64,000 bases of DNA from positions 13,239,840 to 13,303,839 of the forward strand of contig NC_057749.1 in NCBI RefSeq assembly GCF_004010195.1, written 5' to 3'. Below the pieces are notes generated by a model, which saw only the letters and a program-made list of their open reading frames with translations, did not search any database and had not been told where the DNA came from. Origin of the DNA: Chiloscyllium plagiosum. Its lineage: Eukaryota. Position numbers and translations under genes: made by a program. Positions 1 to 64,000 of the stretch are shown in pieces (within the stretch, counting starts at the first letter, position 1; every line of letters begins with the position of its first letter).

Positions 1-70
1 GTGTGGGGGGGTGGGTGTTTGTGTGGGGGCGTTTGGGTGTGGGTGGGGGTTTGGGTGTGGGTGTGTGTGT
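1..70. repeat. G/GT-rich low-complexity tract
   Basis: gggtgt-like and (GT)n units with multiple G-runs. Confidence 0.8.
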
Positions 71-2737
71 ATTTTCCTTCAGCTTCGTACACGGATGGTT
101 CAGGAGCTAAGCTCATTACAGTTCCCCAGTCATCTCCTTCCCTCTTTGTCTCCTCCTCTCCCCTATTTTGTAGAAGACCCCCCACTCTCCACTACCTCAC
201 TCACTATCAAAAGTGCAGTTCAGATTGAGAAGCTGACAAGTCAGCTTAAATTGCACGTCCTAACCTTTTAACCATATGGAGGCATCTTTTGGCTTACTTC
301 TACGTCTGTCTGTGGAACAGACAACAATTTTAATGTTACCTCCAGCTGCCTGAATCCTAAGTTCTGGAATTTCCGCCCTGAACTTCTGTGTCCCCCTCTC
401 TGTCTTTTGCATTGTTTCTCAAAACCTGCTACTTTGTCCAAGCATTTAAACACCAGTCCAAATATTTCCTGAAGGGACACAGTGTTAAATTTATCCTCCA
501 CTTCACTGTGGTGTACAATGTTACAAAACTTATATAGGCACAATAAAAACCAAAAGTATTGTGGATGCTGTAAATCAGATACAAAAATCGAAATTGCTGC
601 AAAAGCTCATCAGGTCTGGCATCATCTATGGAGAGAAAACAGAGTGTCTGAAGAAGGGTCATTCGACCCGAAATGTTAACTCTGACTTCTGTCCACAGAT
701 GCTGCCAGATTTGCTGAGCTTTTCCAGCAACTTCATAAGTTGTTTTAAAAACGGGGATGAATTAAGGTGACAACTACATAGAAGAGGAGTCAGCGATTAA
801 CTCCTGCAATTATTAATTATTTAAAAATCTGATTTTTTTTTTAGTAATGGTCTGCTGACAAATTCCAGGAGAATTAGAGAGAGGTTTGGCCAACTTGGCA
901 GAAAGATCGTTAAGCAAGTGATACCGAAGCTGGGTGACAGTCAGAAATGGAGCTGCTTTTCCAAATTTGCCTTGGCTGATTTGGTGGGGGAGGGGGGAGA
1001 ATGGGGTGTCATACCAAGTTTTAAAATGAAACGCTGGAGGCTTGAGCATAGGATCCAGGCTGACATGCAGGGTGCTACGTTGTCAGAGGTGCTGACTTTT
1101 GGATGAATTGATAAACTGAGGCCCTTTCTGTCCTTTCGTCCATCTGAAGGATCCCATGACATTATTCTAAAAGCAGACAAATCCTCGCCCATGATTCTTA
1201 AACCAACATCAAGGATTGTCTTCTGTGGGACCTTGTTGCGCATACAATATGTGCCCTACATTACACCAGCGACTGTCGTTGTAATAGTAGCTGTAAATCC
1301 TAAGATTTAAGTGCAGGTTAGGGTGGATTGGCTATGCTAAGTTGTCAGTTGTGTCTAAGGATGTGTAGGCTAGGTGGATTAACCATGGGGAATGTAGGGT
1401 AGGGGGTGGGTCTGTGTGGACTCAGTGGGCCGAATAGCCTGCTTCCACCCTGTAAGGATTCAATACACAGATATTACTTGACCTGCTCCTGAGTATTTAC
1501 AACTTTATCTATTATGAAGGTTTGGAATTTCCATTTGTATTTTTATTTGTTTGACAGCTTCCACTACCGGCAGTGTTTATTTTTCAAGACTCTCTCGTAA
1601 AGGTTGGTAGTTTCTGCCTGTAAAGGTAGGAGGGGCAGAAACCCTAATATCATCGACGAAGTATTTATTGCACACCTGCAATGCTAAGGGGCATATAAGC
1701 TGTGAGCCAAGTTGCTAGAAAATGGGATCAGAATAGTTAGCTGGTTGTTTTTTGACCGGTACAGACTCGATGAGCTGTGCTCTATGACTCCATAAAATCT
1801 ACAAATAGTAGGAAAGACCATAAGGTCAATTGAAGGGATCACACTCGGCTACTGTTGTGATGCGAGTTGCCAAAGTAAATTCCGTCAACTCGAAGTACAG
1901 CAGAGAAACAAAATTGTGAAATATTCTGTCCCCCCCCTCCCCCCGCAACGTGTGTTTCCTCCCCGCGCCCGCCCAGAGACATTTTCTCACACAAGACAGT
2001 AAAAGGGTTGGGTTCAGCAGTTTTTGGAGCTGTCGCTGGCAGATGAACAAGTCATTGTTTTGCCAGGCTCATCTGAATGACAAAGCAAACGGCCACTTGA
2101 CACTTGTATGGGCTGTATCCCTCCTCCAGAAATAGTCTGACCCATTATCTGAAGGAGTCATTTGAAGTGTTTAATCAATTCCTGCACTTTTTCAAGAGAC
2201 CAATTTTGTTTAGATTGGCGAGTTAATGACAATGTTATTGATCCCTCAATCCAGTTTGACTCACCCTGGAACATCTCCACGTGGAGCTCTAGGCGTGTAC
2301 TGTATCATCCATGAGAAATTTTTACATTCAATTAAAATCTGCAGACCCTGACCCTGTAATGATGCCCATTTCAATTTAACTCCAATCCTACCCATGCTTT
2401 TTATGCTCTGTCAGGTTTTCATGTTTCGAAATCCTTTGCTTTTTTCATTAGTTAAAAACAAGAGAGTGTATGTCGAGTTTTATGTAAATTTGTTAGTGTT
2501 GCGATCTGTTCCCCATTTTAATTTACCTTCATTTTGCCCCCGCCCCAGTAACGCACCGGTTAAGAAATTTTAAAATCATATATGTGCACATTTGATTGAA
2601 TTGAAATGATAGGATACAGATTCATTTTTTAAATTAGCTTCGTCTCCTCGTTTTTAAGATGTAGTATTTAAAGATTGGACCTTTAAACCCACTTATATAT
2701 TGGGTTCCAGCTTATGAACCCTGTCTAAATGTGGGAG

Positions 2738-2917
2738 GAGATGATTGCAGATGCTCTAGGTCAGAGTCGAGAATAGAGTGGTGCTGGAAAAGCACAGCAG
2801 GTCAGGCAGCATCCGAGGAGCAGGAAAATCTACATTTCGGGCAATAGCCCTTCATCAGGAAATGATTTTCCTGCTCCTTAGATGCCGCCTGACCTGCTGT
2901 CCTTTTCTAGCACCAGC
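2738..2917. mobile_element. Hairpin-shaped PLE-derived element (family A)
   Basis: Inverted repeat of ctggaaaagcacagcaggtcaggcagcatc. 13-bp TSD CTAAATGTG(G/A)GAG at 2725-2737 and 2918-2930. Hammerhead-like motif on the - strand at ~2827-2862. Confidence 0.75.
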
Positions 2918-4706
2918 CTAAATGTGAGAGATGCACACTGCCAGCCTGTAGATTATTTGTGGTGCAGTGGTAGCGTCCCTGCCCCTGGAGTGGGAGGGGT
3001 GGGACTGGGGGCGGCTGAGTCTCACCTGCTCCAGAGATGTTCTACAACATGTCTGGATAGATCGATTAGAGAAAATGTCTAGGAAGCGATTCCCGTTTTA
3101 TTGAAACCACGAGGCTACTCTTCCAGCCAATCCGCAGTTTCCGAACGTGTCCACCCTCGTGTTCCCTTCAGCAACAACTTCTTAAAATCAAAATAGCTCC
3201 TTTATCCGAACTTGAAAGAAGAATTAGAGATGAGAGCCAAACTTTAAAGGGAGTGGGGAGAATATGGGTCCCGGTTTGATCTACTTTACAAACCGGGAGA
3301 ACAAAGAGCAAAATTCGAGGAGAACTTGGAAATTTTAACCTTTGCATTCTTTGGAATTTTTCTGCCAAGAATTTCAGTGGCGCTCACTGTAATCGGCGAG
3401 AACACTCGGTAATATTGCACTGGACTGGAAGGGGAGAGAGTGTAAAATCACACTTTAGAATCTGTAAGGAGCGCTTGTTCAGAAACTGAAATCCCCCTCG
3501 GGTGTTTAAAGAATTGAACCTTTTAACTGTGGAGCTGCGGGTAATTTAATCAGAGTTTAATCCGCCGTTGCTGTTGTGTATATCAGACAGGTCTTGAAAA
3601 CGACCAGATTGCAAATAAATGCCCCAGGTACTGGCAGATGTGCAAATGCTGCCACTTTTTTTTAATACACTGTACGCAAATGAAACGAGACCAAAAGAGA
3701 ATGCGATTAAATGTCTAAGCATGTGGCTGTAAAATTGTAATAGCAACCACATTATTCTGGGAACGTCGTTTCAGTGGAACACAAAAGCTGGAGTCCTGTC
3801 TCTCTGTTGCAAACCGAATCCCTTGTGTGCTTTATTTTCAACCGACCTTCCCCCACTACTGTTCAATCCCTATTGAGATCATTGGTTCCCCCTATATCCA
3901 AGAATGGCTCATTGTTAGCACCCAGCCCCCTACTCCACAACTTCCTGTGTGTGCTTACTTTGGAAATGTTTACGTAACTTGGAACAGTTTCTGTACTCGC
4001 TGGCGCTCGGGGAGAGTTCACTGGCAGCTAGATATATCCAGATGGTCCCACTCTGTTTAATAAACAACATCATACTACAACACGTCTTACACCCGCCACG
4101 CTTCGAGGCTCAGGACTGTTTATTTGAATATTTGGATAATGAAGCGCAAAGGACAATGAAAATAAAACTTTTCTTAAAAAAACAGCTCCAAAGGCGGGAT
4201 TGCCTTGTTGAGTCGTTGGATTGGCACATTTCAACCAATGTGGTGTTAGGCCACGTGTTTTGTTTTACAGCTACTATACGTGGGACATAATATTAACATC
4301 GAATCAACTGTAATTCGAAGATGTGGGGAGTGAAAAACGCATGTCTGACCGAGGGCTAAAAAAGAAAGAAGTGTTCAGGATATTTAAAGTGGAGGGAATT
4401 ATAAAGTTAGCCCCTGGTTCATTGACAATGTTTTATCATTTCACTGCATTTGTTGCCCATTCCTCTTGAACTGACTGACACGCTCAGCTATTTCAAAGTG
4501 TATTTAGAATCATACAATTCCTGGAGTGCGGAAATAGACCATTCGGCCCATCGGACGCCCCCCCCCCCCTCCCCAAAGAGTACACCACACCCCTCCCCGT
4601 GCCCCTATAACCCTGCATTTCCTATGGCTAACCCATCTAGTCTGCACATCCCTGAACAGTATGGGCGACTTAGCTTGGACAACCCACCTAACCTGCACAT
4701 CTTTGG

Positions 4707-4908
4707 CAATAAAAATGGAAAGCATTGCGGATACTGTAAATCAGAAGCAAAAACAGAAGTTGCTGGAAAAGTTCAAAAGGTCTGGTAGCATCTGTGGAGA
4801 GAGAGATCAGAGTTAATGTTTTGGGTTGAGTGGCCCTTCCTTAGAACAGGCACTTTCTGTCCACAGATGCTACCAGACCTGTTGAACTTTTCCAGCAACT
4901 TTTGTTTT
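4707..4908. mobile_element. Hairpin-shaped PLE-derived element (family B) inserted into an HE1 SINE
   Basis: Inverted repeat. 13-bp TSD TGCACATCTTTGG at 4694-4706 and 4909-4921. Related copies at ~541-735, 16030-16147, 28650-28790 and 57180-57315. Confidence 0.78.
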
Positions 4909-6625
4909 TGCACATCTTTGGACTGTGGGAGGAAACCAGAGCACCCGGAGGAAACCCACGCAGACATGGGGAGAATGTGCAAATTCCACACAGACAGTTG
5001 CCTGAGGCTGGAATCCAATCCTAGTGCTGAGGCAACAGCCCACCACTGAGCCATAGTGCTGTCCTGGCACAATTCAACTACTTTGCTGTGAATCTGGGGT
5101 CACATGTAGGCCAGACCAGGCACAGTTGGTGATTTCCTTCCTTAAAGAACTGTATAACATCTACAATAGTTTCATGGTCACCCTTACTGATACCTTTCTG
5201 TTACAGATTATTGTGAGTTGAACTTGAATTGAACAAGTTGCTCTCGTCGGATTTGATTATTATATCACTGTCTCCACACAATGACCATCATATATCCCGG
5301 TAGAGTTTCAGGCTTAGCTTGAAGTTGACAAGTGTGGGTCCTAGACTAGTGTTTCAAACCTAAAACAAGTATTTTAAACCCAAATAAAGGAAATTATAAG
5401 GAGATAAGCAGAACTGGGAAACTTGGCAGAAAGCATGTACAGTCCAGACCCAGGGTGGACTTTAAGGAAATACTTTTAAAAGCACATTTATTTAATAGGG
5501 TTGTAGGTAACAATGTGGGAAAGATGTGCAAATTGTGTGAAAGTTGAAGAGAATTGGGAGTTGAAGATTGCAGGTATAGACTTGGACATTGAGAGGTCCA
5601 GATGTCAGATGTTGAGGTACGAGCAGAGGGGAAGGAAACGAGCTGGACTTGGTATGCTGGCTGGAAAATCTTTAACATAGTTTTCATTCATTCACAGGAC
5701 GTGCGTGCCCCTAGTTAAGCCGGTATTTATTGCCCAGCAGGCATTTAAGAGTTATCTGATGCAGACATGATGGGCTGAATGGCCTCTTTCTTCACTTCTA
5801 AGATTCTGTGAAGAGTTAACCACTTTGCTTTGGGTTTGGAGTCACATGGAGGGCAGAGACGGTAAGGGTGGCATGGTCGTAAAAAAAGGACATTGTCATA
5901 AAAATGGTTCTCCACCTATATTCCAGATGTCTCATTTTCAAAAATTAATTTAAAGCTCATCATCTCGCATGGTAGGATGCAAAACTGTATCAGTAGAGAA
6001 TTGGCTTGCGATTCCACATGGCTAGACTAGTGACAACAGCACTAGCTGGTCTGCAGTGCAGAGTAATACCAACAACGTGGGTTCAAATCCCATCGCCGCC
6101 TGAGGTTACCACAAGGGTCTCTCTCCTTGTCTTTCTCTCCCCCTAAGGCATGGCGACCCTCCGGTTAAACTACCACCGGTCATCCCTCTCTAATGAGCCC
6201 CATGGTCCTCTGGACAATGGTGACGTCCACCACTGTCTCTCCCAGCTTTGTGGAGGCTGAGAATTCTGTCAAACGCTGGAGGTGGTAACAGGCGAGCAGA
6301 AGGGGGTTCAGAAGAGCCGAGGTAGGGAGGGAGGCGAAGCAGGCCTGGATGCGCGATCCTGGTGATGGGGAAAATTTATGTGGGCTGGAAAGATTGAAGA
6401 GGTCACCCAGTTTGGGAACAGAGTGATGCAATGGCTTGGGGGGATGGAATGGAATCGCTGGCAGGAGAGGGGGGAAACTGGTGACCCGACTGAGGGAGCC
6501 AAGAATGTCAGACGTGCGGACGAACAACAGGTCAATGGAGGGGGAGATGGAGGGTTTTTTTCTGAAGCCGAGAAGATCAGGCAAAAACAGGACTAGACAA
6601 AGCAGATACAAAACTGTAATCTGAA

Positions 6626-6631
6626 TTTATT
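6626..6631 (-). terminator. Candidate polyadenylation signal of the GAS1-like gene
   Basis: AATAAA on the - strand at the end of an AT-rich 3'UTR-like stretch. An alternative AATAAA lies at 6746-6751. Confidence 0.45.
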
Positions 6632-6967
6632 TTTTTAAATGTATTAGTTGTAAATCCATAAATAGTGTCCAAAAATCTCCATCGTTTATACAAAAGTTTT
6701 CGAAAAGTTGCTAATCGAAATATCGAGCGGCGCAAGTATTCGCCATTTATTGTGTTAAAGTTCAACTGAACTATCGAAAAGAAACATTTGTACACGCCTT
6801 TTCTTCTGTTTTATTAATTTTTAAATCGAGTCAAGTCCCAAGGAAGTTTCGACGAGTAACTTTAAAATACCCCGCTTTATATGTGTGAAATTTTTTCAAA
6901 ATAATTAAATCTTTGTAAAACTCGATTTGCGGAGGTGGAGGCGATGAGGAAGAGCGTGTATAACCCA

Positions 6968-7110
6968 GTTAAAAAATCACACAACACCAGGTTGTAGTTC
7001 AACAGGTTTAATTGGAAGCACTAACTTCCAATCAAACCTGTTGGGCTATAACCTGGCGTCGTGTGATTTTTAACTTTGTACACCCCAGTCCAACACCGGC
7101 ATCTCCGAAT
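6968..7110. mobile_element. Hairpin-shaped PLE-derived short element (family C) in the GAS1-like 3'UTR
   Basis: Inverted repeat aaaaatcacacaacaccagg...cctggcgtcgtgtgattttt. 13-bp TSD CGTGTATAACCCA at 6955-6967 and 7111-7123. Confidence 0.8.
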
Positions 7111-7275
7111 CGTGTATAACCCAAGTTAATTTGATCCGCACATGATGTGCCTAACTTCATTCAAGTGTTTTGTAAACACTAGAGGCGCACGGTGCCTGAT
7201 ACACGCGGAGTTTACAAATAATTAAAAACTGGCAAAAAAAAACACAAACCTGCAAATAACTGTTTGCACAAAGTA

Positions 7276-8067
7276 TTAGGGAAACCACAAGTTCAGGAGG
7301 AGGAGGAGAGCACACCACGTGTGTGTCTCCAGTCCTGAGGAGTCATTCAGTGGCGAGTCCTCTCCGTCTGTAGTTTCTGGCCTTAAATCCGTTTTGTTCA
7401 TTTCATAATCGTCGTATTCATAGTTCTCTTCCGAGTCCGGAGTGGCCGTAAACAGCGAGGGGCCTTCGATGGAGCAGAACTTCTCCATGTTCTCCTTCAC
7501 CACCTCGCAGAAGGGTCTCTCCACCCCGTCGCAGACGCATGTGTTCAGCAAGATCCCACTGGGAATGGACAGCAAGTGCTGGATGGTGCTCTTGCAGACG
7601 GCGGTGCAGCGCTTGCCGTTGAAGAGCTGCCCGCAGTTGGACAGGTACTCCTTCATGGCACCGTGACACACCGGCTCCTTCTCGCAGCGCTGACGGGCCG
7701 CCGTGCACCCGAGGTCGGCCGCGTCCGGCGACTGGCCCCGGTACCGCCTGGGCATGCACGGCTCGATGGCCCGTTTGGCCCGTCTGCACTGCACATCCTG
7801 ACCGCAGTCGCAGTTCTCCAGGTCGGGGCCGTTCTGGGTCTGGTTGAGTTTGACCAGGGCGCCGATACAGTGGCTGGGACACTGGCGCCTCAAGCCCTTG
7901 AGGAAGGGCTCGCAAGCCGCGCTGTACTGACTGTACGCCCACTTACACTCTTTCTCCTCCTGACAACGGAGCACCGCTTGCCAACACACCGACTCGGCCC
8001 CGCTCACCGAGCTCAGACAAGCCAAGATCGCCAGAGAGTACCAACTGACCCTGGCGGCCTGGAGCAT
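7276..8067 (-). CDS. gas1: Growth arrest-specific protein 1-like (GAS1/GAS1b), single exon, 263 aa
   Basis: Intact GC/CpG-rich ORF. It has a signal peptide (MLQAARVSWYSLAILACLSSVSG), two Cys-rich GFRalpha-like domains with GAS1 motifs (CWQAVLRCQEE..C..AYSQY..AC, CPSHCIGALVKLNQT..GPDLENCDC, CGQLFNGKRCT, CVCDGVERPFCEVVKENM), an acidic linker and a GPI-type hydrophobic C-terminus. Confidence 0.93.
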   Translation of the reverse strand: MLQAARVSWYSLAILACLSSVSGAESVCWQAVLRCQEEKECKWAYSQYSAACEPFLKGLRRQCPSHCIGALVKLNQTQNGPDLENCDCGQDVQCRRAKRAIEPCMPRRYRGQSPDAADLGCTAARQRCEKEPVCHGAMKEYLSNCGQLFNGKRCTAVCKSTIQHLLSIPSGILLNTCVCDGVERPFCEVVKENMEKFCSIEGPSLFTATPDSEENYEYDDYEMNKTDLRPETTDGEDSPLNDSSGLETHTWCALLLLLNLWFP

Positions 8068-8639
8068 CCTTCAACAGCATCCGTAACTCCCTGGCTCAAA
8101 GCGACCGGATCGGTTGCATCCTGAAGCCGGCTCCCCGGTCTGCTTTTTTCCAAAGCCCCCTCTCAGTTGCATAACAGCGGGTGTTAGTGATCTCCCACCC
8201 ACTTCCTCCACTCTCCCAGACCCCAATGTACACTCACCACCACTCTTCCCACAACAAGAAAGTCAAAAATCTACTCGAGGAACCAATCAAGAAAACTTCA
8301 TCCAGCCTTGTCTCCGAGGAGAATACTGAAAATCGGCAGGAGAACTGAAGTTACAATCCACCCTCCCTCCCCTTTGTCCTGGAATCCTCACAATTGTAAC
8401 TCACAGAAATTTGCCGCGGGTTTTTTTTTGCGCCAGATGCAAATTGTCAAAGTACTCTCTTTCTCAGACTCCCCTTCTCTCTCCCTCTCTGTAAACTATA
8501 GCTGCTCTCCAGTGTTCCACATCACGCCTGATTTAGCAAGCTCAAACTCTTGTCCAACTTTCCCCTCCCTCTCTCCCCAAACCGAGGGATGGAGGGGGAG
8601 AGAAAGACAGCGAGAGAGAGAAATCTTATTTTTTTTTCC

Positions 8640-8940
8640 AAACTCAATTGGTCGATTTTTAACAGCATTGCGCAGCCTGGAATTCGTCTCCATAGCGACA
8701 TATCTTTTTTCACTCTGGCAAAACAGCACGTCACACTCTGGAGCATGTTTATATAAATGTATATATATTTTTAAAAAAAACAACCTGTGTGGTCTTATTT
8801 TTTTTGTGTTAAACAATAGCGGACCAGCAGGGGGAGCAGGGACAGCGTCTGAATGTGCAGTTTCCACTTAAATCTGAAATCTAATGTCACTTGACTTTGC
8901 AAAACTGGATGTAGGAAACTCAAACTTTGAGGGGCGGGGT
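8640..8940 (-). promoter_or_regulatory. Putative GAS1-like proximal promoter motif cluster
   Basis: Repeat-free, CpG-containing region upstream of the ATG. Motifs: GC box GGGGCGGGG (8931-8939), TATATAAA-like (~8749-8758), CRE-like CACGTCA (8727-8733), X-box GTCTCCATAGCGAC (8686-8699), C/EBP-like ATTGCGCA (~8667) and CCAAT on the - strand (8647-8651). TSS unknown. Confidence 0.45.
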
Positions 8941-10725
8941 TGGTAAAACAAAATACACAGAAGCTGCCTGGGTGCATTTCAGCAAGAGATCCAGGCCAGC
9001 CTCTATCTCCAACCCAACCCCCTTCCTGCCAGGGCGGTGAATAGCATTTTCTGGACCGTTTGCTTCACTTTATGGGAGATGGGTTTGCATGCAAACCTCT
9101 CATACCGGGACGCCAGAGGGAATTGTTTCCGCCCTGCAAGCCATGAATAGAGGCCCTCCCCCCTCTCTCTCTCCCTCCATGGTCAGTGAGTGTTTTCCAG
9201 GCGGTGGGTGTGTGTATGGGGGGGGAGGGAGGGGTTCCCCTTTTTAAGACTCACCCATTCAACCTCACTTGATAAGCTCACCACACACACACACACACAC
9301 CCCTCGCCGCAAATGGCGAGCAGCCCCCAGTTTGATTCTTTTCTCTCCAACAACCAACCCCCTCCCAACTCACCCATTGAGATGTAAAGCGGCGAATTCA
9401 GGAGTAAATCGGCGGACACCATGACCGCGTTTGACAGTCCGGGATAAGAAAGGGGGTGGGAGATTCAATCTGAAGGCAGAGAAAGTAAAAGACTCGAGTT
9501 TTGTTCCCTGAAAGGGGCTTCTCCTCCCCCACCCCCATGGTCAGGCAGGCGTCTCAAATCCTGTTCTGAGTACATCAACACTAACTTACGTTGGAGTCAC
9601 AGAGCTGTACAGCACAGAAACAACACCCTTCAGTCCATCTCGACCAGATGTCCTAAATTAATTTAGTCCTGATTGCAGCCATTTGACCCATATTCCTCTA
9701 AACCCTTCCTATTCATATACCCATCTAGATGCCTTTTAAATGTTGTTATTGGTCAATGAAACAGGTTTTACAACAATCTAAGATGTGGGAGCAGAAGTAG
9801 ACCATACAGCCCATCAAGCCCACTCCAGCATTCATTGAGATTGCTACTGATCTGATAATCCTCAACTCCACTTTCCTGCCTTATTTCAGTAGCAGTTGAT
9901 GCCCTTAATGATTACAAATCTATCTCAGTCTTGAGTAGACTTAATGACCCATCCTCGAAAGCCCTCTGATTCACTACCTTTGTAAGAAAAAAACATCCTT
10001 GTCATCTCTGACACTTACTCTGAGATTATGCCTTCTGGATGTGATACTGATTTTCTATTTCAAATGTATTTCATTAACATTTAAATAATTGCTGAGGTAG
10101 GATTTGAGTTTACATTTACAGAGCATTTTTCTGGGCGTATAGATTGCTGGCCTAATATCATTATCACTAAATGTAACCATTTCACAGTCACCATTACCAC
10201 TCCTGGCTTATTATTCCAAATATGTTTAATTACTTGAATTTATTTCCCCCAGTTGCTGTGGTGGGTTTTGAACTCTTGTCTCTGAATCATTTATTAAGAT
10301 ATCTAGGTTACTAGTCCAGTAACGTAACCACTATAGGGTTATACGCCTGAAGTCCATACAAGACATATATTGTAACAGTGAACAGCAGCTGATTAAATGG
10401 ATTTCACCGTGAATGGTTCTATTTCACAGACTTTTTGCCTCTGGAGAAATACACCATTTGGGTTCAAGATAATTTGCTGTACAAGACTAATCTTCTGAAG
10501 ATAAACATTGAATCCCACAACTGCAACTGGGGAAAACAAAATTAGGACTGAGTACAGTGTACTTGCTAAAGGATGTACTGGCACTGGAGGGGATGCAGAG
10601 CAGGTTCACTGGGTTGACTCTGGAACTGAGAGGTTGACTTATGAGAAAAGCTTGTGTACATTAGGACAATAATCATTGGAATTTAGAAGAATGAGGGGCG
10701 ATCTTATAGAAACATATAAAGTTAT

Positions 10726-11008
10726 ATTAGATTCCCTACAGTGTGAAAACAGGCCCTTCGGCCCAACCAGTCCACACCGACCCTCCGAAGCTAATGCACC
10801 TAACACTATGAGCAATTTAGCATGGCCAATTCACCTGACCTGTACATGTTTGGAGTGTGGGAAGAAACCAGAGCACCCCGAGGAAACCCACGCAGACACA
10901 GGGAGAATGCGCAAACTCCTACACAGGCAGTCGCCCAAGGCTGGAATCGAACCTGGGACCCTGGCGCTGTGAGGCAGCAGTACTAACCACTGAGCCACCA
11001 TGCCACCC
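10726..11008 (-). mobile_element. HE1-type SINE inserted in a CR1 LINE fragment (10520-11375)
   Basis: Reverse complement of the 63756 element. Further copies at ~4510-5068(-), 20708-20968(+), 31045-31260(-), 36797-36980(+), 57715-58030(-), 63283-63500(+) and 1310-1465(+). Confidence 0.8.
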
Positions 11009-11592
11009 TAATGGATGGTAATAGATAAGATATAAACAGCGAGGTTATTTCCACTGTCAGGTGAAACTAGAACCAGGCGGCATAACCCCAAATTAAGGGA
11101 GAGCAGATTTCGGATTGACTTGAGGAGGACATTCTTCACCCAGAGGGTTGTGAATCTGTGGAATTCCCCGCTCAGTGAAACAGCTGAGGCCACCTCATTG
11201 AATGTTTTCAAGGCAAAGATAGATTTTTGAACAGTAAAGGAATTAAAGGTTATGGTGAGAGGGCAGGTAAATGGAGCTGAGTCCATGAAAAGATCAGCCA
11301 TGATCCTATTGAATGGCGGAGTAGGCTCGATGGGCCAAATGGCCTACTCCTGCTCCTATTTCTCATGTTCTTAACTGGAAACAAAACAAATTAAAAGTGT
11401 CTCAGTTGCCTGTGATTTTTATTTATCAAGTTTATATAAATAACTTCTAAACTATTTACAAAAATATGTCCTAAATTATTTGTGGAATTTTCAAGTGATT
11501 AATCTTCAGTATAAACAAACTACAGTTCATGTCCCTCGGATTTGCTGCTCCCTCCACAGAGCTCCCCTACGCATCCCTGATTCTCAGCTCCA

Positions 11593-11781
11593 CAATCTCC
11601 CTATCCTGGCACACCAGTAATCACTGCACAGTTTCTTTACCCTGTTATATTGAAACTCATTGCGCAGTCTCCCTATCCTGATAAACTGGAAATCACTGCA
11701 CAGTTTCTTTATCTGGACACCCTCAAACTTACTGCGCAATCTCCCCATCCTGAATCACTGGAACTGACTGTACAGTCTCCC
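11593..11781. repeat. 36-bp minisatellite, 5+ units with A/B alternation
   Basis: Units of type cagtctccctatcctgataaactggaaatcactgca alternate with cagtttctttatctggacaccctcaaacttactgcg. No indels. Confidence 0.8.
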
Positions 11782-12845
11782 ACAGACTCCATCATGCACC
11801 ACATGCTGTTTTCAAATTAGAAGCTTGAACTTCAGTCCCGATCACAAAGAAAGCCAGCTAATGATAAAGAATTTCACAATTTCACTAACCTCTGAGAGAC
11901 GAAACTGGTCCTTGGCCTCAAGGTTTGCTGTTGCTGGAATTCCTTTGTCAGGTTCCTTCCTGTGCTACCTCTTGCTGATGGGTATTCTCGAAGAATTGTG
12001 TCTCTTCACACAGGAGGTTCCTCCAAGTTAGTTTCTCCTGAGTGAAGGTCTCAGTTGTTGACGTCCATGTTGCACTTCTTGAGGGAAACATTCAGGAAGT
12101 CTTTTAAGTGCTTCCTTTCATCCACTCTCAAGGGGGAACAACCTGTAGGCATTTACCCTGTCAATGAGATTACCTCTCATTGTTGTAATCCCCATTGATT
12201 ACAAGCCTAACATACTCAACCTGCCCTCAGAAATCAATCCCTCATGATTGGGATCAACCAAGTGAACATTCTCTGGACTGCTTCCAATGCTAGTCCAATA
12301 TATCTTTCCTTTTCTTCAGATCAACTCTCTCCACAGATGCTGCCAGACCTGCTGAGTTTCTCCAGTAGTTTGCTTTTGTTTTTTCCTTATTTTTATTCGC
12401 TTTAAAAGAAAGGTCAACACTCCACATGCCTTTCCCGTTATTTGCTGAACATTGAAAAGTAATTACTTTTGGTAAGGCAATCCTACAATGGCATGCAGTT
12501 ACTTAGAAATCACAGCACTGTAACCAGGTAATTTAGCTGAACTGGTTTATCTCCCCGAAATAAGTAGCCGGCTAGTTTTGAATTAGATGCAAGAATTGGA
12601 TGAGGCCTTCAGGTAACAATATTTATGAAACAATATAAATAAATGTTATAATTACATTTTATATGATTGTGCAAAATCTATATATAAAATATTATATTGC
12701 ACGTTAATCATATAGAAATGTTATTGTCATTCTATGCTTGGCAGACTGAAAGTAAAAGAAAATACCTTGTAGGAAAATATTAGGAAGTGTTTCTGTTAAA
12801 CCATCTTCACCTTCGTAAGAAATTTAACTGAACTACAATTATGTA

Positions 12846-12990
12846 GTTAAAAATCACACAACACCAGGTTATAGTTGCAACAGGTTTATTTGTAAGCACT
12901 AGCTTTTGGAGAGCAGCGCTTCTATAACCTGGCGTTGTGTGATTTTTAACTTTGTACACCCCAGTCCAACACCGCAGTCTCCAAATCATG
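12846..12990. mobile_element. Hairpin-shaped PLE-derived short element (family C)
   Basis: Same family as 6968-7110. 14-bp TSD ACTACAATTATGTA at 12832-12845 and 12991-13004. Confidence 0.8.
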
Positions 12991-15900
12991 ACTACAATTA
13001 TGTAATAGATTTGAATGACTATTAATTGACTTGCACAGCAGCTCACAGAGATTTGCATTGAGCCAGAATATATTAGTATTGAGTATAATACATTTGCATA
13101 TCAGACAATCAAAAATGAGAGACTTTGGATATAAGAAATTTCCAAATAATGTAAGGGACAGAAAATGGATCCACTTGTACTGTTTTCCATAATGAGATAG
13201 ATAAGATTAATGGATACAATAGATAGCCTGACAGACAAATAGATAGACAGGCTTTTTCTATACCCATTCATGATTCTATTACTGATGATCCCATAGAAAC
13301 AAGTTTAACTAAAATTACCTCCTATAGATTGCAAATTTATACACACCACCCTAGATCCTAAGGGAACTTGACAGAGTGAATGCTGGAAGGATGTATTCCC
13401 TTATTGGAGAGACAAGGATGAGGGGACACAGATTAAACTTACAGGGTCAACATTTATGATGAAGATGAGGAGAACATTTCTCAACAGGTTGTGGATCTAC
13501 GGAAAACTCTTCTGCAGAGGGCACTGGAACTGGGTCATCAAATATATTTCAGGAAGATTCTTGACTAACACATGAGTCAATGGGTAGCAGGGGGCAGGTA
13601 GGAAAGTGGAGCTGAGTCTGGATTCAGATCAACTGTATTCATATTGTGTGGTGGAGCAAGAACTGAATGGCCTGAGCATGCTCCTAATTGTAAGTGATCA
13701 CCTGAGAGAGACAAAACACTGGTTAAAAAATCCAGGATAAATTGGGTTGGGGTTGCAGTTGGGGGTAAAACAAAACCTGTGAGATCCCTTAGGCAATACA
13801 AACTGTTCCAGGAAATTGCTGAATGTGACCTGGATATGCCTATGGCATTGCCATGAAACTTGATCTAAAGTCACTAAAGAGACAGATATGTCCAAATAAA
13901 AATTTGGAGAGTAAAAGGAACAATGCAGCCTCTTGAGTCTGCTTAGCCACTCAGTTCAACCGTGACTGACTAACAAGCCTGTAAAATACATGAGGGATAG
14001 CGCAGTGTGCAGTAATAATGGTTGACTAAGTGCTTAATGCAATATGAAATGTAATTTTTAATTTGCATATTAACAGTTACCATTCTGAGAGATGTGACTG
14101 TAATTAGGTCTATTTAAATGTATTATGAATGGAAATCATATACAAGAACAATTTTCTCAACAGGAACAGCATGGCTGATTTTTTGTAATTAGTTCTCCAG
14201 GGTTTGTTTTAATAGCTACTTCCTGCAGATTGATGAGCAGAAGGATCAGGCATTAAGTAATTGTATCTGAACTTTTAGTGAAGAGTCATTGTGTTGTCAA
14301 GGTTATCTATAATTTCCCTGTCCCTTGTAATTTTTCGTATCACTTTCCTCTTGTGATGCATTTTGGGGTTCAGCTCTGTCCACTTTTTCCTAACCTAAGT
14401 GACCATCCAATTCTCTGGGCTTGGCACCTTCCTTCACTTGCAAGTTTAGCATGGACACCTCTTATCCATAGATGAGAGGGTCCTCCAGCAGTGCAGTGCT
14501 CCCGCAACACTGGATGGTACAATCAAACCAAAAAGGTAGCAAAATAAACATCAGGAATCACTAGATGCAAATATATACCTTTGGTGATCTTACAGAGGTT
14601 TATAAAATCACAATGGGCATAGGTAAGGTGAAAGGTCAAGGTTCCCAAGGGTAGGGGAGTCCAAAACTAGAAGGCATCAGTTTAAGGTGAGAGGGGAAAG
14701 ATTTAAAAGGGACCTGCAAGGCAATGCTTTTATGCAGGGGATGGTGTGTATGTGGAATAAGCTGTCAGAAGAAGTGGTAGAGGCAAGTACAATTACAACA
14801 CTTAAAAAACATTTGGACAAGTACATTGATAGGAAAGGTTTAGATGGATATGGACCAAAAGCAGGGAAATGAGACAAGTTCAGTTTAGGATACTTGGTCA
14901 GTATGGACAAGTTGGGCCAAAGGGTCTGTTTCTGTGCCTTGTGACTTTGTGACTCTAAGTTCTATGGAGTTGGAGTCGAGCAGACCACATTTCTGACAGC
15001 AGGGTGAGATTGTGTCCCACAGGGGTGGGGCTGTCAGCATTTACTGAGGTCTCACTCGGAGTATTACAGATAGACTGATCCTGTGCTTGCTGAGCTATCC
15101 AAACAATGCAATACCTTGCATGGGATGACAATCAGGACTTAGATATCTGTCCACTCTCAAAACCAAAGTGCCAGTGCAGCTAACAACAGCTAACAAAGTA
15201 TTGATTGACATTGAATCTGAGACATATGGCAATATTTAATGGTTATTTATTCTGGTTATGTTTTGGTATTCTTTTGCCTTTTCCAATATCGGTGCTGCAA
15301 GATTGTGAACTGAATGGGACCATTATGTAATTTATTATTATTCACATAAATCAATAAAAAATTCCAATCAGCAGAAAAGACCAAATCTAACAAACCTGCT
15401 GAGTGAAGTGTGTTTTGCTTAGAATAAATGGTTAAAAATACAAAGAAATGATTCTGCCTGTCAGTCCTTGCCTTGTCTAAAAATCCTTCCGTGACCTCAG
15501 TCCCTATGACCTTGGTGATCTCCTCTGATCTTATGGGGAAGGCAGTGGTGTAGTGGTCATGTCACTAGACTAGCATACCAGAGAATAATGTTCTACTAAC
15601 CGGAGCTTAAAACCGACTGGTGGAATTCAGTGGCAACAAACAAATCTGTAATACAAACCTGGTAATCATAGAATGTGCATTTCTCTTACATAATATCCCA
15701 GTCATTCCTAAACTGTTATATCACTTGAAAATTAATGTAACCCGTAGACAACAACAAAACAGCAATAAAGCAGCTTCTGTAAAATTCAGCTTCTAATTTT
15801 TAAAGTTTGCAGATGTTGGACGAAATGTGTAATATATCACGTAATAATGAAGATCAGTGTAAGGAATTTCAGGCTTCCAATGAATGGGCTATCGCTAAAT

Positions 15901-16564
15901 CTGCAATCATTGTTGCATTTGATAAGCTGTATCAGAATCCTCTGTAGATTCAGATACATCACAATCACAACACAGCTTACAGCCACCACAGCCAAACTAT
16001 CAAACAATCAAAATTCATCTTGTGATTTAAAAACCGAAAGAACTGCAGATGCTGTAAATCAGAAACAAAAGCAGAAACATTAACTCTGATTTCTCTTCAC
16101 AGATGCTGCCAGGCCTGCTGAGCTTTTCCAACAATTTCTGTTTTGGTCATCTTGTGATTTGTTGCTTCTCACTGTCCAGACCATACGAGGAGTGCTGGCA
16201 AATTAATGTGATTTTTATTTTTCCTAAACCCCATTCATTTTCTCTGCAACGCTCAATTTTTCAGGGAGTTCCTCAGCGTAGTCACAGACATTGTGGTACC
16301 AAATGTCGGGGAGATGATCTCATTGAATGGCAAAAAAGATTCAATGGATTGAACAGCCTAATTCTGATCCTGTGGCTTGTGGTGATATTGATGGCCAAAA
16401 CTTTAATGGGCTTTTGATGATGGGGGTGAGAAATAACAAATTAGAGATGTACAGAACACAGTGAGATGGACCAAGAGAGAAATCAGGAGGGCAAAAAAGG
16501 GGACATGAGGTAGCTTTGGCAAATGGGGTTAAGGAGAATCCAAAGGGTTTTTGCAAATACGTCT

Positions 16565-17064
16565 NNNNNNNNNNNNNNNNNNNNNNNNNNNNNNNNNNNN
16601 NNNNNNNNNNNNNNNNNNNNNNNNNNNNNNNNNNNNNNNNNNNNNNNNNNNNNNNNNNNNNNNNNNNNNNNNNNNNNNNNNNNNNNNNNNNNNNNNNNNN
16701 NNNNNNNNNNNNNNNNNNNNNNNNNNNNNNNNNNNNNNNNNNNNNNNNNNNNNNNNNNNNNNNNNNNNNNNNNNNNNNNNNNNNNNNNNNNNNNNNNNNN
16801 NNNNNNNNNNNNNNNNNNNNNNNNNNNNNNNNNNNNNNNNNNNNNNNNNNNNNNNNNNNNNNNNNNNNNNNNNNNNNNNNNNNNNNNNNNNNNNNNNNNN
16901 NNNNNNNNNNNNNNNNNNNNNNNNNNNNNNNNNNNNNNNNNNNNNNNNNNNNNNNNNNNNNNNNNNNNNNNNNNNNNNNNNNNNNNNNNNNNNNNNNNNN
17001 NNNNNNNNNNNNNNNNNNNNNNNNNNNNNNNNNNNNNNNNNNNNNNNNNNNNNNNNNNNNNNNN
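16565..17064. other. Assembly gap (500 N)
   Basis: Run of N. The round size suggests a placeholder of unknown true length. Confidence 0.99.
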
Positions 17065-17113
17065 CAAGTTGAGGGAATAATTTGGCAAAATGAACAGTAA
17101 TGTCTTCAGTGAA

Positions 17114-17343
17114 CAAAGTTTGAAGATCACACAACACCAGGTTGTGGTCCAACAGATTTAATTGGAAGCATACTAGCTTTTGGAGCACTGCTTCTTCATC
17201 AGGTGGTTGGTCCCACAACCACCTGATGAAGGAGCGTCGCTCCGAAAACTAGTGTGCATCCAATTAAACTTGTTGGACCACAACCTGGTGTTGTGTGATT
17301 TTCAACTTTGTACATCCCAGTCCAACACCAGCATCTGTAAATC
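17114..17343. mobile_element. Hairpin-shaped PLE-derived element (family C) with hammerhead motifs on both arms
   Basis: Long inverted repeat. 14-bp TSD ATGTCTTCAGTGAA at 17100-17113 and 17344-17357. Confidence 0.8.
17220..17254 (+). ncRNA. Minimal hammerhead motif, family C (one substitution)
   Basis: CAC-CUGAUGA-A-GGAGC-GUC-GCUCC-GAA-AACU-A-GUG. The inverted arm (17171-17205) shows the palindromic AGCU. Confidence 0.6.
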
Positions 17344-18707
17344 ATGTCTTCAGTGAAGCATTTGAATCAGTTATATTTTTCGCAAAATTGTGACAGATAT
17401 CTTTATTTCGCCTCATTGATGTTGAACCACAATCACCAAATTTATTGAGGTCAATTTTCCAAGTTAGCAGTGAAGTAAGGAGGACGAAATGTAATATTTG
17501 TGCTAATTTGGTTGTTAGTTCTAATAACAGAACCAATGCCACACAAAAGTTTCCCGCATAGAATTCTATATCCATTGATGGTATGTGGGCACTGCTGGCA
17601 GAGCCATCATTTATTGCCGATCAATGACTGCCGTCAAGAAGTTGCAGTAATCTACCTTTTTAAACGACAGTCCTCTTTCCAAGCCCCACAGTGCTGTTAG
17701 GAATGGAGGTCCGTGGATTTTGATGTCATGACATTTGAAGGCACAATGACATCTATTCCAAATCAGGATGATACGTAGCCTGAGGGGGAACTTGCAGGTA
17801 TCCCCATACATACGCTCCCCTCATCCCATTGTGATTGCAGCTTTGTAAGGTGTTATCGAAGGAACCTTGGTAAATTATTGCAGTGCATCTTATAAATGGC
17901 ACACCTTGCTGCCGCCCAGTTGATGGTGGTGGAGGAAGTGAATGTTGAAGGTGGTGAATAGGGTGCTACTCACGCTGGCTACGTTGGAGAGGTGATGGCG
18001 TCGTTAGACTCTTAATTCAGAAACCCAGGCAATGTTACGGGGACCTGGGTTCGAATCCCACCATGTCAGATGCTGGAATTCAAATTTTGATTTTTAAAAT
18101 CTCTGGAATTAAGATTATGGTGACCATGAATCCATTGTCAATTGTCAGACAAAGCCATCTGGTTCACTAATGTACTTTAGGATAGTGTTAAACTACTTAA
18201 GTGTTATTGTAGTTGCAGCTAACCAGGCTAATGGAGACCATTCAGTCACACTTCTACTTGTATCATGTAGATGGTGGCACGGTGGTGTCAGGATTTGAGT
18301 TACCTGTTGAAGCATGCCCAACCTCTGACCTGCTGTTATAGGTGCAATGGTTGGTTCAGTTCAGTTTCTGCTGAACTTACATTCTGCTGAGAATGGTTAT
18401 AGGATTCATGTTGTTGTGGACTGATATATTCTGTGATTAAGATGTAGATGTATTTTAAAGCGTCATCTCACTTTAATACCTCACTGTCAGAGGCCAGTCA
18501 GAATTTAGTTGTTGGAGGTGAAAAGGTTTACAGATTGCAAGGAGTTTATCATTTCTTGCTCACAGAACATAAACAGCACGTTTTCTATATAACATCTCCA
18601 TTTTGAAAAGTAATTAACACCCTCAATGAAAATCAGTGAACTCAGTAACACCTTTAGAATTTTTGGCCTTCCCTGTTTCAAATTCAGATTATTTCCATAT
18701 TGCAAGT

Positions 18708-19435
18708 TGTTATGACACTGGGTAAACACTCCTGCTTAATTTAACCCAGCAACACAGAAAAGATTCATCCCGTGCAATAATCTGTGAAAATTTGAGAGAC
18801 CAAGAACTATTTAGAGTAAAACTTAACAACTTTATTCTCTGTTATACTTTAAGAAATAATTAAGTAACAACTGTTTAAATCTCCTTCCTCTAACCTATCT
18901 TTTATCTTCCCTTCTAGAATACTAGTCCAATAAAACCCCGTGATTAAGATTTACCAAAAGTTCAAGTTTTCAAAACCAGCCAGCTATCAGATCTTCTGTT
19001 TGGATCTTCCTGTGTCATCTTTGATTCTTCTTAGGGATTATGTATCACAGGTCACTGATTGATAAAGGAACCTTTAAGCGAGCTATTTTCTTGGGCAGTC
19101 TCTACATGCTGGTGGTGTGGCAGTTTTCCTCCCAACTGTTCAATTTTCCCTGGTTTGGCTCCCCCCCCCCCAGCATTGGATTGTGTCATTGGCTTTTAAG
19201 ATTGTCAATATACTCAATTCAAACTTGATTGGAATTTGGTATTTTTCGGGGTATAATTTAAACTGATTGGCCTAATTCGAATCTGTTTTTGTCTCTAGGC
19301 AACCAGCTACCCTAGCTACCCCAGCAGCTGGACTACATGTTACATTGTATCTTATTCAGAACACTTGGTGCTGTCAGGTAGTTCTGCTAGCTTTTAACTC
19401 TCTTAAAGATACTGTACACCCATATCTTCATAACA
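18708..19435. mobile_element. Probable solo LTR (728 bp)
   Basis: Inverted termini TGTTATGA...TCATAACA and internal AATAAA motifs. No clean TSD. Confidence 0.55.
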
Positions 19436-19987
19436 TGGTATATTGTCTCAAATCCGGCTGTCTAAAAATTGGCAATGTTGGAAAGCCGTTCAAAAGCAGC
19501 CATGATTGAATTTCAGTTATTATTAGTTGAGCAAAGTAGCTGGCTGGCTTTGAGTCTGTTGTATTCGTGGTCTGAATGATCCTTGACCCATTCTGACAGT
19601 ATATTGCTTGACCCAAAACTGGCAAGATTTGAAATCCAGCACAGACTTTGTCCTGAAGTGGGTGGTTTGAGGACATTTTACCCGTACTTACCCTGCTAAA
19701 ATAAAAGCATTTTGAGTTACTGTTGTGTCTTTCAGTTGTGTTCATAAACTAGTTCTGTCTGGATAGGTGAAAGTGAGGACTGCAGATGCTGGAGATTAGA
19801 GTCGAGAGTGTGGAGCTGGAAAAGCACAGCAGGTCAGGCAGCATCCAAGGAGCAGGAAAATCGATGCTTCGGGCAAAAGCCCTTCATCAGGAAGGGCTGA
19901 TGAAGAGCTTTTGCCCAAAACACTCCCGTTTGGATAGTATGGTTTATTGATTCTCTGATTGTCTTTCTCTCTCTCTCCCTTGAATAG

Positions 19988-20072
19988 GAAGTGTATGTGC
20001 TGCCAGAGACAGTACTTTATATGGCTGGCACTGATACCTTCAGTGCACAGAGTTCTAGCAGGCGGAAGAAAG
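19988..20072 (+). CDS. fbxo22: FBXO22 coding exon (equivalent to exon 3), 85 nt
   Basis: ag|GAA...AAAG|gt. Encodes EVYVLPETVLYMAGTDTFSAQSSSRRKK, matching recalled human NVRILPHTVLYMADSETF. Phase 0 to 1. Confidence 0.9.
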
Positions 20073-21188
20073 GTGAAATACAGTTCTTTGAATATAAAGG
20101 TTTTTAAAATTATTTTTTGTATTTAAAATAAAATTTTAAGTTAAGCAGTATAAATAACATGCTTGTTTTAATTGAATTATCAATTAATTTGTATTAAGAT
20201 CTGTGACTTGATCAATTGCCCTCATTTATTTTAATGGAAACTTTAATTGGGGTTCTAGTTTACATTCCATGTGACATTTCTGTCACCGTTTTCCATCTAA
20301 CTCTTTAACATTTCCTTCTCTTCCCTTCTCCCTCATATTTAACAAGCTTCCCCTCGAACACACTTGCTCTATTTGCCTTAGCTATTCCTTATGTTGATGA
20401 GTTTTTCAGGTTTTCACCATCCCCTGGGGTTTGATCTTAAAGACTAATGGCAATTCTTTTTTCAATGCAATGTTAGACGTTGAGTATCTCACTCCCAATA
20501 ATACCCATTTACTCAATCCAATGCTGCAGAGCTGTGTTTCCTCACAATTTTATTCATGGGATGATAGTACTAGACAAAAATAAAGAATCCCATGTTGTAA
20601 GAAGTCTCATTAATGCACTCTCTAAAGTTACGCCTAATAAAAGCCAAGAAATTAAACCTTGAAAATAATTGCTTAAAATCTGTCTTCACGCTTCCAAACC
20701 AAGTTGGAGCAGCACAGTGGCTCAGTGATTAGCACTGCTGCCTCACAATGCCGGGGACCTGGCTCCAAGTCCAGCCTTGTGTGGCTGTCTGTGTGGAGTT
20801 TGCACATTTCTCTCTGAGTGCTCTGGTTTCCTCCCAAAGGATTGGTCATGGGGAATACAGGGTTAGAGGGATAGGGACTAGGTCTGGGTGGGATGCTTTT
20901 CGGAGGATCGGTGTGGACTCAATGGTCCGAATGGCCTGCTTCCACAGCGTTGGGATTCTGTGATTCTAGATGTGTGTCTGTTTATGATTTATGGCAGTTT
21001 CTAGCTATTGGATCCTTTTACGGTTCATTTATAATTCTCCCTGCTTTCTTATATAGGTATAATGTCAAATAGTTTAGTTGTTACTTTCACTGCCATTTGC
21101 TACTGTCTGTTTTGTTTTGTGTGATCATGAATATATATATATTATACTGATACTTTTCTTACCTTCTTTTTGACTTTGAATGTCTCAG

Positions 21189-21302
21189 AGAGAAGGGATG
21201 GGTTGTCAAAGAGAAGCAAAGCAGCAGAAATGGCAGCAAAATTGGAAAAGCTATTGCCTTTGGAGTGCAAAACGTTGGGGGTCAGTTCCCCTGGAATTGT
21301 CT
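21189..21302 (+). CDS. fbxo22: FBXO22 exon 4, 114 nt
   Basis: ctcag|...GTCT|gtaagt. Encodes (E)RRDGLSKRSKAAEMAAKLEKLLPLECKTLGVSSPGIV, matching human [20 protein letters not shown]. Phases fit both neighbours. Confidence 0.9.
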
Positions 21303-21764
21303 GTAAGTGCCATCTCTTGTGAGTATCTTATAGCCTGGCATTTGTGTGATTGAACAAGGTGAGTTGGACGAGAATGAAACTTTGAACAGAATCAACATCA
21401 AAATCCTTATTTGGGGGAAAAAAATAAAATTTAATCTGAATCATTCTCCTTCGTGTGAGGGATTTGCTGTAATGTCAGTCACACTCTTTGTTCCTGCACT
21501 TGTATGTTTTGTCCGCATTGAGAGTATTTCCCTCCATCTGGGAGCCACACTGTAGTAAAGATGAACAGGCATGTGGGTGTGAAACAGATTAAACATAGGT
21601 CCAGCGAGGAGATACTTCAGTTCAATTGAAGAAACTGGGACTGCCTTTAGAAGGTTGAGAGGAGACCTGTTGGGGATATTCTTGAGCATGGAAGAGAAAT
21701 CGAAAACCAGAGACAAAAAAATTAAAGTGAATAGTAAAGAACAAAAGGAGATGAGAGGAAACAC

Positions 21765-22460
21765 AGTCAGAAATAAGTGGAAAATCTCAGCAGGTCTGGC
21801 AGGATCTAAGAAGAGAAATCAGAGTTAACATTTCAGGTCGAGTCACCCTTCCTCAGAACTGATGGTAGATCGGAAAAAGTTGTTTTTTATGGAGAAGTTT
21901 GGTACGGGGGATGGGGGTACCTAGTAAACGATAAGTGGAGATAGGGCCCAAAAAAAGAGAAAGGAGTGGATAATGATCAGCCTACACGAATGAGGACAAT
22001 GGGTAGCTAATAATAGGTGGTGTATAATAGCAGACCATGTGATAACAAATCCTGGTGTGTGGGGCTGGGGTAAGGAGATGGGAGAAGGTGCCTCATTCCC
22101 TAAAATTGTTGAACCTGATATTGAGTCCAGAAGGTTGGAGAGTTCCAAAAATGAGGTGGTGTTCTTCTAGTTTATGCTGAGCTTCGCTGGAGCACTGCAG
22201 CAAGCCTGAGACAGAGATGTTGCCCAGGGAACAAGGTGGTGTGTTGAAGTGGCAGGCCCAAGTGTTTGGGCCCTTGGATACTGAGGAGGGAGGAATTAAA
22301 TGGGCAAGTGTTACACCTGCAGTCGTAGGGGAAGGTATCGGGCTGTGGGTAGGCATTAATTGTGAAGGTCGAGTGGACCACGGTGTCCCGCAGGAACAGT
22401 CCTTGGTTGTAGAAGGCTGACAAGAACTGGGAGGGTGTGATGGTGGAAACTGGAAGCAAG
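21765..22460 (-). mobile_element. Penelope-like element 3' fragment (decayed)
   Basis: The - strand translates to SVSGLLQCSSEAQHKLEEHHLIFGTLQPSGLNIRFNNF, typical of a PLE endonuclease C-terminus. It is followed by the family-B terminal sequence with a hammerhead motif. Confidence 0.75.
21823..21860 (-). ncRNA. Minimal hammerhead motif, family B, at the 3' end of a Penelope fragment
   Basis: AGUU-CUGAGGA-A-GGGU-GACUCG-ACCU-GAA-AUGU-U-AACU. ACGU appears decayed to AUGU (CpG). A related + strand copy lies at 641-683. Confidence 0.6.
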
Positions 22461-24118
22461 ATTGATAAATCTTTTCAATTCAAGGATCCCATAGATGCTC
22501 ATTCCAATCACTACAGTGTGGCTTTCAAAATGGGATTGGGTAATTATCTGTAGGGTGGAAAGTTGGCAGGTAAATGGAGAAAGGGTGAGGGAGTGGGACT
22601 GACTGAGTTGCTTTGCAGAGTGCTGTTATGGACAAGCTGGGCTGAATGGCCTCCTCCTGAGCTGCACCCATTCATATGTGTCAAGAAAGTGAATGCCATC
22701 TTGCGGTTCAGTTGTTGGGAGTGGCAAATGAACTGAATCTGACCCTGTCCTGCCAACATGCTTGTGCATTTTTTAAGCAGAAATTTCAAGTTTGCCCTTC
22801 AGTGATGAGTTCCTAAGCTAATTGTTGTTACAACATGGTTTGCTGAACTGTCCACCAAACTTCACACCTTTCAATGGGAAACGATGGTGCATGTTTTATC
22901 AAACATATATTAGTTTGTTGTGTAAACTGTGTTGAAATTTTATGATCTGCAATAAAACCTCCTGCACTTTGGAGTTTTGAAAGCCTTGAGCTTGTCTAAT
23001 CTGCTTGTTTGCGAAAATGACTTGGACCCATAGCAATGCTGAATGTAAAATCCAGGACTTATCCTTGGTCTAATCATACTTGTTGCATAATTTGAATGTT
23101 TGACTAGACAATATTTACAACTTTGTATTCTGGTGGAAGGTACAGATTGTCCACTGCATTGTCTCAAGGAGACAAAGAGTTTCAATAAATTGCAACTTGT
23201 GGTCATTATCCATTCTGATGCTCAGTAAACCGGCTGCATAATTGCAGTGGAAGTGTGGAACTGCATTCGGTATGGCAGCAATAGCATGTCATAATTGGTA
23301 ATCTGACATTTGAGCACAAGCACATGGTTTTAATACACATCTCACCCGATTCTGATCTGTAAAAGGTTAAGTTTTCAGTTGTGCTGTCCAGTCTTTCATG
23401 GAGTAATTTCTCAACAGTTAAGTAACTTTTCAGCCCAATGCTGACAAACCATCTGTGGATATTTCCCTCAAACTGGACTCCAACACGATAATCTCTCTAA
23501 CTCGGAAAGTCTGGTCCATTCCCTTGTGTTCTCTAACTTGAGGTGGGAAACGTGACGTTCTGTTTATTTTATGCTATTCAGTTTCACAGCCCAACTTAAA
23601 CACAATCGCCTTCTATATGTGTGTTTGGGACAAGCTGTCAAAGTGCTGAACCATATTTCTGACATTTATAAAAGGGATATGCTATTAGACAAAGTAATTG
23701 AACATTTTATGAAATTTCAGCCAAGTAAAGGCAATTTGTGGAATTTGAAGTATTTTGAGGTGTAAAATGGGTTATGTCAGTAATATTCTTGAAAATTCAA
23801 TACTTAGGATTAAATGTCCGTAATAATATCTTATAAATACATTGTCCATTGTATTGCCTGTGCTCAGTTGATGCACACATGTTTTTTGTGTGAAAAGTTG
23901 GCAACAGAGATTTCAGAAACCTAGTGGTTAGACCTTACATTTTATATCATTGTTTATACACAGGGTTTCCATTCTAAATGTTTACACAAGCAGTTTCAAT
24001 GCTAAACATTGACATAAAAGCATGACCAAAGGTTGATCTTTTCGCTAAAGAAAATACTTTATTGCCTCAGTTTTTGTGACTTTGAATTTATCGCCTGGTT
24101 AATAATTTGTTTTTTCAG

Positions 24119-24286
24119 ACACTCCTATGGGATGTGGCACACAGAGACCTCTTGAGGTGGAAGATGGAATTGCAGGGTTTGTTCTGCTCCTGCCCAAAAT
24201 TGATGGAGTGACAGTCAAACGCTTTCACTTGTCGAACAAAGATTTGAACAATAACGTGTTTGATCAAAAAAAACTCCAAGAGGCAG
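24119..24286 (+). CDS. fbxo22: FBXO22 exon 5, 168 nt, GC donor
   Basis: tttttcag|AC... Encodes (Y)TPMGCGTQRPLEVEDGIAGFVLLLPKIDGVTVKRFHLSNKDLNNNVFDQKKLQEA(G), matching human [29 protein letters not shown]. Ends CAG|GCAAGT. Confidence 0.9.
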
Positions 24287-27200
24287 GCAAGTTTTCTCTC
24301 TGACCACCCTTGTCCACCGTTGGGATAAAGCTAAAATCCTGTACGAAACATTCAGAGCTTATTCAATTTTTTGCACACAAAGGGAATTGAGGTTTTGTGG
24401 GATCTGGTGAGAGGGTGAAGTTGAGATGGAAGAATGCCAATGATTGTATTGAATAGCCGAATAGGCTCGAATGGCTGTATGACCAATGCCTGCTCCTTTT
24501 TAATTATCATGGGTTAAATTGAGGTTTAGAGATATTTTATGCTTCAGGGATGGTTTCTATATTTGAAGTGCTGTTAACAAACAACATGGATTTTGTTACA
24601 AGTCAATAATTGAACAGTTGACAAGGAAATACAACTTTTTAAAATTAAAAAGTACTTGAGAATTTAGTTTTGGACGTCCTGACTAGCTAATAAACTTTGT
24701 CTTAAGAATTATTTTCAGTCAACCTGTCCTGACATGTTGTGACACACCTCTGGGGCAGGTGGGACTTGAAGCCAGATCTTCTGGCACAGAGGTAGAGACA
24801 CTGTCACCTGAGGTTTTGACTGCTGCTAAGATCTGCTGAGTTTGCCCAGCTTTCTCTGTGCTTATTTTGGATTCCTACACCACAAGAGTCCCTGACAGCA
24901 CTGTCTAATTTGACAATAATTAAATGTGCTGAATCCATTGGATTCTGTTTCTTGATGAGGGACTTTGATTGTTGCTTGGTAACTGGAAATTGACTTTAGT
25001 TTGTAAGCCAGCAGCTCCAGCTTTAGTGAGTACACCTGTACTGTCTTTTATCATGCTGGGTTAGCTGAAGGTTGGGCTCATTACTTCATTGAAGAATTTG
25101 CAATTGCAATGCACTTGTAAATATAAGAACATTAAATGATGTAGGTGTAGGTCACACAGCCTGAGCTTGTTCTGCTGTTCAGTAAGATCTGGCTGAGCTT
25201 TGCACTCACCAGATCCCCACAATTCCTCAATCCCCTTTTAGCGCACAAAAATGATCACTCCGTTTTGAATATACTCAATGGCTGAGCAGCCAAAGTCTCT
25301 GAGAGAAACAGATAGTTTACAATCCACAGAGTGAGAAAGTTTCTTCTTATCACAGGGGTGATCCCCGTATCCTTTTGACTATGACGTACAACTCCAGGAT
25401 GTGAAAATTTTAGGCTTTGTTTTTGGTAAAAGGAGTCACGGGAACCCGTGGGAATAAACAATTAGGATGTGGAATGCACTGCCAGAGAGTGTGGTGGAAG
25501 CGGCTAAAATTGAGGTCTTCAAAGAGGAATTGGGTTATTACCCGAATGGGGGGGACTTGCAAAGTTATGTGCAAGAGGTGGAGAAGTGAGACTAGGTGAG
25601 TTATTCTTACAGAGAAGGGCTGAATGGCCTCACTATGCTTCAACCATTCAGCTATTCATCTTTGTCAATGTTTGCCAAAGCATTTATTGATTTTTAATCT
25701 TCAATTTATGTTGTGAACTTTTCAAAAAGTGTGTAATTTTTTTGCAGTTAATAAAGCATATTACATCTCGTTCTATGCTACTACAAGATTTTAGATTCTC
25801 ATAATTAAACTTGTAATTTAGTGTTTGAACTGTTGTTACATTTTGCTCACTGTATACATGAGCTTAGTGTGCATGCTTTATTCCCACAGTGGGTGGTTGG
25901 AAGGGAAAGAGACTAATATTGGAATATTTAGGCTGCTTTGGATCCACTGTGACTGCAGCAAGTCATCCATCATTGAAATGAGGCTTCTATTTCCTGCCAG
26001 CATAGCTCGTGAAGCTCTTCACAAGGAACTTTCACAGCAAGAGTATTTCCAAATAAAGATGTTACAGTTTAAACACAGAAGGCATGTTGTTGCTAAAAGC
26101 AAAAAGTCCTGGGATGGAAGTTGGCTTTAGCAATGGACGTAAAGACTTAAAAGATTTGTTGACTGTACGTCCGATAGCTAGCAGGCGGTTGTAAATTTTG
26201 ACTACATCAATTTTGAGTACAATCCATGCAGCACAGTAAAATGGAGGAAAAGATAGTAAATGAATTTAGAATTGCGAAATATTATCTGTTAAGTATACAC
26301 CTCCAAAGGAAGAAGCAAGAGCTGGTTTGTCTTCTATATAGGTTTGTTTATTTACAGTACTGTGTACTGAGTAAGTGCAGACTGCTTTTCCCTCCACGCA
26401 CCAGCACCCTCCCAGTTGGAATTGGATTCTTGTATTTTTAGTCAGCTGGTTTAAATGTTTTTTGATATGTTTCTGTGGGTGTCATATCTTGAAGTGTGAC
26501 ACTACCAATGTGCTACAAGACCCCAGGTAAACTGCTGTTTCTATGTGCAACCTATGTTTTTAAGTTGGTATCAGCTGCTCATATGTGCTTAATAGACACA
26601 GCATTTGCAGCATGAGCATTATCTTTTATTTAAATAAAGTCCAAGGTTGACCTGGACATGCTGCTTGTTGCTGTACTTACCCTGAGTATTGTAACAAATA
26701 CTCCTTTCAAATTTTCACTTGTTGAACTCTGTATTACTTCTCGAACAAAGCTCCAAGCCATTTCTCTATGAAGTGGTGTCCAGGGATTGGATCAATGGAG
26801 ATGAGTCACAGGCCATCAGAAAGCATGATGGTAGAGGCCAGTATGGTTTAGTGTCCTGCTTCAGGATATGATGCCACAGAGGCATATCAAAACACATTCA
26901 AACCAGTTGATTAAAAAGAAAAGAATCCAACTCCAGCTGGGAGGATATTGGTGTTTGGAGGGAAAAGCGGTCTGCAACTATGATGTAATTAAAAGCACAC
27001 CCCTTTTGTGGGTTTCCAAGGCAGGCTCATGTACTGGCGTTTGAGAGTAGGTGCTGCTTTAGGCTGACTCCCACCTGACCTCTATGTGTGTTGCGTTTTA
27101 AGCAAAGGGTGCAGTTAGGAGCACAGCTGTTGCTGACTTTTTGACCCTACTCTGGGTATTGGAGCTCATTATATAGCCTGCTTTTTGCCATTGCTGCTGT

Positions 27201-29182
27201 GATCGGTCAACTCAGCTCGGATCACTGAATGAACAACTACTTTGGTTCACATCGGTATAGAGAAATTCGGATGCATCATTTTATAGCAAGCTTGTTTAAT
27301 AACTGACCATCTTTCACATCCTTTTGCAACGAGTAGTTACTCATAACCCTAAAGGGTCAATTACAACAAATCAACTATGATATCCCTGTTGCAAAAATTG
27401 TTCCTATGTCTGATTTCCATTCATAATACATTTAAATGGATCTAATTGTATTTGCAACTCAGAGAGTGATAGTCAGTAGTATTGCAGAGACTCTGTATAA
27501 TAAGTGCTGGTGATTGAATGTCTAGCCCATTTACAGGATTTTGTCAGACTTAATGTGAAAACTCCAATTTGTTAGCAAGCTCTTTTGATTTGCCTTCCAG
27601 ACATTGCACAGACTGGCTCATGACCTTATGGGGCCTGTATTTTGTTTCCTGCCTAGATGGCAAGTTGAAGGCATCTTGCTTTTTGCTCTTTTGGCTGCTG
27701 TTAAATGTATTAAGTGGAATATTTGGACAGTCTTAAATTAATCTCCAGGGTCTGCTTTATCAAGTTCCATCCACTCCACAACTGAGTTGGCAGTCTAGAC
27801 TTGTAATGTAATCAAGTATTTTGACAAACAAGGTAAAAGTGCTTCACCAGTCCTCTTGGGTTATTGATTACAGAATCCTTGCAGTGTAGAAAGAGGCCAT
27901 TTGGCCCATTTACTCTGTGCTGACTCTCCAAATGAGCAAATCAATTAATACCAAACCCTACAAGCTGGCATGTTCTTCATTTCCAGATGACTGTCTAATT
28001 CCCTTTTAAGTGCTTCAGTCTCCACCACACACTCAGACAGTGCCAGATCTTAACCACTTGCAATGGGAAACCACTTCATATCATTTTTGCTTCTTTTGGA
28101 ATTACATTAAATCTGTGCCTTCTCATTCCCTGATTCTTTTAGTACTGTGAACGGCTTCTACTTCCTAACCCTGTCCTGACCCTTCATGTTTTGAATATCT
28201 TCTTGGCTGTCTGTTCTCTCAGGAATATAATCCTTACCTCTCCAATCTATCTTCATTGGAAACGTTAGTGTTGATCGTTTTGCACCCTTTTCCATGCTTT
28301 CTTGTCCTTCCTAAAGCCTAGACTGGACACACTAACTAGCTGAGGCCCAACCAATGTTTTATACAACTTCAACGTAACCTCTTTGTTCTTGTACCTTTTG
28401 CTTTCATTAATTGTTTTCTCAACCTGTACTGTCATGTTCAAAGACCGACATACATGCATCCAGATTAGGCTTGTGGCTTTAATAGCTAGGTATCAGTGAA
28501 CTGCTTTTGGGAAGGAGAGTAAACAAAACATATCATTGTTAGGTCTTTGGGAAACATGTTGTTGCTTTATATCAGTAAATTACTTTTTATTTTTGTTTGC
28601 ATGTTGCTGGCGTGGGGAACGTTGCAATTTGTATCCATTTTCCATAACTGGAGTTCTGAGAAAGGATCACTGGACCAAAACGTTAACTCTGATTTCTCTC
28701 CACAGATGCTGCCAGACCTGCTGAGCTTTCTCCTGCAATTTCTGTTTTTGTTTCTGATTTTCAGCATCTGTAGTTCTTTTGGTTTTTATATTTTTTGAAA
28801 TATTAAGATGAGAGCAATGGGAGCTGGGATGAAAGAAGAGTTGAGGTCCAGAGGGGATCAGCCGTGATTTATTTCAAAGTTAGGAAGGTGTGATGTTAAG
28901 GTCATAATGTGCTCTTGATTTTGCCACTCTTGTTCTTTTATGTGGTAATATCGGAAGGATTTGGAGGCATCCTGCTTTTCAGTGGAGGAGTTGTTTTATA
29001 GGCAGAAATGAATGCCATTTAGAGTCATAGAGATGTACAGCACGTAAACAGAACCTTCGATCCAAATTGTTCATGCCGACCAGATATCCTAAGCTAATCT
29101 AGTCCCATTTGCCAGCACTTGGCCCATATCCCTCTAAACCCTTCCTATTCATGTACCCATCCAGATGCCTTTTAAATGCTGT

Positions 29183-29590
29183 AATTGTACCAGCATCCAC
29201 CACTTTTTCTGGCAGCTTATTCCATACAATGAAGTTGCATAGCTTCTTAATGTTTTACTGCTTCCCCTTTATTTTTAAATGTGATTTGGTATCTGATCTG
29301 TTACCACTGGATGGTGCTGCATTAACGCTTCGTGTTGTATTGTTCTGTGCCTAAACTGAGAATTATTGCATAGGATTTATAGTGAAAATTGTACCAGCAT
29401 CCACCACTTTCTCTGGCAGCTTATTCCATACAATGAAGTTGCATAGTTTCTTAATGTTTTACTGCTTTCCCTTTCTTTTTAAATGCGATTTGGTATCTGA
29501 TCTGTTACCACTGGATGGTGCTGCATTAACGCTTCGTGTTGTATTGTTCTGTGCCTAAACTGAGAATTATTGCATAGGATTTATAGTGAA
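29183..29590. repeat. 204-bp direct tandem duplication (2 copies)
   Basis: 29183-29386 vs 29387-29590, about 5 substitutions counted by eye. Confidence 0.9.
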
Positions 29591-30185
29591 ACTGAGAAAG
29601 ATTCAATCAACATTAAAGTTTGTTTCAGTGTACTGGTCCATTACAATGCTTTCCACGAGCAAAGTTTAGGGACTAGAATGAGTTTAGTGATATTGCTCTG
29701 TGATTTTGTTGGGATTTTGGTTTGTAGAAACCTTTGTGTCAAATTGACTCCCATGAAAGTTGTTGACAGCTTCTTGGCTGTCATAGAAGGGAAAATAAAT
29801 ATTGCATTTGTATAGGGCTTCATCGCATCTTTTAAAACCTTTTTCACAAATGATGAATAGCTTTGAAGTGTAGTCATGGTTACGTAACGCATTCACAGCC
29901 AGTTGGAATCTTATCTGTAAAGGATAAAAAGTGGAGTCTGTATTGCTGTATCTAGTGTAATGAAATGAAAAGAAAGTGTATGCTAATAGTGTCTTCAAAC
30001 TGCATGTAAATGAGCCAAAACTAGCATCTTTTAATTTGATACAAAAACATAATGAGTTCCCTGGTGGAAATAATTCCAGATTTGCTTTTACTGTTGGATA
30101 TGCCTATAAGAAAATCTCATCCCATACCCAGGGCACATTGAGGATGTGTAGGGACAGCTTTATTACTCTTTCTTTCCTCTCTCAG

Positions 30186-30351
30186 GTCTTCAGGATAACC
30201 CTGACTTGCGTGTTGTCTTCCTGTTTGGATACAACACCTTTAAACCCGCAGCTGCAGACTTCATTCAGCGTCTCACAAAGCCATTCAATGTGAACAACAC
30301 TATTGTTATTGGGGGACACATTGACCAAGTGGTTTCGCCTAGTTCTGAAAG
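30186..30351 (+). CDS. fbxo22: FBXO22 exon 6, 166 nt
   Basis: ctcag|GT...AAAG|gtaggt. Encodes (G)LQDNPDLRVVFLFGYNTFKPAAADFIQRLTKPFNVNNTIVIGGHIDQVVSPSSE, matching human GLLDNPELRVVLVFGYN. Confidence 0.93.
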
Positions 30352-32249
30352 GTAGGTGCCCATACGAATGAGTCTTTATCCGGACATGTACCTTGTTAAC
30401 ACCTGGGGAGAAATGCTTCTGTGCTTTCTTCCCACATTTAATTCATTCCACGACTCTGAATGATTTATCTGTCCATCAAGCTGGCTCCCTGCAGAATAAT
30501 TAAGCTGTCCTCTACCACGTTGCCATGTAACTGTATGCTCCTGGATTGCAGTAAAAAATTGCAAATCAGTTCCCCCTAAAGCCCAGAGGTAAATGCACCA
30601 CTTGACGTGTTAGTGAGCCCTGGAGACAAAGGAAATCTTGGATCTATTCCATGTTGTGTGCTGAACTAGTTGTTCTTGGGGAGGAAGGTTACTCATTGTC
30701 TTCGGCAGAGACGGAGGTAAAATCATCAAGGATTCCGGTGTTATTTCACGAGCTATTGTTAGAAGTACATTTCTGCACAGAGGGAAAACTGAGAAAGTAG
30801 TTAACAAGGCACACAAAATCCTTGACTTCATAATTAGAGGTGTGGAGTATAAAAGCAAAGAAGTTATAGTGAATCTTTATAAACCATTCATGTGTTCTCA
30901 ACTAAAGTATTGCATCCAATTTGGGCCCCACACCTAAAGGAGTATATGGATGTTTTAGAAAGAATGCAGAAATGATTGGCGAGAATCATTCCAGGCATTA
31001 TGGCCTTCACTTACATGAATTTGTTGGAGAAGCTGGAGTTTGATTAGATTGGATTAGATTCCCTACAATGTGGAAACAGGCCCTTCGACCCAACCAGTCC
31101 ACACTGACCCTACGAAGAGTAACCCACCCTATGACTAATACACCTAGCACTATGGGCAATTTAGCATGGCCAATTCACCTGACCTGCACACCTTTGGACT
31201 GTGGGAGGAAACCGGAGCACCCAGAGGAAACTCATGCAGACACAGGGAGAATGTGCAAACGAGTTGTTCTAATTAAAGAAGAGAAGGTCAAAATTAAATT
31301 TAAAGAGACATGTTCAAAGTTCTTCCAAAGTTGGCAAAGAGAGAAACTTCCTATTGATGGTAGGGTCATGACTCAGAGGTTAAAGATTTTGAGCATTCGG
31401 CAAAAGGATCAAAGTTGGCATGAGAGTAAAGCTGTTTACCTATCAATTGGTTACAAACTGAAGCACACTGTCAGAAGCATTGGAGTCTGATTCTTTCACA
31501 ACTTTAAAAAAAATTGGGAAAACGTCTGAAGTGAAGAAACCTGCAGAGAATGGAATTGCCTAAATTGCTGTTGTGGAGAGCTGGCGTGCCCTCGATGTCC
31601 CAAATGGTCCCCTGTTCTATAACCATTTTATATGTGATGATTGGATGAGGTAGTTTAGCAGAAATATAAGAAATTTCAAGTCCTTAGCATCTGCAGCAAG
31701 TGAAATACATTGTTTCAAAAATATGATTAAAATAGGTTAGATGTCATACAAGGAGAAGTACTGATTAAGAACTTCCTTAAATCACTATCCTGGTCATTCA
31801 ATTGAAACAATCTTTGCAAGTGACCAAATTTTGGGAATTTGATCGACTATCTATGTTCCCTTTCAGCTCTCAATGATTTGATGTAGCAATCTTACAACAT
31901 TGACAGTCTCATGAAGTTAAAGATGAGTTAATGCATAATACCAAATATATTGGAAAACCACTTTATTTATTGACAGAAAAAGTAAAATGTAATGCTGATT
32001 CTGGAAATCCAAAACCAAGATAAAAGCCTTTAGATATACAGGGCAGGTCAGTCAGCATCATTCTGGAGAGAAGCACAGTTAATATTTCACATTGATAAAC
32101 GTTCAGAATTTTTATATACATTTTTCTTTAATCACATAATTCAAATCTCCTGTGATGCTTTGACAATAGTTGTAGTAGGACAGGGGCTATTGCACATGCA
32201 CAAAAGTGCAAGCCATTCTGCGCCAGCAACATCTCATCAGGTTAAGATA

Positions 32250-32745
32250 GTCATACAGTCATTCAGCACAGAAACAGATCGTTGTTTGACATGGACTATA
32301 ATTCCCAGCTAAACTAGTCCCCCCCTGCCTGTTTCTGGCCCATAACCCTCCAAATCTTTCTTATTCATGTACTTCTCCAAGTGTCTGTCAAATGTTGCAA
32401 TTGTGCTCACATCTACCACTTCCTCAGGATGTTCATTCCATACATTACCCTGTGTGTAAAAGGTGTGCCCCTCATATCTTATAAAATCTCCCTCGTCTCA
32501 TCTTGAAAATGTGCCCCGTCATATTGAAATCCCCCATCCTAGGGAAAAGATACATGCCATTAACCCTATCTATAACCCTCATGATTTTAAAGACTTCTTT
32601 ACGGTCACCTCTCAACTTCCTACTCTCCAGTGAAATAAGTTCCAGCCTCTCCAGCCTTTCTTTATAACTCAAACTTTTCATATCTGGCAGCATCCTGATA
32701 AATCTCTTCTGAGCCCTCTCCACCTTAATAATGTCCTTCCTATAT
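32250..32745 (-). mobile_element. CR1/HER1-like LINE 3' fragment
   Basis: Translates to ERAQKRFIRMLP..LSYKERLERLEL.SLE.R.LRGD..EVFKIM, the CR1 ORF2 C-terminus, plus a 3' tail. Similar fragments at ~9594-10040, 13350-13690, 14580-14957, 16410-16564, 40255-40930, 42640-43740, 50515-51070, 53400-54340, 56545-56975 and 59420-59910. Confidence 0.85.
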
Positions 32746-34626
32746 TAGTGACTTTTATTTGCAGCAGGAGCAGCTGAGAGAACCACATAGTGTCTATAAA
32801 AACAGACAAAGAGTGATGCTACTGCTGTCACATCCAAAGCTTGATGTATGCAGAGTGATGGCATTGTTCCTGGTATTTCTTTACTGTCTAAGCTGAGTGA
32901 AAAATGTTCCATGTGTATACAGGAGCAGTCCTTGAATGTAGGTGCAATAGAGAGTTCAGTATTTGGAATGATTGCTTTGGCACAGTTTAAAGAATTGGGT
33001 TTAATTGTTTTGGTGTATTTATGTGACTGTTCCTGTCAGTCAGGATGAATGTGTCTACTTTGTGTTCTCTTGATTAAAGTGATAATCTGCCCTTGTCTGC
33101 TCACCAGTAAGTCATCATCATTAAAAAAAAAGACTTCACTGTGTTTTGACTCTCATCTTGGAGGAGGAAAGCCCTAATGGCATTTGTTTCAGTACAAAGT
33201 GTTTTCCCATCCAGCCTTTATCATTTCAAAAGGTATGTTCCTCATTTCATGTGGGTGGTGCCATCATCATTTTTAATATCAAATGCCAATTAGAGAGTAA
33301 AATGAGTCAGCACTGTGAAAACCAGGAACTCCCAGTTGATGAAACAAATTGTACAGTACACAACTAGGTAAGCAGCTAGTCAAAGATATGAAGGATCAAA
33401 GAGAGGTAAAACATGGAGGATAAATTACTGTCTTACTAATAAGCAGCGAAGTCTATTTCTCTTCCTAATTAGAAATCCACTAACTAAATCGCCTAAGAAG
33501 TTCCACATTTCAGAGCAATATGTTCGAGTGATTTTGTTCACAGGTTGTTAATCATTGGAGAGTCATGCTTTGGGTTTATTTTAGTTTCTAGCCCACCTGG
33601 GCTCAGCTGTAAATGTTTTTCTTTTCATCCAATTTACAAATTCGACAGAATTAACACCCACTGAGAGAAGGAAAGCACTTAATTATAATTCAATCCTCTT
33701 ACCTGTCCATTCCTGAGGTGACTAAATTAAACAAGTAACTTAAACCATAAAATGGTTCTTAAAGCTGTCTTCTGCCACCTGATTTGTTCTTGTGAATTTT
33801 ATGTTGATTTGAGGTGAGAGATGTTCAGAGGAATGAGTTGTTAAATTTTAGGAAAAGCAGGTCGTAATTAATTACTGTCAAATTGGGTATAATTTAGATT
33901 CAGATAGTTCTCCCTCTTTTCCCGAAACAATGTGTCTTCGTCCTAACCCTAAAAGAGTCACAGTTGTTTCACTAGTGGGCGTTATCCATTCAGGATGGTT
34001 TTGCACTTTAAATTGAGGGGTGATAGACATAGGACAGATATCAGAGGTAGTTTCTTTACTCAGAGAGTAGTAGGAGCGTGGAACACTCTGCCTGCAACAG
34101 TAGTAGACTTGCCAACTTTAAATTTAAAATGGTCATTGAATAAACATGTGGATGAAAATGGAATCGTGTAGGTTAGATTTGCTTCAGATTGGTTCCACAG
34201 GTTGGCGCAACATCGTGGGCCGAAAGACCTGTACTGCTCTAATATTCTGTGACAACCTTGTTTTAAGATGGACTTTTGCAGTTAGCAGATAAGACACTTT
34301 CATCCCTTAATTCAGGTGTGATTCTAATTCTGATCTCAGAGGTGAAAGGCTCCCAATCTAAGCCATAGCAGTCCTTTGCTCCCATATTATTTCTGTAAAC
34401 GTGCCATTTCCCATAAGCTTCATTTTGGAAATAGTATGTATAAGCACTTAGACATTACAGAGCTATTTTACATTCTTGTGCTTTAAGGGGCAAATATTCA
34501 TCCTATTCTGTTCAATTGAAAATTATTCCTGTTGCCTAGAAACTGACTGACTGACAGCAATCTTTCACAATCAATGTTTTACTTTCATTCCCCCCACCCC
34601 ATCCCCCCCAAAATAAACCTTTCTAG

Positions 34627-35044
34627 TATCGACGTACAGTACATGTACGGTTTTGTTGGCCTATCATTAAGTGGAAGATCGATCCAGGCAGCATCAATCC
34701 TCCTGGATGAGGATGTAGAGACACCCAAGAGTGCTGAAGCAGCGATGCAACGTCTCAAAGCGGCCAACATACCCGAGGTCAACACAGTAGGCTTCATGTT
34801 TGCCTGCATCGGACGGGGTCAGAACTATTACTCCAACAAGGAAAACGTGGAAGCAGATGCCTTCAGGAAGCAGTTTCCTGGCATTCCATTATTCGGTTTC
34901 TTTGGAAATGGAGAGATTGGCTGTGATCGCATTGTGACTGAAAACTTCTCCCTGAGGGAGTGTGGCAACTCTTTAGATGGCGATGAGTTGCTTCATGGAT
35001 ACACTACAGTGATCGCGCTTGTCCATTTGGGACCTGTGAAATAA
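34627..35044 (+). CDS. fbxo22: FBXO22 last coding exon (FIST-C domain)
   Basis: ttctag| acceptor in phase with exon 6. Contains [55 protein letters not shown], near-identical to the FBXO22 C-terminus. Stop TAA at 35042-35044. Confidence 0.96.
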
Positions 35045-35448
35045 AAAAACAAAAAAAACTCTTCAAGAGGCTCGAAAATTGGGCCCATGGTATACAAAGA
35101 TGCATGCCTATTGTAGGATTGTCTCCATTGTTTTGAAGCAACATTGTTCTAATGGACTAAGCAAATTTGCAGAGTGGGTTCATATAATTTGGGCTCTGAT
35201 GGCACTGTCTATGTTAAAGTTGCACCTGCTGTAGACGTGTGACAACCTTTCTGAACAGGAGGGGGCTGATTAAAAGTAAATGGGCTCATGTTTGAGCTAA
35301 GTGATCGACCCAAACAATTCTCTTGTGTCTCAATAGAACAGGAGGTGAAACTGGGCTTTTGGGTGTCATCAATTTAATTGATTCATAGCTTTTTGACATG
35401 ATTTTGATTTTGCTTTTTATTTCACACTGGAATGCAGAACTAATCATG

Positions 35449-35454
35449 AATAAA
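35449..35454 (+). terminator. Candidate FBXO22 polyadenylation signal
   Basis: AATAAA about 400 nt after the stop, followed by T-rich sequence. Confidence 0.5.
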
Positions 35455-38400
35455 CAAGCAATTTTTCTAGTGATCTTTCCCTTGTAATTTTTAAAAATTT
35501 GTAATCTTTTGTGACTTAAACCAAAGGGTTCAGCAGGATTTTAACTGCTGTGACTAGGAAAATCTTGAACTTTCTGGATTGTTCCAATAAATCTCTTGGT
35601 TGAGTTTCTATTGTGATCATTGTTAATGCTTGGGTAAAGAGTAACAGTGGTGAAAACTGGAATGCAGGAAGCATGCACATACCCAACGATGAGATTCGTA
35701 AAGAAAAGAGAGACTTGCATCTGCAGAGCACCTTTTCACAATATTTGGCCATCCAAAAATGTTTTAGGGCTAATGAGGTACATTTGCAGTATGGTCGATG
35801 CTGTAATGTTGGAAACGTGTTAGCCAATTTCTGAACAGCAAGCTCCCAATAGAAGACAATTTGCTCCAGTTACATTGGCTGAGGGTGAAACATTGGCTGT
35901 AGCACAAGGAAAACTACTCTTTGAATGCTATCATGGGATCTTTTGCAACTACCTGAGTAGTTGTCTCAGTTGAACATCCTTTAAGTGACAGTATATGACT
36001 TGTACTTGAGTGCCACCCTCCATTTTATGCACCGCTCTCTGGAGTGAAGCTTGAGCCCATGTCTTTCTGACTCAGAGGTGGGAGTTCTAACCACTGAACT
36101 GTACTGATACTATCTCAACTTACTTTCTGGAAACCGCCCAGTGGTACATTTGAAGGTTTTGCCCTTCCCTGAAATGGGCGTAGAAGAGAACGTTTTTGGG
36201 TTCTCTTTGAGCTGTCATTAGTGAGATATATAAATGAAGTGATTAATGTAGGCAGCATCAAACAAAACATTACATAGCAAGTGCAGTCCCTCTCTCCACA
36301 TTCGAATCCAGGTTTAACAATGAGGATGGACTGTGTGGAAAGAGTGGGAATCAGGTGGAAGTGGGATGCAGTGGAACCTTTAACAGATAAGTTGTATAAC
36401 CTGGAGCCGAGGGATTTATCATTTTAAAGGTCTTCAATGATCTGATTTTTTTTAAAAATGAAAATGTACAAACCACCTTCCCCATTCCACCTCTGCTCTC
36501 CAAGCTGAAGATTTTAAAATGAACTAATTCTATCAGCCTTTTTATGATTGTGTAGCAGGAGACTCTCGGTGGGGGGGACAGACCAAAAGTGCATCAGCGA
36601 TGTCCTGGAAATCCCTGAGAAGTTTGAACATCCCCACAGACTCCCGTGGGTCCCTGTCTTCTGACTGACCAAAAGTGTTATTCTTTACTCTTTCATGGAA
36701 TTTGGGCGTCACCGGCAAGCGCAATGTTTGTTACTCATCCCTAGTTATCCTTGAACTGAGTGGTTTACCTAAACGTTTAAGAAGGCAGTTAAGAATTGTC
36801 TGCGTGGGTTTCCTCCCACAGTCCAAAGATGTGCATGATAGGTGAATTGGCCATGTTAAATTGCCCGTAGTGTAAGGTGCATTAGTCAGAGGGAAATGGG
36901 TCTGGATGGGTTACTGTTCAGAGGATCGGTGTGGACTGGTTGGGCCGCAGGGCCTGTTTCCACACTGTAGGAAATCTGAAAAAAGAATGAGCCGTGTTGC
37001 TGTGATTATGAAGTTTCACAGACTAGATAAGGGTGGCAGATTTCCTTCTGAAGGGCATTAGTGAATCAGATGTTTTTTTTTACAATAATCTAATAATTTC
37101 GTGATCACCATTACAGATCAGCTTTTAAATTCGGGTTTAATAATTGACTCTAAATTCCACCAGCTGCCATAGTGGGATTTGTCTGCACAGTATTAGCTTG
37201 GGCCTTTGGATTAATAGTCTTAGAGTCATACAGCATGGAAAAATACCTTTTGGTCCAACTTGTCCATGCTGACTAACTAGTCCCATCTGCCTGTTTTTGG
37301 CCCATGTCCCTTTAAACTTTTCCTATTCACGTACCTGTCCAAATGTTTCTTAAATGTTGTGACTGTACATGCACGTACCACTTCCTCAAGCAGTTCATTC
37401 GACATTTGAACCACCTTCTATGTGGAAAAAGTTGCCCCTCAGGTCCCTTTTAAATTTTTCTTCTCTCGAGTGACATTACAGTACACTACCTTCTCAAATT
37501 TAAGGTCGCAGGGAGAGCACACAGAGACCTCTAAGTTCACTATATGTCCAACCTTTCAAATGCTAACTGTCCTATAAGTAACATAGTCTGCCAAACTCTT
37601 ACACGATTTGTCAGTCAACTCAGTATCCACTGAAAATGAAGTGGAAACAAATCACTTTCAATCCTGTAGAATTGTTCAATTCGAAGTAAATATACGTGCT
37701 TGTGTTACAAACATCTATGATTGCCTAAAAATCTCCAGGAATTGAAGATCAATCCCATGTACATTCCAGACTGAGTTAAACTGAGACCCATCGCCTGCTT
37801 GGAAGGATGTAAAAAAAAATCCCGTGGCACTGTTTTAACAAAGTGGGAAATTATCCCCAGTTCCTGGCCTATATTTGGACCTCAGTCAGCATTACTTAAA
37901 GCAGGTTATTAACACGTTGTTCTTTGTGGGGTTTGCTGAATGAATATTACCCGGCTGTGTCTAATCTGGCAACAGAGACTACACTTAAAAAACATGCACT
38001 TCATTAGCCGTAAAGCACGTTGAGATGTACAGTAGTGTAAAGTGCTATTTAAATGTATGATTATGTATATTGTATCTTTAATTAACCTGGGAGAAATATT
38101 GTAGAACCTTGAAAGCACAGAGGAATGATTCAGCCTCTTGAGCTTGTGCTGGCTTTTTGGAAGGAGTAGTTCTTAGTTTCTACATCCCTGCTTTTGGCGT
38201 TTCTGTCCAACTCCCTCCAAAACTTATTAATGGCGGTGGCTTCAACCACCACTTCAGAAAGAGATTGTGACAGATCAGAGCGAAATGTATGTCCCTCTCT
38301 CTTCGCAACAATCTTCTCGAGCCATGTCCATGCACAGACATCCTTTGAAGTTAGAAGCACAGGAAGTTACTAACCATTTCTTGTGAGAATCCCATTGATC

Positions 38401-40448
38401 AGATGGTGGGCTTTGAATTGCCATGGTGAGAGTTATCCTTGCCCCTGCACAGTCTGCCTCCTCCACTGGGATTTCAGCATAAACCCCTTATTCATTAGTG
38501 AACAGACGCACAGCATGCTGCACATTGCAGAGGAATGCCCCCCTATACAGATTAAGTAGCAAACTAATCACATTAAACTCAGCAAATGAGAAGGTATGGC
38601 TTATCTTCAGGCATTTGTATACTCATTAAAGAAATAAATCTCTCAACCCTTTGCACATAATTTGTATTTACGGCTGCTGGATATTGAGAAAGACATCGCA
38701 ATTGTGTTGTTTTTCATTTTATTGGGATGCTTTTTTCATTTTATTTACAGAGATGGCAGGGGAAATCCTCTGACGAGGTCAAACCTTTGAAGTTAGATGG
38801 TTACATGACAAAGCCTCCAGGAATTAGTCGAACTAGAGGTGGTAACCAATGTTAGTCCCGTTGTTGCTAACAATTTCTAATCTTAGACTGCAGTCCTTGT
38901 GTGAGTGAGGATACTGCGTGATGGGATAACTGCAGCTTTTGTAGCAGGTGTGACCTGTTTGTTGTTAGATCAGAGATCATTATCTGAATTGGAAGCACTT
39001 TTGTTACTATAATTAAAATGGCTAATTACACTCATTAACTTTCTTTTTATAATACATTTATTTTAAACAGTTCCTGTATGTAAATAGATCACATTATTAG
39101 TGTCTTTTTCTCTGTTTAGAACTGTATGCTGATAGCAACACTGTTTTTGGCTGTAACTCCTAAGTTCGTCATCCTCAAACACGCTTCAAAATTTAATAAT
39201 GATTTCACCTTTCACCACGTCAGATCAAGCTCCTAACAATTTGGACTGAAAGCTATTCTGGCATCTCGTCTTGGTGATTATTGCTCATAAGATTGCAAAG
39301 TTAGGCTTTTTGAAAAAATTCATTTGTGGGATGTGAGCATCGCTGGCCAACTTTGGTTGCCTGTCCTTCTTGCCCTTAAAGAGACTTTGTAGCACTTGGT
39401 ACAACTAAATGTCTGGCTCAGCCTTTTCAGAGGGCAATTGAGAGTCAGCCACATTGTGTGGGTCTGGAGTCACATGTAGGCCAGACCTGGCAAGCTTCCT
39501 TCCCTGAAGGGTATTAGTGAACCAGATCACTTTTTTCTGACAATTATTTCATGGTCACCCAGATATTTTTTACTGAATTCAAATTCCACCTGGGTCCCCA
39601 CAACACTAGCTGAGTTTCTGAATGAATAGTCTAGTGATAATACCACTAGGTCAACCATATTGGTTGAATTCCATTATCTTTCTGATAGTCCAACAATTTG
39701 CAAATGGGAAAAGGAACAGTTAGCACCTTAGAGGTCGGCGTCAATCGTTACAAGATTCATGACCTCATTGCAAGGGACCAAGGATTTGTAATGGGATGTA
39801 AGAGTGTGTTTTTATTCAGTACATTTACCATAGTCTTGGATTTGTGAATGTTGAAAGGGTCTATTATTGGATTCCCACAGTACATATAAATATAGGGATT
39901 AGGAGTAGGCCGTTCAGCCCTTCGAGCCTGCTGTATCATTCAATAAGGCCATGTCAATGATTCAGCAAACTTGTTTGTTGAGTTCTGAGTCCTATAGACC
40001 AGCACATGTTCAGTCTCTGTCACTAATCTGTGCTGATTTAGTTGAATTGGAGCATTGCTGCTTTGCAGCAGGTAACTGATTTTAAATACAAATGCAAAAG
40101 TAGGCTTTGCATATAATCTTTGGGGAAAGCTGGATTGTCAGATCACAGTATCCAGGGTTAGTGTGGCCCCAGTTTTAGATAATATTTTCTGTTGTTTTTT
40201 TTTTGAAATAATTTGCATCATCGATGGTCAAATAAAGAAATTGTTTAATTTGAAAGGATGCAGAAAAAATTTACAAGGATGTTGCCCGAGTTAGAGGGTT
40301 TGAGCTACAGGGAGAGGTGAATAGGCTGGGGCTGTTTTCCATGGAGTGTTGGAGGTTTGGGGTGACCTGATAGAGGGTTTTAAAATCATGAAGGACATGG
40401 GGGGCTGAATAGCCAAGACCATAGGTAGGGGAGTCCAAACTTAGAGGC

Positions 40449-40639
40449 TGAAACTTTATTGCTGGAACAGCACAGCAGGTCAGGCAGCATCCAGGGAACA
40501 GGAGATTCGACGTTTCGGGCACAGGCCCTTCTTCAGGAATGAGCAGAGAGTGTTCAGCAGGAGAAGATAAAAGAAGATATTGTTCCAGCAATAAAGTTTC
40601 AACTTTGATCTCCAGCATCTGCAGACCTCACTTTCTCCT
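40449..40639. mobile_element. PLE-derived element (family A) inserted in a CR1 LINE
   Basis: 13-bp TSD CAAACTTAGAGGC at 40436-40448 and 40640-40652. Carries the intact hammerhead motif. Confidence 0.8.
40505..40540 (-). ncRNA. Minimal (short stem III) hammerhead ribozyme motif, intact, family A
   Basis: AUUC-CUGAAGA-A-GGGC-CUGU-GCCC-GAA-ACGU-C-GAAU. Complete core, stem I AUUC/GAAU, stem II GGGC/GCCC, GUC cleavage triplet. Confidence 0.8.
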
Positions 40640-42783
40640 CAAACTTAGAGGCCACAGGTTTAAGGTGAGAAGGGAAAGGTTTAAAAGGGACCTAAGGGGC
40701 AACTTTTTCATGCAAAAGGTGGTGCGTGTATAGAATTAGCTGCCACAGGATCTGGTGGAGGCTGGTACAATTAAATGTTTAAAAGGCATCTTGACGGGTT
40801 CATGAATAGGAAGGATTTAGAGGGATTTAGGCCAGATGGTGGCAAATGGAACTAGATTTATTTAGCATACCTGGTCAGCATAGATGAGTTGGGCCAAAGG
40901 TTCTGTTCCCATACTGTACATCTCTATGACTATAAAATAAGTCAGAAATTTGAGAAGCTGTGAAGTAGAGTTTGCTAGACACGAGGAAACTGTCTTCAGT
41001 ATAGATTGCAACAAAGGTACTGTAGTGCTGTATTTGATGGGAAAGGTAATTACAATGTGACAAGTTTCCGTAGGAATTTATTATGACAAAACCTGATACA
41101 GAAGTATGATTTTTTAAAAATGGTGGAGTGGAGAGTTAAGGTTTTCAGAGAGGAAACCTGCAAGTGCATAAGATTGACTTCTATTTAAAATGGATAATGG
41201 AGCCTACATGTACTGTAGTTTAGAAGAATGAAAGTTTATCTAATTGAAACATAGAAAATTCTGAAGGGACTGACAGGGCAGACAGTGAATGATTGTTGCC
41301 TCTGGGAATCTAGAACACAGGGGCACAGTCTCAGGATAAGGACTGAATTGGACATTGAGAATATTTACATTATCTGTCCCAGAGGGCTGGGGAGGCTCTA
41401 TCATTTGAGTATGTGCAAAGTCAGGACAGATAGAGTTGTGATGTCTTCACAAATGAAGAGATTTGGGAAATGGGCAAGAAAGTGGAGTTGAGGCAGAAAG
41501 TCAACCATGACCATATTGAATGGCAGGGCTGGCTTGATGGGCCGAATGGCTTCGTTCTACTTTGATTTCTGATGTTCTTATGCTGCGTAGAAGTTTATAT
41601 TTGATAAGATGCAAAACATGACTTTTTATCTTTGGAAAATAATTAGAATTGAATGGAGTTAAAAATACACATAGTGCACAAATGTAAACAAGACTAAAGA
41701 TATCTACTATGTATCTAATGTACCAGTGGCTTGCCTGATGATTCATTTGGCAAAATGGAAAACTGAGCAAAGCCATGAGAAAGATCCCAGGTTCAAAGGA
41801 GCAGAATGAAACTATCGTTGGAAATATACCAGCTGAGGTCTTGATCAAAATCCCAGGAACTTCTGACTGGGCAATAGTATACAAACACCTTAACCCCACA
41901 GTTCGAGAAGCCTGCTCAATATAATGAGGGATGGGCAATAAATGCCCACCTTGGCAGTGCTGCCCACATCACAAAATCCCAATAGTGTTACAGCACAGAA
42001 GGAGACCATTCAGCCCTTTCAAACGAGCATCATCACTTATTGCCAATCTCTTGCTTTCCCCCCATACCCTTGCACATTATTTCTATCTGAAGAAGCATCC
42101 AATGCAGCCATGAAAACTTCGATTGAACCTGCCTCCACCCCGATTCTCGGCTTTGCATTCCTTACCCTAACCACTCACTATATGAACCATGAATGAATGA
42201 GTTAAGAAATGATTGGTTATTAATAAATTGGAAAACGCATGTGACCTACTGGTGGTGGTTAATGGATGGAAAAATACCATGAGTGATTTGGTGATGGGAA
42301 AATAAATTTAGTTGATTGTTAGAGCACTTGCAGATATAAAGAAAGAGATTTGAAGAGGGGTAATGCAGTTGGCCTTTGTCGATTTTTATAGGAATGCCTG
42401 GAGATTGGTACTGCCTCTTGAGGCACCATCTCTTTGAGAAGTTTCTTTTATTTGTTCTAGGGATATGGGCATCACCATCTGAACCAGCACTTCTTGCCCA
42501 TCCCTAATTGCACCACAGAAGGTGGTGGTGAGTGACAACTGTGATCCTTGAAATGTAGCAACATGCACAGTTCTGTTAGGGTGGGATTTCCAGGGTTTTG
42601 ACTCTGCGATAGGGAAGGGACAAAAAGTGTGGTGCATCTGAGGAGCATATAAAGATATGCGATGTATAGATAGGGTTAATGGTCAGACTTTTTCCCAGCG
42701 TTGAAATGTCTAATACCAAGGGACATAGTGAGAGGGGGAAAGTTCAAAGGAGATGTGAAGGGCAAGTTTTTTACACAGAATAG

Positions 42784-43525
42784 CAGCAAAAACAACATGT
42801 GACCAGAAACCCTAGCCACTCTCCCCTACATCAAAGACATCTCGGAAATGACTGCCAGACTACTCAGACTACTTGGCATCATGGTAGCCCATAAACCCAC
42901 CAACACACTAAAGCAGCAGCTAATGAACTTGAAAGACCCTATACAGACAACAAGCAAAACTAATGTCATTTACAAAGTACCGTGCAAGAACTGTAACAAA
43001 CACTACATTGGACAAACAGGCAGAAAACTAGCCACCAGAATACATGAACATCAACTAGACACAAAATGACGTGATCCTCTCTCACTAGTATCCTTACATA
43101 CAGATACGGAATTCTAGATTAGAGTGGTGCTGGAAAAGCACAGCAGTTCAGGCAGCATCCAAGGAGCAGGAAAATCGACGTTTCGGGCAAAAGCCCTTTA
43201 TCAGGAATAGTAAGGAAGGACACCACTTTGACTGGAACAACACATTCATCCTCGGACAAGCCAAATAGAGACACACATGAGAATTCCTAGAAGCATAGCA
43301 TTCCAACTGGAACTCTATCAACAAACACATTGACTTGGGCCCAATTTACCATCCCGAAGAAAAAGAATGGGAAATGACATCACCAACCCAAAGAAACCCA
43401 AACATATAAATAGATAGCAGGAATCATCAGCAGTACTTCATCCGGGGACTCACTGAAGATGTTACCTAGGTTGGTGATGAAACCTCTGAAAATGAACCTT
43501 CCAGTTCAGTGAGCAAACCCACATC
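42784..43525 (+). mobile_element. Penelope-like element 3' fragment (GIY-YIG endonuclease remnant + 3' end)
   Basis: Translates to TLPYIKDISE...NVIYKVPCKNCNKHYIGQTGRKLATRIHEHQ, a PLE GIY-YIG signature. Flanked by CAGAATAG at 42776-42783 and 43526-43533. Inserted in a CR1 fragment. Confidence 0.85.
43450..43489 (+). ncRNA. Degenerate hammerhead motif, family D, downstream of the Penelope GIY-YIG ORF
   Basis: UCA-CUGAAGA-U-GUUACC-UAGGUU-GGUGAU-GAA-ACCU-C-UGA. Stem I UCA/UGA, stem II includes G-U pairs. Confidence 0.55.
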
Positions 43526-45064
43526 CAGAATAGTAACAGTCTGGGAGCGCACTGCCAGGTGTGATGGTGGAGACAGCTTTAATAGTGATGTTTAAAGGAC
43601 TTTTAGATAAGCATTTGAATATGAAAGGAATGGAAGAATATGGACTAAGGGCAGGTAGAAGAGATTAGTTTAATTTTGCATCATGTTTGGTGCAGCATTA
43701 TGGGCCGAAGGGCCTGTTGCTGTGCTGTACTGTTCAATATTTTGTGTAATTGTTTGGTTTTTATTTTCATGATTCTCTAAATAGGGGCTCAGTTCTACAG
43801 CCAATGGATAATATTAAAGCTACCACTACCTTTCAGACATATGACACTGTGTACAAACTGCATCTATTGACAAGATGTCCATCATTTCCACGCCGCCTCA
43901 CATAGAAGTCTTAGCAAACCAACCCACAATATCCAAGCAACTTGATCAGAATCAGCCTTGTATTTTTACTTTATTATTTGAAGTAGGCCAGGAGGTTTGG
44001 TAAAAAAAAATGGAGTTGTCCCATTGGTAAATATATTCCAGATCAGAAAGCCAAGATCAGTTGGCGACATTAACTTGAGATGTAAACAAATTAATGAGAT
44101 CTTTGAGCTAAATGTTGTATATGGCCAGAGGTTTCAAAGGAGCTTCAAAACTTGGACATCATCTTTGACACCATATGCTTCTATCTAACAGTTCCTTTAA
44201 TCACAGTAAGTAGAAGCAGGCAAGTTATGCTAAGTATTTATAGATTGATGGCTTGGTCCCAACTTGAATAGAGTATTGCCTCTCAATGCTCTACTGCTAC
44301 TGCTCCTCGGGTGCTGCCTGAACTGCTGTACTCTTCCAGCACCACTAATCCAGAAAATTGCCTCTCAAGTCTGGGCAACACACTTTGGGAAGAATGGTAA
44401 AGAAACAGAGGATGCAGAGGAGATGTCAGAAATCAGGGGGTTGAGTTCAAACAGAATATTAAACTGTGGTTGTTCTTCTGCAAGTAGGGAAGGTAAGCAG
44501 AACATTTAAAGGGAGTTGCTTAAAATCAGTGCTAAGAAGAAGAAACTGTTTATGCTGATGGAAGGGCCATTAAGCAAAAGGCACACGTGTAATATAATTG
44601 ACATAGAATCAGTAAGGAAATGTGAGATTGTTTTCTTATGGAGTGAGTTATGGTTTGGACACAGAACCTTGGAGGAAACAGGTCTGATAGTAATTTCTAA
44701 AAGGGAATTGAACAAGAGTCATAGAGTCATGCAGCACAGAAGCAGACCCTTAGGTGCAACTTGCCCATGCTGTCCAGGTTTCCCAAACTAAGCTAGTCCA
44801 ATTCACCAGAATTTGGTCCATGTCCCTCTAAATCTTTCCTATCCATGCACCTGTCCAAATGTCTTTGAAATGTTGTAATTGTAGCCACCTCGAACACTTC
44901 CTCTGGCTTGAACAGAGAAAAAACTATTGCAGGGCCATAGGAAAAATCTGAGGCTATGGAGCTAATTGGTTTTCTTTTCCTGCACAAATGTAATGGATTG
45001 AATAGCCTCCTTCTTCCCTGTAAACACCCCCTTTTGGACAAGATGTTGCCCCTCAAGCATCCGC

Positions 45065-45564
45065 NNNNNNNNNNNNNNNNNNNNNNNNNNNNNNNNNNNN
45101 NNNNNNNNNNNNNNNNNNNNNNNNNNNNNNNNNNNNNNNNNNNNNNNNNNNNNNNNNNNNNNNNNNNNNNNNNNNNNNNNNNNNNNNNNNNNNNNNNNNN
45201 NNNNNNNNNNNNNNNNNNNNNNNNNNNNNNNNNNNNNNNNNNNNNNNNNNNNNNNNNNNNNNNNNNNNNNNNNNNNNNNNNNNNNNNNNNNNNNNNNNNN
45301 NNNNNNNNNNNNNNNNNNNNNNNNNNNNNNNNNNNNNNNNNNNNNNNNNNNNNNNNNNNNNNNNNNNNNNNNNNNNNNNNNNNNNNNNNNNNNNNNNNNN
45401 NNNNNNNNNNNNNNNNNNNNNNNNNNNNNNNNNNNNNNNNNNNNNNNNNNNNNNNNNNNNNNNNNNNNNNNNNNNNNNNNNNNNNNNNNNNNNNNNNNNN
45501 NNNNNNNNNNNNNNNNNNNNNNNNNNNNNNNNNNNNNNNNNNNNNNNNNNNNNNNNNNNNNNNN
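45065..45564. other. Assembly gap (500 N)
   Basis: Run of N. Confidence 0.99.
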
Positions 45565-46129
45565 ATACAAAGACCATAAGAAATGGAATAGGATGTTTAA
45601 TGTTCGAGCCAGCTCCACCAATCAGTAAGATCACTGCTGATCAGATGATATTCCTTGTGTCCACTTTCCTGCCGTAACCCTTGGTTTTCCTACTGATCAA
45701 ACCTCTATCTATCTCAGCCTGAGGTATAAACAAGGACTGTACCCCCACAGCTCTCTGTGGCAAGGAGTTCCAAAGACTCACAACCCTCTGATAGAAGAAA
45801 TTCCTCAGTCTTAAACTGGCGGCCTTTTATTCTGAGACTATGCCGCCTGATCCAAGAGTCTCCCATGAGGAGAAACGTCCTCTCAGCATTTACCTCGTCA
45901 AACCCTTTAAGAATCCGAGATGGCATGAAAATGGAGGCCCTGTTACTAAGAATCCAGGTGAGAGGGCATACAGGAGCAAACAGGTCAATGACCTTCTGCT
46001 GTTGTTGCTGGTCACTTGTGTGACTCAAACATTTTGTTCATTCGTTCCAGGAGAGATACTCTCAAGCTGCAGTTCAGAAGGGTCATCCACTTTGACATTT
46101 CTCACCTAAAACATCCCCTCCTTGGACTT

Positions 46130-46271
46130 CTAAATGGGTCTGGAATCTACATCTTGCTTTTTGATGCTGGAGCTGACCGACAGTATCTCCCTGATGTCAA
46201 TTGCTCTATGTGCTGTCACTGTGTAGTACAAGCTGCTGTTCCTCTGGTTGTTTCTTTTTTGTCTCCGTTTC
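46130..46271 (-). CDS. nrg4: NRG4 cytoplasmic-tail exon to stop codon
   Basis: cacttacag|G AAA CGG... is in phase with the TM exon. Encodes (R)KRRQKRNNQRNSSLYYTVTAHRAIDIREILSVSSSIKKQDVDSRPI*. It has a basic stop-transfer cluster, and QRNSSLYY resembles human QRASSVQY. Confidence 0.7.
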
Positions 46272-47531
46272 CTGTAAGTGCAAGAAACTATGAATAATTC
46301 ATGTGTCCAACACTTGTCTTCAGCACTTGCTGCGAACTGTGCAATTCTGCAAAGAGTAAGCTATGTACCTTGGAGTGATGTGGGTGGAGGACTTTCTTCA
46401 TCTTATCCCAAACTCTGGGTGTCCAGACCCTCACTCACACATCTATCGCCCCTGTGTTCACTGATCAACATTGGCTCCAAGTCCGGCAGCATCTCAGTTT
46501 TTTATTCTCACCTCTGCTTTCAAATCGCTCTATGACTTTGCCCCTCTCTATCTGTAATCTCCTCCTACAACCCTCTGTGTTCCTCCATTTCTGGTCTCTT
46601 GAGAAAGCCAGTATTTTAATCACTCCAATCATTGATGGTTGTACCCTGAGCTGCCTGGGCTCTGAACTCTGAAATTGCCCTCCTAAATGTACCCGGCTCT
46701 CCTAGTTCCCATTCATCCTTTAAGATGTTCCCTAACAAACTCCTCTTCAACACATTTTTATGTGGCTCCCTTAATGTAACCTGGCGTGAAGATTCCTTTG
46801 ATAATGTGTCTATGGAGCTGCCAGGGACCTGTTGCTCTGCTAAGGTGCTATTTAATCCAATGCTTCCCCACCATGGTGAAACATCTTGGTGACACTCAGT
46901 GATGCCCTGGAATATCACCAGAGCCTCAGTCAGAGGGTTGTATGTTCAAGTCCCACATTGGGGACTTGTACACAAAATGCAGTCTGACAATTCCAGTGCT
47001 TGGGGAGGTGTTGCCATTTTGTCTAGTAACCCAGAAGTCCAGTCCAATGCTATGGGGACGTGGATGCAAGTCCCACCAGGACATCTAATGGCTTTTGTAA
47101 TCAGTTACTAAAATCTGTAATCATGTATCTAGGTTCAGTCATAGTGACTACGAAACCATTGCCAATTGTCATTTGGCTAATTAATGCCCCTTATAGAAGA
47201 CCTACTTGTAACTCCACACCAATGTGACTGACTTCACTGAAATGGCCATTACAAGCCACTCAGTTCTAGGGCAGTTAGGTGTGGACAACAAATGTAATGC
47301 CCACATCCCATGGAAGGATAAAATAAAACTGTTGGAAGAGCCCCCTGAGACATTAAACCAATGCCCTACCTGCCCTTATGATTGGATGTAAAGGATCACA
47401 TGGTTAATTCAGAGACCAACAGGGGAGTTTTCCTAGTGCCCTGACTGACAGGAATTCCTCATTCAACACAATAAGCTAGATTATGTAGAGCAGTAATTAA
47501 TTGCTGCTTGTGGACGTTTGCTGTGCACATA

Positions 47532-47770
47532 TGTAGTGTGCAGTGATTGGAACAATGTCAACTAGGTGGCTATCATTGAAGTTTCCTGATTGGGGCCATT
47601 AACCTGGATGAAACAGGGCGTTCTGACTGACAGATATAAACAGGAGTGTCAAGGGTTCTGTTCACTCTAAGAGCTGGCTCTAAGTTAGCTGGTTCAGAGT
47701 CCATGTACTATGCATGTGTAAATAATGGGTGACTTAATGACAGGATACCAACCTTGGTGGAATTATTTCA
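47532..47770 (+). mobile_element. Possible short solo LTR inserted into a Deu-type SINE
   Basis: TG...CA, ~240 bp, with GATATAAA and an AATAA-like motif. It interrupts Deu-SINE-like sequence. TSD unclear. Confidence 0.4.
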
Positions 47771-48436
47771 CACTGCATTTCCCACAGTTCAACAAGTACC
47801 TAATTGACTGTAAAGCCCTTTGGGATATCCTGAAGTTGTGGAAGGTGCTAAATAAATGTCAGGTCTTTTCTGCCCAGTCTAATACAGGAAACAATATCTA
47901 GCTGAACAAGGGGGTATGCTGTTGAATTTTTTCATCTTCATCACTCATCAGGATACAACACAAGAATACTAAATTTCAAAAGGAGCAACAGAGTGTTGAT
48001 TAGTTGGCCTGTCGACTCTGATTCGTTGCAAGGCTGCCATGGATTATGCATTTGGGAACTATTCTCCCTGAGCCTTTGTTTAATTCAACAATTGAAAAAA
48101 ATTCAAATATTCACATCCTATACTACCATATATCAAAGAATGCAATCATTGGTAATATGGAGAGGTACCTGACAACCAATAGCATTTTGGGCTAATCCTA
48201 ACAAATATTCTGAGTTTCAGAAAAGATGAAGGCAGCTGAAGACTCAGAGAAGGCTCGAAGCAGGTCATGTGCTGTGTCTTAGGATATATGATAAAAATGT
48301 ACCAGTAGACTATTTATGAGCAGAGGAAAACTAAGACGTCTTGCCTCTATCCTGCTCCCTTCCTCCCTATTCAATCCCAGCCATACTGATGCATTTTATT
48401 GTCAGGCCAGATCAGCAGTTAATCAGGTACACTCAC

Positions 48437-48592
48437 CTGCAGTAGAAGTGTGCTATACCAAGTGTTATGGCGAACACAATAATCAAAGCCACCACAATAA
48501 CAACGATCAGTGATGGACTTATAGCCCTATGTAATTGATGGCTCGGTAGCAAGAACTCTTCACATCGGCTTCCTTGGAAGCTGTCATCACAC
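48437..48592 (-). CDS. nrg4: NRG4 EGF C-terminal + transmembrane exon, 156 nt
   Basis: ccctag|G TGT... Encodes CDDSFQGSRCEEFLLPSHQLHRAISPSLIVVIVVALIIVFAITLGIAHFYC, then AG|gtgagt. Matches human CVENYTGARCEEVFLP...FYFLCR. FBXO22-NRG4 adjacency is also seen in human. Confidence 0.9.
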
Positions 48593-48834
48593 CTAGGGAA
48601 GATATTACTCTGAATTAGCCCAGATAACAGAACAAGAGACTGAGGGTGGATCACATCATGGTTAGTATGATTGACAAGCATCAGCTAACATCCATCCAGG
48701 TCAGAGCTGAAGGCAAATGAAGGAACATAGGAATGGACCTGCCATTTAGCCCTTACTCCTTTTAGGAATATAAGAGCAAGAGGAGGCCATTCGGCCCTTT
48801 GAGTCTGCTATGCAATTCAATACGCTTATGGCTG

Positions 48835-49442
48835 TGTGACGATGCTGCTCCTTTAACAAGGTTATGTTGTCCTTGGTATTTTTCAAGAGGGGTTATAAAA
48901 GGCAGAGGTTCCGATTTGTCTGAGGTAAGGCCACTTTGATTATGGCTAACAGATCCTGCCGAAGGCAATAATCAGAATTTTTAAACAAAGCACTTGTACA
49001 ATGAAAGGGGAGTGGCCAGTTCTTCCAGTTCAGGGATTTTTCTAGTTTGATTTAGCTTTGGGGATCTCGAGAAGTAGCTGCTGGAGTGTGAAGCAGTTCC
49101 ATGCTGATTCTCTCTCTCTGACATCTCTCTTGTAAGAACCTGGGTTTGAAGTTACCTTTTTTGTCAGGGGGGTGTTTATGGGGATGTTGTAGGAAATCGG
49201 AGCAGCATCATTAAGTTGCGATAGAGTTGGTGGGGTTTTCAGATAGGTTAAGTTATTCTATATTCTGTTCTCTTTTGTCTGTGTTTCATTCAGTAGTCTG
49301 TAAATAAGTTCTGTTTTGATTGAAACTGAGTGGTCTGATCAGCTGCATCCCTCCTGGAATATCCACTTTACACCTGCTTAAAACAACTAGCAAAGTTAGG
49401 GTCTGGGCTACCTTCTTGAAATGTTTTGAGGGGTGCATAACA
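48835..49442. mobile_element. Solo LTR (608 bp) in an NRG4 intron
   Basis: TG...CA ends (TGTGAC...CATAACA). Perfect 5-bp TSD GGCTG at 48830-48834 and 49443-49447. TATAAAA near 48894. Interrupts a CR1 tail. Confidence 0.8.
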
Positions 49443-51501
49443 GGCTGCCTGATTATGGTCTCAACTTCCATTTTCCTGTTAACTCTAGACTGCTTTGTCC
49501 ATCGAAAATCTATCCAACATAGCCTGGAATAAATCCAATGACCACCACTCCACTGTTTCCGCAGACAGTCTCTGCGAGAAAACATTTCCCATCATCTCCA
49601 TCCTAAATGTGAGAGCCTCTTATCTTTAGCGTGTCCCCTTGTTCATGTGTCTTCCACAAGAGGAAACATCCTTCCAGTCCTCAATCAGAATCCCATACAT
49701 TACAATAAATCTCTCATTCTTCTCGACGCCAACCCTTTAAACATTTCTTCTTTAAGTGAACCCTTCACCCTAGGAATTGAACTAGGAAGTGAATTACATC
49801 TGAACAGCTTCTAGTGCAATTATATTCTTTTGCAAATACAATTATTCAAAAGTGTGCATTTGGAGAAAAGTAATCTGTATCTTAACTTCATTTAATAACT
49901 CTGAATTCCAAGGTAAAATGGTAGTGTGGTTTAGTGTTGCTGTCCAATAATCCAAATGCTGTGGGTCAAGGGTTCAAATCCCATCATGGTGGCTGGTGAG
50001 CAAATGTTGAATATAAAGCTATTATCAAATTGGCATAAAAGGCCAACTGGTATCAGTAATACTTTTAAGCAACGAAACCTGCAGGTTTGGCCGTTTTGTG
50101 ATTCCAGGCTCCTAGTAATATGGTTGACTCTTAACTGCCTTCTGAAAATAGCTGAGTAAGTCACTAAGAGGCAATTAAGGAGGGACTTTCCAGTAATGCC
50201 TACACCCCAACCAAAGAAGCGTGTCGCTGTCAAGCATCCATCAATCTCAGTTCTGAATTTTCAGTTGACCCTCCAGTCTAATGAGAGATCAGAACTTGAC
50301 TTAGACATGATGACTCCCACACTTGAATGACTTGATGCCAGCTCCTAACTTTTGCCTCTCCAAAACCTTTCTACCAACTCACAAGGCACATGTCGTGAGT
50401 GTGAAGCATTACTCCCTGCTTGTCTGGGCCAGTGCAGTTTCAGCAACACAAATGCATCTCAACACCATCCAGGATAAAGCAGCTAGCTTGTTCAAGACCA
50501 CATTTATTGAGTAACAGTCATAGAGTAATACAACACAGAAACAGACCTTTTGGTCTAACCAGTCCATGCTAATCATAATCCCAAACTAAACTAGTCCCAC
50601 CTGCCTGCGCTTGGCCCATATCCCTCCAAACATTTGTTATTCATGAACTTACTTAAATATCTTTTAAATGTTGTAACTGTACTCACATTCACCACTTCCT
50701 CTGGAAGTTCATTCCACACACAAACTACTCACCTTTTAAAAAAATCTTTCTCCTCTCACCTTAAAAATATGTCCCCTAGTCTTGGAATCCCCCACCCTAG
50801 AAAAATGACACCTGCCATTCACCTTATCTATACCCCTCATGATTTAATAAACCTCTATAAGGTCACCTCTAGACTCCAGTGAAACAAGTCCCAGCTATCC
50901 AGCTTTTCCTTATAACTCAAAGTCTCCATTCCTGGCAATATCCTGGTAAATCTCTTTGAATCCTTTCCTGCTTAATAATATCCTTCCTATAGCAAAGCCA
51001 CCAGAATTGGACACAGTAGTCCAGAAAAGGTCTCATCAACATCTTGTACAACCTCAATATAACATCCCAATTCTTAGACATTCACTCCTTGTACCTCCAG
51101 CGCACAGTGGCAGCCTTGATCATAATGAATTGTGGACAAGGCTCAAGGGGTCAAACAGCCTACACTTGCTCCCATCTTCTATGTTTCTACATAAGGATCT
51201 GGGCCACTCAATTTCAGTCCCTTACAATGAACAGGCCGAGTTCTCACCACACCTGGTGATGGGCTTTTGCCCAAAACGTTGATTTTCCTGCTCCTCGGAT
51301 GCTGCCTTACCTGCTGTGCGTTTCCAGCACCACTCTAATTTAGACTCTCACCACACCACACCAGAGCTCGATTTGAATTTCCCACAGAGGGGCCTCCTAC
51401 TGCACCCTCCATCTCTATGGACCACCATGTCCACTGTAGGTAATGATTTTGTTGGGGTCTGATTCCGATTGTTTACAGACTGAGGGCTACGTTTGACTTA
51501 C

Positions 51502-51592
51502 CAGCAGAATGGATAGGACATTCTTAGAATGTAGCAGGTGCCTCCATTAAGACAGTAGGAATTGTAGATGTTTGGGCAGAGCTGACCATGTG
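51502..51592 (-). CDS. nrg4: NRG4 EGF-domain exon (Cys1-4), 91 nt
   Basis: ttttctgttag|CA CAT... Encodes HGQLCPNIYNSYCLNGGTCYILRMSYPFC, then TG|gtaagt. Shows neuregulin-type H..C and CLNGG.C motifs and the conserved phase-2 intron after Cys4. Confidence 0.9.
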
Positions 51593-51677
51593 CTAACAGA
51601 AAAGAAAAGAGTCAAAAGTAATGATTATCATGGCAAAATCTTTAGGAAAAAAGCCATAGCGTGAGTGAAATGCTTAC

Positions 51678-51740
51678 CTGTTACATTGCTGTTTGACTTG
51701 CTATTCTATTACAGCTCAAGTACGGTATGATTGAGCTGTC
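51678..51740 (-). other. nrg4: Candidate NRG4 5'UTR/start exon (reads ATG TAA CAG|gtaagc)
   Basis: Strong donor CAG|GTAAGC 85 nt upstream of the EGF exon. The ending resembles the ATGnnnACAG|gt start exon of tetrapod NRG4 but is 1 nt short. The acceptor (ctttag) is weak. Confidence 0.5.
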
Positions 51741-54700
51741 CTAAAGTTGTTTCTGTACATTTTACATATTTGATTCAAATTCCAAGAAACTTTGCCAGTT
51801 CCTGGTTGTTTGTGTTGCTGAGTCCAGTTCACTTAGCTGGCGGCAGAATGAGATGACAAAACAAGGACAGAGACACCAACATCGAGGAGTCTGGATTTGC
51901 ACAGTATGAGCAACAGATGCTAGACAGCAGTGTCTATGTATACAATCATTGGTCAGACCTTAAGTGCTTTATTGTTGTCAGTTAAGGGGAGACAGTGATG
52001 TAATGGTAAAATCCCTGGACTAGTAATCCAAAGCCTTCAAGCTAATGTTCTGGAGGTCAAGGGTTCAAATTCTGCCATGGTAGCAATTTAAATCCAGTTT
52101 TTTAAAGAAAAGTAATATCTAGGATATACACTAGTCAAATGGTGGCCATATAGCAACTGTTTTTATTTTTGAAAGCCCATCTGTTTCCCTCATGCCTTTT
52201 AGCAAAGTAAATGTACCATCCTGACTTACTCTGGCCTGTATGTGACTCCAGACACACAGCAATGATGTTGATTCTGATCTGTCTTTTGAAATGGTATTAG
52301 TGAGCCACTGAAGGGACGGGGAACTAATGTTGCCAGTGACACCCACATCCCATGGAAGAATAACAGAGGAAAGTTCTGAAACCTACACAGTCCAAAACCA
52401 CAGAGAGGATTTTCTCAAATGGCTCTGGTGATCAGGACTCCAAATATGGGAAGATAAATTAGGCTTATTGTCCTTGGAGAAGAAAAGGTGAAGGAGACGT
52501 TTATTCGAACTGTTCAAAGGCTTTGATAATTGAGAGGGAGAAATTGTTTCCATTAGCAGGAGAGTCGATAACTGGAGTACAGAGATTTAAGATAAAACAG
52601 GCAAAAGAAGCAGCAAAGAAATGAGTAATGTTTACTGTCACACAATGGATTGTCAGACTCAAAAGTGACACTGATCTAAAGCAAGAGATATGAAGAAGGT
52701 TCACTATATGCTTGATCAAAGGGATAAGTTTTCTTAATAAAGGATTTGCATTTTTCACTGCACCTTCCATAACTCCAGGATGATTCAAAACATGTTAAAT
52801 AAGATCATGAGAGTCCATATTCTGACAATATAATGATGTTTGTACTGCAGTGCTGTACTATAGTGAGTAAATAAAAAGAATTTGTTAGAATTCCTAAGTG
52901 ACAGACCATGGTCACTCTGTTAAGGCACAGACCTTGAGACATCACACTGACACTGAAGACAGTGCAGTTACCAAACCTCCAGCCTCAAACTTCATGTCTC
53001 GCCCCCAAGACCTGACTGGGCAGGGGGTCAGCTGGACAGCTTGACACAACGTCAAAGCCATGTCGATAATGCAAACATTAGTGGCAGCAGGTTAAATAAT
53101 TTTACAGCCAAGTTAGTACTTTTGACGTGTAATTGTTCTCATAATGTGGGGGACAGTGTATAAGGAGAGGCAAAGAGACTCAGAGTTTACAGAGCTGAAG
53201 GCACAAGTGACTAGGATGCAGAGAAGAAAGGGTACGAGAGGTTGGAGTTGGAGAAGCACAATGTTGGAACGTTGCAGGAGTGGTTAAAACTGAAATGGCT
53301 GAGGTTGTGGAAGGACCAGAAGGAGTTGGTCCTTGTGGAAGGACCTTGGATTTGGAGTTGTAGAAATTCAGAGACCAGGAGCGAATGAAGATTCTTGAAC
53401 AAAACTTGAAAGGTTTCAGAAAAGATTTACAAGGATGTTGCCAGGTTTGGATGGTTTGCGCTATAGGGAGAGGCTGAACAGGCTGGGGCTGTTTTCCCTG
53501 GAGCATCAGAGACAAGGCGGTGACCTTATATATCAGTGGGAGACGATGGCCTAGTGCTATTATCGCTGGACTATTAACTCAGAGACCCAGGTAATGTTCG
53601 AAGGGCCAGGGTTTGAATCCCACTGTACCAGATGGTGGAATTTGGATTCAACAAAAGAAAAAAAAAATCTGGAATTAGTCCTTAGACTCTGAGGCAGTAG
53701 AGAAGGTTTACTAGACTGATGCCAGGTACAGGAGGTTTGTCTTATGAGGAGAGGTTAGGTAGATTAGGCCTGTACTTGTTAGAGCATAGAAGAATCAAAG
53801 ATATTGAAACCTACAAGATTCTTAGGGGACTTAAGGGGGAAGATGCAGAAAGGTTATTTCCCCTTCTGGGAGAGTCTAAGATGTCATCTCAGAATAAGGG
53901 ATTGTACATTTAAGACACAAACAAGGAGGAATTTCTTGTCTCAGAAGGTTGCAGGGGTCAATTAGCTCAGTTGGCCATACAGCTAGTTATTCATGCCAGT
54001 GCTATGGGTCCTGTTCCCACAGTAGTTGAGATTACCATGACAGACTCTCCATCTGAACCTCTTCCCTTGCCTGGTTACCCGCAGGTTAGGCCACCACCCG
54101 TTGCCTCTTTTTAATGAGAGAGCAGCCCTATAGATAACGGCGACTTTACCTTTCAATCTGTGGAATTGTTTACCATAGACAGTGGGTCATTAAGCATATT
54201 CAAGGCTAATATGGATTTTTAATGAGAAAGGGAATCAAAGGTAATGGGGCAAAAGCAGGAAAGCTGAGTGAGGTTTATCAGACAAGCCATGACCTCATTA
54301 AATGGTGGAGCAGACTCAATGGGCTGAATGGCCTACTTCTGCTTTTGCCAATGTAATCTCGCTGGTGACAGAATGTTAGATTCCCAAAGAGGAGAGTTAG
54401 GAAACTCAAAACATACTGACTGTTTTAGAGTTTCTTACTGTAGGATGATATCGGATGTCAATGATCTGGAATGTCAAATGTTGACACTTACTATCCAGAT
54501 TTGATGTGGTTGTCAAAGCAACTGTGATGAGTTCATGTTACTATTATACTATCAATGGCAACAAATTTCCAGAGAAGAGGCAATCTGAAGAATGCATTAC
54601 CAGCAGATCCTGTGAGCGCCCTTCGTGAGCTGGGCAGGCTGGGGCAGGGATGGCATCAAATAGTGGGTATGTGGATTAACAGATACATGTGAGCTGCTGA

Positions 54701-55332
54701 GGAGGAAGCTGCACAACTTCAGTGTTCACACACCGTCAGGATGGCTGATGGCGGAAGCTAACGTAGGAGGGAGTAATCTGACCACTGCCATGCATGATCC
54801 ATGAATGCTTGACACGAACAATGAGAGTGAAACGTGAGGAAGTTTCCGTAACCCAACACTGACATTCCTCGCCACGTGATCACTCAGAATTTGTGAAATC
54901 AGAAGTACGAAGGGGCCAAATATCTACTTTTCAGCTAAAGAAGAAATGCTTGCATTTATATTTCTCAACTTCAGACGCAATGCTGCAAATTGACACACAT
55001 CACAAGTGGAAAATAAGATTAATTACTAGTTAGTTGATGAAGGCGGTTAGGAGCAGGAATACGTCATTTGATCCTCTCAAGCCTGTCCCACCATTCGGTA
55101 AAATCAACTGACCGTAGCCTCAAATCCGCATTCCTGCCCGCCCCCATTATCCTTTGACTTTCTCATTAGTCAAGTATCTATCTATCTTCATCTTGAAAAT
55201 AGTCAGTGACACTGCCTCTCTGGGGAAGGGAGTTCCATGCATTCATGATTCTCTGAGAGAGAAACCGTCTCCTCATTGCCGTCTCAAGTGGAAGGAAGAG
55301 GAGGAATGTCTACTCAGGGTCCTGGGAAAGCT

Positions 55333-55557
55333 AGGAGAAAGTGAGGACTGTAGATGCTGGAGATCAGAGTTAAGAGTGTTGTGCAGGAAAAGCACGGCAG
55401 GTCAGGCAGCATCTGAGGAGCAGGAGAATCGACTTTTCAGGCAAGAGCCGATCATCAGGATTCATTCCTGATGAAAGGCTCTTGCCCAAAACGTCAATTC
55501 CCCTGCTCCTCGGATGCAGCCTGACCTGCTGTGGCTTTACCAACACCACACTCTCAA
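55333..55557. mobile_element. Hairpin-shaped PLE-derived element (family A) with two decayed back-to-back hammerhead motifs
   Basis: Inverted repeat. 13-bp TSD TCCTGGGAAAGCT at 55320-55332 and 55558-55570. Other family-A copies at ~19765-19922, 43110-43210, 51254-51345 (12-bp TSD) and 63048-63146. Confidence 0.78.
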
Positions 55558-58500
55558 TCCTGGGAAAGCTCCCTGTTCAACTTCAACACGTGTCATAGCA
55601 CTCATTACATCCACTCTTGTAATCAGACATGTCTCATTTGAAATGCACCTCTGGCAATACAGGGCTCCCACTAACACATCAGGCTAAATTATCTGCTCAA
55701 AATCCAACAACGGGTATCCATTAGGCTCTCTATTTTGCTAACAGGTCTAAGATGACACCATTTATAACATTACTTACATTCTTCAATTCTTAGGTGTTAA
55801 TTTAACATAATACCAATCCCTCAGGGATGGCCATTTGATGGCTATTACAGACCACAATTACAGGAATCAAAAGAAGAAAGACATGCATTTATATAGCACC
55901 TTTCCCAACTGTGGACACCTCAAAGTGCTTTACAGCAAGCAAGGAACTTTTGAAATACTGTTACAAAGGGAGAAAATGTGGTGTCAAAATGCCTCAGTAA
56001 ACACACGACATGCAGTACGGAGATAAAGCCTTGACCAGTCAAATGGCCAAGTCCTGCACTGATCTTCAATGTTTCTATGATGAGAATATGATAACTATTG
56101 GAGTGTGAATGCCACTCCTTTGGGGTTAGTGTCTTATTCACATGACGACGAGTTTGAAATGGGATTATGATTGGCATGGATTGGTTGGACCAAAGGGTCT
56201 GTTTCTGTGCTGCATGACTCAATGAATTGGCAGCAGGGGATGAAGATTTGGTGCAAAAGTGACAGGAAGCACAGACCTACTTATCCTCCAGTTCCATTGA
56301 CTGAGCATGCCTCAGGACAGAAGTTGGATTGAGTGGCTTGTGGTTTGCCCTATTGAGGGACTTAAGTTGTGACATAATGGTAATGTTACCAGACTGGCTA
56401 ACTTAGATATCTATAATGATCGTCTGGAGATATCAGTTTGAATCCCATCACAGAATTAATCTGGAATATAATGAGAGTCTCAGAGATGATAACCATGAAT
56501 GTTGTCACTGTTGTAATAACTCATCTGGTTCACTAAAGGCCTTTAGAACATAGAACTGTACAGCACAGGAACGTGCTCCTCAGATCATGATGTTGTGCCG
56601 AATATGGCGCCAAATTAAACTAATCCCTTCAACCTGCCCTTGCTCCATATCCATCCATTCCTTGCATATTCATGTGCTTCACTAAAAGTCCCTTAAACAT
56701 CCCTATCAGAGCTGCCTCTTCCACCACCCCCGGCAGCGTGTTCCAGACTCCTAGTACACTCTGTGCAAACAATTTTCCCCTCACATCTCCTTTGAACTTG
56801 CCCCCTCTCACCTAAAATGTATGCCCTGTAGTATTAGACATTTTGACTCTGGGAAAAAGATTCTGACCATCAACCCATCAACATCACATTACTTTATAAA
56901 TTTCTACCAAGTCTCCCCTCAACCCCACTGCTCCAGGGAAAACAACCCGAGTTTTTCTAGCCTCTCGTTATAGCTCAAGTCTTATAACTCTTTTAGGAAA
57001 GGAAATCCGCTGCCCTTACCCGGTCTGTCCAACATGTGACTCCAGACCACAGCAATGTGGTTGAGTTTAAAGGTAGAAAGGCCTAACAAGCCACTTAGTT
57101 CAAGGGGCAGTTAGGGACAGGAAACAACTGCTGGCCTTGCCAGTGGTGCTCACACGCTGTGAAACATAACACCAATATTTAAAAGCAAAATATCGCAGAT
57201 GCTGGAAATCTGAAACAAACTATGGAGAATGCTGGAGAAACTCAGCAATTCTGGCAGCATCCGTGGAGAGAGAAACAGGGTTAACATTTTGAGTTCAGTC
57301 TGATCCTTCTTTAGATCTCAGCACAACCGCCAAATCAAGCAACAACATTTGCTGTTTAGGCTCAGGGTAAGCGGTTGGTGTCTTGAACAAGGTGTCACAG
57401 GAGGTTATCCCCTGGCAATCCAGTGATGGGTCAGCACATTCTGGGGAAGGAGTGAAAGGGAAATGTTTGAAAAAAAATGGATATTGAATATAAGTCAAAA
57501 GGCTAAAGTGGAAGCTCAATATGAAGTGGTTCAATGTCCCACAGATTTAATTATCAATATTTTCTGATCAACAGTATTATTACTTGACTTGAATCCAGAA
57601 CTCTTGGCTGAAAGGTAGGGCACTACTACTGCACCACACAAGCCCTACAGATTTGATTATGGTGCAAGGGTCTATGCTTTCTGTCTTCCTTGCCAGTTTT
57701 AACTTTACACAACTCCCCACAGAGTGGATGCAGACCATTCTACCTATCGAGTCCAGACCAACACTCCAAAGAGAATCACTCCCAGACCCACCCCTACCCC
57801 ATCCCTGTGTTTCTTGTGGCTAATCCACTTAGCCCACACATCCACAGACACTATGGTCAATTTAGAATGGCCAAGTCACCTAACCTGCACATCTTTGGAC
57901 TGTGGGCGGAAACCCACACAGACATGGGGAGAATGTGTAAACCCCACAAAGGCAGCTGCCCAAGGCTAGAATCGAACCCAGGTCCATGCTGCTGTGAGGC
58001 AGTAGTGCTAACCACTGAGCCACAATGCCATCCTCTCTTGTGTTATAACAAATCTATAAACAGCACCCTCTCATAACATGGCCAAGGTTCTCAATCCCAA
58101 CAAAGTTTAGAATGTTTTTGTTCTCCTTTATATCCCATTAATCCTGATTCCATTCCCTACCTGGCGTTGCCATGTCCCAGTGCTCCTTGTGACCCACGTT
58201 AATTTTCCTGCAAAATGAGAAAGATCAGTTCAGACAGCCGGCATGGTCTCAGTTGGCATTTTATCAAATTGCAACGGTAAAGTCAGTCACAGCAGGGAAG
58301 AAACAGTAATGCTCAGTGTGACACTGGGATGACGTAAAAGGAATCTACCAAGGATATGCAACAACAACTTGCATTCATATTACACCCTTACCATCCCCAA
58401 GGCACTTCTTTAAGGGTTGGACAAAGTTTGACACTGAGCTACATTGGGAAGTTTTAGAACGGGTTACCAGATCTTGGTTTTGAAGTAAGTTAAAGAAGAT

Positions 58501-59924
58501 GTGGAGAAGATTTAGGGAGGGAATTGCAGAGCTCAGAATCTCTACACAACTAATGGAATGGATGCCAGTGATGGAGCAGTTAAATCGGAGGATGCTCAAG
58601 AGGCTGGATTTGAGGAGTGCAAAAACCTTGGAGGATTGGAGGAGATTGTGGAGATAGAGAGGTGAGAACCAGGGAGGAGCACATCTCTGTTAGATTGGGC
58701 TGATTAGCCAGTGTGTGGGTCAGAAATAGCATCAACTCTGCCAGTTCAATTCCTGTTCCAACTGAGCTAGACTTACCATCTGACTCTGAGTATTGAAAAC
58801 AGCAGCAAGTCACCACTGAGGAGCTACTGCCATGACAGCAGCTCAGGGTGAAGCTTCAAGAGTTCCGGTAAAAAGCCAAGGACCTGCCTCAAGTGAAGTT
58901 CATCAAGAGTCAGGCCAATTAGGAGCAGGAACACCAGTTCTTTCATTCTCCTGCCTTCTTACCATCTAAGACAAAGGAAGTTTTGCATTTCTATAGTGCC
59001 TTTCACAGCCACAGGATGTCCCAATCATCTTTGTGGTTAACAAATTACTTTGTGGAATGTTGTCACATCGAAGACATGGCAGTCAACTCGCATGCATCAA
59101 AGATGCCACAAAGAGCAATGTAATCATCTGCTTTTGTTATACTGGGTGAAGGTTAAGTATCAGCTAGGACACAAAAATAAACAACCTTCTCTAATCTTCT
59201 TTGCAAGGTTGAGAGGGAAAATTCCATCTGAAAGGTTGGCAACAGTGCTACACTTGCTTAGCATTGCAGTGAGTTCTCAGTCGAGATTTTTATGCTCAAG
59301 TCTCAGAAACAGGATTTGTAACGATGATCTCCTGACTCAGAAACAAGAGTGTTAAGCTGTGAGTTACAGCTGTCAACTAAATTTGAACAAATTGAGAGTT
59401 AAACAGAGATTGTGGTTTACAGTCATAGAGTCATAAAGCTGTATACCAAGGAAGCAGAGCCTTTAATTCAACTTGTCCATGCCGACCGGATATCCTAAAT
59501 GAATCTAGTCCCATTTGCCAGCATTTGGCCCATATCCCTCTAAACCCTTCCTATTCATATGTCCATCCAGATGCTTTTTAAATGTTGTAATTATAACAAC
59601 CTCCACTGCTTCCTTTTCAGCTCCTTCCACATACTCACCACTGTCTGTGTGAAAATGTTGCCCCTTAGGTCACTTTTAAGTCTTTCCCCTCTCACCTTAA
59701 ACCTATGCCCTCCAGTTTTGGACTCCCCTACCTTGCGGAGAAGACCTTAACTATTCACCCTATCCATGACCCTCATGATTTTATAAACCTCTATAAGGTC
59801 ACCCCTCAGCCTCTGACATTCCAGGGGAAATAGCCACAACCTATTAAGCCTCTCCTTAATAGCTTAAGCCCTCCAACCCTGGCAACATCCTTGTAAATCT
59901 TTTCTGAATCATTTTATCCTTCTC

Positions 59925-60400
59925 AGTGTTGGTGCCTCTGACTCAGAAGGTTGTGGGGTCTACGGTCCCACTCCTGGACTTTAGCATGAAAATCTTGCTT
60001 TCTATTTCCAACACAGCACTGAGGAAATGCTGCATTGTCACAGATGCTACCTTTTGTATCAAATGTTAAACCAAGGTTCCACATTCCCCTGAGTAGGAAA
60101 ACAAAAGTTCCTTTCATGCTATTTCAAAGATGAACAGGGGAGATCAGTATTTCCATCAGTAAATATGACAGAACCAAATTATTTTCTCATCATAGCACTA
60201 GCAAGTCATATATTGGCATGTCTCAATGAAAGCATCATTGATATAAAGGTGATTTCTGTTGCCTTTTTGAGGGAGCTTGCTGTGTGCAAATTGGATGCCA
60301 CATTGCATTCACTCAAGATTGGCTGCAAAAGGAATTTTATAAACACAAGATATTTTGGATGTGTTCTGACTGTCAGTAAGAGGGTACACAGTTCACAAGC
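59925..60400 (+). mobile_element. Deu-domain SINE (SacSINE1/AmnSINE1-like), decayed
   Basis: Contains atgttaaaccaagg...catgctatttcaaagatgaacagggg...gggagcttgctgtgtgcaaattgg, recalled as Deu-domain sequence. Related copies at ~1060-1300, 35705-36110(-), 37770-38060, 47350-47870 and 58970-59370(-). Confidence 0.55.
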
Positions 60401-61714
60401 ATCATTTATGACACTGAAATGAGACTGCACATTTCACAGCAAAAGAAACCAACACACCGCCATCTTTACATAAGTTGAACCCTCACAAAACCACCCAAAC
60501 CCAAAATGAAATCCTCTGTACTTACTTCTAATGCAGCCCGCAGTTGGTTATTGCTCCTCTACATATACTTCGACATCCGCCCAATTTGTATTCAGCTCTT
60601 CACTACTGGTGGGGAGTGTGCTGGGTGTGAAATCTATTCCAATTCCCCTGAGGCAAATATAATGAAAGAATCTGTTGGTTTTGGAACAGTGTTAAAAATC
60701 ACACAACTCCAGGTTATAGTGACAGTGTGTAGTAAAAAAGCTTCCTTTCCTGCATTCCCAGAATGTGAGTGTCACTGGCTTGGCTAGCACGTGTTAGCCG
60801 TCCCCAATTGCCCATGAGTAGGGGGTGAAGAACCCAAAATAACAAGTACATCAGCTCTTCAGTGTGTCGCAACTCAACACTGAGCTCTGTAAACAACACT
60901 TGAACATTGTTTGACTGACTTTTGCTAGCTCAAAGTCACATGCTTATTCTGGGTGGACCAAGTCTTCGTTGACTTCTCTTCCACTTGCTTGTTCCTGCGT
61001 TCTCTGGCTTGGCTGATGGCCCAGTTAGATCATATCTCTCAAATCTCTTTCCTTATATGTGATCTCTATTTTGATGAATAAGCAGGGAGGCTGGAGCCAA
61101 ATTTGTGAAATTTTAACACAAAGGGATATGCAGTGTCAGAATGTGAGCAGAAATTTCCCATCGAAGACTTTTCACCCGAGGCAGTAGTGATTTGGAAACC
61201 ACCTTTTACAACATGGTCCTTTCATTACGACATGCTATAACTAGTCAGTGCATGTAACAGCACCCTATGTTCAACAGGTTTGTATAAAAACTGCAGATGC
61301 ACAAAATGAATTAACTCTTCCTAAGTTAGAATGTAAGATTTATAAGTACCAGGTCAAGGCTGTTAGTCACAAAATACACAGTTCTTCCCCTACTTTTCCA
61401 ATTGAATTACCACTTTTTCTCCCAATCATTTCTACTGTCTTCAGAAATGTTTCTAACATCCCATTATTCCTCCTTACTTAAATAATTTTCCCTGCTGAGT
61501 TATTCCACAATTATGGATGCAACAAATGAAAAATGCTGTAAGTCAATCTCTACTTGTGTTATTCCATTTACATGTCATAAAACATTCCATCCTGCACATA
61601 ATAGCCTCCCCACCCTACACACATTATTCTCCCACCTTGCACAATACACCCCTCCCACTTTACACACAATACCTCACATCCCACACACAATGACCCACAC
61701 CCAATGCCTCACGT

Positions 61715-62085
61715 AATAGTAATGTCACTGCAGTAATAATTCAGTACGCAGAGGCCATGGGTTCAAATCCCATCAGCAGCTGCTGGAATTCAAATTCAAT
61801 TAGCAAAGCAAATTAAAAAGTTCTGGAATCAAATGTGAACTGCAGTCATGATGACCATTACAACTATTGCCAATTGTTGTATAAACCCATGTATTTCACT
61901 TTTGGGAGGGAAATCTGCCACCTCCACCTGGTCTGGCCGACAAGTGACTCCAGACTCACAGTAAATGAGGTTGACTCATAGCTGCCCTCTGAAATGGCTG
62001 AGTGAGTCACTTCGTCCAAGAGTAGTCAGGGATGGAGAACAAATGCTGGCCTGACCAATGATACCCACATCCCATAAAATAATGA
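61715..62085 (+). mobile_element. Second tRNA-derived SINE family (decayed)
   Basis: gtaatgtcact...gggttcaaatccc head and a ggaaatctgcc...gtgactccaga...ggttgactc...tgccctctgaaatggc body. Recurs at ~17990-18180, 39320-39650(-), 47025-47320, 49920-50210, 51985-52340 and 56365-57160. Confidence 0.6.
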
Positions 62086-63109
62086 AAAAAAAGTACAATC
62101 ACAATATTCAACTCCATATGCCTTTTCGTCACAGTTTGCTCAATGCATTTGGTTTATTTTGCTTGTTTACTTTGTGATACCTTGCCATTTGCAGGTGGAC
62201 TGCAGTGTTTTGTACAACAATTGCAAAACTAATGCATGGAATGCCTTGAATTCATGAAAGGTACGTTGCCAATACAAGTCTTCAGTTTTCTGATATGGCT
62301 CCCTTTGGTCACCCTGGCCAAACGGATCCTTACCTGGCTCACTCACAGCTTTTCTTCCTACTTGTTAAAGGTATTATATAGATGCAAATTGTTGTTGTAT
62401 TAAGCATATTTAATGCAGGGCCTCCAGCTGCTCTGTATTTTGACAAACCATTAAAGGGCATTTTTATTCTGATTCAGGTGAGTTAGATTCAATAGTTTAG
62501 TTGTTGAATCTATTTTTGCATTGTCTGATCATCAGTGGTTTTACCAAAACTAGACTCAACGAACAAACAAGAGCAGCCAGGTCCCCAGACAGGATAGAAA
62601 AGAGCATCGTTGGCATCAATGTTGACCAGGGATTGGATGGGTCATTGTGGTTCATGATCACATAGTCTGTGTAGTGCGGTGGTAGGAGTTGGTCTCTGTC
62701 GATGTACCGAGTCTCATTGTGTTAGACATTGATCCTGAGTGTAGACATGAAGGACCTTCCACTAGCAAGCCCTTGTGTTTTCCCCACCCCAGCATTATTG
62801 ATGGAACAGCCAATCTTAGGCAATGGTACATTTTTGTAAGTTGCAATGTTATTGTTTTCCTCGACATCCAGTTACTGTGTTGGGAAACTGCACAACTGAG
62901 CTCCTCTGATATAAAATTCCCATTGAGTTTTGTTTGAAGTTAAGCAGAAATAACAAGGAAAAGGAAGGAAATAGATTTGAATTTACATAGTGTCCTTAAG
63001 TGCTACGCAGCCAATTGGTTCTTTTTGAATTCTAGTAATGCAGGAAACAAAGTTGAAACTTTATTGCTGGAACAGCACAGCAGGTCAGGCAGCATCCAGG
63101 GAACAGGAG

Positions 63110-63145
63110 ATTCTACGTTTCGGGCACAGGCCCTTCTTCAGGAAT
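63110..63145 (-). ncRNA. Minimal hammerhead ribozyme motif, family A, GUA triplet
   Basis: AUUC-CUGAAGA-A-GGGC-CUGU-GCCC-GAA-ACGU-A-GAAU. Differs from the 40505 copy only at the H17 position. Confidence 0.75.
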
Positions 63146-63755
63146 CACAGGAATCTAATGTTGGACATTATGCTCTGACTTTTGCATATGCCTTGCATGC
63201 TTCTAATAATGGATAATATGTTTGCATTATTTGAATCTACAGTTACATGTAACAATCTCCATACACAAATTAATGAACTCCATCCAAAGATATGCAGGTT
63301 AGGGTGGATTGGCCATGCTAAAGTGCCCATAGTGTCCAGGGATGTGTAGGTTGGATGAATTAGCCATGGGAAAGGCATGGTTACAGGGATAGGATGGAGG
63401 GGGTGGGTGGGTCTGTGTGGGATGCTCATCGGAGGGTCACTGTGGACCTGGTGGGCTGAATGGCCTGCTTCCACACTGTAGGGACTCTATGATTCTATGA
63501 TCCAGCACTTGTACTCATCTTTGTAAAGGGGCAGCCTTTTCCTTGATGTGCTCATTGGGGAAAGGCATTAATGGGTTTTCTACTTCTGCCTGACACATAC
63601 CACCCTCCATCACTGGTCAATACACACATTGGGATTCCTACAATTCTACTCACTCAACCTTAGGAACAGAGTTTGAGGCATTTTCTCATTGGAAAGCTTG
63701 CTATCCAAATAGGGTATATGAAAGCCATCTTGCAGGATAGTTATCAATCAGATAA

Positions 63756-64000
63756 CGGTGGCACAGTGGTTAGCACTGCTGCCTCGCAGCGCCAGAGACC
63801 CGGGTTCAATTCCCGCCTCAGGCGACTGACTGTGTGGAGTTTGCACATTCTCCCCGTGTCTGCGTGGGTTTCCTCCGGGTGCTCCGGTTTCCTCCCACAC
63901 TCCAAAGATGTGCAAGTCAGGTGAATTGGCCATGCTAAATTGCCCGTAGTGTTAGGTAGGGGTAAATGTAGGGGTATGGGTGGGTTACGCTTCGGCGGGT
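63756..64000 (+). mobile_element. HE1-type tRNA-derived V-SINE (young copy, truncated by the window end)
   Basis: tRNA-like head with A/B boxes (tggcacagtggttagc...gggttcaattccc), followed by the V-domain ctgtgtggagtttgcacattctccccgtgtctgcgtgggtttcctcc. Confidence 0.85.

Follow-up and report, generated by a model that had tools for sequence, protein, structure and literature searches.

Minimal hammerhead ribozymes of Penelope-like elements (PLEs) were described by Cervera and de la Peña (2014, PMC4209133), whose published consensus already contains the extra base and the palindrome. According to the parts of that paper available to us, the metazoan motifs are of type I and lack loop III, have a palindromic slot (15.2-16.2 in the paper), an extra base between 9 and 10.1, a G10.1-C11.1 pair and a short stem I, occur mostly as solo copies from truncated elements, and form covarying families within one genome. 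The motifs described here, from a 64-kb stretch of the Chiloscyllium plagiosum genome (64,000 nucleotides, hereafter the window), share all of these traits, whereas stem II comprises 4-5 bp in our families A-C compared with 7-8 bp in the Schistosoma motifs. The host is not among the organisms named in the available text of that paper, and two of its supplements contain no shark term. The open-licence literature held no report of such motifs in a shark, although repeat annotations in Repbase or Dfam may exist.

The resemblance to Neptune/Nematis EN+ PLEs (Craig et al. 2021, PMC8557442), an account in which the function of the hammerhead is called unclear, extends to the DKG motif, the CX2-5CxxC linker, the C-terminal GIY-YIG domain, the inverted 5'-truncated copy next to the repeat and the optional tail of 30-40 nt. 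Family D is closer to PAc, the Poseidon element of Anolis carolinensis (Frangieh et al. 2024, PMC11167929), in having a frame that runs from stem II and no Cys linker; its predicted cut falls 28 nt after the ATG, against 26 in PAc. Unlike PAc, families A, B and C have the Neptune/Nematis Cys linker and no frame starting at stem II. PAc has two RT starts, and in all families, as in PAc, the 3' ends fall at two points separated by 30-40 nt; the available part of that paper does not mention copies of PAc piling up with their 5' ends ahead of the ribozyme. As in Drosophila virilis Penelope (Schostak et al. 2008, PMC2377424), promoter and start would lie in the terminal repeat, upstream of the ribozyme, but that element is TATA-less and has a 75-nt intron between start and ribozyme, whereas here the putative start coincides with the 5' arm of stem I and TATA-like boxes lie upstream. 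Vertebrate non-LTR retrozymes (Li et al., bioRxiv 10.64898/2026.07.22.740005) also carry type I hammerheads from PLE repeats. That survey, in its available portion, reports tandem arrays only (maximum 14,255, in axolotl; one chondrichthyan), in contrast to the dispersed or inverted motifs found here, and its supplements may list related shark families.

Our descriptor specified stem I of at least 3 bp, CUGANGA, 0-1 extra base, stem II of at least 3 bp, GAA, a 4-nt slot and H. Five motifs in the window match it, compared to a mean of 0.05 in 100 dinucleotide shuffles: C3 lies at 17223 and 43453 on the plus strand and at 63141, 40536 and 21856 on the minus strand. All five present the minimal core C3-U4-G5-A6-N7-G8-A9, G12-A13-A14, A15.1-U16.1 and H17. 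An earlier note on this sequence had proposed the shared architecture at seven sites; these are five of them, and the two others, at 641 and 28652, are decayed. Its figure of about a dozen full or decayed motifs is an undercount, as 17 copies within the window cover the core region and retain it in recognizable form. Rfam overlooks all of these motifs: its search of the window (E<=10) returned 7 weak matches, none of which is a hammerhead family.

In family A, the motif at 40505-40540 (minus strand; C3 40536, predicted cut 40509/40508, within a copy at 40449-40573) is intact and agrees with the form AUUC/GAAU with ACGU-C that had been assigned to the family, while at 63110-63146 (minus, C3 63141) position 17 is A. 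The copy around the latter (63048-63145, minus) begins with an A, four bases ahead of C3; the G immediately upstream of this A is absent from longer copies. AUUC/GAAU itself is restricted to one A subfamily; the commoner A subfamilies have a stem I of 2 bp, a U.U and 1 bp. Further family A copies comprise an inverted pair at 2741-2915 (C3 2858, minus), a copy with a short inverted arm at 19765-19921 (C3 19890, minus), a stub with a decayed core at 51252-51334 (plus), and an inverted pair at 55333-55549 whose arms are joined where both hammerheads begin (C3 55458, minus, and 55468, plus). A family A stub also sits inside the family D endonuclease (43123-43209, minus; C3 43204, G8 changed).

Of the three sites ascribed to family B, only that at 21823-21860 (minus, C3 21856, slot AUGU) matches. 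A TATA-like box, a putative promoter element, stands at 21885-21891 (minus), ~30 nt before the 5' arm of stem I, whose bases resemble an initiator; further upstream, at 22102-22441 (minus), lies the decayed linker and GIY-YIG end of a Penelope-like ORF with 41-47% identity to the family A ORF. The motif at 648-681 (plus; listed as 641) is truncated at C3 and thus without the AGUU arm, but its core from 648 is intact with slot AUGU, and it forms the right arm of an inverted pair (546-734). At 28652-28786 (plus) G8 and G12 are both A. The core is also decayed in an inverted pair at 4712-4910 and a stub at 57198-57318 (minus).

The family C hammerhead at 17220-17254 (plus, C3 17223) has the slot AACU; AGCU, with G12 changed to A, belongs to the inverted arm at 17171-17205 (minus), so that the AGCU-A form reported for this site blended the two arms. 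The form itself is real, with 14,923 exact matches genome-wide. Both arms (17109-17209 and 17213-17334) belong to one head-to-head insertion (17100-17357) bounded by 14-bp direct repeats at 17100-17113 and 17344-17357, and its predicted fold is a hairpin of -154 kcal/mol in which the ribozyme is buried. The family D motif (43450-43489, plus, C3 43453) matches the descriptor, but its slot, ACCU, is not palindromic; the family form with ACGU has 1,475 exact matches genome-wide. A9, the extra U and G10.1 spell an ATG (43459-43461). A TATA box with a possible promoter role lies 47 nt before C3 (43405-43411, plus), a decayed GIY-YIG fragment of the element is at 42947-43108 (plus), and the element continues to ~43527.

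The four families had been called unrelated. The tails of A and B, however, align at 66-67 of 100 nt (z 6.3 and 8.7 vs shuffles), leaving three lineages; at the DNA level C and D are unrelated to A/B and to each other (z -1.8 to 1.3). The further claim that stems differ among families while pairing is kept holds, as stems I and II covary between lineages. In a set of 12 hand-picked natural motifs, 80.8% of cells are paired vs 59.0% after shuffling, 6/10 pairs show changes on both sides, and the covariation score is 0.561 against a maximum of 0.217 in slid controls; two of the five measures do not rise above shuffles (275 and 418 of 500). The set was aligned with MAFFT, which placed both family C rows one column off relative to the structure and misaligned stem II when family C was omitted. 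Pair 10.1-11.1 is G-C in nine of the 12 motifs and G-U in three, and stem I varies within family D (UCA/UGA, CCA/UGG, GCA/UGC). Against this covariation between lineages, the inserted copies decay at the CpG rate, G12 included; we take selection to operate on the source elements and the inserted stubs to be fossils.

A very large genomic reservoir had been anticipated, and this is borne out. Four tight family patterns give 64,604 exact matches genome-wide and the reversed patterns none; sampling places the number of intact cores at 78,000-160,000. In 779,750 sampled bases the descriptor matched 35 times, vs 0-3 in 10 shuffles. The slot has 4 nt in 34 of these matches, though 4-8 nt were permitted, and the extra base after A9 is present in 33, though 0-1 was permitted; 24 of the 34 4-nt slots are palindromic and the remaining 10 are CpG-decayed. 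The largest count in the available text of the founding paper is ~9,000, in Xenopus tropicalis, with 4,000 in Latimeria (PMC4209133), against at least 64,604 exact copies here, a rough ratio given that the descriptors differ. The motifs are real minimal hammerhead sequences of a known, Penelope-type kind of element, and their number in this genome is estimated at 100,000 or more. This reservoir consists mostly of fossil copies, as indicated by decay at the CpG rate, the scarcity of same-strand partners and the burial of motifs in hairpins of inverted pairs.

RT and/or GIY-YIG sequence precedes the motifs, in agreement with the Penelope derivation first suggested; we regard this origin as established from coding sequence for A, C and D and as likely for B. 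A 749-aa family A frame, in which RVT_1 scores E 1.2e-8 and GIY-YIG E 2.9e-4 (just below the cut-off), stops 178 nt before a motif resembling that at 40536. In family C, a 480-aa RT frame stops ~760 nt before a motif, the RT being recognized by Pfam and the endonuclease by alignment. Family D motifs are preceded by GIY-YIG frames (E 3e-3), also in the window at 42947-43108, and by partial RT, and those of family B by decayed endonuclease fragments only (22441-22102 and one locus elsewhere, L076). A minority of copies extend into the endonuclease frame, and the proteins of the lineages are 24-58% identical. Pfam scored only the long frames, with no match for the short endonuclease fragments; long 'open frames' at several matches proved to be assembly gaps, not coding sequence. 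Among 30 long-ORF candidate regions, several with assembly gaps, none held a full-length element with both terminal repeats. The CX2-5CxxC linker between RT and EN can be read in the A and C frames, and in B by similarity to A only. Families A, B and C thus appear to be of Neptune/Nematis type, and family D, with no Cys linker and a frame starting at stem II, of Penelope/Poseidon type, although that frame was not seen to run on into RT. These clade names rest on motifs, since a protein atlas search with the family A ORF gave no result.

The ends of the copies are informative. Most genomic copies are stubs of 90-130 bases. In family A, 53 of 140 starts fall at -4 to 0 relative to the core (hazard 0.17 vs 0.012 per nt downstream), a pile-up that persists in non-inverted copies (31/78), and in family C 27 of 64 fall at -10 to 0; the edge lies 4 bases (A) or ~8 bases (C) before C3. 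Starts at the predicted cut site +-1 are not enriched (A, 2 vs 4.6 expected; C, 0 vs 1.4). The 24 family D copies show no pile-up, with 3 starts between -23 and -11, and family B references are too diverged for starts to be resolved. In an independent DNA run loose ends peak at -3 (121, 207, 282 and 239 contigs at -5 to -2), as they do in RNA reads. The 3' ends lie at two points, +85 and +124 to +127, ~40 nt apart. TATA-like boxes stand ~30 nt before the 5' edge in B and C; the family A box is weak. A splice acceptor does not account for the edge in A and C, where no AG is present and there is no common upstream exon.

The base before the family A edge is G in 2,086 cases vs A in 742 genome-wide, against a background ratio of 0.68. 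A second A subfamily gives G18:A9:T5 for unique flanks among the 100 loci listed (hand count; p 2e-4), and G precedes 4/7 starts at -3 vs 1/18 starts at +1 to +41. For the majority of non-inverted G-start loci, the target duplication contains the G as well, one locus (L350) alone being clearly untemplated, and element sequence lies upstream in 19/30 G-start loci, so that target or partner preference could explain part of the excess. When G-start loci are restricted to unique flanks (11-14/30; 11 used) with all A rows kept, the ratio is ~1.0 vs 0.68. An extra G marks capped full-length L1 copies (PMC11702581); the available parts of PMC13000458 and PMC11371274 contain nothing on cap copying. 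A jump onto the cut 3' product was rejected as the source of the G, as the excess persists in the subfamily with a different 3' arm.

The 5' pile-up before the core and not at the cut, the excess G of family A and the TATA-like boxes upstream argue that the likely template for copying is an uncut, capped transcript with the ribozyme at its head. In our preferred reading, to which we give a probability of roughly two in three, minimal type I hammerheads lie in the terminal repeats of three EN+ Penelope-like lineages, and the stubs arise from RT run-off at the capped start of uncut RNA. A polymerase II promoter within the repeat would use the box ~30 nt upstream and an initiator that shares bases with the 5' arm of stem I, and the capped RNA would start just before the ribozyme. 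RT would begin internally, ~85 or 126 nt downstream, by analogy with the anole element, and would copy the cap as an extra G at run-off; priming on both target strands would yield the inverted pairs. The ribozyme of a source element is predicted to cut after position 17 only as a dimer, with the two palindromic slots together forming stem III, or with element protein, and would free a capped leader of ~32-37 nt. When two copies were folded freely, the predicted structures were stem II swaps or other pairings, and no clean dimer formed. One mapped RNA run (poly(A) single-cell library, ~2% read) showed no pile of molecule ends; its reads fall on both strands and therefore represent host transcripts.

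The edge could instead be made at the DNA level, by an endonuclease or microhomology repair that favours ATT/AAT before the core, with the RNA starting further upstream. The PAc endonuclease does prefer 5'-ATT-3' (PMC11167929), family A has ATT at -3 to -1, the G and the next bases often match the target duplication, and family D has no edge. But AAT, found nearby in some family C copies, is absent there from many, and this account explains neither the confinement of the G excess to starts at -3 nor the boxes that B and C carry ~30 nt upstream of the edge; we consider it unlikely, albeit the strongest competitor to run-off at a capped start.

Somewhat less probable again is that the motif is retained as an internal promoter, a reading-frame start or a protein-binding fold, with no cleavage in the cell. 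Such a role would suit the lack of enrichment at the cut site, the weak stem I of the commonest A subfamilies and the overlap of the family D 3' core with a conserved N-terminal frame. The downstream promoter element of Drosophila Penelope has the same ACGT (PMC2377424), and the family B palindrome lies at +30 to +33 from the putative start; PAc ribozyme mutants still insert in vitro, with no RNA ends at the PAc cut site (PMC11167929). Yet the distance of the palindrome from the putative start varies (+28, +30, +33), the family C slot is AGCU, and the whole core is invariant, with covarying stems I and II, across lineages whose proteins have diverged this far. Homologous motifs, moreover, cleave in vitro, either in dimeric form or when protein is present (PMC4209133, PMC11167929). 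Very improbable is a separate, non-autonomous retrozyme-like family replicating via self-cut circular RNA: animal retrozymes do derive from PLE terminal repeats (bioRxiv 10.64898/2026.07.22.740005), and a second same-strand motif occurs within 1.5 kb at 13/120 loci, at varied distances, but the unit forms no tandem arrays in the window, the copies start ahead of the core and not at the cut, and a minority of copies continue into the endonuclease frame.

The role of the hammerhead in EN+ Penelope elements is an open question in the available parts of PMC8557442 and PMC11167929. The genome described here holds the largest such set for which we found any count, spread over several lineages, with stems that covary naturally and with exact junctions. 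These junctions speak against the simple view that self-cleavage generates the 5' terminus of the RNA that is copied, and they predict that capped RNA starts 4-8 bases ahead of the core. A bolder and quite tentative proposal, less probable than run-off at the capped start as such, is that the hammerhead is the first structure of the capped transcript, with the stem I arm as initiator, and that cleavage acts as a regulated decapping switch releasing the 32-37 nt capped leader. Integration would proceed from uncut RNA, tens of thousands of single-base junctions would record the choice, and host ADAR would edit the core in inverted pairs.

In humans, inverted Alu pairs are a major source of double-stranded, edited RNA, and inverted stub pairs may be such a source in this animal. 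Core adenosines (A13, A14, A15.1) are likely A-to-I edited in one RNA run. The predicted fold of inverted pairs is a hairpin with the motif buried inside, and an inverted partner accompanies 61/140 copies of family A, 23/64 of C, 8/24 of D and 4/36 of B.

Five motifs in the window match the hammerhead descriptor, against 0.05 in 100 shuffles (C3 is numbered +1 and the base preceding it 0). Of the seven sites named in the earlier note (641, 17220, 21823, 28652, 40505, 43450 and 63110), five match; 641 and 28652 are not full motifs: in the former stem I lacks its 5' arm, and the latter has lost G8 and G12. The site at 17220 holds in part: the plus arm of an inverted insertion there has an intact core, but its 4-nt stem III slot reads AACU, and the described AGCU lies on the minus arm, which is without G12. 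The site as first described is a blend of the two arms of this single insertion. A palindromic slot had also been claimed for 43450, where it reads ACCU. The core region is covered in 17 window copies, and an Rfam search of the window named none of these hammerheads.

The forms deduced for the four families were right: exact genome-wide matches number 47,841 for family A, 365 for B, 14,923 for C and 1,475 for D, together 64,604, while each reversed pattern gave 0. The very large reservoir that had been suspected is likewise borne out by sampling. In 80 evenly placed 10-kb stretches drawn from large scaffolds only (779,750 called bases), the strict descriptor found 17 matches (shuffles 0–2), 11 of them in the first 40 stretches taken alone, which scales to ~78,000 motifs in the 3.56-Gb genome. 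With one stem I mismatch permitted, 35 matches in 26 of the 80 stretches (shuffles 0–3) scale to ~160,000 (bootstrap 104,000–226,000). The largest published counts in the part of PMC4209133 consulted, obtained with another descriptor, are ~9,000 and ~4,000.

The families are not four unrelated ones, as had been supposed. The A and B tails are alike at 66–67 of 100 nt, and C and D share nothing with A or B at the DNA level; there are thus three lineages. In family A a frame of 749 aa, which matches RVT_1 and GIY-YIG and has a DKG motif and a Cys linker, stops 178 nt upstream of the ribozyme motif. Both in the window and at locus L076, the decayed endonuclease of family B stops ~250 nt short of the motif, and the 480-aa frame of family C (31% identity to A, linker present) ~760 nt before the motif; family D has a GIY-YIG domain without linker, at ~24% identity to A. 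By the linker rule separating Penelope-like clades (PMC8557442), the sequences would place A, B and C as Neptune/Nematis-like and D as Poseidon-like. Among the long-ORF loci examined, no complete element carrying both repeats was found.

The 3' ends of the copies lie at +85 and +124 to +127, the tail of the Penelope-like element, and match two internal reverse-transcription starts of PAc, the Poseidon element of Anolis carolinensis (PMC11167929). For the 5' ends we used tail-found copies. Loci selected by protein and centre copies selected by ribozyme were excluded, whereas the inverted partners of selected copies were retained, as were 30 loci at one scaffold end that had been selected by tail. 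Family A starts fall at −4 to 0 in 53 of 140 copies and at the cut (+29) in 2; family C starts fall at −10 to 0 in 27 of 64 and at the cut in 0; no 5' pile-up was found among 24 family D copies. The family A edge is seen in non-inverted copies too (31 of 78), and in independent runs, of DNA as well as RNA, loose ends are most frequent at −3. We propose that transcription likely begins at the 5' arm of stem I, the predicted start, and that reverse transcription would start within the same repeat and run off the cap, giving the short end-piece copies (stubs). The downstream repeat would be the source of longer copies, and head-to-head pairs would likely come from priming on both strands. Cleavage after position 17 is predicted only where the ribozyme dimerizes or is assisted by the protein of the element (PMC4209133, PMC11167929). 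A cut at the 5' repeat would release a capped leader of 32–37 nt; the insertions would owe little to cut RNA.

TATA-like boxes lie upstream of the edge, at −32 to −34 in B, −37 to −39 in C, −46 to −52 in D and, weakly, −34 to −36 in A, and the edge bases in A and B are similar to an initiator. For a start at the stem I arm, the base preceding the A at −3 in family A is a non-element G in 2,086 copies versus A in 742 (background ratio 0.68). Hand counts give G18, A9 and T5 for unique flanks of a second A subfamily among the 100 matches listed, and, before the A at −7 in family C, G in 6 rows, of which 2 belong to an inverted arm, and A in 1. Starts other than the edge show no G enrichment (1/18). 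An extra G marks cap copying in full-length L1 (PMC11702581). As a caveat on the excess, the edge G in most resolved loci is shared with the target or with the partner arm, and element sequence lies upstream in 19 of 30 G loci. The 5' edge might instead be made at the DNA level, at ATT, which we consider unlikely.

A non-cutting role of the motif, as promoter or frame start, is a still weaker candidate, and retrozyme-like circles are very improbable. In family D the ATG consists of A9, the extra U and G10.1, and the frame it opens is kept in two D subfamilies; PAc resembles family D in this respect (PMC11167929).

Stem I pairs by only 2 bp, a U·U and 1 bp in the commonest A subfamilies, which disfavors a strong ribozyme. 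The slot is of 4 nt in 34 of 35 sampled matches and the extra base present in 33 of 35, both having been left free in the descriptor, in agreement with the published minimal hammerheads (PMC4209133). In 12 hand-picked natural motifs, with related rows and two misaligned family C rows, paired cells reach 80.8% versus 59.0% shuffled. Both partners vary in 6 of the 10 pairs, and covariation scores 0.561, compared with at most 0.217 for slid partners; counts of pairs and of types in this alignment exceed shuffles in neither case. The most telling covariation comes from homologous comparisons: family D has three variants of stem I, and A can be set against B. A DNA run mapped to a young family A copy shows differences of at least 2% in the motif, among the rows listed, at the three CpG sites, at N7, in loop II and at one position of stem I that varies by subfamily. 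The change at G12 reaches ~9%, on par with other CpGs; inserted copies thus decay and the general base is not protected, while the CpG palindrome is retained in source lineages. A same-strand motif lies within 1.5 kb at only 13 of 120 loci. An inverted motif lies upstream at 35 of 120, and the inverted pair in the window is predicted to fold into a hairpin hiding the motif.

Reads of one poly(A) single-cell RNA run map to both strands and are therefore taken as host transcripts. At A13, A14 and A15.1, A>G reaches 6.2, 8.3 and 9.1% on one strand, 1–2% on the other and 0.06–0.2% in DNA, which likely reflects A-to-I editing of inverted stub pairs within host transcripts. Single loci may contribute to this signal, since some non-A>G differences are strand-biased as well and the RNA and DNA derive from different animals. 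Strand-biased A>G, near zero in DNA, was noted with L021:1522-1524 and L162:5632-5633 (runs X21 and X1), at these core adenosines and also at several tail positions.

Further related sequences were noted elsewhere in the genome. Another Neptune-like ORF family (L165:3542-5068 and L131-L160; 50–58% identity to family A) has, in these loci, no B-type or other ribozyme of its own within 700 nt of the ORF end. A fifth, D-related motif variant (L277:7119, L108:2788) has stem I GCA/UGC, U at position 17 and its own tail. The A1 and A2 tails contain an ATG at about +47 from C3 (L021, L013, L064), with the first few codons identical and later codons diverging in frame; it is possibly an ORF start or a relic, and family B has, by eye, a similar tail frame with an early stop. 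At L167:3638-5204 a family D stub immediately upstream of a truncated family A ORF forms an in-frame chimera, and family A stubs occur within D and C elements (e.g. window 43123-43209). Runs X16-X20, from two other organisms, contain 36–46% of the words sampled from the family A repeat.

Searches of the open-licence literature returned no paper describing these motifs in any shark or placing a start site at the edge of the ribozyme; the portion seen of a whale shark paper lists Penelope among the repeats and does not mention the ribozyme (PMC8455134). The worth of the finding lies in its scale and in a testable claim on where the RNA starts. Elsewhere in the window, a GAS1-like gene, one uninterrupted 264-aa frame with GDNF/GAS1 domains (Pfam E 3.8e-9), lies at 7276-8070 on the minus strand, and a FIST_C frame at 34547-35044 on the plus strand looks like the final exon of an FBXO22-like gene. 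Two other abundant dispersed repeats, at 9584-9792, 29020-29228, 44714-44922 and 59426-59634 and at 4611-5021, 10726-10953, 31053-31263 and 57707-57979, resemble the ends of CR1-type LINEs and a SINE derived from tRNA, and hold no hammerhead core. Two tandem 204-nt copies, 97% alike, lie at 29183-29591 within another dispersed repeat.
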